A DNA stretch of 64,000 nt from a virus (IMGVR_UViG_3300024352_000023:19146-83145), one strand, 5' to 3'. Numbered from the stretch's first letter, positions 1 to 64,000 are shown. A program made the numbers and translations. Notes: a model not told the origin generated them from the letters alone.

Positions 1-1
1 T

Positions 2-892
2 ACAACTAGCATCACAGGCACTACCGTCACCGGTACAACGGCTAACTTCGTAAGCGGTGTTTATACAACACAAATTTCTGGTGCCTTAATCACTGGCAAT
101 GCAGTACAAGCAACAGCAATAACCGGTGTCAATGGCGTATTTACAACCCAGGTTTCTGGTGCAGTTGTAACGGGTGACGCGGGTCGATTTAGTAGTATCA
201 CTGGAATCTCTGGTGTATTTACCAGCAACCTTTCCGGTACCACAATTACTGGTAATACGGTTTTAGGAAGCAACATCACGGGGATCAGTGGTGTATTTAC
301 TACTTCGTTAAGTGGTACAACGATTACCGGAAACACCGGTCAGTTTGGGACATTAACGGGGAATACCGCAGGATTTACTACTGTCACAGGAACAACGATT
401 ACCGGTACGACTGCAAACTTTGTCACTCTCTCCGGTTCTTCCATTACCGGACAGACAGCAAACGTTACTCAAATCACTGGAGTTAGCGGAGTCTTCACGG
501 CTCAGATCTCTGGTGCAACCATCACAGGCGATACGGTTCGAGCAACGACTGGTATTTTTGTTACTAACTCTGGCGATACGTTTATTGCGGGTGGTGCAAC
601 ATTTGTTACCGGCTCTGGTGATGTTCGCCCCAGGGGTTTATTCTCTTTCCCAACCACAGTTGGTACTGCGGGATTCGTTCTGCAAACCAATGGAAATGGT
701 ACAACATCTTGGGTTGTTCAGAGTGGTGGTGGTGGAAGTGCAATCACTACCATCATGCAAAGCAAGATTGTGATTGACGTAAACTTTGGTCTTACTGCTG
801 GATATAATGGATTGAGTCAAGGACCAGTTGAAATTCAAACTGGCTTCACGGTAGACGTTCCAAGTGGGTCACTTTGGAACATACTTGAGTAG
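2..892 (+). CDS. Tail fibre protein, Thr/Gly-rich repeats (5' partial)
   Basis: Frame 2 open from the window start to TAG at 890-892 (missed by the ORF track). Repeats of TITGxT/SGVFTT; C-terminal NGLSQGPVEIQTGFTVDVPSGSLWNIL typical of phage fibre ends. Confidence 0.8.
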   Translation, partial: TTSITGTTVTGTTANFVSGVYTTQISGALITGNAVQATAITGVNGVFTTQVSGAVVTGDAGRFSSITGISGVFTSNLSGTTITGNTVLGSNITGISGVFTTSLSGTTITGNTGQFGTLTGNTAGFTTVTGTTITGTTANFVTLSGSSITGQTANVTQITGVSGVFTAQISGATITGDTVRATTGIFVTNSGDTFIAGGATFVTGSGDVRPRGLFSFPTTVGTAGFVLQTNGNGTTSWVVQSGGGGSAITTIMQSKIVIDVNFGLTAGYNGLSQGPVEIQTGFTVDVPSGSLWNILE

Positions 893-933
893 AATTAAAG
901 TAAATTAAAACGTAAGAAGACCAGGAAAATCGA

Positions 934-1710
934 ATGGCTTACGGGACTTTAAAAGTTGATAATTTAACTTATACGTCAGGTGGCTCTGATGCTACAACTA
1001 CCGTTAGCGGGCTGCTTGGCATTGCAGCAGGTAACTTCAATAATATTACGGCAACTGGAACCATATCTGGAGCGACCATTACCGGTAATACAGCTCAATT
1101 CAATACAGTTACAGGTAACACAAGTCAATTCACGACGATTACAGCAGTTACCGGTATTTTTACCACAACTCTTAGCGGTGCCACTGTTCTTGGTCCAACT
1201 CATACTGGATCTGTCGCTAATTTTAATAGTGCAAATTTTACAAGCACAGTAACGGGAACAACATTTAGCGGTACAACTATTAATGCAGTCAGCGCTAATT
1301 TTACGACCAGCATAACTGGAGTTACTGTTACAGGTATCACTGCTAACTTTAGTTCTGGCAACTTTACTACACAAGTTTCTGGTGCTACGACTCGTGATAG
1401 TAAAGGTGATGTCAGAAGCATTCCAGCAAACGCTCAGTCAACCAGTTATACCCTTGTTATTGGAGACGCCGGAAGGCATATTTCTACAACTGCAGGCGTT
1501 ACAGTTCCAGCTTCTGTATTCTCTACTGGAGATGCAATAAGTATCTACAATAATTCCGCTTCAAGCATTACCATTACACAAGGTGCAAGCGTTACCCTAA
1601 GACAAGGGGGTACTGCAAATACAGGAAACAGAACACTTTTATTGAGAGGAGTTGCTACAATACTTTGCGTAGCATCTAATGAATTTGTAATCAACGGAAA
1701 TATTTCTTAA
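934..1710 (+). CDS. Tail fibre-associated protein, Thr-rich repeats
   Basis: MAYGTLKVDNL start, same repeat type as upstream gene, C-terminal YTLVIGDAG...ITITQGASVTLR domain. Confidence 0.75.
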   Translation: MAYGTLKVDNLTYTSGGSDATTTVSGLLGIAAGNFNNITATGTISGATITGNTAQFNTVTGNTSQFTTITAVTGIFTTTLSGATVLGPTHTGSVANFNSANFTSTVTGTTFSGTTINAVSANFTTSITGVTVTGITANFSSGNFTTQVSGATTRDSKGDVRSIPANAQSTSYTLVIGDAGRHISTTAGVTVPASVFSTGDAISIYNNSASSITITQGASVTLRQGGTANTGNRTLLLRGVATILCVASNEFVINGNIS

Positions 1711-1717
1711 GAAACAA

Positions 1718-2653
1718 ATGTCTATTCTTCAGCTATTTCTTGCAGGCACTCTTGGAAAAATATCGGGATCTGGGGGGAACTCAACCCTTACCCCTGGTGA
1801 TGGTTATACATACCATGTCTATACATCACCTGGACCATTTACCGTTCTTTCTGGTCGAGGAGATGTAGAGCTATTATCCATTGGCGGCGGTGGCGGCGGC
1901 GGTGGACAAGATGGTCCTGCAGGAGGAGGCGGCGGAGGCGGCGGAGGAGCCGGATATTTAGTTGTACCAGTTTCTCCAAGCACATCTTTATCAGTCACTA
2001 TTGGTGGTGGAGGTACTGGTGGTACTGGTTCTGCTGTAGGTACAGGAGGTGGGGCAGGGGGTACCAACGGTGGTGGTCCAGGAGGCAATGCCGGTCCAAG
2101 CGGGTCATCTGGCGGTGGCGGTGGCGGTGGCGGTTGGACAACTATTCAAAGTGGTGGCGATAATTGGGTAGTTGGTGGCGGTGGTGCTGGTGGCGGTGGA
2201 TCTAACGAAGGACCTGCAAATGAAACAATTGCTAGAGGTGGTGGTTCTCCTGCTAATAGTTATCGCCCCAATTCAAGCACTGGAGATGCGGGTTCTCCAT
2301 ATCCCGGAGATGGAGGTGGTTATGGAGGATGTGGTGGCGGTGTGAATAGTGTAAATGCCTCGTCTGGTGGGGGCAGCGGCGGACAAAGTGGTTTTGGAGG
2401 TTCTAATTACTTTTATCCCGTTGTTGGGGGCAGTGGTGCAACTTATGCAGGAGGTGATGGGGCAATTCAGGGACAGAGTCCAGATCGGGCGGGTGGTTCA
2501 AGATGTCCTGGATTCTTCCCGACCAATCCTGGTTGGTCAGCTGTAATTCCAGCAACAGCAGGAAACGGAGGCGATGGACAACCTGGTCCTTCTCCATCTG
2601 GATCAGGTGCGTCAGGTAATTCTGGAGTAGCAGTGATCCGTTACCCCGTTTAA
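1718..2653 (+). CDS. Glycine-rich tail/receptor-binding protein
   Basis: GGGGGG runs, YTYHVYTSPGPFTV and terminal GNSGVAVIRY motif of phage glycine-rich domain proteins. Confidence 0.75.
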   Translation: MSILQLFLAGTLGKISGSGGNSTLTPGDGYTYHVYTSPGPFTVLSGRGDVELLSIGGGGGGGGQDGPAGGGGGGGGGAGYLVVPVSPSTSLSVTIGGGGTGGTGSAVGTGGGAGGTNGGGPGGNAGPSGSSGGGGGGGGWTTIQSGGDNWVVGGGGAGGGGSNEGPANETIARGGGSPANSYRPNSSTGDAGSPYPGDGGGYGGCGGGVNSVNASSGGGSGGQSGFGGSNYFYPVVGGSGATYAGGDGAIQGQSPDRAGGSRCPGFFPTNPGWSAVIPATAGNGGDGQPGPSPSGSGASGNSGVAVIRYPV

Positions 2654-2698
2654 ATCTTAATTTATCTGCTATGATCTGCTTATCTTAAACCTTTAAGA

Positions 2699-3319
2699 AT
2701 GGCGTTTCAAAGCGTTTGGTATTACACAGATATACCCGAAAATATTGTAGAAATTTTAGAAAAAGATTTAATAAAGTCTTTTGAGTCGAAAATGGAAGAT
2801 TCAAAACTGACTGGAGATATTTTAAATAAAGAGATAAGAAATTCTGAGAATACATGGATACCTTCTCACCATTGGATAGGTGGTTTTATTTGGCACTATG
2901 TACAAAGAGCAAATAGAGAAAATTTTTTATATGATCTTCATTGCATAGACAACGAATCTTTGCAATATACAAAATATAAAGAAGGACAATTTTACGGGTG
3001 GCATAATGATTCAGGCTTAGCAGGTTCATATAAACCTGTATCAGTAGGTAACCGAACAGAAGGATTAGCGCAAGATTTTTTCAATCAAAACATCGAGTTA
3101 GTGCGTAAGTTATCTTTTTCTTTGCAATTATCTGATCCAGATTCTTATGAGGGGGGGAATGTGCAATTTCTTGATGAAAAAGGAAAATCTTATTTTGCAC
3201 CGAGAAGAAAAGGTACTATTGTTCTTTTTGACTCAAGAACACAACATCGAGTTCTTAAAGTAAAAAAAGGAGTTAGAAAATCCTTGGTAGGTTGGGTGGT
3301 TGGCCCCCGCTGGAAATAA
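2699..3319 (+). CDS. 2OG-Fe(II) oxygenase (prolyl-hydroxylase-like)
   Basis: YGWHND (HxD), RKLSFSLQLSDPDSYEGG, HRV...G.RKSLVGW motifs. Confidence 0.9.
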   Translation: MAFQSVWYYTDIPENIVEILEKDLIKSFESKMEDSKLTGDILNKEIRNSENTWIPSHHWIGGFIWHYVQRANRENFLYDLHCIDNESLQYTKYKEGQFYGWHNDSGLAGSYKPVSVGNRTEGLAQDFFNQNIELVRKLSFSLQLSDPDSYEGGNVQFLDEKGKSYFAPRRKGTIVLFDSRTQHRVLKVKKGVRKSLVGWVVGPRWK

Positions 3320-3325
3320 AACATC

Positions 3326-4033
3326 ATGGAAGAAAAGCTTGTTATCGACGCAGAACGTCAAAACACAGGAACAACTTGGACTCGCAATTCTTTTTTTGAA
3401 GAAAATGGTTATTTAATATTAAAAGATCTTTGTGATCCTCAAACTATGGAAGAAAAACCTCCAAAAGACAGGGGACAATTAAATTACTGGGGGAAAAAAT
3501 TAGATCAAGTAAATCATGTCCCAATTGAAGAACAAGTTAAAGGATCCTTGTCTCGTTACTGGTACCCCAAATATAGAAAAATACACACTGAAATTAAGAA
3601 TAAATTAGAGCAAAAATTAGGAAGATCTTTATATGAAACGTATTACTACGATCGTTTTTATTTTCCGGGCCAGGACTTAAAAAAACACGTAGACCGAGAC
3701 GCATGTGAGATTTCAGTAACAGTTCATATAAGTACAAATTTAAAAGGAAAAGAGAAAGAATGGCCAATCTTTGTTAAAACACCTGATATTTATATTGACG
3801 AATCAAAAAAAATAATTTCAAAAAAAGGAGAGGAAAAAGGCGTGATTTTAGCTCCAGGAGATGGCATGGTTTACAAAGGATGTGAAAGACCCCACTGGAG
3901 AACACCAATGCCAGGAAAGCGAAAGTGGTTTGAGTTATTTAAAAAAGACGACTTTTATTATCATCAAATATTTTTTCATTATGTACTGCAAGATGGATGC
4001 AGATCTCATTTTGCTTTTGACACATTAAGGTAA
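3326..4033 (+). CDS. 2OG-Fe(II) oxygenase-like protein
   Basis: LKKHVDRDACEISVT (HxD), GDGMVYKGCERPHWR, QIFFHYV. Confidence 0.75.
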   Translation: MEEKLVIDAERQNTGTTWTRNSFFEENGYLILKDLCDPQTMEEKPPKDRGQLNYWGKKLDQVNHVPIEEQVKGSLSRYWYPKYRKIHTEIKNKLEQKLGRSLYETYYYDRFYFPGQDLKKHVDRDACEISVTVHISTNLKGKEKEWPIFVKTPDIYIDESKKIISKKGEEKGVILAPGDGMVYKGCERPHWRTPMPGKRKWFELFKKDDFYYHQIFFHYVLQDGCRSHFAFDTLR

Positions 4034-4076
4034 ACGTTAGGTCAATGTTTTATAATTAGACAAAGAAGCACTTTTT

Positions 4077-4475
4077 ATGGCTGATACTTTTTTTTGGCAT
4101 ATTATCAACCTCAAGAGAGAGATTGATACCGGTTTTGTTTCAAACGTTGTCTGGCAATTGAACGCAACACGACAACCCCTTGGAACAAATTTTGTTACTT
4201 CAACGCCTACAGGCGTGAGCGGAGAGGTTTTGGATAGTGTTACTTTCCAGGAAAATAATGGTCCTGTTCTGTCCGCCTCGCAAGCAGGTTCCACGGATTT
4301 GCCAAAACCTAATCCAGATATTTTTGTTCCTTATGAAGATTTGACGGAGGCCTTAGTTGTTAATTGGATTACAGATTTTCTTGGAGAAGAAAATGTTTTA
4401 GAGTTAGAAAACGCTTTAAAAATTGATTTGGATAATCAAGAAAATCCAAAAACGGCAAATGGAACTCCCTGGTAA
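4077..4475 (+). CDS. Conserved phage protein, possibly tail-fibre associated
   Basis: FVPYEDLTE..V.NWI and C-terminal G.PW motifs; position in the tail module. Confidence 0.55.
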   Translation: MADTFFWHIINLKREIDTGFVSNVVWQLNATRQPLGTNFVTSTPTGVSGEVLDSVTFQENNGPVLSASQAGSTDLPKPNPDIFVPYEDLTEALVVNWITDFLGEENVLELENALKIDLDNQENPKTANGTPW

Positions 4476-5481
4476 TTATGAAATAAATTTAATTTATGCG
4501 GCAGAATATTTTAAAAAACTGCCGCATCAAATTAAAGCTTGGGAATGGCTTCAAACAGCTGTTCCCAAGGATGTTATTGATGAATTTGCCAGGCGATACA
4601 GAGATGCTCCTAAACCAGCAGAACAATTTCCCAATACGTGGGAAGGTGTTCTTGCAGCAGCAAAGAAAGCCGGTGCAAAGTTCCCGGAATGCGTTGCTGC
4701 TCAGTGGTATTTAGAGAGTGCGCAAGGAAAACATCTTTCATGCACCCATAACTACTTCGGTATCAAATCAAAAGATGGAGAAGGTTGTTACGTCTCAACT
4801 CAGGAAGTTTACGGTGTTCAGACAGTAACCATCAAAGATTGGTTTAAAGCTTTCGATACGTTGTATGACTGCGTTGATTACCTGGTAACTCGTTGGTACA
4901 AGGACTACAAGGGATATAAAGGTGTTAATCGTGCTAGCAATCGTAATGAATGCGCACGTTTGTTGAAAGAAGAAGGTTACGCTACTGATCCTTCGTATAG
5001 TACAAAATTAATCCAGATCATGGATCGCATGACTGGAACCCCTGGTAATACAGATAAACCAAAATTCAATCCCTGGAGCCCATTCACTTATAAAGTCACA
5101 CCTAACATTACGTATGGAGAGTTGACGCTCAACCAGGAAGCACGTCGATTCACCAAGCAATACCAATGTGACGTAGCACTAGAGCTCTGTCAGTTCCTTG
5201 AAAAAGCCCGTAGTGCGTTTGGTAACAAACCATTGATCATCACCAGTGCTTCTCGTCCGGAGCCCATCAACACACAAGTAGGTGGTGCCAAGAACAGCGA
5301 GCACACTTATAACGCACCATCCAAAGGAGCCGTTGACTTCTACATCGAAGGAGTCGACATCTATAAGGTGCAAGCCTGGTGCGACAAGAACTGGCCTTAC
5401 TCAGTAGGATACGGTGCACCAAAAGGGTTTGTGCATCTTGGCATCAGGGAAGGAAGGCCTCGCGTACGCTGGGACTACTGA
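4459..5481 (+). CDS. Endolysin: GH73 glucosaminidase plus peptidase M15 domain
   Basis: AAQWYLES, NYFGIK, GYATDPSY (GH73); ITSASR..N..VGGAKNSEH, AVDF, FVHLGIR (M15). Start taken at ATG 4459. Confidence 0.9.
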   Translation: MELPGNYEINLIYAAEYFKKLPHQIKAWEWLQTAVPKDVIDEFARRYRDAPKPAEQFPNTWEGVLAAAKKAGAKFPECVAAQWYLESAQGKHLSCTHNYFGIKSKDGEGCYVSTQEVYGVQTVTIKDWFKAFDTLYDCVDYLVTRWYKDYKGYKGVNRASNRNECARLLKEEGYATDPSYSTKLIQIMDRMTGTPGNTDKPKFNPWSPFTYKVTPNITYGELTLNQEARRFTKQYQCDVALELCQFLEKARSAFGNKPLIITSASRPEPINTQVGGAKNSEHTYNAPSKGAVDFYIEGVDIYKVQAWCDKNWPYSVGYGAPKGFVHLGIREGRPRVRWDY

Positions 5482-5482
5482 G

Positions 5483-5644
5483 ATGAAATGTAAGAAAGAT
5501 CCGCGTATACGCGTCAATATGTGCTGGGAACTTGGTGACGAAAAAAAGTGCGTCACTCTTGAGAAGAACAACGCACTTGCAACTCGTGATTGGGTGGAAA
5601 AGCAAGGTGGAACTGTGTTTTGGTTCCAGGCCCTGCCTGATTGA
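5483..5644 (+). CDS. Hypothetical protein
   Basis: ATG directly after the endolysin stop, 53 aa. Confidence 0.55.
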   Translation: MKCKKDPRIRVNMCWELGDEKKCVTLEKNNALATRDWVEKQGGTVFWFQALPD

Positions 5645-5809
5645 TCAGCGCTGCTTGGCGCGACCGATGTTCAGAGCAATAAACTCAAGGACTTTGTAAG
5701 CCTTACGCAGGATGTCATCATCCTTAGGCGTAGGAGTCAGAGCGCAAATAGCAGAAGCTGCCGCATGAATTGCCAGTGCAACTTCAATGTATTCGTTAAG
5801 TTTGTGCAT
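5645..5809 (-). CDS. Small holin-like membrane protein
   Basis: Manually read 54 aa: MHKLNEYIEVALAIHAAASAICALTPTPKDDDILRKAYKVLEFIALNIGRAKQR; GGGAGA RBS; TPTPKDD motif; near the endolysin. Confidence 0.6.
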   Translation of the reverse strand: MHKLNEYIEVALAIHAAASAICALTPTPKDDDILRKAYKVLEFIALNIGRAKQR

Positions 5810-5832
5810 GGGTATCTCCCGTTTCTTTCATT

Positions 5833-5961
5833 CTAACGGTCGAATATATTTTCCTCTTGTACTGCAAAAAAATCTTCCCAATCTTTTTCGGTTGCGTCTG
5901 TGATATTTGGATTGGAGTATTTGTTTTCCTCTTTGTTTAGTTTTTGTTCTTCTTCAGACAT
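5833..5961 (-). CDS. Small acidic hypothetical protein
   Basis: Manually read 42 aa ORF, start overlapping the upstream stop. Confidence 0.45.
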   Translation of the reverse strand: MSEEEQKLNKEENKYSNPNITDATEKDWEDFFAVQEENIFDR

Positions 5962-6067
5962 CGTAAATGCGGCAACATGGAGCGCTTGGATTCTTTTCAC
6001 AATAACGCTTCCAAGCCATCTCAGGTGAATGCTTCTGTTTAAATACAGACAAAAGACGTGTGATCAT
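5954..6067 (-). CDS. cp12: CP12-like mini protein (C-terminal motif only)
   Basis: 37 aa MITRLLSVFKQKHSPEMAWKRYCEKNPSAPCCRIYDV matches the CP12 C-terminal YCxxNPxAxECRxYD; ATGA-coupled to the upstream gene. Confidence 0.6.
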   Translation of the reverse strand: MITRLLSVFKQKHSPEMAWKRYCEKNPSAPCCRIYDV

Positions 6068-6978
6068 GGCCTATTTGTCAGTGGGATAAAGAGATCCGGG
6101 AACTTATCATCAGGGTGATGTTGTGCGTTCCAGGCATCCCTCCATTCTGACAGTGTATGATCGTGAATAATATCAAGGAAAGATTCGTTTCCGTATTCAA
6201 GTAAGAAGAAGTCATTGGCAGCAATACCAGCAGTGGTTTGTTGCCCAATCAACCACTCAGAACCATCCAAAACGGTAACAGTTACACCTGAAACAATCTC
6301 GCACAAATCTTGCGTAAAACCGTTAGGCTTCCCTGGCTCTGCTGAAATAACAGTATTAACTGTAACTGGAGAATCAACGGTTACTGTTGTGACTGGATCA
6401 ATTGTTGTTTCTTGCAAGAACAACGTATAGTCTTCTAATGCCAAGAAAAGTTCAGTTTGTGCAAACTCAACAACAATTCCGACTGAATAATCAATCCGTT
6501 CATTGCGTGTGGAAGATACGCAAAGCAAATAACTTCCTGCAGGCAGTGGGTAGTAACGGTCGTCACCACGATCCAGGCGAACAGGATCAAATGAATTGTA
6601 TAGATCAGACTGATGGCTCATTACCGTATCAAGATACGGAATATAAACAGAGCCAACATTATTCAACCCTTGCCTAATGGAATCTGCATCGAAAATCGGC
6701 AGTCCATTGACAGGGTTGGTATTTAAGTCGTAAACAGAAGTTTGAATGTAATTAGGTCTGGGACCACCCTTGGCAACAATGATCCAGGCAGGGCTAACCA
6801 AGTTGATGCGGAACCAGTGGTTATACGTACCACCGCCGTAACCATTCAGACCCACCTGGCTCAAAGGACCAAGCGTACCCGTCAAGTAACGCAAAGAAAG
6901 TTCACCAAACGTGCCAAGGTCCAGTGGATTTTCTTTTGTGCGTTGACGTTGACTAGTTTGATTGGATACCCGTGACAC
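6064..6978 (-). CDS. Hypothetical protein, probably virion-associated
   Basis: 304 aa; contains EIVSGVTVTVLDGSEWLI, similar to the fibre C-terminal motif. Confidence 0.55.
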   Translation of the reverse strand: MSRVSNQTSQRQRTKENPLDLGTFGELSLRYLTGTLGPLSQVGLNGYGGGTYNHWFRINLVSPAWIIVAKGGPRPNYIQTSVYDLNTNPVNGLPIFDADSIRQGLNNVGSVYIPYLDTVMSHQSDLYNSFDPVRLDRGDDRYYPLPAGSYLLCVSSTRNERIDYSVGIVVEFAQTELFLALEDYTLFLQETTIDPVTTVTVDSPVTVNTVISAEPGKPNGFTQDLCEIVSGVTVTVLDGSEWLIGQQTTAGIAANDFFLLEYGNESFLDIIHDHTLSEWRDAWNAQHHPDDKFPDLFIPLTNRP

Positions 6979-6998
6979 TTCTACCCAACAATCCTTAT

Positions 6999-7682
6999 TT
7001 ATTCATTGTACTCGGGGCGATTCTTGACGTATTCAGGGTTGGTAATGGGGTTTTTGTGATCTCTAAGAATCACCTTGGTCACATCCAGGCCGTTATGCTC
7101 CCCCTGGTTGAACATCATCAACTTTTTGGCTTCAAATTCCGTGACGCAAGGAGCAATCGTTTGAGGAGGAAAGTTTCTGTTGAAGCTTGATACCAAGTGC
7201 AGTGGGTTGCCGCACTTTTTGTTCCCGCACAGACGTGTCACCAACAGGGATCCCACATCCCCCCAGGCGCACTGGTAGATCGCCTTATGGATATTGACGT
7301 TTTCGGACTTCTGTTTGCTGTAGAGGGATCGGTAAGACGGAAGACACACGCGCTTGGGTGTGGTACCAGAGGGTCCATTGATTTCCCAACACTCGTCCGG
7401 GAAGGTGACGTTGACTTGCTTCCAGACCTTGGCGTACTTGATGCGGTAATCAGTCTGTAGGTAGTTCACATCAAATCCACAGACGTTACTGAGGATCTTC
7501 TTGGCGCACTCATAGCACCAATGCTCAGATGAGTCTCGGATGAGATGACCGTGAGGACAAGCAAACCCTGTGTAGTACCCCAGCTCATTGAGTCGTTCTT
7601 CCTCCAGGGACTCGATGGCGTTGACGTGCCTGAATCTCGCGAGTCCCAGCGTGGTTTCAAATGTCTTGATGAAGCTTGCCAT
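6999..7682 (-). CDS. His-Me finger/HNH-like endonuclease with Zn-binding motifs
   Basis: CPHGH..CYEC, DECWE, CGNKKCGNPLHL. Confidence 0.65.
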   Translation of the reverse strand: MASFIKTFETTLGLARFRHVNAIESLEEERLNELGYYTGFACPHGHLIRDSSEHWCYECAKKILSNVCGFDVNYLQTDYRIKYAKVWKQVNVTFPDECWEINGPSGTTPKRVCLPSYRSLYSKQKSENVNIHKAIYQCAWGDVGSLLVTRLCGNKKCGNPLHLVSSFNRNFPPQTIAPCVTEFEAKKLMMFNQGEHNGLDVTKVILRDHKNPITNPEYVKNRPEYNE

Positions 7683-7683
7683 C

Positions 7684-8046
7684 TCAGTTCAGAACGGTGG
7701 TTTGACGACGGTTGCGGCGAGTACGTGGTTGCTTTTCCTTCCGCGACTCAAGCCACAGCTCAGTAGGCAGCTCATGCTTGGGGCAATCCTCAGGACGCTT
7801 CACGTCTGCGTTCCTGGGGTCTTCGCCCGTACGCAGGTAGTACACGATGCGGTGGGCGTGCAGCTTTTGGTTGTCGATAGAGACCACGTAGTACCTGCCG
7901 TGGTGCTCCAGGTACCCAGCCATATCACCTTCTTTATGGCGACCAGTGGTTTCTGCCCACTCCAGGCCACTGGGGTACTTGTCGGTCAGTCTCAATCTTT
8001 GTTGCATGTATCTCAATGGAGGCATCGGTCGGTACTGACGGGCCAT
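7684..8046 (-). CDS. Degenerate HNH homing endonuclease (N-terminal part)
   Basis: G..AG...GRYYVVSID..KLHAHRIVYYLRTGEDP, but no downstream DHxxGxxxDN catalytic segment. Confidence 0.55.
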   Translation of the reverse strand: MARQYRPMPPLRYMQQRLRLTDKYPSGLEWAETTGRHKEGDMAGYLEHHGRYYVVSIDNQKLHAHRIVYYLRTGEDPRNADVKRPEDCPKHELPTELWLESRKEKQPRTRRNRRQTTVLN

Positions 8047-8246
8047 GGCAGGTAGGGCGGACTTTCGGACTTTACAGTATTATCTATCTTTCTATGAGCT
8101 AAATAACAACTCGTAGCATCTTGTCATTAAAAGGACTATGACATCTTATTTCCTATTGTCATTTACGCCACGTAAGGATTGAAATACCTCTAAAGTCCGA
8201 ATCCCTGACCTGCGCTTTTGGTCTCATCATGAGACTGCCTTTCCAT

Positions 8247-8276
8247 AAAAAAGCCCCTCGTTGCGTCGAGAGGCTT
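8247..8276 (-). terminator. Intrinsic terminator
   Basis: Imperfect AAGCCCCTCG/CGAGAGGCTT stem followed by a U-run on the minus strand, after the glycosyltransferase. Confidence 0.6.
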
Positions 8277-8307
8277 CATCCACCCATGCGGATCGTCCGG
8301 TCAGATC

Positions 8308-9576
8308 TTAGACAGCAGCGAGTGCTGCACCTTGAGACTTCCCTTTCTTTTTAGCTTTCTTACCCTTCGGCTCCAGCGTCACTTCCGGCTTCGGTGGGTT
8401 GAGCACCTCCTGGAACACCCCATCAAATTGTGCGGCAACCGTATCCCAGTTGAACTGCTCGTCCGTTGCGCGGATGTAGCACAGCTCAGCGACGGCATCC
8501 AGCTTGTCCCGATCTTCGTAAAGTTCGTTGAGAATCTCTGCAAGGTGTTCGGCGGAGGGGCAGGGCATCTCACGGGCAAAGTTGGTATCCACATCAACGT
8601 GGTCACAACGGATCAACTTGCCGTAGCCCTCGAAGATCTCCTTGCAAGAGGTGTGATCAGGCACAACCTGTGCCACACGGCAGGCTGCGTGCTCAAAGTT
8701 GACCAGTCCCCAGCCTTCACCTTTACAGGTATTGACGCCCACATCGACTGCTTGGTAAATGGTCTCCAGCATCTCGACGGGTACGGACGGCGGACCAGCA
8801 GTGGGGGAGGTCATGATGATGCGACCGTTGGGATCGAGGCCACGTTTCTGCATCTCACGTGCGAAGACCTGCATCACATCCCAGCCTTGGTCCTTGGTAC
8901 CCATATGCAGGTACAGCTGGGTATCAGGTTTGTCCTTGGCAAATTCAGCAAAGGCGTCGATGGTGATGTCGATCCGTTTGCGGAACTGGTTGCGGTTGCC
9001 ATTGAAAACGATGAAGGTATCTTCTTTCAGGCCCAGCTTCTTACGTGCTTCGATCTTGTCACCAGGCTTGAATTGACCAGCCGTCACACCGTGGGGGATG
9101 ACGTGGATGGCCTTCTGGATGCCACCTTTAATGAATTCGTGGGCACCAAATTCCGTATAGGAGACCACTGCGTCCCAGTGATTGGCGGTATCACCAAGAG
9201 AACCGATCCAACCGTAAGAGTCCATGGGCATGTAACCCACGAACTTGAAGCCCATGCTCTTGTGGAGATCAGCGATCTGTGCGTACTGAGCGTTGATGAT
9301 CCAGCAGTCATTGATTGTGAAGACCACATCCGGCCGTTCACGTTCAACGATCTCACGGATGCGTTCTTCACCGAAGGGCGCCTGCCGGAACCGATTAGAC
9401 GCCGGGTACATTTTGAATTGTTCCTGCATGGGATCGGGATCCCCATACCAGTTACAACCCAAGACCACGATTTCGTATTGATCCTTGAGTCGTTCGATGA
9501 CGTTATGGGTAACGCGGGCAAAACCCGTCATGGCAACAACGTCACCGACCCACAAAAGCTTCGGTTTTTTACTCAT
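8308..9576 (-). CDS. Glycosyltransferase, GT-B fold (GT4-like)
   Basis: TGFARV, IPHGV, NRNQFRKRID, GEGWGLVNFEHAAC (ExFGL..E motif). Start taken at MSKKPK. Confidence 0.9.
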   Translation of the reverse strand: MSKKPKLLWVGDVVAMTGFARVTHNVIERLKDQYEIVVLGCNWYGDPDPMQEQFKMYPASNRFRQAPFGEERIREIVERERPDVVFTINDCWIINAQYAQIADLHKSMGFKFVGYMPMDSYGWIGSLGDTANHWDAVVSYTEFGAHEFIKGGIQKAIHVIPHGVTAGQFKPGDKIEARKKLGLKEDTFIVFNGNRNQFRKRIDITIDAFAEFAKDKPDTQLYLHMGTKDQGWDVMQVFAREMQKRGLDPNGRIIMTSPTAGPPSVPVEMLETIYQAVDVGVNTCKGEGWGLVNFEHAACRVAQVVPDHTSCKEIFEGYGKLIRCDHVDVDTNFAREMPCPSAEHLAEILNELYEDRDKLDAVAELCYIRATDEQFNWDTVAAQFDGVFQEVLNPPKPEVTLEPKGKKAKKKGKSQGAALAAV

Positions 9577-9599
9577 TAAATCGAGATATTCTCGATTAA

Positions 9600-9959
9600 C
9601 TATACACAAACTGACGGAGTAATAGAACGTGTTAATTCCCGCTCTTCAGATGTTTTGGCTTTGAGCTTATGTTTTAAAAACTCAGCTGCCTTATGGGTAT
9701 TTGTTGTGTCCCCGCAGGTATAGAGGTCGACGGCGGCGTATCCAATCTCCGGCCAGGTATGGATGGAGGCATGGGATTCGGCCAGCAGTGCCAGAAGCGT
9801 CACCCCTTGGGGCTGAAACTTCTCCCCAAAGATCCGAAGAATCGTTGCGTTTGACATACGCAGTGCAGTCTCCAACATTTCGGAGAGGTAGTCGTAGTCA
9901 TCCAGGACTTCTGCACTGCAGTCATACAGATCCAGGATCAGGTGCCGCCCATTAGACAT
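9600..9959 (-). CDS. speD: S-adenosylmethionine decarboxylase proenzyme
   Basis: GRHLILDLY, FQPQGVT..LLAESHASIHTWPE, DLYTCG. Confidence 0.95.
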   Translation of the reverse strand: MSNGRHLILDLYDCSAEVLDDYDYLSEMLETALRMSNATILRIFGEKFQPQGVTLLALLAESHASIHTWPEIGYAAVDLYTCGDTTNTHKAAEFLKHKLKAKTSEERELTRSITPSVCV

Positions 9960-12600
9960 CTTGAATTTCTAGTTCATCCTCCATTTTCGCATTAGGGTCC
10001 ACATCCAGTGACATCCCATAAAACTCTTTGTACTTTTCCTTATCGGACGCCACCTCTACGACGGACGGCCAACCTTCGTACTTCTCACTGGACTCACGTA
10101 CTACCAGGTTGACGATCCGCATGCCCTTGGTATTACGCAGGGGGTAGGCATTGATCTTCAGCTGGTGCTTACAGATGTCGAGGAGTAGAGGTTCAAAGCG
10201 GTTACGCGACATGATGCCGACGTTGCACTGACGGCAGAACTCCGCATAGCTTGCGTACAGCCAGGTGTCCTTATTGGCGTAGATATTGGAGGCACCCATC
10301 GGTGCGTTCTTCGTGAAGCCAATGGCTGAGGTCACACCTGGGTCAAATACCACCTTGTGATCCAGCCAGTCGAGCAGTGGGTTGGAACGCAGAGTTTGAG
10401 TACGCTCGTACTTCTGGAAGAACTTCACCTTCTTGGAAGTCTCCATCAGGTATTCACGCATCTCATCTTCCGACATATCCAGCAGCCAGTTCACCAGACC
10501 AGGCAGCAGCGGAGAGAAGACACCTTGCGGTTCACCCTTGGAATTGAACTTGATCAGTTCCTTCTGTTCATTCGGTGCGCCGGTGAACGGACGGTCGAAC
10601 GGAATGGTGAGACGACGACGGGCAAGACCAGAGGTGTAGTCGGTGGACTGAATCGCTTCGTTGGCGGTGATCATCACCATCCCGTGGTATTGGAATGGGT
10701 CCAGTGCTTCGCCTTGATACTTGCGCTCACTACGAATCCAGTCGTTACCGGTGATGGCTTTCAGACGGGATACGGAACCACCCCAACGGTCAGCATCCTG
10801 GAACAGCAGAAGCTTTTTACCCATGTAGGCCGCTGCTTCAAAGCGGTTCTTCTCCAGGTTTTCAAAGTCTGTAGAGTAGGTGTTGCTCTTACCGACCAGT
10901 GCTACTGCCAGGTTTGCGTAGGTGGATTTACCGGATTTACCAGGACCGACAATCTCCACAAACTTCTGGATCTCATAGCGCCCGAGTAGTGTTGCCCGCA
11001 GCCATGCACGCAATACCTGAGTGCGTTCCCAGCTGTCGTGTTGCGTGTGCTTGAGCCACTTCACAATGTCTTCACAGGTTGCCGCAGGGTTGTAGGCGTA
11101 CGGCATTTGCTGCAGCATGTGCAGTTCCCGGTTGAAGGGAAGCAGCTCCCTGCTTTCAATATTCAGCACACCATTGGTGAATAGCAGAAGTTCAGTGCCG
11201 TCATACCAATCCTCAAAGGCAAGTACTGATTGCAGCTGTGTGTAGACATCGTTCATCAAGTTGCTTGTGAAGCCACTTGGCAGGAAGTCACCCAGCATTT
11301 GCAACCGGTGACGGATGTCACCTAATGCTTCGACCTTGGTGAGGGGAGACCAAAGACCTTGCGATTCTTTGGCATACATAAAGAATTGACCATGCGGCTG
11401 ACTGAACAGCAGGTTCCCCCTATACTCCTGCAACAAGACATCCGTGATCTCACCAGATGAAGGGTTACGCGTACGTTGGTCTTTTCCTTCTTTCTTGTTT
11501 CGCCGGGACTCCCGTTGCAGCGAAGGAGTTTGCAGAGGAGCGGACGCTACAACTTCTTCAGCAACTTCAAGGGGCATGGCAAGATCCTGCTCTAATTCAG
11601 CCAGTAATTTCGAAACGTGTTCAAGTGTCTCATCATCAACATTCATCGCACGGGAGTTGTCAGGAGGAGGATTCCAGCCATTCTCTTTAGCGATATGAAT
11701 CAGGGAGCCAAGGCCCCGGCCACCACCTTTTGAAAAGGAACGCCAACGCCTGTGGCACTCACCCTCGCGATACTTTTCGGAGTGCTTGGACCACTCATCC
11801 CATACGTCAAGGAGAGATTCATCGAGTTGATGGAGGGTCTGACCAACGGTGATCCAGATGTCGTAATCATCTGCGGCACCTGGGTTCTTTTCCAGTAATC
11901 CCCAGGTTGCTTCCGTTGCCAGCTGGATGTCCCGCTCCAGCGACACTTCCGAGTTGATCGCAAAACCAGGACCAATGACCCTGGTGCGCTCTTTAGCAGG
12001 AGTACCTTGTCTGACGTTTTTATTGATGATGGCGTTCAGTAGCCAGTCCGGAAATTCCGGCAGCTCTTCTGCCCACTCAAAACCTTGGTTTTCTGCAGTG
12101 AAGTAGCCATCGGTTTCAGGGTGCAGCCCCATCAGCACACCCTGATGCTTCTTCCAGAGGATCTCTAGTTTTTCTTTGTCTTCTTCTGCGTGCCAAGTGT
12201 ACTTGTTACGGGCAAAGTGCTTGTGCTTTTCCCTGCTTAATTTGTAGAGCTTCCGTTCACGGCCAATCTTGCCGCTGAGGATGGTCAGGGTATCGGGCAG
12301 TGCTTCTTTGAGGGGAAGATCAGAAATTTCCTCAATCAGTTTGTAGACACTTGGGCCATCAACATCGACCCATACCAATCCATAGGGATGGTTGTAGACA
12401 GGGCCACCGAGCAGACCGATGGCACGGCACTCGCCACTGACAATTTCTTCTTCAATATCACGGACGCTGAACGGTTTATTTTGCCAGCCTTGAACGTAAG
12501 GATCTTTCTTGGCACCTAATGGCGTGAGCGGCCAATCAATAGGGATATAGCTCAGGTTGATTTCGCCTGGCTTCAGTGCTTGCTCGTTCTGATTTGTCAT
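9952..12600 (-). CDS. Primase-polymerase/PriCT-2/D5-like SF3 helicase
   Basis: N-terminal WVDVDG prim-pol, DYDIWITVGQTLH..WDEWS (PriCT-2), GPGKSGKST Walker A, LKAITGND, ARRRLTIPF. Confidence 0.9.
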   Translation of the reverse strand: MTNQNEQALKPGEINLSYIPIDWPLTPLGAKKDPYVQGWQNKPFSVRDIEEEIVSGECRAIGLLGGPVYNHPYGLVWVDVDGPSVYKLIEEISDLPLKEALPDTLTILSGKIGRERKLYKLSREKHKHFARNKYTWHAEEDKEKLEILWKKHQGVLMGLHPETDGYFTAENQGFEWAEELPEFPDWLLNAIINKNVRQGTPAKERTRVIGPGFAINSEVSLERDIQLATEATWGLLEKNPGAADDYDIWITVGQTLHQLDESLLDVWDEWSKHSEKYREGECHRRWRSFSKGGGRGLGSLIHIAKENGWNPPPDNSRAMNVDDETLEHVSKLLAELEQDLAMPLEVAEEVVASAPLQTPSLQRESRRNKKEGKDQRTRNPSSGEITDVLLQEYRGNLLFSQPHGQFFMYAKESQGLWSPLTKVEALGDIRHRLQMLGDFLPSGFTSNLMNDVYTQLQSVLAFEDWYDGTELLLFTNGVLNIESRELLPFNRELHMLQQMPYAYNPAATCEDIVKWLKHTQHDSWERTQVLRAWLRATLLGRYEIQKFVEIVGPGKSGKSTYANLAVALVGKSNTYSTDFENLEKNRFEAAAYMGKKLLLFQDADRWGGSVSRLKAITGNDWIRSERKYQGEALDPFQYHGMVMITANEAIQSTDYTSGLARRRLTIPFDRPFTGAPNEQKELIKFNSKGEPQGVFSPLLPGLVNWLLDMSEDEMREYLMETSKKVKFFQKYERTQTLRSNPLLDWLDHKVVFDPGVTSAIGFTKNAPMGASNIYANKDTWLYASYAEFCRQCNVGIMSRNRFEPLLLDICKHQLKINAYPLRNTKGMRIVNLVVRESSEKYEGWPSVVEVASDKEKYKEFYGMSLDVDPNAKMEDELEIQDV

Positions 12601-12782
12601 GCCTTACTTTTTTCCTCAACCTCTACTTTAAAGATTCGTTCCGGGAAGGAGCTATCTTTTACCAGCTGAAATGCATGCAGATGCATAAGAGTGGGCAGAT
12701 AAAAACAGTCCCCATCCGTCGCACTCATCATGCGACTCATGAGACTATTTATCCACTCACCCGAATGAACGTTGATGTCCAT
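12597..12782 (-). CDS. Hypothetical protein
   Basis: ATGA overlap with the primase start. Confidence 0.6.
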   Translation of the reverse strand: MDINVHSGEWINSLMSRMMSATDGDCFYLPTLMHLHAFQLVKDSSFPERIFKVEVEEKSKA

Positions 12783-12857
12783 GGGTGGGGGCTGGATTTG
12801 GGTGTTTTCTTATCCTACGGCCGCCAATCCGAGAGGACCATTACGCCTTTCGATAGA

Positions 12858-13010
12858 TCAGTGAGTCTTATGCGACTCATTTAATGCGGGAATGGGATCA
12901 ATTTCCTGGAACTTCCGCATCAATCTTTCGTACACCTGCAGGGCATCTTCCTTTGTAACAACAGCTGTCTCACATGCGACTTGCCATGCGTGACGTTCAC
13001 GGCTCTCCAT
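12858..13010 (-). CDS. Hypothetical protein
   Basis: Manually read 50 aa MESRERHAWQVACETAV...; overlaps the upstream stop. Confidence 0.5.
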   Translation of the reverse strand: MESRERHAWQVACETAVVTKEDALQVYERLMRKFQEIDPIPALNESHKTH

Positions 13011-13281
13011 CTTTCCGTTCGGGTTCCAGGCCATCAGTGTACCAAGGGGCAGTCAACCGCATTTCACCGCCGAGCTTTTGAGACTCACCAGTTTGCAGCT
13101 TTGGATCAACTGGATATTCTCTGTAGATCGGTTTGTTTTGTTCTTCCCGTTCTAACTCAGATTGAATCCGGTTTTCAAATTCAATCATATCAAGCCTGGC
13201 CTTCAGCTTTGCTTCAAACCAAACTTTCTTCCACCACTTGATTACGGCATCAATAATGTCTGCGAATAGGGTCCGAATCAT
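12997..13281 (-). CDS. Hypothetical protein
   Basis: 94 aa ORF in operon-like packing. Confidence 0.6.
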   Translation of the reverse strand: MIRTLFADIIDAVIKWWKKVWFEAKLKARLDMIEFENRIQSELEREEQNKPIYREYPVDPKLQTGESQKLGGEMRLTAPWYTDGLEPERKDGEP

Positions 13282-13314
13282 TTTGTTATAATGAATTTAC
13301 ATATAACTATAGAC

Positions 13315-13458
13315 ATGCAGGATTATTCCCTCGACCGTTTCAGCCAGCTGCTTGGCAACCTCAAGGCTCAAAAAGAAAACGAAAAGCAAGAGGGCGACGA
13401 GCGTGCAATTCGTTTCAACGAAGCAGCCGCCGATAGCGATGACGGCATGATGGAATAA
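13315..13458 (+). CDS. Small hypothetical protein
   Basis: Manually read 47 aa MQDYSLDRFSQLLGNLK... Confidence 0.45.
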   Translation: MQDYSLDRFSQLLGNLKAQKENEKQEGDERAIRFNEAAADSDDGMME

Positions 13459-13497
13459 TACAGGTTTTGATATAATCAACTGATAGATTTTAGAGCA

Positions 13498-13812
13498 ATG
13501 CGAGACACACGTACTGGCGCCGCCCGTAAAGGAACTCCTAAGGGTGCCGCTGTTGATCGAACTGGTAAAGGAGGGATGCCTACCCCCAAAGGTGGTAGTA
13601 GCTCTGAACCAAAGCCTGCACCTAAAGGCCAACCGATTGCCCCCCGTGGCACTAGCACAAAAACCCCAGCTGTAAAAGCAAAAGTAGAGCGAGCAAAAGC
13701 AGAACTTCGCGAAAAAGAAAAGCGTCAAAAGGAAGCAGAAGCTCGTCGTGCGAAGAATAAGAGTGAAGCACCAAAACTTGCTGGCCGCTACCGAAATTTA
13801 GCCGGCGGTTAA
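13498..13812 (+). CDS. Lys/Arg-rich basic protein carrying LAGRY
   Basis: Low-complexity basic ORF; TATAAT at 13471. Confidence 0.65.
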   Translation: MRDTRTGAARKGTPKGAAVDRTGKGGMPTPKGGSSSEPKPAPKGQPIAPRGTSTKTPAVKAKVERAKAELREKEKRQKEAEARRAKNKSEAPKLAGRYRNLAGG

Positions 13813-14663
13813 ATTAGATCTGGATCGTACACATTGCAGTTTTCAATCTGCTTGTAGTATTCATCTACGATCTTGAGCCAATCCTCCCGGAGCATGTTGA
13901 GAAAGTTTCGGGAGATCTTGAAGACCTGGGTACGAGCTGGTGTTGAGACCAGGATTGCTGCCTGCTGCACCTTCATGCCCAGGGTCTGTTCAATTGCAAT
14001 GTCGTAGGCCGCAAGTTGCTTGCAGGTCTTCTTGAATTTCATGTGACCACCGAGCAGATCCCTCCACTCCTGGGACCCCTTCTCCAGATCTTTCGGCCAC
14101 TTACGGCTGTAGGGTTTAACGCTGGTCTTTAAGTCCGCGAGCGTCAGCTTGTTATTAGCCACAGCGATAATGTCAGGAGCACCAGCCCAAGCCCTGCCTT
14201 CGTCATCGCAACCCCAGACACGAGCGACATCATCAGCACCAATAGTGAAATCAAACTTATCGAGTACAGGAGACTCAGCCCAAAGGACTTCCTGGAACTG
14301 ATCCAGAATTGATGGCATACCTGCCCAAAAGTCTGCGTATTCCTCCTTGATTTCCGGGCTTTTATTCCCTTTGAGGTACTGCTCCATACCATAGTGAATG
14401 GCAGTGCCCCGCTCGGCTGCTTGTTCTTTAACACCTGGATTTGCTTTCGACCACATTTCGAGCTTCCGTTTGTTTGCTTCGGAAGCTGTTTCGCTGATAA
14501 TCGTAGTTACGGACGGCGCAGGTCCAGTGGGTAACGGAGTTGTATAGTGACGTTTTCCGTTAAGCGTAATTCTGGCTGCGGTCCTATTAAGGTCCCGCAT
14601 CATCTCTGGTTGCTTATCCTTGGACTCAATCCAAGGATCACCTTGATTTATGTTAGCAACCAT
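13809..14663 (-). CDS. PD-(D/E)xK exonuclease
   Basis: PSVTTII, RGTAIH, WAGAPD, DLKTS, QLAAY. Confidence 0.85.
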   Translation of the reverse strand: MVANINQGDPWIESKDKQPEMMRDLNRTAARITLNGKRHYTTPLPTGPAPSVTTIISETASEANKRKLEMWSKANPGVKEQAAERGTAIHYGMEQYLKGNKSPEIKEEYADFWAGMPSILDQFQEVLWAESPVLDKFDFTIGADDVARVWGCDDEGRAWAGAPDIIAVANNKLTLADLKTSVKPYSRKWPKDLEKGSQEWRDLLGGHMKFKKTCKQLAAYDIAIEQTLGMKVQQAAILVSTPARTQVFKISRNFLNMLREDWLKIVDEYYKQIENCNVYDPDLI

Positions 14664-14715
14664 TGATGGTTTTGTATATTGCTGTTAGCTTAACGCATAA
14701 GTCAAGGCTTAGAAG

Positions 14716-14820
14716 ATGGACGATTTTAACTATGCAATTGCCGCGATCCTTGGGGCAATGCTTGTTGTCGTTAGCATGGATGCCTTCATTTTCTTCACTG
14801 AGGTTGCTGCCCGGCGATGA
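14716..14820 (+). CDS. Small membrane protein
   Basis: 34 aa with a hydrophobic core; ATGA overlap with hli. Confidence 0.45.
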   Translation: MDDFNYAIAAILGAMLVVVSMDAFIFFTEVAARR

Positions 14821-15068
14821 ATAAGTTTTGGTATGGAGTGAAGGGGTACGTCTCCTGTTTTGGCTGGATCTTTGGTGCGGTTCTCCAATACATCTGGGAG
14901 GAATGTCCCGACCTTAAGTTCTGGGAATGGCACGAGAATTTAGGTGATCATATCTGGTATGCAGAACGGGTGAATGGCCGTGTGGCAATGCTTGCTCTGT
15001 CTATTGTGCTGATCTTAGAATTAGTCTCACACGAATCTATTTGGGACTTAGTTTTATGCGCAACTTAA
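14817..15068 (+). CDS. hli: High-light-inducible protein (Hlip) with N-terminal extension
   Basis: AERVNGRVAML chlorophyll-binding motif followed by a TM helix. Confidence 0.85.
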   Translation: MNKFWYGVKGYVSCFGWIFGAVLQYIWEECPDLKFWEWHENLGDHIWYAERVNGRVAMLALSIVLILELVSHESIWDLVLCAT

Positions 15069-15214
15069 CTCGTTTCTATTACGACTTCGACGAGGACTGC
15101 CGCACTGGTTGCTTCAACAACCTTGCCTACGAAGACATCGAAACGATAGATGCGGACGAATTTGAAGCTAAGCTGCGGGAACAAGACGTTCCGTACACAC
15201 GCATCGACTTATGA
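15056..15214 (+). CDS. Small acidic hypothetical protein
   Basis: Manually read 52 aa; ATGA overlap with the next gene. Confidence 0.55.
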   Translation: MRNLTRFYYDFDEDCRTGCFNNLAYEDIETIDADEFEAKLREQDVPYTRIDL

Positions 15215-16059
15215 AGGACTCCAAGATTGTGGCTGTGCTTTCGCTCTGGCGCGATAGTGAAGGCTACATCGATAGGTCCCTCAAGCAATTCGAAGCAATG
15301 GAAGAGGTCCTGCGTAAGGAGAACACCCGTTGCGTCTACAGCTTTTTTGAGAACGATTCCACTGATGAAACGCCTTATATCCTGATGGATTGGCTGCGTA
15401 ATCGTAAAGGAATCCTGTTGGCTGAGAATATTGATGCACCTAAGTGGGGCAGCGTCTCCTCTATTGAACGCGTCCAGTATCAAGCTCGGTACCGGAACAT
15501 GGCCTTGGCACCACTCGACACTTACTACAACTTTGATTACCTACTGGTTGCCGACAGTGACGTGCACTGGGAACCGGAGCTGATCACAGGAATGATCAAA
15601 GCCCTGGATGACAACCCCACATGGGGTATGGTCTCACCCAACACCACACAAAACGTACGTGATTACGTTGAGGATACCGACCGCCCCTCTTATTTTGACA
15701 GCTGGTCCCTCAAGGATCGAGACGACAAACAGTGTTTGACGTTTGCCGCCAACCCCTTCTTACATACAGAAGATCGCATGCGCTGGGACCAGTGCGAACC
15801 GGTGAGTTGCAATAGTGCTTTTGGTTCCATTGCCATGGTGAAAGCTGAAGCAATGGATTCAGAAGATGGCGTTGAGTGGGCAGTGGTTGATGGTGTGGAG
15901 CACTGGGAATTTTGCGCTGGCATCCGCAGCAATGGCTATGAAGTAATTGCAGATCCCAGGTTGCATGCCGAGGTTATCCACAAAAAAGAGGTGGTTCCCC
16001 ACCCCGATATTGTAAAGTTTCACCAAGGCCGCCTTCAAGAGGCGTTGCTGATGTCGTAG
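15211..16059 (+). CDS. Glycosyltransferase, GT-A fold
   Basis: ENDSTD.T, ARYRNMAL, ADSD (DxD), FDSW, SAFGSIAM, VEH. Confidence 0.8.
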   Translation: MKDSKIVAVLSLWRDSEGYIDRSLKQFEAMEEVLRKENTRCVYSFFENDSTDETPYILMDWLRNRKGILLAENIDAPKWGSVSSIERVQYQARYRNMALAPLDTYYNFDYLLVADSDVHWEPELITGMIKALDDNPTWGMVSPNTTQNVRDYVEDTDRPSYFDSWSLKDRDDKQCLTFAANPFLHTEDRMRWDQCEPVSCNSAFGSIAMVKAEAMDSEDGVEWAVVDGVEHWEFCAGIRSNGYEVIADPRLHAEVIHKKEVVPHPDIVKFHQGRLQEALLMS

Positions 16060-17060
16060 GCAACCATTTCTTCCACCAGTTTCTCAAGGGTGGAATTGAG
16101 TTTCCACCCCAGCTTCTTCTGTGCATAACTGGAGTCGCCCAAGAGGGAATCAACTTCTGCGGGACGGTAATACTCAGGGTTGATACGGATCACAACCTGA
16201 TCGAGCTTGGGGCAGTAACCGACTTCATCCAGTCCTTCTCCTTCCCACCTGATGGGTAGACCGGCCTGCTCAAATGCCATCTCACAGAAGGTACGCACGC
16301 TGGTCTGTTGACCTGTTGCGATTACGTAGTCGTCCGGCTCATTTTGCTGGAGCATGAGATACATCGCTTCCACGTAGTCACGAGCATGACCCCAGTCTCG
16401 TTTTGCGTCCAGGTTACCAAGCTCCACAAATTCCTGGCGCCCTTTCCAGATCTGACCGACAGCTTTGGTGATTTTACGGGTGACGAACTCCTCTCCACGC
16501 AGCGGTGATTCATGGTTGAAGAGGATGCCGTTGCAACCGAAGAGGTCGTAGCTCTCCCGGTAGTTGATCGTCAGCCAGTACCCAAAGAGTTTGGCGACAC
16601 CATACGGGCTACGTGGGTAGAAGGGCGTCGACTCCACCTGGGGCACCTGCTGCACTTTCCCGAACATCTCGGAAGTTGCGGCCTGATAAAACTTTGGTTT
16701 GGCATTGGCATTACGGCAAGCCTCCAAAATATTCAGCACCCCAATTGCGTTCGTATACGAGGTGCTACCTGGCGACTTAAAACTGACACCAACGTGGCTT
16801 TGGGCAGCGAGATTGTACACCTCATCTGGTGCGAAGGCATCAACGGCCCTATGCACTGAGGTGGCATCCGTCATATCGGAGTATTCAAATTTGACGGTAG
16901 GGGGGATGTGGCCATGAAAGATCCACTTGAGTTTGTCTTTATTCCCTGGATTGGCATTGTTTCGAACGAGGCCCAGCACTTCGTATCCTTTTGACACGAG
17001 ACTATGGGTGAGATAGGCACCATCTTGTCCCGTAATTCCCGTGATCAGTGCTTTTTTCAT
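16035..17060 (-). CDS. gmd: GDP-mannose 4,6-dehydratase
   Basis: ALITGITGQDGAYL, NLAAQSHVGVSF, PRSPYGVAK, GILFNHESPLRGEEFVTRKIT, RDWGHARDYV. Confidence 0.97.
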   Translation of the reverse strand: MKKALITGITGQDGAYLTHSLVSKGYEVLGLVRNNANPGNKDKLKWIFHGHIPPTVKFEYSDMTDATSVHRAVDAFAPDEVYNLAAQSHVGVSFKSPGSTSYTNAIGVLNILEACRNANAKPKFYQAATSEMFGKVQQVPQVESTPFYPRSPYGVAKLFGYWLTINYRESYDLFGCNGILFNHESPLRGEEFVTRKITKAVGQIWKGRQEFVELGNLDAKRDWGHARDYVEAMYLMLQQNEPDDYVIATGQQTSVRTFCEMAFEQAGLPIRWEGEGLDEVGYCPKLDQVVIRINPEYYRPAEVDSLLGDSSYAQKKLGWKLNSTLEKLVEEMVAYDISNAS

Positions 17061-17111
17061 CGAAACTTTTGTCTATACTCATAACTATAACCAAGATGTA
17101 AAGCGGTAGAA

Positions 17112-18284
17112 ATGGCTCAATTTGATTGGCCCCTCCAGAAAAACACCATTGGGGTGCAGGAGAAATTTGAGCTGACCAAATTCATCTTGACCAGTGACCG
17201 TTTTACCAACGGTCCCAAGTGTCGTGAGTTTGAAAACGAGTGGTCCTCCTGGCAGAAACGCCAGTTCTCTTTGTTTGTCAGCAGCGGTACCACTGCTAAT
17301 ACGTTGCTGCTGGACGCCGTACGTGAGTTGTATTTTGGCAAGCATGCCAAGTTAAAGATCTTCTGCCCTGCCGTGAACTGGGCTACGAACATCTCGACGT
17401 TCAAGCAGCAGGGCCACGAGATGTTCTTCTATGACATTGACTACGAAGCCTATTCGCCGTGCTTTGAATCTTTAAAGAGATTTAAGGAATTGGACATTGA
17501 GCCTGATGTGATCTATGTGACGCACATCATGGGGTTTGCCAATGACCTGCGGCAGATCAAAGAGTACTGGCCCGACGCAATCTTGCTGGAGGATTGCTGC
17601 GAATCCCATGGTGCCCTGGATCTTGACGACGAAAAAGTCGGCAATGCAGGCCTGGGCTCAACTTTCTCGTTTTACTTTGGGCATCACATGACCACCATTG
17701 AAGGCGGCATGGTCTGCACCGATAACGAGGAGCTGTACAACCTGATGCGTGCCAAGCGTTCTCACGGTATGTCTCGTGAGATGTACGGCTCGTACCGTCT
17801 GGCAGAAGAAGCCGCTGCCCCTGATATTGACCCGGCCTTCCTGTTCCCCACCGAAGGATATAACTTCCGCAATAACGAGTTGGGCGCAGTGATTGGCCTG
17901 GTGCAACTAAAGAAACTCGATAAGTTTGTCAGCAAACGCCAACAAAACTACTTTCAGTTCTACATGCACATGATGGATCACCCCTGGATCAAGCACTTAC
18001 CCAACCCGTTTGGTAACAGTGCCATGACCTTCCCGTTCCATTGTGTATCATCTGAGACACGCAATTACCTGATCAAGCATCTGCGAGCGATTGGCGTGGA
18101 GACACGTCCCTTCCTGGTCGGCAACCTACTCCGTCAGCCTTTCATGAGGGATTACAAGAAAAGTCCGTATTTGCCCAACAGCGAGGAGATTCACGACCAC
18201 GCCTTCTATATTGGCAATAACCATTTCATTACAGAGCGCCAGATCAAAGCCCTGGCCAAGGAGTTGCACTCATGCGCTGCCTGA
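17112..18284 (+). CDS. colD: PLP-dependent DegT-family enzyme, ColD-like GDP-4-keto-6-deoxymannose 3-dehydratase
   Basis: VSSGTTAN, EDCCESHGA, FSFYFGHHMTTIEGG (His where aminotransferases have Lys), GYNFR; divergent from gmd. Confidence 0.7.
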   Translation: MAQFDWPLQKNTIGVQEKFELTKFILTSDRFTNGPKCREFENEWSSWQKRQFSLFVSSGTTANTLLLDAVRELYFGKHAKLKIFCPAVNWATNISTFKQQGHEMFFYDIDYEAYSPCFESLKRFKELDIEPDVIYVTHIMGFANDLRQIKEYWPDAILLEDCCESHGALDLDDEKVGNAGLGSTFSFYFGHHMTTIEGGMVCTDNEELYNLMRAKRSHGMSREMYGSYRLAEEAAAPDIDPAFLFPTEGYNFRNNELGAVIGLVQLKKLDKFVSKRQQNYFQFYMHMMDHPWIKHLPNPFGNSAMTFPFHCVSSETRNYLIKHLRAIGVETRPFLVGNLLRQPFMRDYKKSPYLPNSEEIHDHAFYIGNNHFITERQIKALAKELHSCAA

Positions 18285-19006
18285 TCTCAACCATCATTCG
18301 CAACCGAGCCAAGCACGTTTCCACCTGGGCCAACCAGCTGCAGAGCCTGTGTGATGTGCACCAGGATACCGTTTTTGATCTTGTTGTCCTGGAGAACGAC
18401 TCAAACGATGGTACCAAACAGGCGTTGAATGCAGTTGAGCCCCTGCTTAAAAAGAAACTGAACAAGGTCAACATTGCGATCCGCAACTTTGATTGGCCTT
18501 ACTTCCACTCCATCAAGGCAGAAGAACGGGTCAAGTACCTGGCCATGGCACGCAACAAGACCTTATCAATTGCCGATGAGATTGTTGGCCTAGAGGCTTA
18601 CGACAAGGTGATCTCCATCGAACCCGATGTGACGTACAGCACCGTAGACGTAGGCCGGATGATTCATTCTGACCTTGATATTGCATCTGGCTACAGTGTT
18701 CTACCCCAAGGCATGGGTGTACCGGACTGGATTTATGACAGCTGGGCTACCAGGGTTAATGCTGATGACTCCGAGTATTTCGGCCCCAAAATTTCGGAGC
18801 TCCCCGATTGTCTCCCCTTAGCGGCCACCTTCAATTGTTTCTGTGTTTACAAGGCAGATCCGATTGCACAAGGCATTCGTTTTTCGGAAATCAACCCAAA
18901 AACCAAGCAATGGGATTGTGATACCACTACCATCTGCATGGAATTTGCCAAGAGAGGGCATGACAGAATTGGTATGTACAAGGTACCAATCCTTCATAAG
19001 CCCTAA
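18272..19006 (+). CDS. Glycosyltransferase, GT-A fold
   Basis: ENDSNDGT, YLAMARNK, IEPD, YDSWATR, ATFNCFCVY; paralog-like to 15211-16059. Confidence 0.75.
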   Translation: MRCLISTIIRNRAKHVSTWANQLQSLCDVHQDTVFDLVVLENDSNDGTKQALNAVEPLLKKKLNKVNIAIRNFDWPYFHSIKAEERVKYLAMARNKTLSIADEIVGLEAYDKVISIEPDVTYSTVDVGRMIHSDLDIASGYSVLPQGMGVPDWIYDSWATRVNADDSEYFGPKISELPDCLPLAATFNCFCVYKADPIAQGIRFSEINPKTKQWDCDTTTICMEFAKRGHDRIGMYKVPILHKP

Positions 19007-19248
19007 TGTATATCGTTGCCCCTATAGTAAGAACACCCAAAGAATCCGAGATGTCTCTTTCTGCTCAAGTCAAAGAGTCTGTCATGCAGGCATCCGATAA
19101 CTTGCGTGATGCGATTGCATTTGCTGCCCGTGGTGAACACCCCATCGTGATCAGTATGTTGTCTGACATGATCACTAGGCTCGAATCCCTGGAGCAAATG
19201 GACGAAATCATGGAGAAGTTTGGTGGCCGAACAGAAAAGAAAATTTAG
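19006..19248 (+). CDS. Conserved cyanophage protein
   Basis: LSAQVKES...LRDAIAFAARGE; start may be ATG 19051. Confidence 0.6.
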   Translation: MYIVAPIVRTPKESEMSLSAQVKESVMQASDNLRDAIAFAARGEHPIVISMLSDMITRLESLEQMDEIMEKFGGRTEKKI

Positions 19249-19408
19249 GCAGCCAACGGAACAAGAAAGACTAGAAGAATACTTCTGGCAGTTAGAACGA
19301 CTGATACCCAATCCTCCAAAGGATTGGGCTAAGTCTGCTCGTCCATGTAAGTGGGCTAAAATATTAGAAGAGAAGAAAAATAATCCTGATGTCTCAGGAG
19401 AGTGGTAA
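19220..19408 (+). CDS. Hypothetical protein
   Basis: Fills the gap between packed ORFs; start uncertain. Confidence 0.4.
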   Translation: MVAEQKRKFRQPTEQERLEEYFWQLERLIPNPPKDWAKSARPCKWAKILEEKKNNPDVSGEW

Positions 19409-19673
19409 GTATACGAAACCAGAGTTACGCGAGCGTATCAAAGATCGTGTGATGGCTGGATCGAAGGGCGGAAAGCCTGGGCAGTGGTCTGCCCGTAAGG
19501 CTCAGCTTGTGGCCCAGGAGTATAAGGAAGCAGGCGGCGGGTATAAAGGAGGTAAGGGTGAGAAGCAGAAGTCCCTGGAGAAGTGGGGCAAAGAGAAGTG
19601 GATGACGAAAGACGAATACGAGAAGCGCAGTAAAGCTAAGTCTGCTGCAAAGAAATACAAAGAGAGTAAGTGA
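19389..19673 (+). CDS. DUF5872-like protein, N-terminal half
   Basis: KYTKPELRERIK...GGKPGQWSARKAQL...YK..GGGY. Confidence 0.7.
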   Translation: MSQESGKYTKPELRERIKDRVMAGSKGGKPGQWSARKAQLVAQEYKEAGGGYKGGKGEKQKSLEKWGKEKWMTKDEYEKRSKAKSAAKKYKESK

Positions 19674-20632
19674 TGGGTAACTTATTTCAACAGCTTTTAA
19701 ATAAGGTTAACCGTGGTTACGGTCAAGCAGACAAGAATTTATTTGGTGGGTTGTTGCCTGGTGGTGCAGCAACACCTATAGGTGCAGCATTACAAAGATC
19801 AGGCATTCCTAAAAATAGACAGCCAAGTGATTTTGAGCGTAGGAAAGCATCATTAATTGATGCAGCGGCTACTGCCGTAAGTAATTCCCAACCTTTTGTT
19901 GAGAAAACAATTAAAGCATCTCCAGAATCGGTACAAGGTGCAATTGCTTCTGGATTAAATGCGCTTCCTTTTAGCGTTAACTTATTTGGTAGGTATTACA
20001 CAGGTTTAGGCGATAAGAATCTTCAGATACCCGAATCCGCAACTCGTGGCATTAAACAAGTTTTAGATACTTCTGTTGCAAACACTCAGAAAAGAATTAA
20101 AGAATCAGAATCAACAATAGAAAATTTATCTAGCATGTTGACTGCAGTTCGTAATAAACAATATCCACTTCAACAAGCAACTGCATCAGGTCCATTTGGT
20201 GGGTATGTACCACCAGCAGAAGAGATAAACAATGCTTTAGCCGAAGAAAAAAGTAAGTTAAACAGGATAAAACAAGGGGATATTCCTTTTTATGGTTACT
20301 CAGCAACTGACAGTAATCCTTTGACTTCACCTGCTACTTCTTTTGGAAGTCTGTGGTTTAGCCCAAATCAAAACGGATATAGATCAAACGAAAAATACGA
20401 TTTTGTTTACGGAGCTGCTGATGCAAAAGTTCCAAGTGGACCAGATCCAATGGGAGTTACCTTCTTAGATCCTTCTCAAGAAGCGGCTTTAAATGCTGCA
20501 ATGGGGATACAATTACCAGGAGGAAAAAAACAAATGGTCACAACAACAACGCATCCTCTTACCTTCTTTGGTCGTTCAGTTGTGATGAAGATGCCAGATA
20601 AATCGTTTACATATCCAATTAACATTCGTTAA
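19670..20632 (+). CDS. Hypothetical protein (AT-rich insert, possibly virion-internal)
   Basis: 320 aa ORF coupled to the upstream stop. Confidence 0.7.
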   Translation: MMGNLFQQLLNKVNRGYGQADKNLFGGLLPGGAATPIGAALQRSGIPKNRQPSDFERRKASLIDAAATAVSNSQPFVEKTIKASPESVQGAIASGLNALPFSVNLFGRYYTGLGDKNLQIPESATRGIKQVLDTSVANTQKRIKESESTIENLSSMLTAVRNKQYPLQQATASGPFGGYVPPAEEINNALAEEKSKLNRIKQGDIPFYGYSATDSNPLTSPATSFGSLWFSPNQNGYRSNEKYDFVYGAADAKVPSGPDPMGVTFLDPSQEAALNAAMGIQLPGGKKQMVTTTTHPLTFFGRSVVMKMPDKSFTYPINIR

Positions 20633-20634
20633 TT

Positions 20635-20835
20635 ATGGCTGATAAAGCTATACAAAAGGGATATACAAAGCGTTACCTCCCAGAGAGTGCGTGGGCTTCT
20701 TTATCCAAAGAAGAACGTCAGGAGACGGATCAAAAGAAACGTGCTGCTAGTCGAGAAGGAAAGCAATTTGTACCGAATACAGAGAAGGCAAAACAAGCCG
20801 GTCGTGCCGCCCGTCGTTATAAACAAAGTAAGTAA
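20635..20835 (+). CDS. DUF5872-like protein, C-terminal half
   Basis: TKRYLPESAWASLS.EE..TDQKK...GKQFVPNT. Confidence 0.7.
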   Translation: MADKAIQKGYTKRYLPESAWASLSKEERQETDQKKRAASREGKQFVPNTEKAKQAGRAARRYKQSK

Positions 20836-20866
20836 ATCTATAATCAAAAGAGATACTTAAAGATTC

Positions 20867-21034
20867 ATGGCACAAGCTAAAAAGCCAGCTGCAGGCAAGG
20901 CAGTTCCCCCTAAAGGTAGAGCGGTTCCTCCCAAAGGGAAAGCAGGTGCCACCGATAAGCAAGCTGCTGCTCGCGACAAGTTCAAAGAGATGATTGCAAA
21001 GAAGAAGGAAGCTGCCGCGAAGAAGAAAAAATAG
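20867..21034 (+). CDS. Small Lys/Ala/Pro-rich (histone H1-like composition) protein
   Basis: Manually read 55 aa MAQAKKPAAGKAVPPKGRAVPPKG...AAAKKKK; TATAAT at 20839. Confidence 0.65.
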   Translation: MAQAKKPAAGKAVPPKGRAVPPKGKAGATDKQAAARDKFKEMIAKKKEAAAKKKK

Positions 21035-21039
21035 TGATA

Positions 21040-21166
21040 TCCTGACACAGGAGCAATTCAGCTCTGGGACTAATAGTCGAAAAGTCCCTCCACGTTACGA
21101 ACGTGGCGCTTACGGCAGCTGAGTGAGAAGGAAGTTATGATCCCGGTATAACAACCGGGATTTTTT
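21040..21166 (+). ncRNA. Candidate structured RNA or attenuator ending in an intrinsic terminator
   Basis: Closing stem TTCAGCT/AGCTGAG, inner hairpins GGGACT/AGTCCC and CCACGT/ACGTGG, then ATCCCGGT/ACCGGGAT plus T-run. Confidence 0.45.
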
Positions 21167-21847
21167 GTGACTACTCTTGTAGCCAACGTACCACCAGTCA
21201 AGGTGTGGGTACGCAGGGAGTATTTACGTGATCTGCGGGATGGGCATGGTGAGTACACGCCCGGCTATTGGGTGACGTGTAAATCCCTTACGGGTCGTGC
21301 CCTGTACTTTGAGACCTACTTGACGGAGTACGGTGCGTTGTATGACAAGCTTCCTATCAGTGCATTTCTTGCATGGGATCCCAACCATCCGAAAAAACCA
21401 GAAAGTCCAACACCAGACCTGGAGCTAACTGACCTGCAGTTTTGGAATGGATTTGATCACGGGCTTACGGTCATTGAAAAGAACTTGATCTTCAATATGG
21501 AGTTTCAAGTGATGACGCGTAGTGCGGGTGTAATGAAGGGCACATACTTATTTACGATTGACAATTATCATCCTCATAGAAACGAACCCGATTTCTACTT
21601 TGCGGAGTTCCCCGATGAGCACAAATCCCATAACATTGTGGCTCTGGACAACGGTCAAATTGGTGCTTATCCCAATAACCGTTGCCGCATGTGCGATCCA
21701 TCACTGACCAATCACAACCTCAAGACCCCAGACTTCAAAGTATCTACCCGTTACTTTGATGTGGAGCATGCGCCCAAATGGGGACGCTTGGGCGAACAAG
21801 ATGATTACTTCTGGAAGACACCCAACGAAATAAACACAGAAAGTTAA
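21167..21847 (+). CDS. Conserved phage hypothetical protein
   Basis: LVANVPP..VWVRREYL.D...GHGE, GALYDKLPISAF, EHKSHN, YPNNR; a family I recognise from marine and freshwater phages. Confidence 0.8.
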   Translation: MTTLVANVPPVKVWVRREYLRDLRDGHGEYTPGYWVTCKSLTGRALYFETYLTEYGALYDKLPISAFLAWDPNHPKKPESPTPDLELTDLQFWNGFDHGLTVIEKNLIFNMEFQVMTRSAGVMKGTYLFTIDNYHPHRNEPDFYFAEFPDEHKSHNIVALDNGQIGAYPNNRCRMCDPSLTNHNLKTPDFKVSTRYFDVEHAPKWGRLGEQDDYFWKTPNEINTES

Positions 21848-21878
21848 CGTAATTAGAATAGAGAAAAGCAATACAGCA

Positions 21879-22586
21879 ATGGCGCGTTCTACTGATTTCC
21901 TTTATCGATACCGTGACGTTTTAAACAAGTTACGTTCTGATAAGGATTCTGGTTTATCCAATAAGCAGGAGCGCCGTACTGCGGCAAGGCAAGCACGTTC
22001 TGGCATCCGGAAAGATAAGGCTGCCGCCGCTGCTGCTGGTAATATTTATCAATCTCCTGCTGATAGAGCAGCTTCTGTTGCTGCCATTCCGCAAGAGTTC
22101 ATTGATCGTTATGGCTCTCAGGCAGGAAGTATGTATGCCAACAGCCAAGTTAAGAGCGCAGATCTGAACAAACAATACGCTGCCGTTGGTGCAACCCAAC
22201 AAGATATTGATCGTTACGGCAGTGATGCCTTAGATGTGGCGCGTGCACGTCAGTTAAACGAACTTCAAAAAAGTCGTGGTTTAGAAAGATTGACCGCTGG
22301 TTCACCAGAGCAACGTCAACAAGCTTTGGATGAAAGCTATCGGTTGGCGCAATCGGCTGGTATTCCTGCTGCCCGTGGATCCAAGGAAGCAACTCGTGAG
22401 TTCTATACCAAGGAGTTTGCAAAGTTTGGTGATAATCCAAACGTGTTTGGTATGAAGGATTTACTTGAGATGCGCAATCGTGGCGAGAGTGAAGGCGACA
22501 TTCGTCGTATGGCTTTAACCATTGGTGCCGTTGGTCCTCAGGCCCAGAAAGCATTAGGCCTTGGCTATTTGAACCGCAACTTCTGA
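21879..22586 (+). CDS. Hypothetical protein (possibly virion)
   Basis: 235 aa Ala/Arg/Gln-rich; TAGAAT at 21854. Confidence 0.7.
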   Translation: MARSTDFLYRYRDVLNKLRSDKDSGLSNKQERRTAARQARSGIRKDKAAAAAAGNIYQSPADRAASVAAIPQEFIDRYGSQAGSMYANSQVKSADLNKQYAAVGATQQDIDRYGSDALDVARARQLNELQKSRGLERLTAGSPEQRQQALDESYRLAQSAGIPAARGSKEATREFYTKEFAKFGDNPNVFGMKDLLEMRNRGESEGDIRRMALTIGAVGPQAQKALGLGYLNRNF

Positions 22587-22706
22587 TTTGACAAGTTGGT
22601 ATAATAAAAAAGTTCCCGCTCTCTTTTGATCGGGCTAAGTCCTGGGAAACCAGGCCGCCAGTTCTGAGGTCCGTCGTTGGTTGCGGGTTGCCTTCCCTGG
22701 CGTCAG

Positions 22707-22780
22707 CGAGAATTAGCGCAGTTTGGTAGCGCATCTGCTTTGGGAGCAGAGGGCCGCAGGTTCAAATCCTGCATTCTCGA
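22707..22780 (+). tRNA. trnP: tRNA-Pro(UGG), CCA not encoded
   Basis: Full cloverleaf: CGAGAAT/ATTCTCG acceptor, TCTGC-TT-TGG-GA-GCAGA anticodon arm, GGTTCAAATCC T-loop. Confidence 0.95.
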
Positions 22781-22855
22781 TTATTCAGATTCTCGATAAA
22801 TTGCGTTTATCAAGAATCCTGATAAATTATATTTACGCGTGCACAAAAACTATAC

Positions 22856-23134
22856 GTGGCTTGGGCTGATGCCAAAAAACGTATCGATAAGAATCGACAA
22901 AAGCTTCTGGAGTACAAGAAGACTTTGCAGTGCGAGAAGTGTGGGCTGGATGATCACCGCGTCCTTGAGTTCCACCACGTAGGTGATAAGGATAACAACA
23001 TTTCAAGTATGGTGAATCACGGTTACGCCTGGAGCAGGGTAGAGCAAGAGATCGAGAAGTGCATCCCTCTTTGCTGCAACTGCCATCGCCTGGAGCATTG
23101 GGAATCTAGTGTTCTTCAAACACATATTCCATAA
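22856..23134 (+). CDS. HNH endonuclease
   Basis: CEKCG, LEFHH, EIEKCIPLCCNCHRLEH. Confidence 0.85.
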   Translation: MAWADAKKRIDKNRQKLLEYKKTLQCEKCGLDDHRVLEFHHVGDKDNNISSMVNHGYAWSRVEQEIEKCIPLCCNCHRLEHWESSVLQTHIP

Positions 23135-23294
23135 TGCATCCATAGAGCTTGGACTTCATTTCAGCCAAGAACTCAACTTCAGGTGAATCAGTGTCCTCAG
23201 GAGGCCACTGTTCATGAACTGATTTAATTGTGTTGTAAAGAAACCGGAGACCTCTGATGTCCAGCTCAATAGTGCAAGCTGACTTGAAGGTCAT
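23106..23294 (-). CDS. Hypothetical protein
   Basis: Start MTFKS coupled to the dps stop; WPP motif. Confidence 0.55.
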   Translation of the reverse strand: MTFKSACTIELDIRGLRFLYNTIKSVHEQWPPEDTDSPEVEFLAEMKSKLYGCIMEYVFEEH

Positions 23295-23845
23295 CAACCA
23301 TTCCGCAGCGTTGCTTTGACAAACCAAGCAGCTTTAAAGGCTTGACCACAGAGGTCAGCCATGTAGTTCTGGATATCAATAGCACCGACCTTAGCAGCGA
23401 TGGGCTCCAGCTTTTTGGTCTTCATGCCCAGTTCTTCCAGGTTCTTGTAGTACGTGGCGAGTTGATCCGTACCTTTATAGCTGGTAACGTGTTGAATACC
23501 AGGGCCAGCATCAGCTAGACCCCTGGCGCACATTGGCAGCAGGTAGTCCATGCTGCGAATGAATTCAGCAAGCGTATCAAACTGAGTCTGATGAGCCTCG
23601 TATTGGTCTCCAAGGAATGCGTGCACCCCGAGGAAGTTCGACCCCTCGTAGTTCAGGTGAATCAGATGGGCCTGTGTCTGAAGTTCCTTGAGGTAGGAAC
23701 ACAGGGAGATGCACTGCTGGATGAATGCCCCGACATCACCATTCTTTGATTTACCAGGAGCTTTTGGCTTCTCTTGTGGCTGAGGAGCAGTTTGAGGAGC
23801 GGGGGTTTGAGCTACGGGAACCGTCTGGGGGCCGGGGGTATACAT
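23294..23845 (-). CDS. dps: Dps/ferritin-like DNA-binding protein
   Basis: HLIHLNYEGSNFLGVH.FL..QY....D.LAE.IR Dps-type motif; Pro/Gln-rich N-terminal tail. Confidence 0.8.
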   Translation of the reverse strand: MYTPGPQTVPVAQTPAPQTAPQPQEKPKAPGKSKNGDVGAFIQQCISLCSYLKELQTQAHLIHLNYEGSNFLGVHAFLGDQYEAHQTQFDTLAEFIRSMDYLLPMCARGLADAGPGIQHVTSYKGTDQLATYYKNLEELGMKTKKLEPIAAKVGAIDIQNYMADLCGQAFKAAWFVKATLRNG

Positions 23846-23871
23846 AGTCTTAATGCGCTTTTTCTAGTTTA

Positions 23872-25182
23872 TCAGCGAGAAACTTCTTCCCAATCCAATG
23901 CTGAGAAGACAGTATCACCATCTGATTTAGAGGCAACAGCAAAGATCAGTTCTGTTGGTGTACCTGTAAAAGAATCCCGTTCCAGCTGGTACTTAAACAG
24001 TTGATCAGTCGTCAGCTCTAATACGTTTTGGCCTTGTGTATTGGCGGAGATAAAACCTGCAGCTAGTGTGTTACCACCGGAGATGGAGACACCGCTGAGG
24101 TTGTATTCCACAGGAGAGTTCGTGCCAGCACTGGTCCACGTACCACCAGACACGGTACCGCCTTGGATAACCTTCCAGTTAAAGACAGCGTTGTTCCCTT
24201 GTCCAAGCATGCTTAACGCATTAGGAATGACAACAGCATCAAGACGTGTGGACTTCAGGCGGATGGCCGCCGCTGGATAGAACACACCACTGTTGGTGCA
24301 AACACGTGGCGAGTTAAGTGCGTTGGATGCAGAGTTGGCATCCCCACGAACTTGATACCCACCTTCTGAGATGACGGTGGAGCAGATTTGCTTGAGGGTA
24401 CCGCTTGCGCTGAGGGTATTCAGTGCCTCAATTTCGTAACGTGCCGGCAGAGTTGCTGTTGTGATGTAGGTACCAGGAACGATGTTGGCGTGGTGGAATG
24501 AATGGCAAAGGATGAATTGACCGTTGATCACAAAGCCAGTGCGGACGGTGCCGACACCAAGCCATTCGATATCAGCCCAGAAGATTTGAGACTTGGTTGG
24601 ATCCAGAGTGATCTTGGATTCACCACTACCGTTGAGCTTGTCACCATTCCAGCTGGACTGAGGGATGATGGTTTCAGTAACGGTGCCACTGACAGAGGAG
24701 CGTTCAACGATGGAATAGGTATCACCCGACTGCTGGAAGTAAATGCCATTGCCGCTGCTGAAGTAACCAGCCCGTTGCCGCAGGTTGGTTTGACCAGAGG
24801 ACATGACAAAGGTGTTCATGATCAGCAGGGATTTACCTGGCTGATACGGGAACACACGATTGGTTTCACGGTAGACCTTGGAACCCGATACGGTTCCAAC
24901 ACTCATGTTGACCAGGCCTTCGTTGCTGCTAAAGGTGACGGTACCGCTGGTGCCTGTGGATGTAGCCCAGTGGCCATTAACGCTATAGCGATGGCTGGAA
25001 TCAAAGAGTGTGAGTGGATTAGAGACGCGTAAACGTCCAAAGGCATCACCAGCTGTAGTCGCTGGTTGCATATAAACAGTATTGCCGCTTGCTGTAGTGA
25101 CCTCCAGTGGTTGCCCACTGCAGGTCTGAACTTTAACAACTTCGTATAAAAGGGGTTCCCCTGACTCTCTATAGATGGGCAT
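23872..25182 (-). CDS. Probable virion structural protein
   Basis: DAFGRLRVSNP.TLFDS, YQPGKS, WLGVG.VR.GF motifs of a widespread phage family; Ser/Thr/Gly-rich. Confidence 0.7.
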   Translation of the reverse strand: MPIYRESGEPLLYEVVKVQTCSGQPLEVTTASGNTVYMQPATTAGDAFGRLRVSNPLTLFDSSHRYSVNGHWATSTGTSGTVTFSSNEGLVNMSVGTVSGSKVYRETNRVFPYQPGKSLLIMNTFVMSSGQTNLRQRAGYFSSGNGIYFQQSGDTYSIVERSSVSGTVTETIIPQSSWNGDKLNGSGESKITLDPTKSQIFWADIEWLGVGTVRTGFVINGQFILCHSFHHANIVPGTYITTATLPARYEIEALNTLSASGTLKQICSTVISEGGYQVRGDANSASNALNSPRVCTNSGVFYPAAAIRLKSTRLDAVVIPNALSMLGQGNNAVFNWKVIQGGTVSGGTWTSAGTNSPVEYNLSGVSISGGNTLAAGFISANTQGQNVLELTTDQLFKYQLERDSFTGTPTELIFAVASKSDGDTVFSALDWEEVSR

Positions 25183-25185
25183 GAT

Positions 25186-25440
25186 TTATAGATCGTTTCT
25201 TTTTATTATCTCAGCCCTCCATTTTGCACGCAGGTGACCGTAGTCCCTTGGCTCTGTTACAGGGACATTATCAGCTTCGCAGATATCACAAGTTCCGTTG
25301 TGATAAGTAGCGCAATGATGAGGCGGACCAATGTAATACCCTTTTTTGTACCAGTTACCGTAGCTTGCTCCACAGTCATGGCAGATCTTTGTGGGGTAGT
25401 TGTCGTTATTGTACCGAGACATCTTTCTTGATAAGGTCAA
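25186..25440 (-). CDS. Small Cys-rich hypothetical protein
   Basis: CHDC and CDIC pairs, VTEPRDYGH. Confidence 0.6.
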   Translation of the reverse strand: MTLSRKMSRYNNDNYPTKICHDCGASYGNWYKKGYYIGPPHHCATYHNGTCDICEADNVPVTEPRDYGHLRAKWRAEIIKRNDL

Positions 25441-25693
25441 GGAGTGTTTTAGCTTTGTCGTACTCTTTCTTGCAATGCTCGTAGTTATCTTCTAGTGCTG
25501 TGATTAAACACTGATAGATCTGATCTGGCGTTAATTCACCAGCTGCTTCAACGATTGTGTCGCCAAAGCTATCAGTTGTTTTCTTGATTGGGTCATAGCT
25601 GTTGGCATTAAACCAAGTTTGCCATTCATTGATGGCATCAATAGGTTCGTGAGGATGTTCCATAGTACAAAGGACGCACCACCAGGGTGGCAC
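25406..25693 (-). CDS. Hypothetical protein
   Basis: Packed ORF; start probably MEHPH. Confidence 0.55.
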   Translation of the reverse strand: MPPWWCVLCTMEHPHEPIDAINEWQTWFNANSYDPIKKTTDSFGDTIVEAAGELTPDQIYQCLITALEDNYEHCKKEYDKAKTLLDLIKKDVSVQ

Positions 25694-25725
25694 GTCCAGT
25701 AAGTTTTGTTAGTTCAATGTAAGCA

Positions 25726-25995
25726 TTAAGCAACAATTTCTACAGGTTCAGTGACAGCCTGTAGCTTTCCTTCTTCATATTGGCGTACGGCATCCAACAT
25801 TTCGAAGTAACGATCCCGCATGATAGGACCTGCTTCACGGATGCAGAACTCTTGCCACAAACCGGTATAGAGTCCGACAATACCAGGGCCTGCATTGGCA
25901 CGACCAGAGCATTGATACATGTGCTCCATGAAGTCAGCTTTACGTTGCTCGGCGTTTACATCCCAGCCGGCAAGATAGTCAGTGTTCATGGTCAT
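25726..25995 (-). CDS. Hypothetical protein
   Basis: KADFMEHMYQCSGR..GLYTGLWQEF; coupled start/stop. Confidence 0.65.
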   Translation of the reverse strand: MTMNTDYLAGWDVNAEQRKADFMEHMYQCSGRANAGPGIVGLYTGLWQEFCIREAGPIMRDRYFEMLDAVRQYEEGKLQAVTEPVEIVA

Positions 25996-26189
25996 CAGTC
26001 GTCAGTTGCAATGGCGGTACAAGAAGTATAGACACCAGTGACCTGGTCCAGCTCAAAGAGAAGGTCATGCAATTCATCTTGCAGCGACTCAGCTATTTCT
26101 TCTGCCGTTTTGCCGCTGAAAGAATTGTATGTAACTTCAACGTCAACTGCAAATGACACAGTTAACTTAGGGACCGGTACAGTTTCCAT
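25995..26189 (-). CDS. Hypothetical protein
   Basis: Coupled to the downstream gene; AAAGGA upstream. Confidence 0.6.
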   Translation of the reverse strand: METVPVPKLTVSFAVDVEVTYNSFSGKTAEEIAESLQDELHDLLFELDQVTGVYTSCTAIATDD

Positions 26190-26224
26190 CCTTTGGATGT
26201 ATGGCGTATTAACTGTAGCAGTAT

Positions 26225-26632
26225 TTAGAAGAGAGTTCCGAAGTCAAAGTTACCCATATAACGACCAGCCAATGCTTGATTTGTAAAGATATCTGCAGCT
26301 TGGTTGGCAGTATTCAAGAACCCGCTACCTGTATAACCAAGCAGGTTACTAAGGCTTAAGTCATTAACACCAGGACGCCGTGGCCGCAACTCAGAAAGCT
26401 TACGGGCATAGCCACTTTCCCTTAGTGCGTTAACCAGTTCCCGTGCTTGGCCTGAAACGTCTTGTGCTTCTGTGATGTCACCACGACGACGGCTATTCTT
26501 TAGACGATACAGCGCTGTCTGTGCCACAGGACTGCTTTGATCCCATGCACCAGTGCTGCCAAGGGAACCTAAGGAATTCCAGGTTGATTCAGGGTTGCTA
26601 TAGCTTCTAGCAAGTTGGCCTGCGTAGCCCAT
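26225..26632 (-). CDS. Hypothetical protein carrying LAGRY (probable virion protein)
   Basis: 135 aa Gly/Ser/Ala-rich. Confidence 0.65.
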   Translation of the reverse strand: MGYAGQLARSYSNPESTWNSLGSLGSTGAWDQSSPVAQTALYRLKNSRRRGDITEAQDVSGQARELVNALRESGYARKLSELRPRRPGVNDLSLSNLLGYTGSGFLNTANQAADIFTNQALAGRYMGNFDFGTLF

Positions 26633-26633
26633 C

Positions 26634-26897
26634 TCAGTTACCTAACAGACGCTCGAGCGAATGTGCTTGGTGTTGCTGGTAGTAACCAAGCCGTTCTTGA
26701 ATCAAGTTGTAGTAGTTGATTGCAGCATCAACCATTTCTTCTGCATCCATTGAGGACGCAAGGTTTTCATTGGCAAGCATGGATGCCGTCAAGATGACGA
26801 CACCATGTTCCATTTTGGAACCAATGGTTGCAGACAATGGAGTCCCATCATTGGTAAAACCAGCGATCAACTTGTTCAGCACTGGATCACCGCCCAT
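26634..26897 (-). CDS. Hypothetical protein
   Basis: AGGAG RBS, 87 aa. Confidence 0.65.
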   Translation of the reverse strand: MGGDPVLNKLIAGFTNDGTPLSATIGSKMEHGVVILTASMLANENLASSMDAEEMVDAAINYYNLIQERLGYYQQHQAHSLERLLGN

Positions 26898-26932
26898 GGG
26901 ACTCCTGTCGTATCTACCTATTGTATTGCAGT

Positions 26933-27538
26933 TTATTTAGCTACTTTCTCACGTTGCAGCCAATACCAATAGGCATGGGATGCATTCTGATGAAAGCGTT
27001 TACCCACCAGTAGTTTGAGCTTCTTTTGCTCTAGTTCATCAAGGCGTCCTTCGTTGTAAGGAAGAACTTCATTGCCATCGGCAAGCATGTTGATCTCAAG
27101 AGCATTCATCTCCAGTTGGAGGTTGAAGTCTTCGATGGCATGCTCATGGCAATTCATCTTGATGCGTGCATCTTCCCCATCAGTCGGCGGCGTCAATTTC
27201 AGGTAGAAGCTCTCCTGGATACTCGGATGCAGCCAAGTCCATTCCTTTACGGTCGAAGACTCGTGTGGAACGTACGCTGTAGTCTTGTTTGACTTGGACT
27301 CCAGCTGGTAATTGTTTACCCGTTTGATAGGCGTCACGGATTGCATCGAGGTTAGGGAGGACTTTAGTGGTTGATTTGGGTTCGATTCTCTCATCGAGAA
27401 TGTCTCCTGAGAGTGATCGTAATACAACTCGCTTGGTTGTGGTGACTGTTTCTTCAACGCAATAAAGTTCTCTTTCTTTAGTGTGCCAAAACTCCGGGTC
27501 CGTGGAGATTTCGACTGTGAGTTCCTTCTTTTTAACAA
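26933..27538 (-). CDS. Hypothetical protein (start uncertain, overlaps Gp157-like gene)
   Basis: The non-overlapping 3' part (26933 to about 27180) looks coding. Confidence 0.5.
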   Translation of the reverse strand: MLKRRNSQSKSPRTRSFGTLKKENFIALKKQSPQPSELYYDHSQETFSMRESNPNQPLKSSLTSMQSVTPIKRVNNYQLESKSNKTTAYVPHESSTVKEWTWLHPSIQESFYLKLTPPTDGEDARIKMNCHEHAIEDFNLQLEMNALEINMLADGNEVLPYNEGRLDELEQKKLKLLVGKRFHQNASHAYWYWLQREKVAK

Positions 27539-27893
27539 GGGTGAACTGGTAGTTACGACCGGTGATCTTGTTCGAATCCTGGGGCAGAACCCGACGTAAA
27601 TAACTTAGCAAGCCTTTGAGGGACCGCAGTTGGGATTCGTGGTGACGCTTGGCTTGCGTGATGAGATCCCCTTCTTTTTTGATCCGCTCCAACGCATCTT
27701 CATGCGCTGCCATTGCGTAGTAGATGCGATCAATCTTCTCTGAACGGAGGAGGGCACAAGCTTCCAGCTCAGCTTTTGCCAGCTCTTGGGATTCAGGAGT
27801 GAGAAGAGGCAGAGACTTTTCGAGAGCAGCATAGTGCTCGTAAAGCTTAAGGATATTGAGATCCTTGAGTTTAGTCTGTGTGATTTGAGTCAT
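27180..27893 (-). CDS. Siphovirus Gp157-like protein
   Basis: Coiled coil, KIDRIYY...RIKKE, LL.YL, PNLDAIRDA...G.QLPAGV. Confidence 0.75.
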   Translation of the reverse strand: MTQITQTKLKDLNILKLYEHYAALEKSLPLLTPESQELAKAELEACALLRSEKIDRIYYAMAAHEDALERIKKEGDLITQAKRHHESQLRSLKGLLSYLRRVLPQDSNKITGRNYQFTLVKKKELTVEISTDPEFWHTKERELYCVEETVTTTKRVVLRSLSGDILDERIEPKSTTKVLPNLDAIRDAYQTGKQLPAGVQVKQDYSVRSTRVFDRKGMDLAASEYPGELLPEIDAAD

Positions 27894-27896
27894 GGC

Positions 27897-28010
27897 TCAG
27901 TTGAATTGAGTTTGAACTTTGTTGATTAAATAGGTCACCAGCATGCCTGCTGCTGCCCAAAGAAGATCTTTCATCACCGGAAGTACGGCGGCAAACAAGG
28001 ATTCGAACAT
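27897..28010 (-). CDS. Small membrane protein
   Basis: Manually read 37 aa MFESLFAAVLPVMKDLLWAAAGMLVTYLINKVQTQFN. Confidence 0.5.
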   Translation of the reverse strand: MFESLFAAVLPVMKDLLWAAAGMLVTYLINKVQTQFN

Positions 28011-28029
28011 GAGTTGAAGTGAGATGGAT

Positions 28030-28055
28030 GGTCAGTTTTACGTCATGACCAGGAC
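28030..28055 (-). ncRNA. Leader pseudoknot repeat, copy 1
   Basis: GTCCTGGTCATGACGTAAAACTGACC on the minus strand. Confidence 0.75.
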
Positions 28056-28082
28056 GGCGGAGTACCACACCCGGTGGCGGAG

Positions 28083-28457
28083 TCAGTCTACCAGGTCAGT
28101 CAAGCCCTTAGTCGTGACCTTGACCAGCTCAGAGAGGTAGTCAGTAAGTGCTTCGACCTTGGCGTTGACGGATTGGATTTCCTCCATCAGCTCCTCCCTG
28201 GAGGGAGTCAAACCAAAGATGTCGTTGTCCTTCAGTGCCTCTGGGTTGTTGGCCTTTTGGTACCGGCGACAATCATCGTTGGCTGCATAAACAGCATCTG
28301 TGAACAACTCATGAGTTGCTTTTAACTCCAAGTATCCAAGATCTTCTTCATCCAAGATGGCATGTGCACGTTTGTACAACTTGGCAGTAAACCTGATGTT
28401 GTCTTCAAAGAACTCCTCGTACTGTTCAGAGGGAAGGCCGTAGGTGTCAATCGACAT
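28083..28457 (-). CDS. Hypothetical protein
   Basis: Start taken at MSIDT. Confidence 0.6.
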   Translation of the reverse strand: MSIDTYGLPSEQYEEFFEDNIRFTAKLYKRAHAILDEEDLGYLELKATHELFTDAVYAANDDCRRYQKANNPEALKDNDIFGLTPSREELMEEIQSVNAKVEALTDYLSELVKVTTKGLTDLVD

Positions 28458-28695
28458 AACAATCCAAAGCTTCTCGGAGTGCATCAATCATAAAGGTTTC
28501 TTGTCCTTCTGGACCTAAGTCGGTCCACCATTGAAGATCAGGATCTTTGTCATCCCAATCAATACGGATGGTCATGGATCCATCCTCTTCATCAATGCAT
28601 TCAATCTGTAGCTTGTTGATCGAGTTCGGATTCAACGTGGCCCAAGAGGATGTTTTCTGCATAGGTTTCACAATCAGTTCTGATCTCTGCACCAA
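28447..28695 (-). CDS. Hypothetical protein
   Basis: EEDGSMTIRIDWD..DP motif seen in cyanophage proteins. Confidence 0.55.
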   Translation of the reverse strand: MVQRSELIVKPMQKTSSWATLNPNSINKLQIECIDEEDGSMTIRIDWDDKDPDLQWWTDLGPEGQETFMIDALREALDCYVD

Positions 28696-28764
28696 GTTTA
28701 ATCAGACCCCAGTAGGTATCTTCATTAACCTCAAGGTGCAGAGAATACTTACCATTTGAAAGCA

Positions 28765-29709
28765 TCATTGCTTTTTCACAGCGGCTTTGAGTTGTGGCAG
28801 AGATACACCAGGAAATGGTGTGTAACCAGCCTCCATCATATTGAAGAAAAGATCCCAGGCATGGTGCTGCGTGAACACCTCTTGTGGTTTGTACGTACGC
28901 CAGTGGGATAGAGGAGCTTGAGCACCAGACTTGGTGTGGAGCAGAACAAAGCGACCATCACTGATGTGATCCGAGGGCGGCGCATACCACCAGGCCACAC
29001 ACTTCTCAGGTGTACCGCTGGGACTGGCATTACGGGTATCAGTGCGTTTGCACAGCAGTTCCCTGTACTTGTTGAACCAAGTCAGGTGTATACACCACGG
29101 TTTAAATCCCTGGATTTCTTCTTGGAAAGCAGATAGATTTGAAAGCTGGCGTTGAAAGGACCCACATGAACAACTAGGTTCACCAAACGAGGACTGTTGT
29201 TCTTGCACATCATCCAGTTCACCGTCCATATCAAGCGGCCGATTCGGAAGCCGAAGTCCGTCAGGCGCAACCAAATGGCCCAGGTCCGTTTGGTCAGACT
29301 GAAGGAGTGCTTTGATCTTTTCGGGGTCTGATACATGTATGAACTTATCTGCCCAATGGGTTTGGAGTTTTGCATTCGAGGTTAGGTGTCCGAGTGCGTG
29401 CGTGTAGTTCCAGCCCTTAAACAATATGTAAGCATTGTTATGCCATACACTAGGGCCACGATAATTAGGGCCAAGATAAGAAAAGAAATCTTTGAGACGG
29501 TGGGTGTAAGAAGAGTAGGCAGCTTTGATTAGCTCCCGTGCGTAAGCCTGCTGACTACCATCGCGACGCACCACAACACAATCAGTATCTCGCAGATAGA
29601 TCCCAGCAATGTCGGTGTCATCAAAGTCTTGGTACGCACGGCGGATGTTCGTCCGCGTGTAGATGCACGCCTGCGCCGCGTTGAGTTCCTGGAGGATTTG
29701 CGTTGACAT
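28765..29709 (-). CDS. SWIM-type zinc finger protein
   Basis: CSCGSF...WCIH (CxC..CxH). Confidence 0.65.
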   Translation of the reverse strand: MSTQILQELNAAQACIYTRTNIRRAYQDFDDTDIAGIYLRDTDCVVVRRDGSQQAYARELIKAAYSSYTHRLKDFFSYLGPNYRGPSVWHNNAYILFKGWNYTHALGHLTSNAKLQTHWADKFIHVSDPEKIKALLQSDQTDLGHLVAPDGLRLPNRPLDMDGELDDVQEQQSSFGEPSCSCGSFQRQLSNLSAFQEEIQGFKPWCIHLTWFNKYRELLCKRTDTRNASPSGTPEKCVAWWYAPPSDHISDGRFVLLHTKSGAQAPLSHWRTYKPQEVFTQHHAWDLFFNMMEAGYTPFPGVSLPQLKAAVKKQ

Positions 29710-29733
29710 GATTTGAATTGGGTTGAGTTGAGA

Positions 29734-29937
29734 TCAGATGTAAAGGTCATGGTCTGGAGGAACTGACCTGTCTCTGGAACGTTCGCGAGCCATCTCGCGT
29801 GCTGCCTTACCGATACGGTATGAACCGTAGATGACAGCAGCCCATGCCACTGGTGTGGTTAGGCATGCGGCAATTGTACCAGCAACCAAAACCGTGGCGC
29901 CACCAGCAGTGATTGCAGCTTTGTCTTCAGGTTTCAT
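29734..29937 (-). CDS. Small membrane protein
   Basis: Hydrophobic segment, 67 aa. Confidence 0.55.
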   Translation of the reverse strand: MKPEDKAAITAGGATVLVAGTIAACLTTPVAWAAVIYGSYRIGKAAREMARERSRDRSVPPDHDLYI

Positions 29938-30015
29938 CAGTAATCCTTAATACATTTGGAAAGTGGTTGTTGAACTTAACTGTAGAAGTAAAATGTTTGT
30001 AACAACTTAATACAG

Positions 30016-30279
30016 ATGGAAGAGATTAAGTACGTACCATTAACTCAGTTCCAGATTGAACCAACACTTGATGATAAGTTTTGGCTGGAAAAAATCAAAC
30101 GATCCATACAAGAATGTGACTCTGTTAGTACCTTGAAAGAAATGGCGACCTTGCTTGCGCAGATCGCCACGAATCGTCAAGGTGTGATAAGGGGATTGAT
30201 CCAAGACATGTTCATCTTCAACAATGTTGCAGTTGAACCAAGTGATGTGACCAACCCCCAGGTTCCTGGATCAGAGTGA
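30016..30279 (+). CDS. nblA: NblA-like phycobilisome degradation protein (tentative)
   Basis: TLDDKFWLEKIKRSIQEC...LKEMATLL.....RQGVIRGLI fits the NblA helix-loop-helix pattern (LsLeqqF...R...l). Confidence 0.5.
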   Translation: MEEIKYVPLTQFQIEPTLDDKFWLEKIKRSIQECDSVSTLKEMATLLAQIATNRQGVIRGLIQDMFIFNNVAVEPSDVTNPQVPGSE

Positions 30280-31287
30280 CTCGTCTTCCCCGGTGAGTTC
30301 GTTGCGTGAGGGCAGAGCCTTCACTTCAACGGCATCAGTGGTACGGGAGACGGGCAGGATCTGCACGCCATCCTTGATTCCATAGGCACCACCAAGACGC
30401 TGGGCATCTTGACGGGAGTGCTGGTTGATGTAGTCATCAAACATCTCCTGCATCTTCCAGGTGGATTCACGATCTTCATCAGGAATCGACAGGCGATTCA
30501 AGGATTCGACCGCATCATCCTGGGAGCTGTAATCAGGAATCTCGAAGGATTCGATAGCGCAGATCTCAACGTTGTTAGCACCACGCATCTCATTAGCGAG
30601 GACGGGAGCAAACACCGTGGTGGCATAGAACTTCTCGTTGAATGCCAGAGGCACTTCAGAGTCCAGTGCTTTGCTCAGGCACTTGGACATTTCCTTCTCG
30701 TACAGCTTGACCTTGTCCGATACGTCGGTGCCGTTGAGACCCTTAAGAGTAAGGACCATCGGGATCTTGTGAGCACGCTTGTTGTCCTGGGTCAGGATGT
30801 AGACCAGATACTTGGTGCGCACGCTGTACTTGCGCTTGTACATCTCACCTTTGCTGTTGGCCAGATCAGCGGCCACCTTGTCGTTGTCAAACATGGCTTT
30901 GACATCGGGATCTTCAAAGGTGCCAATCGTCTGGCGCATCCCAGTGGTTTCTTCCACCATCAGTGGAGAACGCAACAGGATCTGAACGCGGGGTTCAGTG
31001 AAGTTGAGACCTTCCTCGATGGAAGTGTTGGGTGCCATGCCAAAGGTTTGCTTGTAATCCCAGATGACAGAACCTTTGGTGAACTGATCTTCTGTTGCAG
31101 TCCAACCGCAGGTATCAAGATCGGACTTACGGACAAACCAACCGCGTACTTTGGATTTGTTTAGAGGTTGAATGGTGACAAGATTCTGGTAACCAGAAAC
31201 AAATTCTTTGGACTGAAACATCCGGAAGGAGTCGAGTCCACGGGTTGCAAGCGCAGCAGTTTTCTTGGTGGTCATGGAAGAAGTCAT
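30271..31287 (-). CDS. DUF5895-like protein (cyanobacterial/phage, next to SSB)
   Basis: RTKYLVYILTQDNKRAHKIPMVLTLKG; start moved to MTSSM because the upstream part contains the leader repeat. Confidence 0.65.
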   Translation of the reverse strand: MTSSMTTKKTAALATRGLDSFRMFQSKEFVSGYQNLVTIQPLNKSKVRGWFVRKSDLDTCGWTATEDQFTKGSVIWDYKQTFGMAPNTSIEEGLNFTEPRVQILLRSPLMVEETTGMRQTIGTFEDPDVKAMFDNDKVAADLANSKGEMYKRKYSVRTKYLVYILTQDNKRAHKIPMVLTLKGLNGTDVSDKVKLYEKEMSKCLSKALDSEVPLAFNEKFYATTVFAPVLANEMRGANNVEICAIESFEIPDYSSQDDAVESLNRLSIPDEDRESTWKMQEMFDDYINQHSRQDAQRLGGAYGIKDGVQILPVSRTTDAVEVKALPSRNELTGEDESL

Positions 31288-31308
31288 GGTTGTTTCGTAG
31301 TCAGGAGT

Positions 31309-31334
31309 GAGCAGTTTAACGTCATGCTCAGGAC
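31309..31334 (-). ncRNA. Leader pseudoknot repeat, copy 2
   Basis: GTCCTGAGCATGACGTTAAACTGCTC. Confidence 0.75.
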
Positions 31335-31340
31335 GGATCA

Positions 31341-31583
31341 TCAGTCTGCTTTGGATCCACCCGCATTCATCACGTACACCTCAGTACTTAATGAATCGAA
31401 GTACATCTCAGACAGCTCCTTCATAGCTTCAAAGATGTTGCTTTCCATGTAGCCGCAACCCTTGAGGAAATCCACAAGGTGTTGCACGACATCATCAGCA
31501 ACCAGTGCTTTGAATTCGTGGAGGACTTTGGTGTTTTCGTCTTCGTAAAGCAGAGTGAATTGATCGTGAGTTGGAGTTGACAT
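31341..31583 (-). CDS. Hypothetical protein
   Basis: HEF...DDVV....DFLKGCGY motif common in phage proteins. Confidence 0.65.
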   Translation of the reverse strand: MSTPTHDQFTLLYEDENTKVLHEFKALVADDVVQHLVDFLKGCGYMESNIFEAMKELSEMYFDSLSTEVYVMNAGGSKAD

Positions 31584-32404
31584 CAGAATGGAAGTTCTTC
31601 AAGTTCAGGTGCTGCTCCGTATTGACCGGGCAGATCAGGCAACCCACCACCTGAGGCCTGGTTCCAGGGATCAGATTGTGTGTTGTTGCTTGCCCATAGG
31701 TTAACGGTGTTTTCAGCCGCTGCATTGTTTGTGGTGGATGCCACAGGTTTCACTTGGGACTCAACTGCACCATTGTCACTGGCCTTAGGAGGCAGGGTGA
31801 GATTGGAGACTTGAATCTTGGTAGATGTGCGGCGCTCCTTGGTTGCCTTATCAGTCCAGGCATCGGTCACCAGCTTGCCGTGAATCGTCAGGCCAACGCC
31901 CTTACGGGTGTAGTTGGCAATCAACTCTGCGTTATTCAGGCGATCTTTCGTGGAGTTGATGGCAAAGAAGTTAAAGAGATCTGCTTTGTTCTTGCCCATG
32001 GGGACAGAGAGCGTCTGGTTGCAGATCATCAGACCATCAGCTGTAGTGCGGAACACACGCTCATCTGATTCATCGATGTCTTTGATGCAACGACCCGAGA
32101 GGATCACATCGTTGAGGATGGGTGTACTTTCAGTAACTTCATACACAATTCCTCCATGCAACGAATACGTTCTGGATTGAACGTCGAAACGTAACTTGGC
32201 GCTGTGAATGTGCAGACGTGCGCCTGCTTTGTAGGTACGGAATTTCTCACAAGCTTTACCGTAGACATTGAGTTCAAGTGGAGTGGGTGCTTTGTTACTG
32301 ACCGGAGGCAGGTTAACGAGAGCACGCAGATTGAATGATGTCTCACTGGTGTAAACCTCACGGGGTTCTTCCATGAGGACAGCGCAGACAGATGCGAAGT
32401 TCAT
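31583..32404 (-). CDS. ssb: Single-stranded DNA-binding protein (two OB-like halves)
   Basis: NDVILSGR, RKGVGLTIHGKLVTDAWTDK..ERRT, acidic C-terminal EELPF. Confidence 0.8.
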   Translation of the reverse strand: MNFASVCAVLMEEPREVYTSETSFNLRALVNLPPVSNKAPTPLELNVYGKACEKFRTYKAGARLHIHSAKLRFDVQSRTYSLHGGIVYEVTESTPILNDVILSGRCIKDIDESDERVFRTTADGLMICNQTLSVPMGKNKADLFNFFAINSTKDRLNNAELIANYTRKGVGLTIHGKLVTDAWTDKATKERRTSTKIQVSNLTLPPKASDNGAVESQVKPVASTTNNAAAENTVNLWASNNTQSDPWNQASGGGLPDLPGQYGAAPELEELPF

Positions 32405-32425
32405 TGATTCAGACGGTAGGTGTTA

Positions 32426-32451
32426 AGGCAGTTTAACGTCATGCCTAGGAC
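32426..32451 (-). ncRNA. Leader pseudoknot repeat, copy 3
   Basis: GTCCTAGGCATGACGTTAAACTGCCT. Confidence 0.75.
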
Positions 32452-32457
32452 GTGGCA

Positions 32458-34317
32458 TTAGTGGGTTTGTGCCCAGGTGTAGCCGACGTGAGAGTCGCCT
32501 TCAATCTTACAGCGAAACCCAAAGAAGTCTTGTGCTTTCGGGAAGGCAGCCAGTGCGTGTTCCTGGATGATGGGCACGGTGTTCTCTGGGCAAGACAGCT
32601 GCACTTCATCGTGGATCATGGCGTGTTGGATCCAGTCCTTGCCATGCACCAAGCCAGCTGTTTCCAGTGATTCATGAATGTTGATGACCACTTGCTTCAT
32701 GAGTACAGCACCTGCAGCTTGGAGCAACACGTTCAATGCTTTGAATTCAGAGCGACACCAGAGTGCACGACCATCCAGTCCACGTAAGTAACCACGGTCA
32801 CAGAGTGCAAGCTCAAGGTTTTGTTTGAGTTTCTTGAGTGCTGGCACACCGTTCATAAATCCATTGATGGCGGACTTACCTAGCTGACGCAATGTTTCTG
32901 TATCTTTCTCATTCGGATCGATGATGGTACCAGCCTTAATGGCACCACATCCATACAACATTCCATACAGCAAACGCTTACTGATGTCCCTCGTCTCTAC
33001 ACCAAATTGTTGTTGGTTATAGGTATGGATATCAATGGATTCATCAGTTACCAGATTGGCGTACTCACCGTCATCCCAAACGGCTAGGTACCCTGCAAGA
33101 CAACGGAGTTCCAATGCTTTAGCATCCACCCCAATGAGATGCCAGTTGTAAGGAGCGTGAAAAAGATTACGGCATTCCTTGCCATAGGGTGAGTAAGACG
33201 CTGGAACCTGACCCATATTTGGATACCGATGGCTACAACGCCCAGTGATACAACCATTAGTAACCACGTCCCCGTGAATACATAGATCATCATTGTTGAC
33301 AAGCTTGAGCCATGCATTGTTTCCATCGGCAATTTGTCCAAGACGTTTTTTGATGAGCATGTACTCAGCCAGGGGCTGAGCTTCTGGGAATGGAAGCTGT
33401 TCTAGAACTTCATCATTAAGGATTGGATTTCCTTTCTCAGTTGTTTTCTCTGGTTTCCATCCGTACTTTTTCCACAGTCTATTAACAATTTGGTCACGAG
33501 ATCCAGGATTGAATTCCTCTGACCGTCGTTTAATAAATGGTTGTCCTTTAACATAACCACGCTTGCTGTTGTTTACCTTAGGGATAAACGTTTCTTCATG
33601 GATGATGGGCGGAAACAATTCCTTTAGATGAGACTCCAGTTCTTCTTGTTTTGCTCTAAGCACATCCACAAGATCAAGGCATGCATCAACATCAAAAGGA
33701 AAACCTGCTCGCACTTGTCTGTTAATTGCCAAGGCAAAGTCATGCTCAAGCTTGAGCGCTGGTTCCTCATAGTTTTGCCGTGTGATCTGCTCCCAGAGTT
33801 TTGTGGTGACCACAACATCCTGGATGCAGTAGTCAAGCATCTCTTGAGAAAATTCGGAGAAGTCTTTGAAGTTGATCTTGTGATCGGCCAACCTCCATCC
33901 CCATGCCTTAAGTGATGCGGATCCACGTAAGTCCTTTGGAACTTGCGGATATTGTTCGCAGTCCAAGTCATAGAGTCTCTCCTTTGGCCAGATCAGACGT
34001 GTGCAGATGAGGGTGTCAAGGATGCGTGCTTTGCAGACGAATTGATGCAGCTTTTGCAGAACCGGTACGTCATAGAAGATCACGTTGTGACCAATGAGTA
34101 CATCAGCGGTTGCCAGATGAGCAAGAGCATCAGCAATACGATCAGGCCCATAAGCAAAAGTTTGTTGTTTGTTGATGTCATAAATCACCAGACAATGAAC
34201 AACAGAAGCTTTGTCATACAGGCCATCAGTCTCGCAGTCAAAGACTAGCCACGTTTCATTTACGGAACTGGGCTTCGTCGCGAACTTGGAGTTCTTCACT
34301 GGCAAGACTGGTGTCAT
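32458..34317 (-). CDS. polA: Family A DNA polymerase (T7-like, with 3'-5' exonuclease)
   Basis: FDCETDGL, GHN..YD, YCIQDV; TGRCSH..PN, DAKALELR, KRLLYGMLYG, HDE. Confidence 0.95.
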   Translation of the reverse strand: MTPVLPVKNSKFATKPSSVNETWLVFDCETDGLYDKASVVHCLVIYDINKQQTFAYGPDRIADALAHLATADVLIGHNVIFYDVPVLQKLHQFVCKARILDTLICTRLIWPKERLYDLDCEQYPQVPKDLRGSASLKAWGWRLADHKINFKDFSEFSQEMLDYCIQDVVVTTKLWEQITRQNYEEPALKLEHDFALAINRQVRAGFPFDVDACLDLVDVLRAKQEELESHLKELFPPIIHEETFIPKVNNSKRGYVKGQPFIKRRSEEFNPGSRDQIVNRLWKKYGWKPEKTTEKGNPILNDEVLEQLPFPEAQPLAEYMLIKKRLGQIADGNNAWLKLVNNDDLCIHGDVVTNGCITGRCSHRYPNMGQVPASYSPYGKECRNLFHAPYNWHLIGVDAKALELRCLAGYLAVWDDGEYANLVTDESIDIHTYNQQQFGVETRDISKRLLYGMLYGCGAIKAGTIIDPNEKDTETLRQLGKSAINGFMNGVPALKKLKQNLELALCDRGYLRGLDGRALWCRSEFKALNVLLQAAGAVLMKQVVINIHESLETAGLVHGKDWIQHAMIHDEVQLSCPENTVPIIQEHALAAFPKAQDFFGFRCKIEGDSHVGYTWAQTH

Positions 34318-34489
34318 GTTTGTTAATCCACGTCAAGATCTGCTGAGCACCAGCCCTATATGGGTGGGAGAAGATCTTATTCAGAGCTACTTCTGAATCT
34401 AACGGAATTAATTGGAATTGATTTGAAGTCTTGCAGGCAGTGATGGCAAATGGCCTGCCATCTTTCCATGTAGCAATGACGTAAGACAT
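34256..34489 (-). CDS. Hypothetical protein
   Basis: 77 aa upstream of the polymerase. Confidence 0.55.
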   Translation of the reverse strand: MSYVIATWKDGRPFAITACKTSNQFQLIPLDSEVALNKIFSHPYRAGAQQILTWINKHDTSLASEELQVRDEAQFRK

Positions 34490-34544
34490 AAAGGAATGAA
34501 AGACGGACAGATACTATCCGATCTTTCATTCCCGTCAAGGTTCT

Positions 34545-35312
34545 TCAAGTTGTCTTCTGGTTTGATTTGCCGTATCCAACAAATCCACCTTCCTTCTTAC
34601 GTTGAGAAAGTGCTTTGCTTGCAGCGGACCCAGCACGCTGGGAGCCATGAACCAGCAGTGCGAAAGGTTTGTCACCTAAGCAGTGGCTATCGTCGTGATC
34701 AATCTCAAGCCCACGTTCTGCAGCCTCAACTTCTGTGTAGACCACATAAGCAATGCGCTGGAACACATGCGGATACTTTGGGATGAGGTAGTCAAGTGTC
34801 CCACCGAAAGATGCAGTGAGGTAGAAGTTGGATGGGATCTGATCACGCAGGTTGATCCACATACCAAGGGACTTGGTGTAGCTGTAGAACTTTTGCTTGG
34901 GCCGCTCCTGGGCAACCATGAGCCAAGCCTTCATGTAGTTCTCAGTCCAGTAGTCACCAGATTCGTGGACACGAACAAGGTCCCGTGGTGGTTGCATCAG
35001 CAGCGACATGTCAATCAGATCACGGAGGAGTGTGACCTGATTGCCGTTCATGTGGATGGTTTCACGCAGCAGATCCCAGTTGTGCCAACGGGCTTCACGT
35101 ACGTTGGGTCTGGTCTCTGCCATGGCAGCAAAGCAGCGGTACTCATCTGCTTCTGTACCAGTGAGCTGAGGTAGGTCACGGATCTCACCAGTGACACGAT
35201 CAGCCATGGTCTTACAGACACCAGCGTGTGGGCAGGAGTAGCCCGCTGGGATATTGAAGATGAGTCGGTTCTTGAGCTTGCCGTTACCAGTGGAGAACTT
35301 GAGGAGTTTCAT
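34545..35312 (-). CDS. Gp88-like protein
   Basis: GNGKL, FNIPAGYSCP.AG.C, CFA, VRVHESGDY, FYSYTKS; start moved to MKLLKF. Confidence 0.75.
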   Translation of the reverse strand: MKLLKFSTGNGKLKNRLIFNIPAGYSCPHAGVCKTMADRVTGEIRDLPQLTGTEADEYRCFAAMAETRPNVREARWHNWDLLRETIHMNGNQVTLLRDLIDMSLLMQPPRDLVRVHESGDYWTENYMKAWLMVAQERPKQKFYSYTKSLGMWINLRDQIPSNFYLTASFGGTLDYLIPKYPHVFQRIAYVVYTEVEAAERGLEIDHDDSHCLGDKPFALLVHGSQRAGSAASKALSQRKKEGGFVGYGKSNQKTT

Positions 35313-35348
35313 GGTGTTAAGTTGAGTTGAATGATAAGTAAAACTAAT

Positions 35349-35374
35349 GAGCAGTTTAAGGACATGCTCAGGTC
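35349..35374 (-). ncRNA. Leader pseudoknot repeat, copy 4
   Basis: GACCTGAGCATGTCCTTAAACTGCTC. Confidence 0.75.
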
Positions 35375-35430
35375 CATCTTCCCGTTCGGGAGTGTTACAC
35401 AATGAACGACATCATATACATCAAGCGTCA

Positions 35431-35454
35431 TATACTTTCCGTATCAATCGCTAC
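35431..35454 (+). promoter_or_regulatory. -10 box (TATACT) plus candidate NtcA box GTA-N8-TAC
   Basis: TATACT 35431-35436; GTATCAATCGCTAC 35441-35454 just before the DUF4278 ATG. Confidence 0.5.
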
Positions 35455-35460
35455 AGAATC

Positions 35461-35613
35461 ATGACGCTTACGTATCGGGGTGTCAAGTATGACAAGGACG
35501 AACAGGCTAAGAAAGATAAAGCCTGGTGGAATCTAGCCCATCGTCCGTGGCTACGCCTGACATACCGTAACATCGGCTACAATCCTTTCCTTACTGGAGG
35601 TCAAATCAAATGA
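35461..35613 (+). CDS. DUF4278-family small protein
   Basis: MTLTYRGVKY...LTYRNIGY. Confidence 0.75.
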   Translation: MTLTYRGVKYDKDEQAKKDKAWWNLAHRPWLRLTYRNIGYNPFLTGGQIK

Positions 35614-35726
35614 ACAAAGCATTGATTGTTTACCTGGTGAACCAGAAAAAGAAAGTGGCACGCAAGGATGTGGAATCCAAGCATGCCATCAAGGAATTAG
35701 AAAAACAAACAACCGCGACCTTCTGA
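35610..35726 (+). CDS. Small basic hypothetical protein
   Basis: 38 aa, ATGA-coupled to DUF4278. Confidence 0.45.
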   Translation: MNKALIVYLVNQKKKVARKDVESKHAIKELEKQTTATF

Positions 35727-35808
35727 TCGCCATTTGTTTACTTCGCCCTCTTGTTCTTCAGAGGGCTCACTGTATTTAAAGCCATCCATGCAGTTGAGCC
35801 ATGGTGCA

Positions 35809-36447
35809 TCAGTCGTCTGAGAAGGCAGCTTCTCCGATGATGGGAAATTGTTCGCAGAAAATTTTTCGGATGGCTCGTGCAATTTGTTGGTGCTCGAGTT
35901 GAGTTCCATTGGAGCAGCGGAGATCGAGGTAGTGGATCCACGAACGGAGTGTACCATTCATGAAGAGACGGGTCTGTGTCGATAGTGGCAAAACGGAACG
36001 AGCACATTCCTTTGCAATGCCATTGCTGACCATCTCACGGTAGAGATGCTCCGAGTTTTCATACAGCTCACTAATGCGTCTGTAGAAAGTACCAAGCATC
36101 TCAACAGGGATGTCATCAATGCTGTTCTGTCTGTTCTTCAGGTCTTGCCTGCGTAGGTGCGGGATCACAGCAGAGCCAAGCTCGCTGGTATCTGCATAAC
36201 GCTGGCTAAATTCCTGGAATGAGAACGAACGATGACGCAAGATTTGTGGTGAGATGGCACGTGTTGTTTCAATCTCAACGCACATGTTTGCCATTTCAAA
36301 TGGCGACCAGTGCTTATTGCGAATGAGGTACTTGAGTAATCGTGGTGCAGTATCCATGTTGTCTTGATTCTTCGGGGCTGATACCCGAGCCATCTTGACA
36401 ATCATTTCTTCTGCACTGGGCGTAACCCAAACAAGATCAACGTTCAT
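35809..36447 (-). CDS. thyX: FAD-dependent thymidylate synthase
   Basis: HWSPFE, RHRSFSFQEFSQRY, ECARSVLP; GGAGG before MNVDL. Confidence 0.97.
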   Translation of the reverse strand: MNVDLVWVTPSAEEMIVKMARVSAPKNQDNMDTAPRLLKYLIRNKHWSPFEMANMCVEIETTRAISPQILRHRSFSFQEFSQRYADTSELGSAVIPHLRRQDLKNRQNSIDDIPVEMLGTFYRRISELYENSEHLYREMVSNGIAKECARSVLPLSTQTRLFMNGTLRSWIHYLDLRCSNGTQLEHQQIARAIRKIFCEQFPIIGEAAFSDD

Positions 36448-36784
36448 AGTCATCCTCCAATCGTTCGATGTCGTCTTCTGAAATAATTTCACCGCACTGT
36501 ACTTCAACAATGCGGATGTCTTGATCTTGTGCAGTCAAACGATGGACTGAACGTTTGGGAATGTAAAGGTGTGTACCTTCCTTCACCAATTGTACGTGTC
36601 CATCGCATTCGAATAAGCCTTCGCCTGTCACCACGATCCAGTGTTCTGATCGATGTTGATGACGCTGGAGGCTAAGGCGATGACCTTTCTTGACATGCAG
36701 TTCTTTGACGAGATAGCCACGGAACAAAGCAGTTTGTTCTGGGGTCAGTGTGTAGTACCAACCCCAGGGCTTATCAACCTTCAT
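36437..36784 (-). CDS. Cupin, mannose-6-phosphate isomerase type II C-terminal-like
   Basis: KPWGWY, LSLQRHQHRSEHWIVV, HRL, EVQ.G...EDDIERLEDDYER. Confidence 0.85.
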   Translation of the reverse strand: MKVDKPWGWYYTLTPEQTALFRGYLVKELHVKKGHRLSLQRHQHRSEHWIVVTGEGLFECDGHVQLVKEGTHLYIPKRSVHRLTAQDQDIRIVEVQCGEIISEDDIERLEDDYER

Positions 36785-37083
36785 TCGATTTGAAATCCAT
36801 AGCCTTCAGCTTGTAGCTTAACAAGTTGATCGGCAGGACAAATCCGCATCTGCGCATGTTCTGTGGGTGACTGAAGGTGGTCCCATTTAATGAGCAGGAA
36901 CTTCTGTTTACTGCCACTGCGGTTGGGTTTGATGTTGATACCAACCACAGTGCCATACCGTTGAGTGCGGTACTGCTGGATACGATCCTTAACTTCTTGA
37001 CGAATCGCAAAGATTCCGTGTGCCTTGGGGCGTTCGGCAACACGTTCACCAATAGCGTATTGATGCTGGGCCTTAGTGCTCAT
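36781..37083 (-). CDS. Hypothetical protein
   Basis: Start MSTKAQ, packed ORF. Confidence 0.6.
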   Translation of the reverse strand: MSTKAQHQYAIGERVAERPKAHGIFAIRQEVKDRIQQYRTQRYGTVVGINIKPNRSGSKQKFLLIKWDHLQSPTEHAQMRICPADQLVKLQAEGYGFQIE

Positions 37084-37423
37084 AGTGATTGCAGTCGTAA
37101 GAATCAGCAGTGTCGTATTCAGGAAACTCAAATGCACAAGCATCGCCCTGGTTATGAGAGCAATCAGCGCATTTGATGATGACTGGTTGAGATGCTAAAG
37201 CGTTACCACTTAGCAACGCATAGAGCTTAGAGACAAGGATGAGGTTCTGCTGTGCTTCGTTATAGAAGTCAGCAGATACTTCATGAGTTGTAAACCTGTA
37301 GTCACAGCACTCGCATGCCTTGCGGCGGCGTGTGCCATGGGATGTTTTCCTGGATTCGATGATACGTAATCCAGGTTGTTTGCATTGAGGACAGTCAGGA
37401 AGGAGTTGCTTCTGAAAGGCCAT
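37073..37423 (-). CDS. NrdR-like N-terminal zinc-ribbon protein
   Basis: CPQC...RIIESR...RRRKACECCDYRFTTHE; no ATP-cone, second Cys cluster instead. Confidence 0.7.
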   Translation of the reverse strand: MAFQKQLLPDCPQCKQPGLRIIESRKTSHGTRRRKACECCDYRFTTHEVSADFYNEAQQNLILVSKLYALLSGNALASQPVIIKCADCSHNQGDACAFEFPEYDTADSYDCNHYEH

Positions 37424-37718
37424 CCGTTGAGTTGAGGTTTAACGAGTCAAGGTGATAGGCAGTTTGTTCTGCACCAATCAGTCGGAACGAATCTTTGATT
37501 AGTTCACTGTGTGGTGCGTCGAGATAGAACGCGTTGAGAAGTTGTTCAGCAGTTTCAAATGCATCGCATTTGCCTGTGAGTTTCATCATGACATCAGATG
37601 GCATGTTGTCCACAATCTTCTCGACCAGATGGTGACAGACGCGTTCCCACTCTGCATCTGGAATGCAATCGGCAATGAGTTCTGTTACATCTTTAACAAT
37701 CAGTGATTCAGAGATCAT
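37395..37718 (-). CDS. Hypothetical protein
   Basis: Start MISESL. Confidence 0.6.
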   Translation of the reverse strand: MISESLIVKDVTELIADCIPDAEWERVCHHLVEKIVDNMPSDVMMKLTGKCDAFETAEQLLNAFYLDAPHSELIKDSFRLIGAEQTAYHLDSLNLNSTDGLSEATPS

Positions 37719-37766
37719 GAAGAAAAGACCCCCGCTAGTGCAGGGGCCAAACATTCCGAGCAGATC

Positions 37767-38129
37767 TTAGGCAGCTTCTGCAGTGGTGTCTAGGGGCTCG
37801 TCTAGGACCCCTGACTCGCGGAGCTTATCGAGCATGCCAACCATAAGTGTGGCGTGTGCTCTGGTCTGTTCCATGAAGTGCTTAGCACGTTCTGGAGAGA
37901 TGGTATGGACAGCGCCGTTGGGTTCAACGTAACGCCAGCTTCCATCAGGTTGCGGTTCACCCTGGAGCGCAAGCCGCTCAGAGTTATGGACGTACCGCAT
38001 CTCAAGGTTGTGGTAATCCCGCAGACCATCGGAGCTAGTCCATGTAGCACCAAGGTTGTAGCGATTCTCTTCATCCGCATAAGCGTGGAACTCAGGGATG
38101 AGGGACTTAAAGGCAGCAAAGAATTGCAT
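37767..38129 (-). CDS. Hypothetical protein
   Basis: 120 aa with CTCAACTCA leader. Confidence 0.65.
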   Translation of the reverse strand: MQFFAAFKSLIPEFHAYADEENRYNLGATWTSSDGLRDYHNLEMRYVHNSERLALQGEPQPDGSWRYVEPNGAVHTISPERAKHFMEQTRAHATLMVGMLDKLRESGVLDEPLDTTAEAA

Positions 38130-38150
38130 GATGTTGAGTTGAGTGTGGGC

Positions 38151-38226
38151 TGGTAGCCGACCCCGGATTCGAACCGGGACTTGAGCGATTTTAAGTCGCT
38201 TGCCTCTGCCGTTGGGCTAGTCGGCC
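38151..38226 (-). tRNA. trnL: tRNA-Leu(UAA), short variable loop, CCA encoded
   Basis: GGCCGAC/GTCGGCT acceptor, AGCGA-CT-TAA-AA-TCGCT anticodon arm, CCCGG-TTCGAAT-CCGGG T arm, ACCA end. Confidence 0.9.
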
Positions 38227-38435
38227 TCACTTGGACTTACCTCTACATCAATGGATGTGGAGTGCCAAGTGTGGTCATGGGGTAATGGCTCAGTGCCATA
38301 CTCCCATGTGTCGTAGTCTTCCTCGTTACGAGGATCGTCTTCAATCAGGATGTACTTAGGTGAGTTGTCTGTGATGTACTCACCAATGTTTGCCATTGCC
38401 ATGGCAAGCAGTTGATCATCTGTGTAATCAGACAT
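38217..38435 (-). CDS. Acidic hypothetical protein
   Basis: 72 aa; its stop codon lies inside the tRNA 5' end. Confidence 0.55.
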   Translation of the reverse strand: MSDYTDDQLLAMAMANIGEYITDNSPKYILIEDDPRNEEDYDTWEYGTEPLPHDHTWHSTSIDVEVSPSEAD

Positions 38436-38444
38436 GAGTTAAAG

Positions 38445-38475
38445 GGGCATCCCTATAACGAGGATAGGATGCCCC
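38445..38475. other. Stable intergenic hairpin
   Basis: GGGGCATCC...GGATGCCCC inverted repeat. Confidence 0.55.
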
Positions 38476-38485
38476 TGCTGTGGCT

Positions 38486-40192
38486 TCAGCTATCAGATGC
38501 TAGCTGTTTCTCACGAGATTGCAAGGCTTGCTTGAATGCTTGTGAGTATTGCTCACGTTGCTCATCATCAAGGCGTTGGTTTGCAACACCTGCAATCTGA
38601 ACAACGTTCATGACACCCATGGATACATCCAGCTGGATGGTGAAGGTTGGCTTGCCATCAATCATGCAGAGCACAATGAAGTGCTTGCGTTTCTTGATGT
38701 CTTCTGCATACCTGGATGCAGAGCCAACACAGTTACGTACTGCTTGTCCCCACTGTGCAAGTTGGTGGGTATCCATTGGCTGGAAGAATGTCCAGTCACT
38801 GTCATCCACGTTGACCTTGATTGGTTGAGGGAACAGATCCTGGTGCAATGACTCCTTACGATTGGTTACCTTCCATGCTTCTGCTTGCACATAGTCATGG
38901 AAGTCAGGCATGCGCCAGCGCTTGGGTGCTTCAAGTTCCTTACCATTCTCCAAGATACGCATGATCATGGAGAATGTATCATTCATCTCAAAGAATGATT
39001 TGACATGGTAGTCGTAATCACTCCATGAGCTACGAAGTGCACCTGTCTCCGTTTCATTAAACTTGCGTAGCATATTAAAGAACGATGCAACGGGCGTGTT
39101 CTCCTTCAACCATTGGATAAGACGTTCGTCATACCTGAATTGGTTGAGATTAATACAACGCAGTTCATTGAAGTATGTACGATAGTGATCAATAGGGCAG
39201 TCAGGCCAGATTCGAATAATGAATTCAATAGAATTACAAGTCTGTTCAAATTCCTTGAAACCATACTTGATAGATTTACGTTGTGTATTTTCTGGACTGT
39301 TGTACTCAGTAGTTGAACGATCAAGCATTGCTTGAAGTTGTTTCTTGATATACGGAGTAGTAATGATTGTTTCAGTCTTGCTTAAACATGTACCGTAAGA
39401 CGAATAGCCATAGTCATTCTTCAGTAGCTTAGATGTTGCAATTAAGTTATCAACAGTGAGTTCATACTTGGTCTTGTCAGGTATAGGTTTGCTAAAGAAT
39501 GCAGGCATGTCGAGTGCATCAACAAGGTTGTTGCAACGCAAGCGATCAAAGATACCACGGCTATCAGTCCATTGAGGAATGGTTGTCATCAACTGAGATT
39601 CAAACCTATTAATTGTTTCATTAATGTCACGTGCTTTCTGGTAGTAACTAGCAATACCCATGGCACGCCAGTTGCGACTGTCTTTGCCATTGATGATGTC
39701 TTGCTTAGTTACTGTTGCAGAGTAAGTAAAGACTTGTGAACCACGACCAATGGTATGTGGAGTACAAGTTTCTATTGTCTTGTAAATATGATTTGGAACC
39801 TGCTTAGCAGCAGCTGCAGTGTTCTTGAATGCGTAGGCGTAGCCATAGACATAGTCTTCGCCTTTCTGTGGGAGCCATGCTGCGTACCAGCATTGCTCGA
39901 AGTGATAAAGGACAGCGATAGGTACAGTGCGTGCTTGTGAAGTTGCCACGTCCACAAGCTTGGTAAACAAACGAATACGCCCTGGTGCTAGCTGTGCATT
40001 GATATGATCAATAGCTTCTTGCTGATAGCTGGAGCGTACCACATCTTCAGGGATGAGATGTGGGATGTTACCCAGTGGATACTTAGCTTTCTTCGTAGCT
40101 TTCTTGGGTTGATTGTCTTTGACCAAAGCCTTGAGCTTTGGATCATAAGCAAGCAGTTCTTGTTGGAGATGAGAGGGAAGTTGGAAATGCAT
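38486..40192 (-). CDS. PcfJ-like domain protein
   Basis: C-terminal FHD...P....L..WG..VRNCVGS..Y, FTIQL, Q..G..N; start moved to MHFQL. Confidence 0.75.
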   Translation of the reverse strand: MHFQLPSHLQQELLAYDPKLKALVKDNQPKKATKKAKYPLGNIPHLIPEDVVRSSYQQEAIDHINAQLAPGRIRLFTKLVDVATSQARTVPIAVLYHFEQCWYAAWLPQKGEDYVYGYAYAFKNTAAAAKQVPNHIYKTIETCTPHTIGRGSQVFTYSATVTKQDIINGKDSRNWRAMGIASYYQKARDINETINRFESQLMTTIPQWTDSRGIFDRLRCNNLVDALDMPAFFSKPIPDKTKYELTVDNLIATSKLLKNDYGYSSYGTCLSKTETIITTPYIKKQLQAMLDRSTTEYNSPENTQRKSIKYGFKEFEQTCNSIEFIIRIWPDCPIDHYRTYFNELRCINLNQFRYDERLIQWLKENTPVASFFNMLRKFNETETGALRSSWSDYDYHVKSFFEMNDTFSMIMRILENGKELEAPKRWRMPDFHDYVQAEAWKVTNRKESLHQDLFPQPIKVNVDDSDWTFFQPMDTHQLAQWGQAVRNCVGSASRYAEDIKKRKHFIVLCMIDGKPTFTIQLDVSMGVMNVVQIAGVANQRLDDEQREQYSQAFKQALQSREKQLASDS

Positions 40193-40222
40193 GAGTTGAG
40201 TTCGTAGTTGGTTCGTAGTGTT

Positions 40223-40248
40223 GAGCAGTTTAACGTCGTACTCAGGAC
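40223..40248 (-). ncRNA. Leader pseudoknot repeat, copy 5
   Basis: GTCCTGAGTACGACGTTAAACTGCTC. Confidence 0.75.
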
Positions 40249-40257
40249 GTGATGTCA

Positions 40258-40998
40258 TTACGATTCAACTGTTAACAATTGAATGTTGTAATGTTTGATC
40301 CATTCCACCAGCTTTGCTGTGGCTTCTGGTGACTCCAGACCAATGCATCCACTGGTACCGGACTCACCGTTGAGTTTGCCCCAGCTTGGATCTTGGTGGA
40401 AGCCAAGGGCTGAACGGTTGGTGTTGAATAAAGGAATCACTGGTACCCAGAATCCTTTACCAAGTTCTGGATCATCGAATGGTGCACGGGCAATGCCGTA
40501 CCGATCGATGGAGTATGTGCCGATGGGCAGTGGTGATTTGTTGCCAGCAATGTTGCGATTCGCTGTTTGCTTAGAGGCACGTCCTGTTAGAGCAGGCATG
40601 CTATCCAGGACTTGACCGTTGGCAACCAACTGTAGTTTCCAGATTGGATCCTTGGTTTGCTTAACGGTCTCCTTGGTGCGAATCAGCAACAGCTTTGCTG
40701 ACGGACGATTGCGTGCAGGTGGGATGGGTACATTGTTCTTGAATTGGATCTCAGGACGCTCGGAGCCTGGCTCTGGTGGGGCACCAGGGGTTGGTGTGGC
40801 ATCGAGGGGTAGCATCCCATCAGGGACGCTGCGAGCCATATCACCAGGCCCTTGCTCTAGAGGTTGTGAGTACATCAATGAACGCAAGTGATCTTGCTGT
40901 TCATTGTGATGAGTAACCATGTTGTTGATGTTGTGGACTGCAACGGCAGATCCAACACCAAGTGCAGTTGAGATGAGTGCAATCATTGGTAGTTTCAT
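40258..40998 (-). CDS. L,D-transpeptidase (YkuD) domain protein with N-terminal signal/TM
   Basis: PLPIGTYSI, RSALGFHQD...GTSGCIGL (H..S.GC catalytic motif). Confidence 0.8.
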   Translation of the reverse strand: MKLPMIALISTALGVGSAVAVHNINNMVTHHNEQQDHLRSLMYSQPLEQGPGDMARSVPDGMLPLDATPTPGAPPEPGSERPEIQFKNNVPIPPARNRPSAKLLLIRTKETVKQTKDPIWKLQLVANGQVLDSMPALTGRASKQTANRNIAGNKSPLPIGTYSIDRYGIARAPFDDPELGKGFWVPVIPLFNTNRSALGFHQDPSWGKLNGESGTSGCIGLESPEATAKLVEWIKHYNIQLLTVES

Positions 40999-41001
40999 TG
41001 G

Positions 41002-41391
41002 TTACATGTTACCTGGCCCTGTGGGTGCAGGCGCTGAGTAGTATGCAGGAGCTGCATCAAAGTTTCCAGGTCCTGTGCTTGGAGCACGAGGAGGTGGCGG
41101 TGGAGGAGTAGGTTGCGGTACAACAGGTTGTTCAACAACAGTTGGAGTTGGTTGCTGAGTTTGTTGTACTGGTTCTTCTTTGGTTTCAGTTTGGGTCTGG
41201 CCGTCTTCTTTGAGCTTGGCTTCCCATTCTTGTTTCGCTTTTACCTGTGGGTCAGGATCAAGCTTGCCGTCCTGGTCAGGTTGATTATTTGGCATCAATC
41301 CACCAATGACCATTTGCATGGTGGCAACACCAGCACAGGCGATGAGGAAGCCAATGAAGACTGCGACGCCAAGGATGATCTTTCTTGTCAT
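41002..41391 (-). CDS. Membrane-anchored Pro/Gln-rich protein
   Basis: N-terminal hydrophobic helix and poly-Pro tail. Confidence 0.65.
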   Translation of the reverse strand: MTRKIILGVAVFIGFLIACAGVATMQMVIGGLMPNNQPDQDGKLDPDPQVKAKQEWEAKLKEDGQTQTETKEEPVQQTQQPTPTVVEQPVVPQPTPPPPPPRAPSTGPGNFDAAPAYYSAPAPTGPGNM

Positions 41392-41657
41392 CGGCAGAGG
41401 TAGTCAGAGCGCATCCAGCCAACGAGTCCGTTGTATTCAACGCGATACCAACGCATTTGATCACCGCCCCATACCCAGTCCAATGCCCGGAGGTATTGAC
41501 TGTTCGGTATGGAGGCGATGACTGTGTTGTTCTTGGATGGGCCATTGCGTAGGTTGACAGATGAACCAGGGTCCCTGGTACATGTCATGGCCCATTGTGC
41601 GTTGGCCGGAAGTGCGATAAAGAAGTTAAGTGCGAGTAGTGAAAGCCAGTGTTTCAT
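41388..41657 (-). CDS. Secreted SH3b-domain protein
   Basis: Signal peptide, VNLRNGPS, WYRVEYNGLVGWMRSDYL. Confidence 0.85.
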   Translation of the reverse strand: MKHWLSLLALNFFIALPANAQWAMTCTRDPGSSVNLRNGPSKNNTVIASIPNSQYLRALDWVWGGDQMRWYRVEYNGLVGWMRSDYLCR

Positions 41658-41678
41658 GGATAGGTAGATACTGTTAAT

Positions 41679-41704
41679 GGGCAGTTTAACGTCATGCCCA
41701 GGAC
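41679..41704 (-). ncRNA. Leader pseudoknot repeat, copy 6
   Basis: GTCCTGGGCATGACGTTAAACTGCCC. Confidence 0.75.
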
Positions 41705-41755
41705 AATGTGTTAAAGAGTTAGAACTTCTTTAACGTATTAGAAGTTATGTGTTAG

Positions 41756-42010
41756 TTAATCATATTCAACGAGTTGCCACTGTGGATCGAGCTGATCAAG
41801 ATACAGAGCGAAGCCATCTTCGTCAAGAGGAATCGGTTCGTCTGGATCCAGCTCGACAGTTGCTGTACAAAGTGCTGGAGCCCACTCTTCAGGATCAAGA
41901 TGAGTTGCTCGATAGAGTAGGCGCATTTCGTCAACAAGCGCTGTAACAGTGACATGAGTTTCAGTGAATTGAACGTCTTCAATAGCAAGGACTGAACAGT
42001 AGTTAACCAT
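41756..42010 (-). CDS. Hypothetical protein
   Basis: ATHLDPEEWAPALC motif. Confidence 0.6.
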   Translation of the reverse strand: MVNYCSVLAIEDVQFTETHVTVTALVDEMRLLYRATHLDPEEWAPALCTATVELDPDEPIPLDEDGFALYLDQLDPQWQLVEYD

Positions 42011-42195
42011 TAGCCTTCATCCACGTAGGAATACGTTTTGGTGATGACGCACTTGTACTTATTCCATGCACGAGCACTGGTGTACTCGGCATTGAAACGT
42101 TGTTCGTTAAGTACGTTGGCTTGTGCCCTGCGCACAGCGCATGCAGCAAGATTAATTCGATCAAACAAGTTGATGTCGTCGGTGAAAGCAGACAT
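42010..42195 (-). CDS. Hypothetical protein
   Basis: Start MSAFT after a CTCAACTCA leader. Confidence 0.55.
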   Translation of the reverse strand: MSAFTDDINLFDRINLAACAVRRAQANVLNEQRFNAEYTSARAWNKYKCVITKTYSYVDEG

Positions 42196-42217
42196 GATTT
42201 GAGTTGAGTTAGTGGAC

Positions 42218-42282
42218 AGAAGCTGGGACTTACACTGCCTCCTTCTGTGCTGTTTGCACAACGAGTACAGACGCCCAGTTCT
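42218..42282 (-). repeat. Hairpin family B, copy 1
   Basis: CTGGG-C...GTAAGT-CCCAG closing stem with internal loop. Confidence 0.55.
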
Positions 42283-42480
42283 TTAGATTAGCTTAATGTT
42301 TGGAATGCTTAGTCCAGTGCCAGGAATACTGACTGATCCTTTGACGCCATTGGGACTGGCGTTGAGAGTCAGCTGGAATGGACCAAGCTTGACTGCTTTA
42401 GTCAGTGATTTGACACCGTGTTCGGTGATGTTTACACCATGGATGGTGCGATCAAAACTGATGAGTGATTTCTTAGTCAT
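42283..42480 (-). CDS. DUF4236-like protein
   Basis: NITEHGV...GPF..N...G...SVSIPGTGLS. Confidence 0.65.
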   Translation of the reverse strand: MTKKSLISFDRTIHGVNITEHGVKSLTKAVKLGPFQLTLNASPNGVKGSVSIPGTGLSIPNIKLI

Positions 42481-42683
42481 TTGAGATCGTCTGGTAGTAG
42501 CGCTTGGGATTCTTCTTCGTCCATATTTGTCATAACAAATTTCTGTCCATCGGGGGCAATAAAGCCCCCTATGAATCCCATACCAAGACGATCGGATGTT
42601 TCCTTCATACGTGCAACTAATTGCATAGCTTGAAGTCTTTGCATATCCATGGAGTCTGGTATGCGAGGAGTGTTGTTAGTCAT
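42477..42683 (-). CDS. Hypothetical protein
   Basis: Start MTNNT. Confidence 0.6.
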   Translation of the reverse strand: MTNNTPRIPDSMDMQRLQAMQLVARMKETSDRLGMGFIGGFIAPDGQKFVMTNMDEEESQALLPDDLK

Positions 42684-42813
42684 TGAGATAGTGTGGAGTG
42701 AATGATGAGAGTCTACCAGGCTTGTCAAGGTAAGACCAGGGGTATGTAGATAAAGGTTCCTTATCTAATATAAGGTTTACCCCTGGTACTCCCCTGCGGG
42801 GGTGCAGGGGGGA

Positions 42814-43086
42814 TTACGAGTGCATAGCCTGGTGTTCTTTCCATGCAGCTGCGTGCATTTCTGCAGCAGTGATAGGTGGTTCACCTAGTTCGTTTGGTGT
42901 TGGGTCGTAGTCAAGTTCTTCCTCCAGCATGGAGATGATCTCTTCGACTACACCTTTGGTATGTGGTGCAAGATGTTCGTCCATCTCATGTCGCTTGCTT
43001 TCGCGAGCAAGGACATTCTTAAGGATGGAGCGTACTTCTTCCAGGTAGTAATACTCGTTTTGTGGATAAGCTTTGGCTTGTTCCAT
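42814..43086 (-). CDS. Hypothetical protein
   Basis: Start MEQAK; GEPPITAAEMH. Confidence 0.6.
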   Translation of the reverse strand: MEQAKAYPQNEYYYLEEVRSILKNVLARESKRHEMDEHLAPHTKGVVEEIISMLEEELDYDPTPNELGEPPITAAEMHAAAWKEHQAMHS

Positions 43087-43113
43087 GATTGGTTTGGTGT
43101 GGAGTGAATGTAA

Positions 43114-43158
43114 ACCCTGGGACTTACGCACCGTACTTACGTCGATGCTGCCCAGGGT
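43114..43158 (-). repeat. Hairpin family B, copy 2
   Basis: ACCCTGGG-CA-GCATCG...CGGTGC-GTAAGT-CCCAGGGT. Confidence 0.55.
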
Positions 43159-43173
43159 ATGTCGGTATAACAC

Positions 43174-43425
43174 TTACGTTGACTTGGGATCAAGCATGAT
43201 CCAGCCAGTGTAGTTAGCACTGCTTCGGTCAACGCGTATTAAACCGTATTGTTCCAGTTTGATCAATGCGTTGAGGTATTGATCAAGCCTGGATACTTGA
43301 GTTGAACACCGTGGTACATAACACGGTGTGTTCTTATGTCTCTTCTTGTGTGCCAAGAAGTAGAGATAAATGTTGCGTTGATTGATGGTCAGTCCCCGAA
43401 CCTGAGGCAGTGCTTCTGTTGTCAT
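43174..43425 (-). CDS. Hypothetical protein (possible winged helix)
   Basis: LTINQRNIY...AL.KLEQYGLIRV. Confidence 0.55.
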   Translation of the reverse strand: MTTEALPQVRGLTINQRNIYLYFLAHKKRHKNTPCYVPRCSTQVSRLDQYLNALIKLEQYGLIRVDRSSANYTGWIMLDPKST

Positions 43426-43793
43426 CAGCAGTAGTGTGGTTTGGATTCGGGGTAGACCTTAGCGAAGTCGTTGGCGAAGTTGACTTCGTAGTTGTGGTAC
43501 GTCGTCGAGAGCCCGAGGCTTGGCTGGTCTGCGATCTCGTACTCGTCGAAGTATTGGATGAAGGTTTGGACCGCTTGCTTCTTGGAGAAGATGCAATGGG
43601 TGAGGACTGGGAGTCCTGCCTGGTAGTACCATCCACCTTCCTCTGGACCGCCGTAGTTGAGCGTGGTTTCGTGGACGGTGACAGTCGTTGGGTCTTCGTG
43701 TTCCCAGTCCTTGTGGGTGTTGTAGCGCTGGATTGCGTAGCGCAACTTGTAGGACTTGGGGTAGTACTTCTGGAGTTCAGAGAGGTAAGACAT
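43425..43793 (-). CDS. Conserved phage protein
   Basis: YGGPEEGGWYY...P...PHYC motif. Confidence 0.7.
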   Translation of the reverse strand: MSYLSELQKYYPKSYKLRYAIQRYNTHKDWEHEDPTTVTVHETTLNYGGPEEGGWYYQAGLPVLTHCIFSKKQAVQTFIQYFDEYEIADQPSLGLSTTYHNYEVNFANDFAKVYPESKPHYC

Positions 43794-43880
43794 TGGATTG
43801 CGTCGATGAGTTCAGTGATCAGGATTAAGATGATAGCGATGATAACAATGACGATGTCAGTGTCATCTTGCTGAGTGTGC

Positions 43881-44090
43881 TTAGCTTTGGTCATCGTGAA
43901 AGTCCTCCATTGGTTCGATGAATTGGAATTCGGATTGATCTGCTTCTCGCATGGCTTCTTCTAGTTCGTGTGCACGATCAGCCATGGCGTCAAGCAAGTC
44001 AGAGTTGTAGTTGTTATCAAGATCTGCCATTGATTCGTCGGCAAGCCAAGGAAACATGGCATCTTCTTGAAGCATGTCAATGTTTGTCAT
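43881..44090 (-). CDS. Acidic hypothetical protein
   Basis: 69 aa downstream of a leader repeat. Confidence 0.6.
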   Translation of the reverse strand: MTNIDMLQEDAMFPWLADESMADLDNNYNSDLLDAMADRAHELEEAMREADQSEFQFIEPMEDFHDDQS

Positions 44091-44113
44091 GGTTTGAATT
44101 GAGTGAATTGGCT

Positions 44114-44139
44114 GAGCAGTTTAAGGACATGCTCAGGTC
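44114..44139 (-). ncRNA. Leader pseudoknot repeat, copy 7
   Basis: GACCTGAGCATGTCCTTAAACTGCTC. Confidence 0.75.
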
Positions 44140-44170
44140 CATGAATGATATGTATGTACTACTGCGGTAG

Positions 44171-44671
44171 TTAGATCTTCACCTGGGTCCAGGATGTACC
44201 CTTGTGAATGTTAGAGATTGTGTGGTGACTGACGTTGTACACACGTGCAATCTCTTCGTAGGCTTGCTGCCTTGACTTAAAGCGATTCATTGTCGCTTTG
44301 TCGGACAGCATCAGCTTGATCTCTCGTACCTTCTGGTTATCTAACTTGTAGTTACCACCATGAGGTACAGGCTTCTTAAAAGATCGATCAGCTGTAGTTC
44401 CTTGGTCCTTGGAGGCAAGCTTCTCGAGATAAGCTAAGCTTGCTTCTCGTTGATACTGAGATTGAATCTTGGCATCTTTAACAGCCATCATCTGTGGTGC
44501 CGGCTGTTGTTGGAGGGGGACTGGGGGAGTCGTATTGAAGACAGCTTTGATCGGAAAGCCCAGTGTCACTGATGCACCGTCTTTCGTTACCGAGACAGTG
44601 ATCTTGCCATCCCTGGTGATGACAGAGACGTGATCAGGGCTTTGAACGTCAAGTTGGCTGAGGGGTTCCAT
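44171..44671 (-). CDS. Protein with C-terminal HTH DNA-binding domain
   Basis: KL...KVREIK...EIARVYNVSHHTISNIHKG.SW; start MEPLS. Confidence 0.65.
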   Translation of the reverse strand: MEPLSQLDVQSPDHVSVITRDGKITVSVTKDGASVTLGFPIKAVFNTTPPVPLQQQPAPQMMAVKDAKIQSQYQREASLAYLEKLASKDQGTTADRSFKKPVPHGGNYKLDNQKVREIKLMLSDKATMNRFKSRQQAYEEIARVYNVSHHTISNIHKGTSWTQVKI

Positions 44672-44786
44672 GGCTTTGATTGAAGTGAGTGCGATGGATG
44701 CAGATAGAGGATAGCTGGTACATACATGGATGCAAGTACCAGCCGTAGCGTCGGGATTCTTGAGAACACCAGATGTGTGGTGTGAG

Positions 44787-45134
44787 TTACTGCATGTAGA
44801 GGTAAGCGCCAGCCCAGTCGGCATTCTTGAGGCAGGTCTCAAACGATACGTCGTCTAACAAGTTGTAGCGCACATGTTTGGCTGGTGCCTTCCATGATGC
44901 TGGCTTGTAGACAGACCCTGTTTGTCTGCCGACGAATGCATGGACTGACGTGTGTTTGCGTTGAGCGTGTGGATTCTCAACGCAGATTAGTTTGTAGTAC
45001 TTGGTCCCACGAACCACTTCGTAGTTAATCGTGGAACCAGGATGTTGTTGCTGAAACTTCTCGATGAGCTTATCGATTAAGCAGTGGATACGTGCTTCGA
45101 TAACCTGCGTTGTTTCAGCGAGTTGTGTGTGCAT
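44787..45134 (-). CDS. Conserved phage protein
   Basis: GTKYYKL, SVHAFV...TG.VYKPASWKAPAKHVRYNL; start uncertain. Confidence 0.75.
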   Translation of the reverse strand: MHTQLAETTQVIEARIHCLIDKLIEKFQQQHPGSTINYEVVRGTKYYKLICVENPHAQRKHTSVHAFVGRQTGSVYKPASWKAPAKHVRYNLLDDVSFETCLKNADWAGAYLYMQ

Positions 45135-45309
45135 TGTTCTGAGGGTTGATATTGGTGATGTCAACGCCGACCATTGCGCCTGCCGTCATGCATGTAATGG
45201 CAATGACGAATAGTGCGCAGATGAAATTAGTACGGCGTGTCTCACGAGACTCACCGTAAGAATCAAGTCTGATGTAACGGTTGCGTCCGAGTCGTGTTGT
45301 GTGTTTCAT
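45115..45309 (-). CDS. Small membrane protein
   Basis: Hydrophobic C-terminal half. Confidence 0.55.
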   Translation of the reverse strand: MKHTTRLGRNRYIRLDSYGESRETRRTNFICALFVIAITCMTAGAMVGVDITNINPQNNAHTTR

Positions 45310-45327
45310 GAGTTGAATGCGATGGAT

Positions 45328-45402
45328 GCAGGAGGTGAGTCCTGCAGAAAACCCACCGTCCGATACGAATTCGTATCAGTGGTAGGGTTATGAGCAGGAG
45401 TC
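45328..45402 (-). repeat. Long hairpin family C, copy 1
   Basis: TCCTGC..AACCC..ACCAC..GATACG hairpin..GACGGT GGGTT..GCAGGA..TCCTGC. Confidence 0.6.
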
Positions 45403-45404
45403 GT

Positions 45405-45788
45405 TTAGAACGGGACTTCTTCCAGTGTGGGTACTGCCTGAGCCCTTGGTTCAACAACAGCCTTGGGCTTGGGTGCTGAGCCAAGTGTTGCCCTCACGTT
45501 CGTAAGAGCAATCTCAGGGTACTTGAGTGGAAGTAGTTGATCATCCTTGGTGTAATGCGTCCGGATGCTAGAGATCCGTACGTCATATTGACTGAGGATG
45601 ATCTGTTGTCCTATCACGAACGTACCGTTGCGATAGGCAGTGAGTAATCCGTTGGAATTGTTAAATTTAATTCGACAGGACCTGTCGTAGGCATCATTGA
45701 CTGCAACTGTAATTGCAAGAAATTCACGACCTTCATGGGTCGCTAATTCCATGTAGCTTACGTTGCCAATGATAGTGCTAGAGAACAT
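45405..45788 (-). CDS. OB-fold/SSB-like protein
   Basis: TIIGNV start, ITVAVN, C-terminal EEVPF. Confidence 0.5.
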   Translation of the reverse strand: MFSSTIIGNVSYMELATHEGREFLAITVAVNDAYDRSCRIKFNNSNGLLTAYRNGTFVIGQQIILSQYDVRISSIRTHYTKDDQLLPLKYPEIALTNVRATLGSAPKPKAVVEPRAQAVPTLEEVPF

Positions 45789-45812
45789 GATTGAGCTGAG
45801 TTGAGTTGATGA

Positions 45813-45888
45813 GCAGGATGTGTAGTCCTGCAGAAAGCCCACCGTCGTAGTACATGTGTACTCAACGGAAGGGCTAAGTGCAGGAGTC
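45813..45888 (-). repeat. Long hairpin family C, copy 2
   Basis: TCCTGC..AGCCC..CCGTT..AGTAC hairpin..GACGG GGGCT..GCAGGA..TCCTGC. Confidence 0.6.
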
Positions 45889-46096
45889 AGGGCTTCACGA
45901 TGTCTGTGTTATGGATACAGAAGTATGTATCGCCAAGAAATCCACGGCTGAATACCAGGTTGTGCCCTGGTCTCTCGTGGCATGTGTTCTTGTGGTGTTG
46001 GTTGATTGCTTTCTGTCCAAAGACAGAGAGGATCATACCCAAGCCAGTGCCAAGAGCAATGGCGATACAAGAGTCAGCGAAGTGATTGTTAGTCAT
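45887..46096 (-). CDS. Small membrane protein
   Basis: N-terminal TM; GFLGDTYFCI. Confidence 0.6.
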   Translation of the reverse strand: MTNNHFADSCIAIALGTGLGMILSVFGQKAINQHHKNTCHERPGHNLVFSRGFLGDTYFCIHNTDIVKP

Positions 46097-46106
46097 GAGT
46101 CAGTGG

Positions 46107-46310
46107 TTAGTTGGAGTAGCAATAGTCGTAGTAGTCACGCATCTCTGCGTATAGATCCTTCACTCCACCTGGGATAAACGGAAGTGTACGTGTCTCGATG
46201 TCGATCCACTTCTCCGTATGTCCACGTTGTTGGAAGTGAAGTTGAGTGGACTCTCCTCCGTACCACGCTACGCGAGTACGGTCGTCACACTCTGGTTGAA
46301 AGGTGAGCAT
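46107..46310 (-). CDS. Hypothetical protein (first gene of the leftward block)
   Basis: 67 aa. Confidence 0.55.
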   Translation of the reverse strand: MLTFQPECDDRTRVAWYGGESTQLHFQQRGHTEKWIDIETRTLPFIPGGVKDLYAEMRDYYDYCYSN

Positions 46311-46337
46311 GAGATGAATGGAACGAGATAGAACGTC

Positions 46338-46361
46338 GCTACGTTTAACGTCCAGCTCGAC
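46338..46361 (-). ncRNA. Leader pseudoknot repeat, divergent copy 8
   Basis: GTCGAGCTGGACGTTAAACGTAGC. Confidence 0.5.
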
Positions 46362-46733
46362 GTAAGTTCAATGTATAACTTGAAGATTAAACCTGGTTAT
46401 AATCAAACCGTTCTTCCTCGAGAACCAAGGGGTGGAGCGCCGTTCCCCCAAATGCGCGATATTAATTCGTATCAAATCGGGTCATTCGAACGCTCGCTGC
46501 TAATAAAACAGAACAGATTGTTATGATTTCGTGACATGTCATCGCTCATTCTTTAAACTCACTCGCTCTTCCTGGCACTCAATCATCAACCCTTTCTTTT
46601 TTTCTATACGCAACTCGCGTCGCACGGGGTGTGGGAGAAGCGTCAGGAAATTTTATATCCTTTTTGGGGTCCTATAGGGCCGCCCCTTGTTATTTTTGTC
46701 ATGTTTTCTAGGACTTTGCCCAAGAATTTAGAC

Positions 46734-46757
46734 AAAAAAACCGGGGTCTTGCCCCGG
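46734..46757 (-). terminator. Intrinsic terminator
   Basis: CCGGGG/CCCCGG stem plus 7 U on the minus strand, after 46790-46999. Confidence 0.7.
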
Positions 46758-46789
46758 TATACAAAAGTTAAATAATTTTAAAAATTATA

Positions 46790-46999
46790 TTATTTATTTG
46801 ACTCCACAAAACGGGAAGCCGCAGCGTAAGCCTTGGCATATTTCTCAGGTTCCGGTCGTTCTTCCGCTAATTTCTGCCTGGAACCTGCAATAAATGCACC
46901 AACTTCTACGTCATTGGCTCCAGCTTTCTTTAAATCGTCGGCAGCATCAGCAATTGCGTAGAGTGCCGTCGCTTTTTCTAACTTATTTTTAGGATCCAT
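46790..46999 (-). CDS. Hypothetical protein
   Basis: 69 aa with its own terminator. Confidence 0.6.
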   Translation of the reverse strand: MDPKNKLEKATALYAIADAADDLKKAGANDVEVGAFIAGSRQKLAEERPEPEKYAKAYAAASRFVESNK

Positions 47000-47119
47000 G
47001 GCGTCAGTGCCGTGTTTTCTCGCTGATTCTTTTGGTAATAGTCTACTGTACTTACTTTTTTCCTAAATTCCTCCCAGTAAAATACAAATAACAAGAAATA
47101 TTGAGTCAATAAAAGTTCA

Positions 47120-48826
47120 ATGGCGTTATCCCCTGCTGATTTTGCCGCCTACAGCCGCGCCACTGGTACTCCATACCCAGAAGATCCGGAGGAAAGGGCT
47201 GCTTTAGCCCCGGCAGTACGTGATTTTCGCCAGAGTCAACTCCGTCAGCAGGAAAGTGGCCCGAATTTAGGTGCACTTGCGGGTCTTGCAGCGGCAGGTC
47301 TGGGTATTTTGGGTCTTGGTCTGGCGGCCAAGCGTGGATTTGGTGCGAGAGCTGCCGGTGGTGGTCGCAAAGGGGGAGTAACGCTTACTGATTTGAGTGT
47401 TCCGGACGCACGTGACGTGAATGTTGCCAAAATTGCGGATGTCCCACCCTCAAAAACCGTAAGCCGCAGCCTGGTACCAACAGAAGCGGAGGCAATGGCG
47501 CAATATGGGCGTCAATTAGCTGAAACCTTCCCTGAACCCACGGCACTTGAGATGGAATCGCTCAGTGCACCTTCTCGTACCAGCAAAATCCTTGCTCGTT
47601 TGGGTACTGCGCCTCAATATCGCCCAGATCCGAAGGATATCAACTATGCACGCTTCGGTCCGGTGTCACCAGAGGTCGCTGCCGCCCGTCGTGAGCAAGC
47701 AACGCAGGATCTATTGCGTTTTGCGCAGCAGCGCCAGGAAGATGCAGCACTTGTCGCGACACAAACCATTAGTGCCCTTGAATCTGGAGAAGATCAGATC
47801 ACCGGGCGGACGATGCTTGGTGCACAACGCAACGAAGATCTAGATCTTGCGCAAGTCAACAGTGTTGCCCGGCAAACCGGTAGTGCAGACCTCGCATTGT
47901 CGATGACACCTGACGGTGTTCCAGCAGATCAAGTTGAATTACTTCAGCCTATTACCGCGCAGGAACTTGCCGATCAAGCGAAGGAAGAAATGATCGCTCG
48001 CCGCCAATCATTGGAATTGGCAGGCTTACAACCTGGCACCGTACGTTTTGAACGGGCACTTGCTCAGCCATTCCGTACATCCAGCTCTCAACAGATCACT
48101 GGCACGCAACCAATCGAGTTTAGTTTGCCAGCAGGCCCCATTCGCCGCACAGTTGAGTCGGTCGGTGCGCAAGAGCCGTTGATCGAAAGGTCGGTCCTTA
48201 ATGTTGGACCTCAAGCTGTTGTTACGTCTACGGCAGCTGGCACTGCAATCCGTGGTTCGTCCCCCAGTTACCACGAAGCACTACCAAAGCAGTCCTTACG
48301 TCAGCTGTACGGCACTGCCGAGCCTTTAGTGCCAGGTGCGCCTGATGAACTTGCGCTTGATTTACCTGGTACGGCAAGGGTGCGTGGGGTTGTTCCAGAT
48401 GTGGAACCGCAGTTTTTATCAAAGCAGGAAATCCAGTACGGCGTTCTTGATCGCCCAGAAACCCCTGGTCCTGCCGGCGGGTCTGCTGGTATTGGAATCT
48501 ATGGCGTAGAACCGGGTTACGTCCCTGGTGCTGTTAGCAAAGCAACTGGTGAGTACAGCGAGGCTGCGTCCCGCAAACCAAGTTACGTTCCAGGTTGGCT
48601 GCAGAAGCAACAAAATAAAACCGGCTTTGAAGCTCTGACCAGCACACAGCTTGCGACGGCGGCGGCTAATGCTCAAGCTCCACGTATTCAAGTTGCTCTT
48701 GAGAAAGAGCTTACACAACGTGAAGTTTCTAAGCGTAGTCTTGAGGTAAGTGAAATTGCACGTCGAGCTATAATTGAAGGACGCGATCCGCAAGCAATCT
48801 TACGTCAACGCGGTTTTAGTGTTTAA
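47120..48826 (+). CDS. Hypothetical protein, probable internal virion protein
   Basis: 568 aa, Ala/Pro/Gln-rich, N-terminal hydrophobic GALAGLAAAGLGILGLGL; first gene of the late block. Confidence 0.7.
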   Translation: MALSPADFAAYSRATGTPYPEDPEERAALAPAVRDFRQSQLRQQESGPNLGALAGLAAAGLGILGLGLAAKRGFGARAAGGGRKGGVTLTDLSVPDARDVNVAKIADVPPSKTVSRSLVPTEAEAMAQYGRQLAETFPEPTALEMESLSAPSRTSKILARLGTAPQYRPDPKDINYARFGPVSPEVAAARREQATQDLLRFAQQRQEDAALVATQTISALESGEDQITGRTMLGAQRNEDLDLAQVNSVARQTGSADLALSMTPDGVPADQVELLQPITAQELADQAKEEMIARRQSLELAGLQPGTVRFERALAQPFRTSSSQQITGTQPIEFSLPAGPIRRTVESVGAQEPLIERSVLNVGPQAVVTSTAAGTAIRGSSPSYHEALPKQSLRQLYGTAEPLVPGAPDELALDLPGTARVRGVVPDVEPQFLSKQEIQYGVLDRPETPGPAGGSAGIGIYGVEPGYVPGAVSKATGEYSEAASRKPSYVPGWLQKQQNKTGFEALTSTQLATAAANAQAPRIQVALEKELTQREVSKRSLEVSEIARRAIIEGRDPQAILRQRGFSV

Positions 48827-48828
48827 TC

Positions 48829-49053
48829 ATGGCTGACAAGAAGAAGAAAGACAAGAAGTGGATTCAAGGCATGGACATGAAGGAAGGCGCCTTCACTGCC
48901 AAAGCCAAGCGCAAAGGTATTACCTCTGCTCAGCTGCAGGCAAACGTCCTTTCCAATCCAGATAAATACGATGAAAAGACCGTGAAACAAGCACGGCTTC
49001 GTAAAACGCTAGTAGGCTTGAAGAAGAATAAAGACAGCAAACAGGAAGGCTGA
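48829..49053 (+). CDS. Small basic protein
   Basis: KKWIQ....KEGAFT.KAK...KQARL.KTL pattern seen in phage proteins. Confidence 0.7.
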   Translation: MADKKKKDKKWIQGMDMKEGAFTAKAKRKGITSAQLQANVLSNPDKYDEKTVKQARLRKTLVGLKKNKDSKQEG

Positions 49054-49583
49054 TGGCTAAGGACCACAGGCTTGAGTTAGATCGTTATCTTGACTACGGT
49101 AAAGATCTTTTTACCAAACGAAAGAACCTCAATTTTGATGAGCTTTTTTCGGTTAAAGCAGACAGCGGTGTAGCTCCCTGGACCCTAAACCGCTTTGATA
49201 GTACGGACCTTCTGCGTCGTATCCAGACGCGTAAGCTTCAGCTCAACCCCGGTCTTCAGCAGGTAGGCGATGATACGGGCGAGATTGAAGTCTTTGCTGG
49301 CATCGGTCGTTTTAACCGTGAGAAGGATTACGACTTCGTCAATGGACGTGCTTTAACTAATCAACGTCCAGAAGAACAACCTGGTTTTAATCCTGTGTGG
49401 GGCGAGTACTATTCCCTTAGCCCAACACTTAACCCTGGCAAGCGTGCATCCAATCCAATGCCACGTGCCAAGAATCCAGATCCTAAGGGTTACATCATGG
49501 CTCAGATGGAAACCAAAGCTAAGAATGAACTGGAAGGTGATAAGAGTGTCGCCCAGCTTCTCGCTGGTGACGAAGAGGATTAA
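49053..49583 (+). CDS. Hypothetical protein
   Basis: Coupled start/stop. Confidence 0.7.
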   Translation: MAKDHRLELDRYLDYGKDLFTKRKNLNFDELFSVKADSGVAPWTLNRFDSTDLLRRIQTRKLQLNPGLQQVGDDTGEIEVFAGIGRFNREKDYDFVNGRALTNQRPEEQPGFNPVWGEYYSLSPTLNPGKRASNPMPRAKNPDPKGYIMAQMETKAKNELEGDKSVAQLLAGDEED

Positions 49584-49620
49584 GTCCTAGCAATTTATAA
49601 TGAGTAAAAAGGATAGATAA

Positions 49621-50145
49621 ATGAAGCTTGCGGGCCTGCGTAAATTCATAGGAGAAAATATTGGTAGCGTTACAAAGAACGTTTTACCAGGCACCGCCTT
49701 AAGCGCAGGTTTCGGCATGCTGGCCGGTGGTCCTACCGCTGGTCTGACCTACGCAGCAACTGATGTCCTTGGCTCACTACCAGCGACAATGCTCGGACGT
49801 TACGCCGCACGGAATATCAAAAGCCCTGGCATGCGTAATGCCATTGAAGGTGTGGCCAACGTAGCCGGTTCCATTGGCGGCAGTATCCTTGGCAGTGAAC
49901 TTCTTGCCGGTGGCCAGCAGCAACAGATCGCCCAACAGATCGAACAACGCTCTGTTGTGAATGATTTGCCGCTTGCGTCCCAGATCTCAGAGCTGTCCCC
50001 TGGTACTCAATACCAACTGACTGGTTTACCTTCCAGCCAGCCGTTTGAGCAGCTGTTAAGTCAGATGCCACGTAATTCGTGGACGCAGTATTTAAGTCCA
50101 GAAGATCAAGCGATGCTTCAGGGCGTTATTAATCCGAGGCTGTGA
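49621..50145 (+). CDS. Gly/Ala-rich probable virion protein
   Basis: Glycine-zipper-like hydrophobic segments. Confidence 0.65.
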   Translation: MKLAGLRKFIGENIGSVTKNVLPGTALSAGFGMLAGGPTAGLTYAATDVLGSLPATMLGRYAARNIKSPGMRNAIEGVANVAGSIGGSILGSELLAGGQQQQIAQQIEQRSVVNDLPLASQISELSPGTQYQLTGLPSSQPFEQLLSQMPRNSWTQYLSPEDQAMLQGVINPRL

Positions 50146-50146
50146 C

Positions 50147-51094
50147 ATGTTTCAAGATTTCCTCAACAAAGTCACTACAGCCAAGCAAGAGTTAATGACT
50201 GGTGCCCGCAAGAGTGCGGAAGCCAGCAAGATTGCGTACGAGAAAGGGGAATACAGTCCGTCTATCCTTAAGGACATCCCAGGACTTCGTGGTGAGTACC
50301 ACCAACAGTTAAAGAGTCTTGGTGTTTCGATGAGCGAGACGCCGGCCCAAGCAGTCGGCGCCTTCGGCGCTCGTCTTCTTACGGACTTAACGAACGATGG
50401 TACCCGTGGTATTTATTGGCGTTATAACCATCCACTTGCCGTCTTAGGTGCAACGGCAGAAGCAGCGATTGGTAAAGAGGCCTACAAGGAGCTGGGACCA
50501 ACCAAAACAGGTTTAATTACTGCAAGTATCGCTGTACCTGCAACGGCACTTGCTGGGGCGTATAACCTGGCCAATCCTGGCGAAATGTTTAGGCCCAAGG
50601 GTTTTGCTCAGGCGTATGCAGAAGAAGGTTCAGAAGATCGCCGTCAAACCAGCCAGCCGGTACCAGAGTTGTTTGAACGTTTCTTCTTAGGACGTACTGG
50701 TCGTCCTTTAAATTATGAAACAGCAAAAGAAGATATTCCTTCCTTAACACCAGAACGTTACACAAACTATTTGCGTAATTACTACCAAGACAAAGGATTC
50801 CTTGGTCTCATCAAAGGCACCTCTGAGAACTTAGAAGGCGTTCCTGAAGTGCGGATGCTTGGTTATCCCGTCACCATTCCATCGGTTACTACAGCGGCTG
50901 GTGGCATTGTTGGTGCAACCGTTGGTATTCGCACTGCACCTCTTGTTAAGAATGCATTCCGCCGTGGCTTAGCCGGCGCTGCACTTGGTGCTGGTGCAGG
51001 TGTGATTACCGGTAACTTGGCTAATGCAGCACTTGCTGCTAAACCTGTAGAGAATCAGTTACCTACCACTGCTCAGTATGAAATGATGCAGTGA
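50147..51094 (+). CDS. Probable virion protein
   Basis: 315 aa, C-terminal glycine zippers. Confidence 0.7.
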   Translation: MFQDFLNKVTTAKQELMTGARKSAEASKIAYEKGEYSPSILKDIPGLRGEYHQQLKSLGVSMSETPAQAVGAFGARLLTDLTNDGTRGIYWRYNHPLAVLGATAEAAIGKEAYKELGPTKTGLITASIAVPATALAGAYNLANPGEMFRPKGFAQAYAEEGSEDRRQTSQPVPELFERFFLGRTGRPLNYETAKEDIPSLTPERYTNYLRNYYQDKGFLGLIKGTSENLEGVPEVRMLGYPVTIPSVTTAAGGIVGATVGIRTAPLVKNAFRRGLAGAALGAGAGVITGNLANAALAAKPVENQLPTTAQYEMMQ

Positions 51095-51126
51095 TAGAAT
51101 TTATTCTATAAAAGACTTATTTATAA

Positions 51127-52026
51127 ATGACGCCGCAAGAGTTAGCCGCCATGCAGGCGGGCTTAGATCCACGAGCTTACTATCAGGATCCTTATGCAGC
51201 TGCGCGTGCTGGTCTCATTGATCCTGAAACGTTGCCAACTCGTGGTGCAACAACCATCATTCCCCGTGGTCCACAATTAACTGCTGGCCAACAAGCTCAG
51301 CAGTTTGCAACTTCTGCTCTTAAAAAGGTACGTGGTGGCTTAGAAGCAGCAGGTACCGCCCTTGGCGCTGTCCCTACGGGCCGTCTTGGTTTAATTGGTG
51401 GCATGGTGGCCCCGGTAATGGGGGCAATTGAGGAGGCACAGGCTGGTCGTCCTACCGGTGCTGCGGGTGCATTGCTCGGTGGTGGTGCTGGTGTGGCAGC
51501 GGGGGCGGCAATTGCTAAGGCACTTCCTGGCCCCTACGGCAAGATTGCTTCTGCCGTACTGCCTGCTATCGGTGGCATGCTTGGTGCTCCAGTGGCAGCA
51601 CAGGCGTCTGAATCGTTCCGTCAGAAAGCTACTGGTGAACCCACCAAAGGTAAGGAAGGTGAGTTCTCCACTCAGATGGCAATGGCCCAGCAGATGGGTG
51701 AACTGGGCGCTACCCAATATCGCAATCAGATGGGCACTTACACCAGTGCCATGAAGGATCTGTCGAAGCACTATTCGGATCAAGCTTATTACGACCTCCA
51801 GCGCAATGTTCCGATCATTGAGAAGATGAAGAACAGTGAGCTGATTCGTCAACAAGCTCTGATGAACACCCAAGGTCAGCTTCAGAGCCAGCTTGGTGTG
51901 CTTGCGACCGCTGGTGCTCTGGCACAAGGTGCACAAGCTGAGACCGGTGCAACACTTCGTACCGCACTGACCGCCGCTCCTTACGCAGGTTCTGTTCTGC
52001 AGGCTCCCCAAATTCGCTTTGGTTGA
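51127..52026 (+). CDS. Gly/Ala/Gln-rich probable virion (ejection-type) protein
   Basis: GAAGALLGGGAGVAAGAAIA glycine zipper. Confidence 0.7.
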   Translation: MTPQELAAMQAGLDPRAYYQDPYAAARAGLIDPETLPTRGATTIIPRGPQLTAGQQAQQFATSALKKVRGGLEAAGTALGAVPTGRLGLIGGMVAPVMGAIEEAQAGRPTGAAGALLGGGAGVAAGAAIAKALPGPYGKIASAVLPAIGGMLGAPVAAQASESFRQKATGEPTKGKEGEFSTQMAMAQQMGELGATQYRNQMGTYTSAMKDLSKHYSDQAYYDLQRNVPIIEKMKNSELIRQQALMNTQGQLQSQLGVLATAGALAQGAQAETGATLRTALTAAPYAGSVLQAPQIRFG

Positions 52027-52031
52027 TTAAT

Positions 52032-52562
52032 ATGGCTGATCCCCTGCTTCCTTTTAGACTGTCTCAAGTCAATTATTCGATGCCAGGGATTAAACCCCTG
52101 GATTTGAATTCCAATACCACTGGCCTTGCCGTTGGTACTGGCTTTGCTTTGGGGACAGAGCCTCCTCTTGCTGGTCGCTACGCAGAAGCGGTGAGTGAAC
52201 CACGCAAGAAGACGGCGGCTGAGAAGATGAAAGAAACCCTGGAGGCAGCGGGTATTGATCCCAATACTCCAATGGGTGGCATGTTTGCCCTCAACTTACT
52301 TAATAAGTACGAAGAACAAGATATTGATAAGTTAAAAGAACAGGGTGAGTACTTCTTCGATCTGATTCAACGCAACGCAGATCGCGCCCAAGAGCGTGCT
52401 AAGGAAGCAACTGTGATTGCTGGTTTGGTTAATCTGCCAACCCAATTCGAGAAAGCAATGGATCGTCGTTATACCTTCTTCCCTGAAACCTTACAGATGG
52501 TGAGGGAGAACGTGATGAAACCATCGTACTTCTCCGGTAATACGATTGCTCAATACCTATAA
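52032..52562 (+). CDS. Probable virion protein carrying LAGRY
   Basis: ATG 52032 (MADP). Confidence 0.65.
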   Translation: MADPLLPFRLSQVNYSMPGIKPLDLNSNTTGLAVGTGFALGTEPPLAGRYAEAVSEPRKKTAAEKMKETLEAAGIDPNTPMGGMFALNLLNKYEEQDIDKLKEQGEYFFDLIQRNADRAQERAKEATVIAGLVNLPTQFEKAMDRRYTFFPETLQMVRENVMKPSYFSGNTIAQYL

Positions 52563-52589
52563 GTAAAATAGATATCAACGGAGATAAAC

Positions 52590-53039
52590 ATGGACTTCTT
52601 TACTAATCCTTCTTTTGGTATTGATACCGCCGGTGCTTTCGGTGGCATGGGCGATGCTTTAGGTGGTGGCGGCTTCACGGGTGGTTTTGGTGGATTGAAC
52701 GTAGGTGGTTTCACCGGTTCTGTTCCAAGCTACGGTGGCGGCGGTGGTGGTGGGTTTGGGGGGCTGGCGACCCTTCTTGCAGGTAGCCTTGGTAATACCC
52801 TCCTGGGGCAATCAAACACCCAAGCTTCTGCTGCTAATGCCATGGGTACTGGCATTGGTATGTTCGATGTCAATGCTGGTGTAACTGCTGCTAATCGTCG
52901 TCGTTCCTTGTTTGACGAAACGCAAGCACCGATTATTGCTTCCAGGATCAAGATGAATCCCGATTATCGTCGCGGTCAACTGCGTGATACTTTACTGAAT
53001 CCTGGTCTTGCTGGTCGATACGCTGCGTTAGTTGCTTGA
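52590..53039 (+). CDS. Gly-rich probable virion protein carrying LAGRY
   Basis: GGAG RBS, GGF repeats. Confidence 0.7.
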   Translation: MDFFTNPSFGIDTAGAFGGMGDALGGGGFTGGFGGLNVGGFTGSVPSYGGGGGGGFGGLATLLAGSLGNTLLGQSNTQASAANAMGTGIGMFDVNAGVTAANRRRSLFDETQAPIIASRIKMNPDYRRGQLRDTLLNPGLAGRYAALVA

Positions 53040-53087
53040 TCAACAGACGTTAAAATAAGAAGATAAAAGAAGAGATCGTTTGTAGAG

Positions 53088-53720
53088 ATGTCTTTAAACT
53101 ATGCCGGGGCAGCGGGGGGAGCGCTATCAGGTGCGGCCACTGGATCCGTCTTTGGTCCAATCGGTACAATTGGAGGCGCCCTTGTTGGCGGCATCTCTAG
53201 TCTTTTTGGTGGCGGGGGCACTCAATTCCTTCCTTCCGAATTGATGCAACGTTACATGGATATTGGACTTGCTGATGTCAAGCCCAAAAAATGGAAAAAA
53301 GAACTTGATATTGAAGACGCCAAGATGTATCTCCGCTCTGGAGATCGTGGAGCATATGAAAATCAACTACGTAATCTTGTAGAGCTTTACCCAACTGAAA
53401 CGCGGTATGCCAAGGCACTTCGTCGTAGCCTGAAAAAAGACGTTGATCTAGCAAATCGTGGATTTGATATTGCGGATCAGTTGTATGAAAACGTTGGTCT
53501 TACTTTCACGGATCAAGAATACCGTGACATGGCTGATCGCGCAAAGCGCTCAGGCATCCGTGGGCCTTCTGCTTTTGGTGACTTTTTAACGAAGAATCTC
53601 ATGGCACAAGGCAAGATGCTGACGCCACAACAAGAACAACTGAGTTACATCTTTGGCGGTCGCGCCTTCCCTCGTACGTCTGAGGGTTACTATATGACTT
53701 ACGGTTCTACCGCAAAATAA
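53088..53720 (+). CDS. Probable ejection/pilot-like protein
   Basis: N-terminal GAAGGALSGAATGSVFGPIGTIGGALVGG zipper typical of DNA-injection proteins. Confidence 0.65.
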   Translation: MSLNYAGAAGGALSGAATGSVFGPIGTIGGALVGGISSLFGGGGTQFLPSELMQRYMDIGLADVKPKKWKKELDIEDAKMYLRSGDRGAYENQLRNLVELYPTETRYAKALRRSLKKDVDLANRGFDIADQLYENVGLTFTDQEYRDMADRAKRSGIRGPSAFGDFLTKNLMAQGKMLTPQQEQLSYIFGGRAFPRTSEGYYMTYGSTAK

Positions 53721-53724
53721 AATC

Positions 53725-54495
53725 ATGGCAAAAAAAGATAAACCCAAAGCTTCAAAACCTAAGGAGTCGGCTCCTCAACCACAAAAAGATCCAAAGCAAT
53801 TCCTTCAAAGCTTTGGATCTAAAATCAGCAAAGGCGAAGTTCAGAAATTTGAAGCCAACTTTCCTGATACTCCTTTAAAAAAAGTTTTTACGTATGCTAA
53901 AAAGAATAAAAATGTAAAGCTAAAAGGTGAAGCAAAATCTTATATTAAAAATAAAGGAAAGGTTGTTCCTGTTACTCCTGAAGAAGTTAATAAAGATTTA
54001 AGCGGTGGCGGTACTCGTCCAGGGGATGACGGTCGTGGCATTATCGGGATCCTCACGGATGAGCAAATTAAACTCGCTGATGTTCTTGGCGGGTACGACG
54101 TAAAAGTTGCTCAAATCGGTGCGGATGCAACTGTTAATTCCGCCAGTATTCGCGGTGAAGCTGACAAGTATGTTGCCGATGCTTATTCCGGAGCACAGCG
54201 TTACGGTGCTGAAAAAGAATTAGAAGGCACTAAATACTCCGCAGATAAAGAGTCGGAATGGCGCCAAGCCGTTGCCGGTATCGAAGTCAAGGGTCGCCTG
54301 GATCTCCAACCCATCATCAACGCTGGTCTTGAGAAGGTTGCTGGCATCGAAGCACAAGCAAGCCGTGACGTTGCTGACATCACTGGCAAGTACAACGTGG
54401 AAGGCATCAAGACTCGCGGTGAGTTTGATGAGAAGATCGGACGTATTAACTTGGCCGGCAGCATGTACGGCCTCATCAGTTCAGCCTTCGGCTAA
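53725..54495 (+). CDS. Probable virion protein with Lys-rich N-terminus
   Basis: 256 aa. Confidence 0.7.
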   Translation: MAKKDKPKASKPKESAPQPQKDPKQFLQSFGSKISKGEVQKFEANFPDTPLKKVFTYAKKNKNVKLKGEAKSYIKNKGKVVPVTPEEVNKDLSGGGTRPGDDGRGIIGILTDEQIKLADVLGGYDVKVAQIGADATVNSASIRGEADKYVADAYSGAQRYGAEKELEGTKYSADKESEWRQAVAGIEVKGRLDLQPIINAGLEKVAGIEAQASRDVADITGKYNVEGIKTRGEFDEKIGRINLAGSMYGLISSAFG

Positions 54496-54531
54496 TACTG
54501 ATTAAAATAGGTACATTACTTAGGGATACCA

Positions 54532-54705
54532 ATGACCAGTTCTACCACCTCTGGTACTTCTACTGATTACTTTGACATTTCCAAGTTCCAGCAACTGTTG
54601 GACAAACTGGAAGCATCAAAAGGTCGTCAAAAGCGTCAAGAAGCTTTAGAAGATCGTCGCGGTCAATTTGCCGCTGGTATTGCCAACGTCATGAGCAACT
54701 TCTGA
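54532..54705 (+). CDS. Small hypothetical protein
   Basis: Manually read 57 aa MTSSTTSGTSTDYFDISKFQQLLDKLEASKGRQ...; resembles the next gene (FDxxKy/fxQ). Confidence 0.65.
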   Translation: MTSSTTSGTSTDYFDISKFQQLLDKLEASKGRQKRQEALEDRRGQFAAGIANVMSNF

Positions 54706-54723
54706 TTTAAGGTATAGTAAACA

Positions 54724-54972
54724 ATGACAACCAGCGTACCCGCAGGTCAAACCGATGTTGATGATTGGTTTGATCTAGATAAATACAAGCAAGCTGCAGA
54801 GGTTGCTTACGGCTTCTCTAAGAAGAAGATGGAAGAGGCTGGCTTACAAGAACGTGAGACGATTGGTAAAGGTGCCACAGAACAAAGAACCTCTGCTGAA
54901 CAAGCCCAGCAGTTCAAGCAAGCGGACGAGGCCCGAGACTACAAGCAGGCCCAACGAGCTTATCGATATTGA
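54724..54972 (+). CDS. Hypothetical protein
   Basis: 82 aa. Confidence 0.65.
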   Translation: MTTSVPAGQTDVDDWFDLDKYKQAAEVAYGFSKKKMEEAGLQERETIGKGATEQRTSAEQAQQFKQADEARDYKQAQRAYRY

Positions 54973-55462
54973 GTTATTCGATCAGTGGGTCGATAACTTA
55001 ACGTCTTCTGACCAGGAGTTCTTCACGGACTTCGCCAAGAATACCTTCTCCATCATCGAGTGCTACCTCTACGCCAGGTTCCTTGGTTACAGGGGTAGCA
55101 TCACTGCGTGTGATCATTGGGTGCGTAAGCATTACCCCAAGCCTGATCATCGCAAGAAACTCCTGTACGAAATTGAAGAAATGCAGGAGGACATTCGTAA
55201 GCTGCGTGATGACGTAGATAACGGCATTGTGAAACGTGATGCTGGCGTGGCACGTATCGCTGGTATGCAAAAAGAATTACGTGGCACCATTGCACAGATT
55301 GAACAGTTTACGGGGAGCAGGGATCGCAAAGGTTTGCTGATGGCTGGAGCTGATCGAGCCATTCGTGAGTTGATGGCAATCTTCAAGGATGATCCAATTG
55401 AACTACCCCTGGAAGAAGCTTCAATGAGTGTGTGGGCTAAAATGCAATATGAAGAGAGTTAA
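54803..55462 (+). CDS. Hypothetical helical protein (terminase small subunit candidate); start uncertain
   Basis: Coiled-coil protein about 1 kb upstream of terL. Confidence 0.5.
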   Translation: MLTASLRRRWKRLAYKNVRRLVKVPQNKEPLLNKPSSSSKRTRPETTSRPNELIDIELFDQWVDNLTSSDQEFFTDFAKNTFSIIECYLYARFLGYRGSITACDHWVRKHYPKPDHRKKLLYEIEEMQEDIRKLRDDVDNGIVKRDAGVARIAGMQKELRGTIAQIEQFTGSRDRKGLLMAGADRAIRELMAIFKDDPIELPLEEASMSVWAKMQYEES

Positions 55463-55474
55463 TCAACTCAATCA

Positions 55475-55780
55475 ATGAATCCTTCTCCGCAAAGTCAATC
55501 TGCACCAGATGCTCGTCTTGCGGGTGGGATGATTAACATCGTTCAGCAACTTCAGCGGAATCGAGATCGATTTAGTGGTGCCCGCAAATTACAGGGTGCT
55601 CCAATCGGGGGAGAAGCTCAAGAAGGAGCAGAAGTCCTTAACGCCTTACGCAATAGAAAAGCTGATGTCCAAGAACAAAATGCCTCCCGAACTCCTGGCG
55701 CACTTCAAGGGAAAGGGCGAGAAGAACAAGGACGGGAGCGAAATGTCGGACAACCAAAAGCGCAAAGCAGCTTTAGATAA
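55475..55780 (+). CDS. Hypothetical protein
   Basis: 101 aa, Gln/Gly/Arg-rich. Confidence 0.55.
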   Translation: MNPSPQSQSAPDARLAGGMINIVQQLQRNRDRFSGARKLQGAPIGGEAQEGAEVLNALRNRKADVQEQNASRTPGALQGKGREEQGRERNVGQPKAQSSFR

Positions 55781-55826
55781 GGCACGTAAGTATCAAGATC
55801 AAAATCGTAAGAAAGGCAAAGAGTAA
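55665..55826 (+). CDS. Small basic protein
   Basis: MSKNKMPPELLAHFK...; coupled to the next gene. Confidence 0.6.
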   Translation: MSKNKMPPELLAHFKGKGEKNKDGSEMSDNQKRKAALDKARKYQDQNRKKGKE

Positions 55827-56584
55827 TGCCATACACCGACGAAGAATATAAAATCATTAATAGCGTCTACGATGCGTTTGCTCCTCAGCGCAGCTCCATT
55901 ACATCTGCGCGTGCAGCAAATCCTGAAAAGTGGTTTGATTATCAAGATCAACTTAAAGCCTTAGATGCACAGGTAAAGTCCGCGTACGAAAAGGCAATTG
56001 AAGATTACAGAAGCAAGTCTTCTGGTTCTGGTAGCGAAGCCCAAAATTTCTTTGATCAATACACAGACGGAATTGCACAAGCAAATACAAATACCGACGA
56101 AGGTTTAGATAAGCTTCTTAAAGATACAGAAGAGTTAATTCTCCCTGGAGAAGGCTTTACAGGTCCTTACGATCAGAAAGGCAATCCGACAGGATTTGGA
56201 GGAACCGTAAAAGAAGCCTCTGGCCCTAGAGGTGAAAACCTTGGCGAAATTGCAGCAGAGTATGGTAGTGCCAGAAAAGAAAAACCCCAGTGGTTAAAAG
56301 ATATTGAACGTCAAGTACCACCAGGTAAAGGTTTTACTGGTCCTTATGATCAATTTGGTAATCCAACCGGAGTAGGTGGCACTGTCAAACAAGCCGCTGA
56401 AGAAGAAAATACTGACTACTCTATTGCAACTGCTTTGAGTGGTTCCGACGAACAACGTCAACAACAAACATATCAAGCGGAGTACGATCCACAGAAAGCT
56501 CAAACTGCGAGTGCAGCAGCTAAAGCGTATAAAAAGGCAGCTTCTACAGAAGATCCTTTCCGCAATCAAGCTGCATTCGGCTAG
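55826..56584 (+). CDS. Hypothetical protein with a 25-aa internal duplication
   Basis: PGxGFTGPYDQxGNPTGxGGTVKxA occurs twice. Confidence 0.7.
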   Translation: MPYTDEEYKIINSVYDAFAPQRSSITSARAANPEKWFDYQDQLKALDAQVKSAYEKAIEDYRSKSSGSGSEAQNFFDQYTDGIAQANTNTDEGLDKLLKDTEELILPGEGFTGPYDQKGNPTGFGGTVKEASGPRGENLGEIAAEYGSARKEKPQWLKDIERQVPPGKGFTGPYDQFGNPTGVGGTVKQAAEEENTDYSIATALSGSDEQRQQQTYQAEYDPQKAQTASAAAKAYKKAASTEDPFRNQAAFG

Positions 56585-56604
56585 TATTTAGTCACTACCG
56601 GTGA

Positions 56605-58140
56605 TTGAATCTAGTGCCTGCATATCAACACCTTGCATATAGGCGTAATGCTCGTGCGGCTGCACGTAGGCAACAGATTCGTCCAGCAAAAAATCTTGAA
56701 ACCTTGCAGCAGGCAAGGGAAGATTTTGGCTTCTTTTGTGATTATGTAGCTGATAAACCTCCTGCTGAACACCACAAAGAATGGCACCGGCACTTTGTGA
56801 CGCAAGAGGACAGCAGTTGTCTACTTAAGATTGCTGGACCTAACATTGACCTTCTTGCGCCACGGGGTTCAGCGAAGAGCACCATCCTTGGTTTGTTTAC
56901 GGCATGGGCGATTGGCATCCATACGATGGCCAAGAAGCCACTGCAGATCCTGTATCTGTCTTATACCGTTGATATTGCACGCTCCAAGTCGGCAACCATC
57001 AAACGGATTATTGAAAGCAAGCGGTATCAAGAAGTTTTCCCAACCGTACGTCTTCTGAAGAATGTCACCAGTAATGAGTACTGGTCCATTGATCATAAGT
57101 TTGCTGGCATCGACACCACTGGTGAAGAACAATTCACACTTTGCGCAGCAGGTCTTAAAGGTTCGGTGACCTCCAAGCGTTCTCACTTGGTCATCATCGA
57201 TGACGCCATCAAGTCTGCAGCTGATATTTCCAATCCTGACATCCGTAAACAGATGCAGGACAACTGGAATGCGGTGATTGCACCCACCATGTTTGAAGGT
57301 GCCAGGGCAATTTGTCTTGGTACCCGCTTCCGTCACGACGACATTCATTCAACGACATTCAATCCACAGAACAATTGGATGCAGATTGTGTTGTCTGCAA
57401 TCTTGAATGATCCCAAGACAGGGGAGGAAAAGTCTTACTGGCCAGAGATGTGGTCCCTGGATTACTTGCGTGAGAAGAAACGGCAAGCACCGATTGCTTT
57501 CTCATTCCAGTACATGAATCAGATCGTCAGACAGAACGAGCTGTCCCTGGCGCCTGAACTGATTGTTAAAGCTGAGATTGCTACGGAATTTGATGCGCTT
57601 GGCATTGGTGTTGACCTTTCTGCTGGTACAAAAGAAAAGAATGACTACACCGTGATGGTCTTGGGTGGACGTATTGGAGATGCCGTTCACATTATTGATT
57701 ACCGTAGGCTTCGGGTAATGGGTAACCTTGAAAAGCTGGATGCCCTTAAGGAGCTTCTCAACGACTGGTCGATCCTCGGCAAGGATGATAACGGCAATTA
57801 CTTCCCCACCTACTCCACGTGCGACATCTGGAGTGAAGCAGTTCAGTACCAGGCTTCCCTGGAGGCCGACTTCAAGCGAGTTTGTTTGACCAATGAGAGT
57901 TTGTATAACTTGATCTGGCACCCCGTGAAAGGATTCCGGTCAGATAAGTTGGCACGTTTCCGTGGCATTATGGGCATGTTTGAAGATCGGAAGATTATCT
58001 TTAATCGCTTCCGCAACTTCACAGCAATGTTTGAGGAACTGACTAACTTTGGTGTTAGTAGCCATGATGACTGTGTTGATGCATTGGTGTGGCTTGTGAC
58101 CGGCTTGGCACGGAAAGGTCAGCTTCAAATTGATTACTAA
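56605..58140 (+). CDS. terL: Terminase large subunit
   Basis: APRGSAKST Walker A, VIIDD Walker B, LGTRF, GVDLS and HDDCVDAL nuclease motifs. Confidence 0.93.
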   Translation: MNLVPAYQHLAYRRNARAAARRQQIRPAKNLETLQQAREDFGFFCDYVADKPPAEHHKEWHRHFVTQEDSSCLLKIAGPNIDLLAPRGSAKSTILGLFTAWAIGIHTMAKKPLQILYLSYTVDIARSKSATIKRIIESKRYQEVFPTVRLLKNVTSNEYWSIDHKFAGIDTTGEEQFTLCAAGLKGSVTSKRSHLVIIDDAIKSAADISNPDIRKQMQDNWNAVIAPTMFEGARAICLGTRFRHDDIHSTTFNPQNNWMQIVLSAILNDPKTGEEKSYWPEMWSLDYLREKKRQAPIAFSFQYMNQIVRQNELSLAPELIVKAEIATEFDALGIGVDLSAGTKEKNDYTVMVLGGRIGDAVHIIDYRRLRVMGNLEKLDALKELLNDWSILGKDDNGNYFPTYSTCDIWSEAVQYQASLEADFKRVCLTNESLYNLIWHPVKGFRSDKLARFRGIMGMFEDRKIIFNRFRNFTAMFEELTNFGVSSHDDCVDALVWLVTGLARKGQLQIDY

Positions 58141-58173
58141 ACTTAGAATAAAAAGAAAAGTAATAACGCCGCC

Positions 58174-58470
58174 GTGGGTCCGGAGTACATAGCAATTGGC
58201 CTTACAGCCATTGTATCTGCTGTTACAGGTGGATCCTGGGCGGCGAATAAAATACTTGATAGGCAGCAGGAGAGAGTCCAGCAGGCCTTTGATTACATTG
58301 GATCTCAAAAACGTAGGATTGACATCTTGGAAGACCAAATCAACCGTATGCCAATGGAATACGTTCTCAAGGTTGACTTCTTAAGAGAGATCCAGGAGAT
58401 GCATAGCAACTTCCGTGAAATAAACAATAAACTTGATAAGCTAATGGAGAAAATACTCTCGGCCAAATGA
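58174..58470 (+). CDS. TM plus coiled-coil protein
   Basis: GTG start, N-terminal TM, MPMEYVLKVDF...KLDKL. Confidence 0.65.
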   Translation: MGPEYIAIGLTAIVSAVTGGSWAANKILDRQQERVQQAFDYIGSQKRRIDILEDQINRMPMEYVLKVDFLREIQEMHSNFREINNKLDKLMEKILSAK

Positions 58471-58649
58471 GTTACATTCTTGAAGTCTTAGAGGACGACA
58501 ACGGGGATCAATACATCATCTTTCCAGATGAAGTAACAGAAGAACTTGGTTGGCAAGAAGGCGATCTTCTCAACTGGGATGTACGAGGCGACGGTATCAT
58601 CATCTCTAAAGTTAACGATCCTTCTGGCTACGAAGTCATAGAAGATTAA
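58467..58649 (+). CDS. AbrB/MazE-like small DNA-binding protein
   Basis: IIFPDEV.EELGWQEGDLLNW. Confidence 0.65.
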   Translation: MSYILEVLEDDNGDQYIIFPDEVTEELGWQEGDLLNWDVRGDGIIISKVNDPSGYEVIED

Positions 58650-58672
58650 AATAAAGGAACGTAGGAGAAGGT

Positions 58673-58906
58673 ATGGATTTCGAATTGGCTGGTCGTTATT
58701 TTGGCAGTGCGTTTGGCTCGGCACCTGTCGACTTATTAATGCAAGTACAGCCAACGGAAGACCTTCCGATGAAAGCGTATGAAACGATGGGACAGATCAC
58801 GTCTCCTCGTGTGCCATCTCCGTTAAAAGCATATGATTTTGTTGCGCCCAAACGTCAGGCTGGTCGCTTCTCTACAGAGCCACTGAGCAAAAGAAAAGCC
58901 AGGTAA
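58673..58906 (+). CDS. Small protein carrying LAGRY
   Basis: AGGAG RBS; MDFELAGRYF. Confidence 0.65.
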   Translation: MDFELAGRYFGSAFGSAPVDLLMQVQPTEDLPMKAYETMGQITSPRVPSPLKAYDFVAPKRQAGRFSTEPLSKRKAR

Positions 58907-58932
58907 AATAAAGAGATTACAACCATAGATAA

Positions 58933-59553
58933 ATGATACGTTATTACGGCGAGAGTAATGTCCCTGGTGCACCAGGACAATCTTTCCTTGCTGGCGGTAA
59001 TTTCATAGGTGGTCAAGGATTACAAATTAATCCTGAACCTCACAATCAAATGAAGCGTCAGCAAAAGATTTACAACAAAGGAATGGGTACTGACAACCCA
59101 AACGAAAAAGAGATCTTCCTCCGTCGTACCGGACCTCAACTTCCGTTAGCCCAAGCATTCCCTGGTATGGCTGCAGGCCAAGCAATGGGTAATGCCGGCG
59201 CTTTAGGTGGTGGTATGGGCATGGGTCCCGCTTTTGGTCCTAGGCCTTTTAACGTTGATGTCAACGCTGTTGATGATCGCCTTGAGTCCATTGGTGGTAG
59301 CACCAACATTCAACTTGATCGTAATCAAACCTTACGTCTAGGCGGAAGCTTCAATCCTGCTTACACAGATCCAATGGGCATGCAGATGCCACAAGGTTTT
59401 TCCCTGCAGGGTTCCTATGAAACTCCAGGTATTGGTATTAACGTCAATTATCGCAATACTGGGCGCGGTCGTGGTCCGCAAGGTATGCCTGGAATGGGCG
59501 GACCTGGTGGATTCCCTGGTGAAATTCAAGCAGGTTTTCGTGGAAAATTTTGA
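58933..59553 (+). CDS. Gly/Met/Pro-rich hypothetical protein
   Basis: 206 aa. Confidence 0.65.
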   Translation: MIRYYGESNVPGAPGQSFLAGGNFIGGQGLQINPEPHNQMKRQQKIYNKGMGTDNPNEKEIFLRRTGPQLPLAQAFPGMAAGQAMGNAGALGGGMGMGPAFGPRPFNVDVNAVDDRLESIGGSTNIQLDRNQTLRLGGSFNPAYTDPMGMQMPQGFSLQGSYETPGIGINVNYRNTGRGRGPQGMPGMGGPGGFPGEIQAGFRGKF

Positions 59554-59601
59554 TAAACACAAATAAAGAAAACTGCTACCATTAAAAGAAAAGGGGAATA
59601 G

Positions 59602-61887
59602 TTGATGGCTGACGCTAAGGCCAGGCTTCAAGAAATCATCAATGCCTATCTTGATAAAGATAGCAACATTGTTGTTGATACTGGCATTGTTGCGTCCCAC
59701 ATTGCTCAGATGAAACTCTTTGGCATCCGCCAAGGAGTTGAGTTCTTCCCGACCCAGGACAACTTCGGTGCACAACGCAAGGATTTCCTTGATCGTGTAC
59801 TGAAGTACAACAAGATGGATACACGCCTGGATTCTATCTGGGAGTATTTCCTTTGTGATGGCCAAGGGCTTTTCTATATTCGTCCAACCAAAAACAACTA
59901 CCGCCTCTATTACTTCCGTCAGCACGAATACCGTTCGTACTACAACGTCGACGGTGAGCTTGATGAGGTGGTGATCATCTATAGCTATAAGGTCAAGCGC
60001 GGCAACGGGTTTGGCGATCAGATCAATACCACCAACATTACAGGGTCTAGCTCCACATACAACCCTGGAGCAAAACGCTACATTCGTTTGTCGATCAAAG
60101 CAAACGAAATTGAAGAGACGCATTCAGAAGGTGAACTCACCTTTGATATGCCCACTTACTCAATGACAGGTAACACCAAGAAGTTACGTAACTCCCTTGG
60201 TTTCATTCCCTGCGTTGAGATCTTCAATAATCCTCAAGGCTTCTCATCGGAAGGCATCGGTGACTTTGATTCCATGGCGAATCACATCGTCACCCATGAC
60301 GACTTGATGCGGACGATTCGCAAGAACATTACCTTCTTTGGTAATCCGACTCTGCTGTCGTCTCGTCCCAAGACTGACCTGATTGAGTCCGGTGGCGACT
60401 CTGTGGTTCAGCGTCCATCGATTGCAGCGAACTCTGGTTTTGCAAGTCCGTCTCCCATGAGTCGGTCGATGTTCAAAGCTGATCCTGTCAGCCGTGGTGT
60501 TGATGGTCAGCTCAGGGTGCCGCGTGTGATCGCAAACCTGGAGCCTAACGACCGAGTTGGTTACATCGTCCCAGATGCCATCACTGGTGACCAAAACTCT
60601 TTCGCTCGCCAATACCGGGAAGAGATTCGTACTGCCCTTGGTGGTGTGGACGAACTTTCGATTTCAGCTGGTGTTACTGCAACGGAATACAAATCACTCT
60701 TCGGTCGTGTTGCTGCAACATCAAAGAAAAAAGCAAATGCTATTTACACACATGGCATCTGCAGGTGCCTTGAACTAATTATTTATCAAGAAGAACAGCT
60801 TTTCCGTTCCACTTTGGCTGCAGCTGCTGGTATCGAGAAGCCAGTACCTCTGCCTCCTGGCGCACCAGCAGAAGCTGAGCAAGGTTATCAAGACGCATTG
60901 CAAGCGTACAACGACCAGCTCAAGAAACTTATGATGGCGTTAATTGAGACCCAGATGATTCCACCCGGAGTTACTGGTCTCATACCGGATGGTGATGTAA
61001 CCGTCCAGTGGCGCTGGTTGGGTCCCGTTTACGAAGACTCGACTCAGGATATCCTGAACAACTCCATTGTTGTAAGAAACTTACAAGAGTTAGGTGTTGA
61101 TAGCATTGAAGCACTGAAATACCTCTTCCCGTCTAAGACGGATGAGGAACGGGCCTCGATGCTCTCGGGATTCCCGTTCAGGATGGTGAACGAATTACAG
61201 GGTGCATACTCTCAATTCGCTCGCCTTGTGGGGGGAATGATGCAGACTCCTCACCCGCAAGCACCGGATCTTCCGATGGCTGCGGATCCAAGATTGGATT
61301 TAACTCCATATCTGTATCGAACATTAGAAGCTCTACAAAAGGAGATGAGTTATGCAGGACGCTACCGTCCAATCGATCCCACAGACGAGCCCGGTTCCGG
61401 CAGCGGTGGCTCCCAGCAGCTACGTGGCACCAGCACCCAGCAGCTACCAAGCAGCTCCGAACCAGGGTCCAGTGGCGTATCAGGTGGGTACCAGCTACCC
61501 GCAAGCAGTACCGCAGGCGGCCCCCAGTTACCAATCCGCCCCTACTCAGTACGCCCCCCAATCCCAATCGGAGGCGACGGGCAATCCATGGGAATCGGCG
61601 TTCAACAAGGTGGTGAACCTGCTGAGCAGTCCGGTTCAATCCCCGTTCCAGGGTCAACCCTCTCAGACGACGCAATTCAGCCCAGCCAATTACGGCCAAG
61701 TCAGCGCCCAGGGTACGCAACAATCGGCTCCGCAGACCTGGCAAGCCAACCCGACATCCTCGCCCAACTCTTCCCCAACCTCCTCTCAAGTATCCTTGGA
61801 GCAGGTGGCGGATCTGCTCCAGTGGAGTCCGGAAAGCCGGTACGTGGTAAGCGCGTACGGCGTGGAAGCTCCCGCAATTCTCAATAA
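59602..61887 (+). CDS. Portal protein (probable), with low-complexity C-terminal overlap region
   Basis: Size and position between terL and the scaffold/capsid genes; N.LGFIPCVEIFNNP....EG.GD motif. Confidence 0.7.
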   Translation: MMADAKARLQEIINAYLDKDSNIVVDTGIVASHIAQMKLFGIRQGVEFFPTQDNFGAQRKDFLDRVLKYNKMDTRLDSIWEYFLCDGQGLFYIRPTKNNYRLYYFRQHEYRSYYNVDGELDEVVIIYSYKVKRGNGFGDQINTTNITGSSSTYNPGAKRYIRLSIKANEIEETHSEGELTFDMPTYSMTGNTKKLRNSLGFIPCVEIFNNPQGFSSEGIGDFDSMANHIVTHDDLMRTIRKNITFFGNPTLLSSRPKTDLIESGGDSVVQRPSIAANSGFASPSPMSRSMFKADPVSRGVDGQLRVPRVIANLEPNDRVGYIVPDAITGDQNSFARQYREEIRTALGGVDELSISAGVTATEYKSLFGRVAATSKKKANAIYTHGICRCLELIIYQEEQLFRSTLAAAAGIEKPVPLPPGAPAEAEQGYQDALQAYNDQLKKLMMALIETQMIPPGVTGLIPDGDVTVQWRWLGPVYEDSTQDILNNSIVVRNLQELGVDSIEALKYLFPSKTDEERASMLSGFPFRMVNELQGAYSQFARLVGGMMQTPHPQAPDLPMAADPRLDLTPYLYRTLEALQKEMSYAGRYRPIDPTDEPGSGSGGSQQLRGTSTQQLPSSSEPGSSGVSGGYQLPASSTAGGPQLPIRPYSVRPPIPIGGDGQSMGIGVQQGGEPAEQSGSIPVPGSTLSDDAIQPSQLRPSQRPGYATIGSADLASQPDILAQLFPNLLSSILGAGGGSAPVESGKPVRGKRVRRGSSRNSQ

Positions 61888-62311
61888 CTATGCCCTCCAA
61901 CTGGAAGGCATGCTGGATAGTGCAGTTGCCTGGGGCACCGAAGCCAAAGATCTGATCGAACAGTACGCCGAGTTTGCCGTCAACGAGCGTCAAGAGAACC
62001 AGGCTTACAACCAGATCCTGACCAACCCTGACATTCTCAGCGATTACACCCTCCAGTTCTTCGGTCCTGAAGGTCCGTACCCTGTGTACGAAAGCGAAGC
62101 TGAGCTTGCCACCCCTGGTTACCCAACCGAAATGGTGGATCCCAACACTGGTTACATGCCTGCTCCTCCTTCGGCTTCTGCTCCTCAGCAGCCCGAAAAC
62201 TTCTGGGGTACCTTCAAGCAGCAGATGGATTTCGATCCCAGCCAAGCTTGGCGCATTCTGAACCAAGCTCAGCCTCAAGTTGTTGCTAACAAACTCTTTG
62301 TGATGGAGTGA
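61352..62311 (+). CDS. Capsid scaffolding protein (probable)
   Basis: GGAG RBS; Gln/Pro/Ser-rich N-terminus, acidic helical core; upstream of the capsid gene. Confidence 0.6.
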   Translation: MQDATVQSIPQTSPVPAAVAPSSYVAPAPSSYQAAPNQGPVAYQVGTSYPQAVPQAAPSYQSAPTQYAPQSQSEATGNPWESAFNKVVNLLSSPVQSPFQGQPSQTTQFSPANYGQVSAQGTQQSAPQTWQANPTSSPNSSPTSSQVSLEQVADLLQWSPESRYVVSAYGVEAPAILNNYALQLEGMLDSAVAWGTEAKDLIEQYAEFAVNERQENQAYNQILTNPDILSDYTLQFFGPEGPYPVYESEAELATPGYPTEMVDPNTGYMPAPPSASAPQQPENFWGTFKQQMDFDPSQAWRILNQAQPQVVANKLFVME

Positions 62312-62315
62312 GGCC

Positions 62316-62897
62316 ATGCGTGGCTCTCTTAAATATGGTGTTCCTATTGCAGCTGGTTTAGGTACCGCTGCTTATGGCGCCGCACAAGGAGCCGAGCCTG
62401 GAGAAGCTGCACTGATGGGTGGCGCTGCCACCCTTGGCGGTGCAGCTGGACTTCTTGGAGCTCGTGCACTTGCAGGTAAATATAATCCTGCATTGATTGC
62501 TGCAGCACAAAAACAAGTCACTCAACTTGGCAACAAAATTGGTGACGTAGCACGTGATCTTCCAGCCGAAGGTTTACGGCGTAAAGCAGCTAATGTTGCA
62601 GCTGATGTGGTTTCTGCAGCAGATACTCGGTTGTTTGGTGATCCCCTGGCTGGTGTATCGGCAGCAATTCCGTTCCCAACTCAAGGTGTTCAACGCAACA
62701 TCGGTAAAGGTATTGCGGCTGGTTTAGTTCCGGCTTCTGCTCTAGCAGCAGGCGTGGGCGGTATGGCAGCAGCTCAGATCCCTGGAGCCCTTGGTGTACC
62801 AGGTTTTGTTCAACAGCCTGCCCTTGATCCCGAGTCTTACGGTTCTAGCAATTCTCTGGGTGCTCGTTACAAAGCTCCCACTATGCAGTACGTGTAA
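62316..62897 (+). CDS. Ala/Gly-rich probable virion protein (LAGKY)
   Basis: 193 aa with glycine zippers. Confidence 0.65.
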   Translation: MRGSLKYGVPIAAGLGTAAYGAAQGAEPGEAALMGGAATLGGAAGLLGARALAGKYNPALIAAAQKQVTQLGNKIGDVARDLPAEGLRRKAANVAADVVSAADTRLFGDPLAGVSAAIPFPTQGVQRNIGKGIAAGLVPASALAAGVGGMAAAQIPGALGVPGFVQQPALDPESYGSSNSLGARYKAPTMQYV

Positions 62898-63001
62898 TAA
62901 ATAAATTACCGACTGCTAAAATTTGTGTTAGATAAGACATATTCATGTCTGAATCTTTCACCCGATAAAACACTTCCTGCGACACTGGAGGATAAAACAA
63001 A

Positions 63002-64000
63002 GTGTTCATTGATAACGACTTTCCAAAGATTCTGGGTGCGGAACTTTACCGTCCCCACCCTGCGTATATCGCAGAAATGGCAGTGGAGCCTGTGGTGGTC
63101 CACGACTTCACCCGTCAGCCTGGTCAAACCGTTCAGTTAGACCGCTATAAGTTCTGGGGTACCCCTGGTACTAAGGACAGCCGCGAGCGCGTGTCCGACC
63201 AGACCATCGGTACGGCCAACAGCCGTAACATCACCAAGGAGAAAGTCCTGGTGGTGCTTAAGGAGTACACCGGTCCTGCAGATCCGGGTGATCCGACCCA
63301 GCCTTCGACCTTCAAGATCGCTCGTGAAACCCTGATTACCGCCCAGCGTCTGCTGCTGGACACCGGTAATCTGAACATGTTCCACCAGTCGATCGGCAGC
63401 CTGACCCTGCTCGACGACTATCGCCGGTGGCGTGACCGCGTCTTCATTGACGAACTTGCCAAAGCCGAAGCAAACGGTGCCGCTTCTACTACCCAGGGTG
63501 GTTACTACTTCGCTGGTGGCAAGACCAAGAACGCTTCTGGTCAAATCACCTACAGCGGCGCTGAGTATACCGCTGAAGTGCAGCAGTTCCAGGTGCGCAC
63601 TGACCTTCTGACCGTTGTTAAGGACCTGCGTAAGCGCAACGTTCCTACCTTCGCTGATGGTCTGTATCGCTGCATCTGCGATCCCACTTTCATGATGCAC
63701 CTGCGTCGTGATCCTGACTTCCGTGAGATCGTTCGTTACAGCGGCAACCCTGGCCAAGGCATGTACATGGGCAACCCCATGATGCCTAACAATGCCAGCT
63801 TCTACATGGGTCCCCAAGCTGGTCAGGGTTACTTCCTGGCTGGTGAACCTGTGATGCCGACTGGTGTTCAGTTCGAAGGTGTGAAGTTCTTCGAGTCGAC
63901 CAACTTCCCGACCAAGAACATCACCGCTTCCTTCGCTGGTACCGGCGGTACCTACGCTTCCCAAGAAGTGGCCCAAGGTTACTTCTTCGGCCCTCAGGCC
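63002..64000 (+). CDS. Major capsid protein (3' partial)
   Basis: GGAGG 62987-62991, GTG start; MFIDNDFPKILGAELYRPHP...QPGQTVQLDRY...LRKRNVP...YRCICDP...LRRD..F...GVKFFESTN; open to the window end, strong codon bias. Confidence 0.85.
   Translation, partial: MFIDNDFPKILGAELYRPHPAYIAEMAVEPVVVHDFTRQPGQTVQLDRYKFWGTPGTKDSRERVSDQTIGTANSRNITKEKVLVVLKEYTGPADPGDPTQPSTFKIARETLITAQRLLLDTGNLNMFHQSIGSLTLLDDYRRWRDRVFIDELAKAEANGAASTTQGGYYFAGGKTKNASGQITYSGAEYTAEVQQFQVRTDLLTVVKDLRKRNVPTFADGLYRCICDPTFMMHLRRDPDFREIVRYSGNPGQGMYMGNPMMPNNASFYMGPQAGQGYFLAGEPVMPTGVQFEGVKFFESTNFPTKNITASFAGTGGTYASQEVAQGYFFGPQA

Follow-up and report, generated by a model that had tools for sequence, protein, structure and literature searches.

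Several junctions between early genes of an S-EIV1-like cyanophage carry the same short stretch just before a start codon, which raises the question of whether this stretch is a signal read in DNA or a structure formed in RNA, and what it would do there. The first-pass annotation of the window, namely the whole 64,000-nucleotide stretch of viral DNA analysed here, had taken it for a 26-nt H-type pseudoknot leader in eight copies, part of a phage-wide post-transcriptional system.

Seven copies of a 28-base pseudoknot

The pattern GWCCTNNNNANGWCSTWAAACTG has seven matches, all on the minus (coding) strand, against 0.44 expected by chance, and seven or more matches were obtained in none of 100 shuffles. 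These copies are placed between early genes, every copy is intergenic, and no further copies beyond those in the window were found across the whole 83-kb record. The gap to the following ATG measures 20-36 nt in the seven canonical copies, or 18-35 nt if counted from the last base of the knot, and 27 nt in a variant. All eight stretches read as first written down, and their placement, about 20-37 nt before an ATG and ahead of the genes originally named, is confirmed; seven are exact and canonical, the eighth being a short-stem variant. The features are as follows, with bit scores from the covariance model:

28029..28056, minus strand: copy 1, cGUC-C-UGGUCA-U-GACG-UAAAAC-UGACCA, 41.6 bits; stop of ORF 28083-28487 26 nt upstream; ATG 28010 of a 37-aa hydrophobic ORF, then a Gp157-like gene, 18 nt downstream
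31308..31335, minus strand: copy 2, cGUC-C-UGAGCA-U-GACG-UUAAAC-UGCUCA, 48.8 bits; stop of ORF 31341-31583 5 nt upstream; DUF5895 ATG 31287 20 nt downstream
32425..32452, minus strand: copy 3, cGUC-C-UAGGCA-U-GACG-UUAAAC-UGCCUu, outer S2 pair U-U, 42.9 bits; stop of the DNA polymerase A gene (32458-34317) 5 nt upstream; ssb ATG 32404 20 nt downstream
35348..35375, minus strand: copy 4, gGAC-C-UGAGCA-U-GUCc-UUAAAC-UGCUCA, S1 swapped at two pairs, 44.5 bits; no long ORF end nearby upstream, the last ORF of at least 60 codons stopping 321 nt away; ATG 35312 of a GP88-family gene 35 nt downstream
35486-35458: sigma-70-like site upstream of copy 4
40222..40249, minus strand: copy 5, cGUC-C-UGAGUA-C-GACG-UUAAAC-UGCUCA, U.G wobble in S2, 45.3 bits; stop of a YkuD-domain gene (40258-40998) 8 nt upstream; PcfJ-domain ATG 40192 29 nt downstream
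41678..41705, minus strand: copy 6, uGUC-C-UGGGCA-U-GACG-UUAAAC-UGCCCA, S1 closed by a U.G wobble, 47.6 bits; stop codon 46 nt upstream; ATG 41657 of an SH3_3-domain gene 20 nt downstream
44113..44140, minus strand: copy 7, gGAC-C-UGAGCA-U-GUCc-UUAAAC-UGCUCA, 41.9 bits; stop of ORF 44171-44842 30 nt upstream; ATG 44090 of a 69-aa ORF 22 nt downstream
46338..46362, minus strand: candidate short-stem variant, CGUC-GA-GCUG-GACG-UUAAACG-UAGC; ATG 46310 of a 67-aa ORF, at the head of a leftward gene block, 27 nt downstream

The stretch at 46338..46362 shares just S1, S1' and the L3 core with the canonical copies, its S2 is limited to 4 bp (GCUG/UAGC), and it is not significant to the covariance model built from 127 instances (9.3 bits, E = 4.1). 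An identical core, with different flanks, is present in one related contig, L030, which makes it plausible that this is a short-stem variant, albeit one that lacks covariation support.

The fold is an H-type pseudoknot, as proposed, but of 28 rather than 26 bases, namely, an S1 of 4 bp, L1 = C, an S2 of 6 bp, an L2 of 1 nt and L3 = UWAAAC. In the window copies, the bases that flank GWC on its 5' side and GWC' on its 3' side form a further pair (C-G, G-C, U.G), which gives S1 four pairs; likewise, a T just ahead of S2 is matched by an A just behind S2' in six of the seven copies, which gives S2 six. S1 is paired in all seven. The loop comprises 8 nt, that is, C, six nucleotides ending in CA or UA that are Watson-Crick paired to the 3' strand, and then H.

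Covariation was evaluated on the 127 distinct instances from viral contigs from which the covariance model was also built. Paired cells amount to 94.0%, against 79.7% in shuffles and 21-49% with the partners slid, and the covariation score is 0.462, a value attained by none of 500 shuffles, against 0.203. First, S1 is paired in 98.4% of cells: pair 6-17 (W/W, free in the search pattern) is UA in 67 instances, AU in 60 and never unpaired, and pair 4-19 is CG in 82, UG in 26 and GC in 11. Second, S2 is paired in 91.1% of cells, and pairs 10-30, 11-29 and 12-28, which are free on both sides, are paired in 86-99% with four to five pair types each. Third, looser matches also show AUC/GAU, CUC/GAG, AAC/GUU and GUG/CAC in S1, with L1 = C and the AAAC of L3 persisting (AAAG occurs rarely, in S-EIV1); L1 is C in 127 of 127 instances, a column fixed by the pattern, and in all looser matches seen. 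The covariation first noticed in both stems is thus real, and stronger than described. Moreover, on the sense strand G.U or U.G cells outnumber A.C or C.A cells by 110 to 5, so that the fold forms on that strand, as RNA. The motif is an RNA-level H-type pseudoknot rather than a double-stranded DNA operator or promoter, which agrees with the RNA fold read by the first-pass annotation.

Spread and spacing across phages and bacteria

The same fold was found in hundreds of unrelated phages and prophages, including Synechococcus phage S-EIV1 and phages of Staphylococcus, Lactobacillus, Bacillus, Mycobacterium, Vibrio and other cyanobacteria, and also in genomes of many bacterial phyla and at some chromosomal loci. 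It is therefore a very widespread element, and not a system of this phage as initially supposed. Compensated changes distinguish the stems of the window from those at orthologous junctions of S-EIV1, which lie before PcfJ-like, ssb, GP88, DUF5895 and small MFE... genes. RNase J is absent from 14 of 50 motif-bearing bacterial genomes, Omnitrophota and Bacteroidota among them, which, together with a spacing rule after stop codons, is new here.

This spacing was measured across phages, over 219 instances. The distance from the upstream stop to the first pair has its mode at exactly 5 nt (26/219), with 9, 8 and 7 instances at 6, 7 and 8 nt and only 6/219 closer than 5 nt; no conserved sequence was found in the spacers of these 219. 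From the knot to the next start codon there is a floor near 19-20 nt. A stop within 40 nt combined with a start more than 40 nt away occurs in 45 cases, and the reverse in 12. An upstream ORF on the same strand is present in 117 of 118 instances, and seven lack a downstream one. The placement before an ATG holds in the window; across phages, however, the upstream stop codon is a tighter anchor than the downstream start, which is at least as compatible with a role at gene ends as with one in leaders. Genes for tRNAs adjoin the motif on either side, starting 1-5 nt after the knot or ending 1-30 nt before it, which fits a role at RNA ends or in processing rather than a purely translational one.

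Proposed role and alternatives

We tentatively propose, with somewhat less than even confidence, that on long phage messages the knot would act as a protein-free roadblock for machines that thread RNA from the 5' side, in the manner of coremin (xrRNA-C), with which it has stem, L1 and spacer sequence in common. Resistance to nucleases or ribosomes, and an effect on gene expression, are what we infer. Each copy would be transcribed within the long leftward early/replication message and fold into a compact H-type pseudoknot, whose A-rich L3 (UWAAAC) could lie in the minor groove of S1. The knot would occupy the only spot where folding survives, between terminating and initiating ribosomes: with its first pair 5 nt or more past the upstream stop, it would start immediately beyond the helicase entrance of a ribosome at termination, and, ending some 20 nt or more ahead of the following AUG, it would just clear the initiation footprint. 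In the cyanobacterial host, the machines halted would be the 5'-3' exonuclease RNase J and the 5'-end-dependent RNase E. After cutting or trimming of the polycistronic RNA, the knot would remain at the 5' end of the downstream cistron, ahead of a leader that is unstructured, poor in G and devoid of a Shine-Dalgarno sequence. The same fold would also insulate neighbouring cistrons from one another.

Protection of mRNA 5' ends by the knot would be plausible. Cyanobacteria do have RNase J, the partner first suggested, but given the 14 of 50 carriers without this enzyme and a copy in Vibrio phages, a 5'-3' exonuclease is not the universal target. Contigs from a riverine metatranscriptome cover the region and run across five copies, at a depth of 1-12 that may include carried-over DNA, and one assembled contig ends at 31336, 1 nt 5' of the first S1 pair of copy 2, a weak hint.

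The knot could instead guard the 3' end of the upstream segment from 3'-5' exonucleases (PNPase, RNase R/II), this end arising from a cut within the unstructured leader or, before a tRNA, from RNase P. This is unlikely, although it would account for the tie to the stop codon at a mode of exactly 5 nt, the bias of 45 to 12 towards stop-proximal, start-distal copies, and the upstream same-strand ORF in 117/118 with seven lacking a downstream one. Where a tRNA starts 1-5 nt after the knot, RNase P would leave the knot at a 3' end, and PNPase-type enzymes, being near universal, fit a motif found in hosts without RNase J. However, a plain G+C-rich hairpin suffices against 3' exonucleases, which leaves the C of L1, the AAAC and the likeness to coremin unexplained; the window knots track the downstream start in all seven copies, even with the upstream ORF 321 nt off; and tRNAs also end 1-30 nt before the knot.

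It seems rather improbable that the target is the ribosome, which a knot at the mRNA entrance of its terminating form would keep from post-termination sliding, re-initiation or read-through, uncoupling translation of adjacent cistrons or modulating termination. The 5-nt floor equals the spacer from an A-site codon to a frameshift-stimulating pseudoknot, and places the first pair at about +12, just past the ribosomal helicase site at about +11. Moreover, the ribosome is the sole 5'-3' machine common to all hosts found, and coremin has been shown in vitro to stop scanning ribosomes and to favour -1 frameshifting (PMC10520033, PMC10321173). Against this, copies by tRNA genes or far from upstream ORFs (copy 4) are unexplained, and the floor may merely mean that any functional fold must escape unwinding.

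We give little credence to a site for a conserved host or phage protein that would co-regulate the tagged genes. The model would be the autoregulatory pseudoknot leader of T4 gene 32, and the highly conserved loop nucleotides, the multiple, regulon-like copies and the presence of ssb among the tagged genes in the window agree with it. The carriers, however, are phages without shared gene content, many phyla and chromosomal loci; an unsystematic look revealed no shared partner gene, and a host partner would need to be near universal.

A DNA-level signal is very improbable, whether as a promoter used by an RNA polymerase of the phage or a modified one of the host, with TAAACT as a -10-like box, or as folded single-stranded DNA, as in primosome sites or the hairpin promoters of N4 type. 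The presence of a conserved stretch of about 26 nt at 20-36 nt before start codons, and directly before some tRNA genes, would suit a promoter, and one predicted by BPROM overlaps a copy in Staphylococcus phage B166. However, two interleaved helices that covary, with the sense-strand G.U excess, are not explicable by double-stranded DNA recognition. Furthermore, the genome lacks a T7-type RNA polymerase (PF00940), sigma-70-like sites coincide with none of the copies and show no enrichment (19 against 24.2 in shuffles), contigs from the RNA library run through five copies, and the stop-codon spacing is a feature of translated RNA. Thus, the double-stranded promoter that the first-pass annotation had set against its own reading finds no backing.

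Finally, a very small metabolite-binding riboswitch of preQ1-I type is scarcely credible: topology, size class, A-rich tail, a loop sequence conserved across phyla and an Omnitrophota copy in a leader that separates a regulator gene from a promoter and its short ORF would fit, but the seven copies precede functionally unrelated genes, others adjoin tRNAs, the window offers no expression platform (no sequestered Shine-Dalgarno, no terminator), and no riboswitch family, including preQ1-I/II, SAM-II, fluoride and guanidine-III, gave a match at E <= 10 on seven motif-bearing loci or on a 161-nt stretch around one copy.

Comparison with known RNA structures

A search of the window against Rfam gave no family at the gathering threshold. 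The sole overlap is with the 5' hairpin of GP20-b (RF03003), a candidate cis-regulatory RNA upstream of phage GP20 genes. Firmicute-phage instances score 20.5-20.8 bits to this model, short of its gathering score of 36.2 bits, and the window copies and S-EIV1-like loci (L030, L036) do not match it even at E <= 10. The GP20-b hairpin, its loop G-GNC-G-UAAAA-G and the unpaired GUC before it resemble S2, S1' with L3, and S1, respectively; however, the GP20-b model spans 62 positions, includes another hairpin and an A-rich tail, is tied to one gene family and carries no pseudoknot annotation.

Judged on sequence, the phage motif closely resembles coremin but lacks two of its defining features, the loop consensus and the second hairpin. 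Coremin, found in beny-, cucumo- and other eukaryotic RNA viruses, consists of GUCCGAAGACGUUAAACUAC, as correctly given in the first-pass annotation, plus hp2 (Dilweg et al. 2019, PMC6546385; 2023, PMC10520033), and stalls Xrn1 in vitro about 1 nt before hp1 (PMC6546385, PMC10520033). The likeness that had been pointed out holds for the GUC/GAC stem, the C after it and GUUAAAC. Both elements contain GUCC...GACGUUAAAC, with a stem of 3-4 bp, (N)GUC/GAC(G), in which compensated changes are tolerated, then a pyrimidine (C), and the spacer G-UUAAAC-U; both are present several times in a genome, between genes or behind them in untranslated sequence, and the topology proposed for both is an H-type pseudoknot whose A-rich L3 occupies the minor groove of S1. 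The pairs of the hp1 stem (N-G, G-C, U-A, C-G) are found in phage S1, and from the 10-nt coremin spacer GUUAAACUAC, whose A15-A20 are essential (PMC6546385, PMC10520033), the phage motif keeps G/C-U-W-A-A-A-C-U, several of these columns being fixed by the search pattern. Mutagenesis has shown that the stem pairs, the pyrimidine and AAACU are needed for Xrn1 stalling (PMC6546385, PMC10520033, PMC10321173).

The differences are as follows. First, the coremin loop has 4 or 6 nt (YGAD/YGNNAD) and no canonical S2, whereas the phage loop has 8 nt, agrees with the lp1 consensus only at its first position (Y = C), and contributes six nucleotides to a Watson-Crick S2 of 5-6 bp with the sequence that directly follows AAAC. 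Second, position 20 is a free A in coremin but G, rarely A, paired in S2 in the phage motif. Third, for Xrn1 resistance the coremin spacer must be followed immediately by an hp2 of 4 bp or more (PMC6546385, PMC10520033), whereas no hp2 is present after the window copies: the next 35 nt of each contain 1-4 G, with folding energies of 0 to -2.2 kcal/mol. Fourth, the carriers are DNA phages and bacteria, which lack Xrn1.

The coremin variant xrRNA-WCC, which came from a frameshift screen and is present in Sanxia picorna-like virus 5, has compensatory mutants that restore Xrn1 resistance (PMC10321173). Like the phage motif, it has the stem and spacer of coremin together with a canonical antiparallel S2, in which the loop pairs with the nucleotides that follow AAA, and three phage S2 pairs do change on both sides. 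Its S2, however, has 3 bp rather than 5-6, its L1 is G rather than C, and it still requires the hp2 that the phage motif lacks. Nearest to it in form is the eighth, variant copy (4-bp S2, L1 = GA).

The -1 frameshifting pseudoknots of luteoviruses (BWYV, PLRV) and other compact H-type pseudoknots share the size class, the short L1 and the minor-groove triples of an A-rich L3, and their position 5-8 nt after the A-site codon parallels the 5-nt floor; however, they follow slippery heptamers inside ORFs and change the frame, whereas the phage motif follows stop codons, with no slippery site or extended frame present. The ompA 5' hairpin and the Bacillus leaders that block RNase J1 are examples of the 5'-terminal stabilisers that protect bacterial and phage mRNAs against 5'-end-dependent decay. 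As with the phage motif, in these a structure is followed by an unstructured leader and a ribosome-binding site, but they are simple hairpins without sequence conservation, located at primary 5' ends, whereas the phage motif is an internal, sequence-conserved pseudoknot shared across phyla.

The phage genome and its seven pseudoknots

The whole 83,145-bp record is the genome of a phage related to Synechococcus phage S-EIV1 (KJ410740), with which it has its gene order in common and whose DNA polymerase A is 69% identical to its own. This excludes the possibility that the window is host DNA with a prophage, for which the tRNA-Pro gene at 22.7 kb would have been the att site. The left 22 kb carries primase-helicase, glycosyltransferase, sugar-nucleotide and endolysin genes; an 882-aa ORF suspected of encoding a T7-type polymerase is in fact a primase-helicase. 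No Pfam match was obtained for a 436-aa ORF (23872-25182) or a 568-aa ORF (47120-48826).

Genes and tRNAs of the phage genome
4423-5481, endolysin with glucosaminidase and M15 domains
8308-9609 and 15211-16059, glycosyltransferases
9952-12600, minus strand, Prim-Pol/D5 primase-helicase
16035-17060, GDP-mannose 4,6-dehydratase
17112-18284, DegT aminotransferase
22707-22780, plus strand, tRNA-Pro(UGG)
23294-23845, minus strand, early block, ferritin-like protein
35809-36510, minus strand, early block, ThyX thymidylate synthase
38151-38226, minus strand, within the early block, tRNA-Leu(UAA)
40258-40998, minus strand, early block, YkuD L,D-transpeptidase-domain protein

Over 27400-46900 of the window, at least 18 riverine DNA runs and six metatranscriptome runs from 2018-2019 contain this phage or a strain nearly identical to it, most of the early block being covered by contigs with 99% identity or more. 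The minus-strand block also includes, on that strand, two hairpins with T runs that resemble strong intrinsic terminators: one at 37727-37748, some 400 nt downstream of tRNA-Leu, and one at 46740-46758.

The first-pass annotation had described eight short stretches, and the sequence reads exactly as given there. The pattern GWCCTNNNNANGWCSTWAAACTG has seven matches in the window, all on the minus strand, when 0.44 would be expected by chance and at least seven occurred in 0 of 100 shuffles; neither the pattern nor a relaxed structural scan found further canonical copies in the full 83,145-bp record. All seven knots lie within the minus-strand early/replication block, 20-36 nt upstream of an ATG, close to the spacing of about 20-37 nt noted before; the DUF5895, SSB, GP88, PcfJ and SH3 genes downstream had been noted as well.

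Canonical copies (all minus strand), leaders up to the ATG, and downstream genes
28029-28056, copy 1; leader 27990-28028; 37-aa hydrophobic ORF, then a Gp157-like gene
31308-31335, copy 2; leader 31288-31307; DUF5895
32425-32452, copy 3; leader 32405-32424; SSB
35348-35375, copy 4; leader 35313-35347; GP88
40222-40249, copy 5; leader 40193-40221; PcfJ-domain gene
41678-41705, copy 6; leader 41658-41677; SH3_3
44113-44140, copy 7; leader 44091-44112; 69-aa ORF

The pseudoknot layout proposed for these copies holds, but the fold is slightly larger than described. First, the nucleotide preceding GWC and the one following the complementary GWC form a further pair (C-G in four copies, G-C in two, U.G in one), which brings stem 1 (S1) to four pairs. 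Second, in six of the seven copies the U before stem 2 (S2) pairs with the A after its 3' strand, extending S2 to six. The resulting layout (our alignment A1) is N-GWC, C, UNNNCA, N, GWC-N, UWAAAC, UGNNNA; in classical H-type geometry a 1-nt loop 1 (L1) crosses a 6-bp S2 and an A-rich 6-nt loop 3 (L3) runs along a 4-bp S1. Taken singly, the helices have energies of -1.4 to -4.4 (S1) and -3.3 to -7.5 kcal/mol (S2). A covariance model built from 127 viral instances, all seven copies being in its training set, scores them at 41.6-48.8 bits.

The eighth stretch (46338-46362), previously listed as a variant copy, has in common with the canonical copies only S1, its 3' strand and L3; S2 is possible at 4 bp (GCUG/UAGC) with GA as L1. 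This core recurs with different flanks in a related, S-EIV1-like contig, but the stretch is not significant to the covariance model (9.3 bits, E = 4.1), and we regard it as a plausible variant lacking covariation support. The terminator-like hairpin at 46740-46758 lies just upstream of it.

The leaders that follow the window knots hold no Shine-Dalgarno sequence, contain 1-4 G per 35 nt and have folding energies of 0 to -2.2 kcal/mol. They are G-poor and C/A-rich; CAACUC and ACUACGAAC are among the words that recur in them, and related contigs are alike in style.

Covariation and spread of the motif

Both helices were evaluated in an alignment of 127 distinct viral sequences. Since these are related and were chosen by pattern, the shuffle figures are not to be read as probabilities: 94.0% of cells are paired, versus 79.7% in column shuffles and 21-49% with partners slid by 1-3 columns, and the covariation score is 0.462 versus 0.203, matched by 0 of 500 shuffles. 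Both-sided changes occur in five of the ten pairs. The columns left free by the pattern and the asymmetry between strands are independent of that selection. The two S1 W positions, free in the pattern, are complementary in 127 of 127 sequences (UA 67, AU 60, unpaired 0) and in every bacterial match listed, so practically every pattern match is a true instance. The three S2 pairs free on both sides are paired in 86%, 96% and 99%, with four to five pair types each, and column 13, free opposite a fixed G, holds C 82 times, U 45 times and nothing else. Moreover, G.U or U.G wobbles fill 110 cells and A.C or C.A only five, which places the helices on the sense strand alone. Looser matches add the S1 types AUC/GAU, CUC/GAG, AAC/GUU and GUG/CAC, as well as A-U in place of the S2 C-G pair, while keeping C as L1 and AAAC before the 3' strand of S2. 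The RNA fold first suggested from eight stretches is thus borne out by covariation in both helices and by the sense-strand G.U excess, and the motif is very probably a family of sense-strand H-type RNA pseudoknots.

The earlier idea of a system belonging to one phage does not survive, as the motif is widespread in unrelated phages and in bacterial genomes. S-EIV1 itself has seven copies, at least five of them at junctions orthologous to those of the window (before PcfJ-like, ssb, GP88, DUF5895 and small MFE... genes), and the stems at these junctions differ by compensated changes. At the GP88 junction, for instance, the window has GGAC/GUCC as S1 and UGAGCA/UGCUCA as S2, where S-EIV1 has UGUC/GACA and CAAGCA/UGCUUG. 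An exact-pattern scan of IMG/VR gave at least 118 loci, and a slightly stricter pattern at least 120 loci in bacteria sampled at one genome per species. Cultured carriers include phages of Lactobacillus, Bacillus, Anoxybacillus, Moorella, Mycobacterium, Arthrobacter and Paracoccus; the cyanobacterial phages of Microcystis, Nostoc, Cylindrospermopsis and Synechococcus; a clonal group of Vibrio phages with CUC/GAG as S1; and Staphylococcus phietaviruses, whose copy separates the head-morphogenesis gene from the gene after it, behind which comes the gene for the major capsid protein. Bacterial matches come from Firmicutes, Desulfobacterota, Omnitrophota, Saccharibacteria, Cyanobacteria, Chloroflexota, Actinomycetota, Bacteroidota and others, and none of the 80 listed is from alpha-, beta- or gammaproteobacteria. 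BLAST with a 34-nt copy found no match in 5,426 E. coli genomes, a weak result for so short a query in 28 Gb. BLAST searches of 50,697 phage records gave no enterobacterial or Pseudomonas phage, which is suggestive only.

Some loci carry knots in tandem: two units followed by a tRNA (L111, 6410-6490), two exact-pattern copies 34 nt apart (L141, 3306-3362), and a further tandem locus (L033, 11126-11197).

Position within messages and possible function

The distance from the stop codon to the first S1 pair was counted for the 219 instances with an upstream same-strand ORF. It is below 5 nt in six, 5 nt in 26, 6 nt in nine, 7 nt in eight and 8 nt in seven, with a long tail beyond; in the window, two copies lie exactly 5 nt and one 8 nt past a stop. 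The sequence of this spacer is not conserved. With a stop codon in the A site at +4 to +6, five more nucleotides lead to +11, the point of duplex opening by the ribosomal helicase; the knot thus lies as near to the stop as it can while staying folded in front of a terminating ribosome. Distances to the next start codon bottom out near 19-20 nt and scatter far more widely (median 58 versus 18 for the stop side), although our 60-aa ORF cut-off inflates some of them. Stop-proximal, start-distal cases outnumber the reverse by 45 to 12. Genes for tRNAs adjoin knots at 1, 5 and 34 nt downstream and at 1, 12 and 30 nt upstream.

Tentatively, the most likely function is that of a protein-independent roadblock or insulator on polycistronic RNA, whose main effect in this phage would be to leave downstream cistrons with a 5' end that is knotted and protected. 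Low-depth riverine metatranscriptome contigs (four runs) extend across the copies at 28055, 35374, 40248, 41704 and 46361, and one contig has an end at 31336, a single nucleotide to the 5' side of where S1 of copy 2 begins; this end is no more than a hint, being a single observation from assembled contigs in which DNA carry-over is possible.

What such a roadblock would stop is constrained by its hosts. The first-pass annotation pointed to RNase J, and the enzyme is indeed found in cyanobacteria, the window's host class among them (our control, Synechococcus elongatus, was positive), but only 36 of 50 motif-bearing genomes have it (TIGR00649, above the curated cut-off), which rules it out as a universal partner. 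The 14 without it are all five Omnitrophota, three Bacteroidota, two Syntrophia and one each of Ignavibacteria, Lentisphaeria, Planctomycetales and 'Proteobacteria'; as these genomes are MAGs, single absences are soft, and the absences cluster in Omnitrophota and Bacteroidota. Together with the copy in Vibrio phages, they indicate that a 5'-3' exonuclease is not the sole target. Rho is not known from cyanobacteria, many Firmicutes are not known to have RNase E, and the machines common to all motif hosts are the ribosome and the 3' exonucleases.

Other readings were weighed. First, that the knot caps the 3' end of the gene before it is unlikely; copy 4 lies near its ATG, like all window copies, although the upstream ORF ends 321 nt away. 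Second, an uncoupler directed at ribosomes is somewhat less likely again, although frameshift pseudoknots, too, lie 5 nt from the A-site codon. Third, an operator bound by a protein we consider improbable. A DNA-level signal is very improbable: in a scan of 27.5-47.2 kb, none of the copies overlapped a sigma-70-like promoter or a terminator-like site, promoter-like sites were not enriched, and no T7-type RNA polymerase (PF00940) was found in the 83-kb genome, albeit in a weak search whose positive controls gave no match. A riboswitch is hardly to be expected either.

A different arrangement was seen in an Omnitrophota MAG (L196, 5650-5830), in a chromosomal-looking setting, as well as at L130, L155, L195, L200, L205 and L222. 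These loci have a strong sigma-70-like promoter (TTGACA-17-TATCAT), a 27-codon leader ORF with a GGAGG site that crosses the knot and stops at the UAA within L3 (GUUAAAC), and, about 25-35 nt past that stop, a conserved gene starting MKLITR(D/N)TDY. Since ribosomes translating this leader ORF would open the knot, its fold may be used here in an attenuation-like manner.

If the knot stalls ribosomes or decay of the RNase J or RNase E type, xrRNA biology would reach beyond eukaryotic RNA viruses to DNA phages and bacteria, with an account of how phages tune segmental mRNA stability within long operons and a portable 28-nt insulator or stabiliser for synthetic biology. Its function is directly testable, because the motif is carried by cultured systems, namely Staphylococcus phietaviruses, Lactobacillus phages and S-EIV1.

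Comparison with known RNAs

No Rfam family reaches threshold over the motif: at gathering threshold the window yields two tRNAs only, and at E <= 10 seven motif-bearing loci yield nothing besides sub-threshold GP20-b (RF03003; 20.5-20.8 bits versus 36.2 for gathering), which overlaps Firmicute-type copies only. The 5' hairpin of GP20-b is the motif's S2, and its unpaired GUC is the motif's S1. In GP20-b-type loci the second half (L071, 6020-6052) resembles a degenerate second unit, GAG...CUC-G-UAUAAAAC. The motif may also bear some likeness to the Pistol ribozyme (P1, GUUAAAU, loop pseudoknot), which gave no Rfam match.

The closest comparison is with coremin, the exoribonuclease-stalling element of plant viruses, whose sequence, given in the first pass as GUCCGAAGACGUUAAACUAC, agrees with the published one (PMC10520033). 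In coremin, the pairs of the first hairpin are exchangeable when compensated, C or U is obligatory right after the stem, A16-A20 of the spacer are essential, and a second hairpin (hp2), 4 bp or longer, is needed downstream (PMC6546385). A Watson-Crick variant with a 3-bp S2 is also Xrn1-resistant, and coremin blocks scanning ribosomes and promotes -1 frameshifting (PMC10321173, PMC10520033). A word search of these last two papers returned no mention of phages or bacteria, and our literature search found no description of a phage xrRNA. More tentatively still, the knots could be the first class of exoribonuclease- and ribosome-resistant RNA in the bacterial world, a 28-nt protein-independent roadblock, homologous to coremin or convergent, that phages of many phyla place at the nearest point where a terminating ribosome cannot unwind it, cutting polycistronic messages into segments whose stability and translation are independent. 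Both helices are defined by hundreds of naturally occurring, covarying sequences, which offer a guide for structure determination, the structure of this fold in coremin being still unsolved. The phage element is coremin-like in form, sharing the stem, L1 and the spacer, but because of its 8-nt loop, its canonical S2 of 5-6 bp and its lack of hp2, it is not a member by coremin's own definition.
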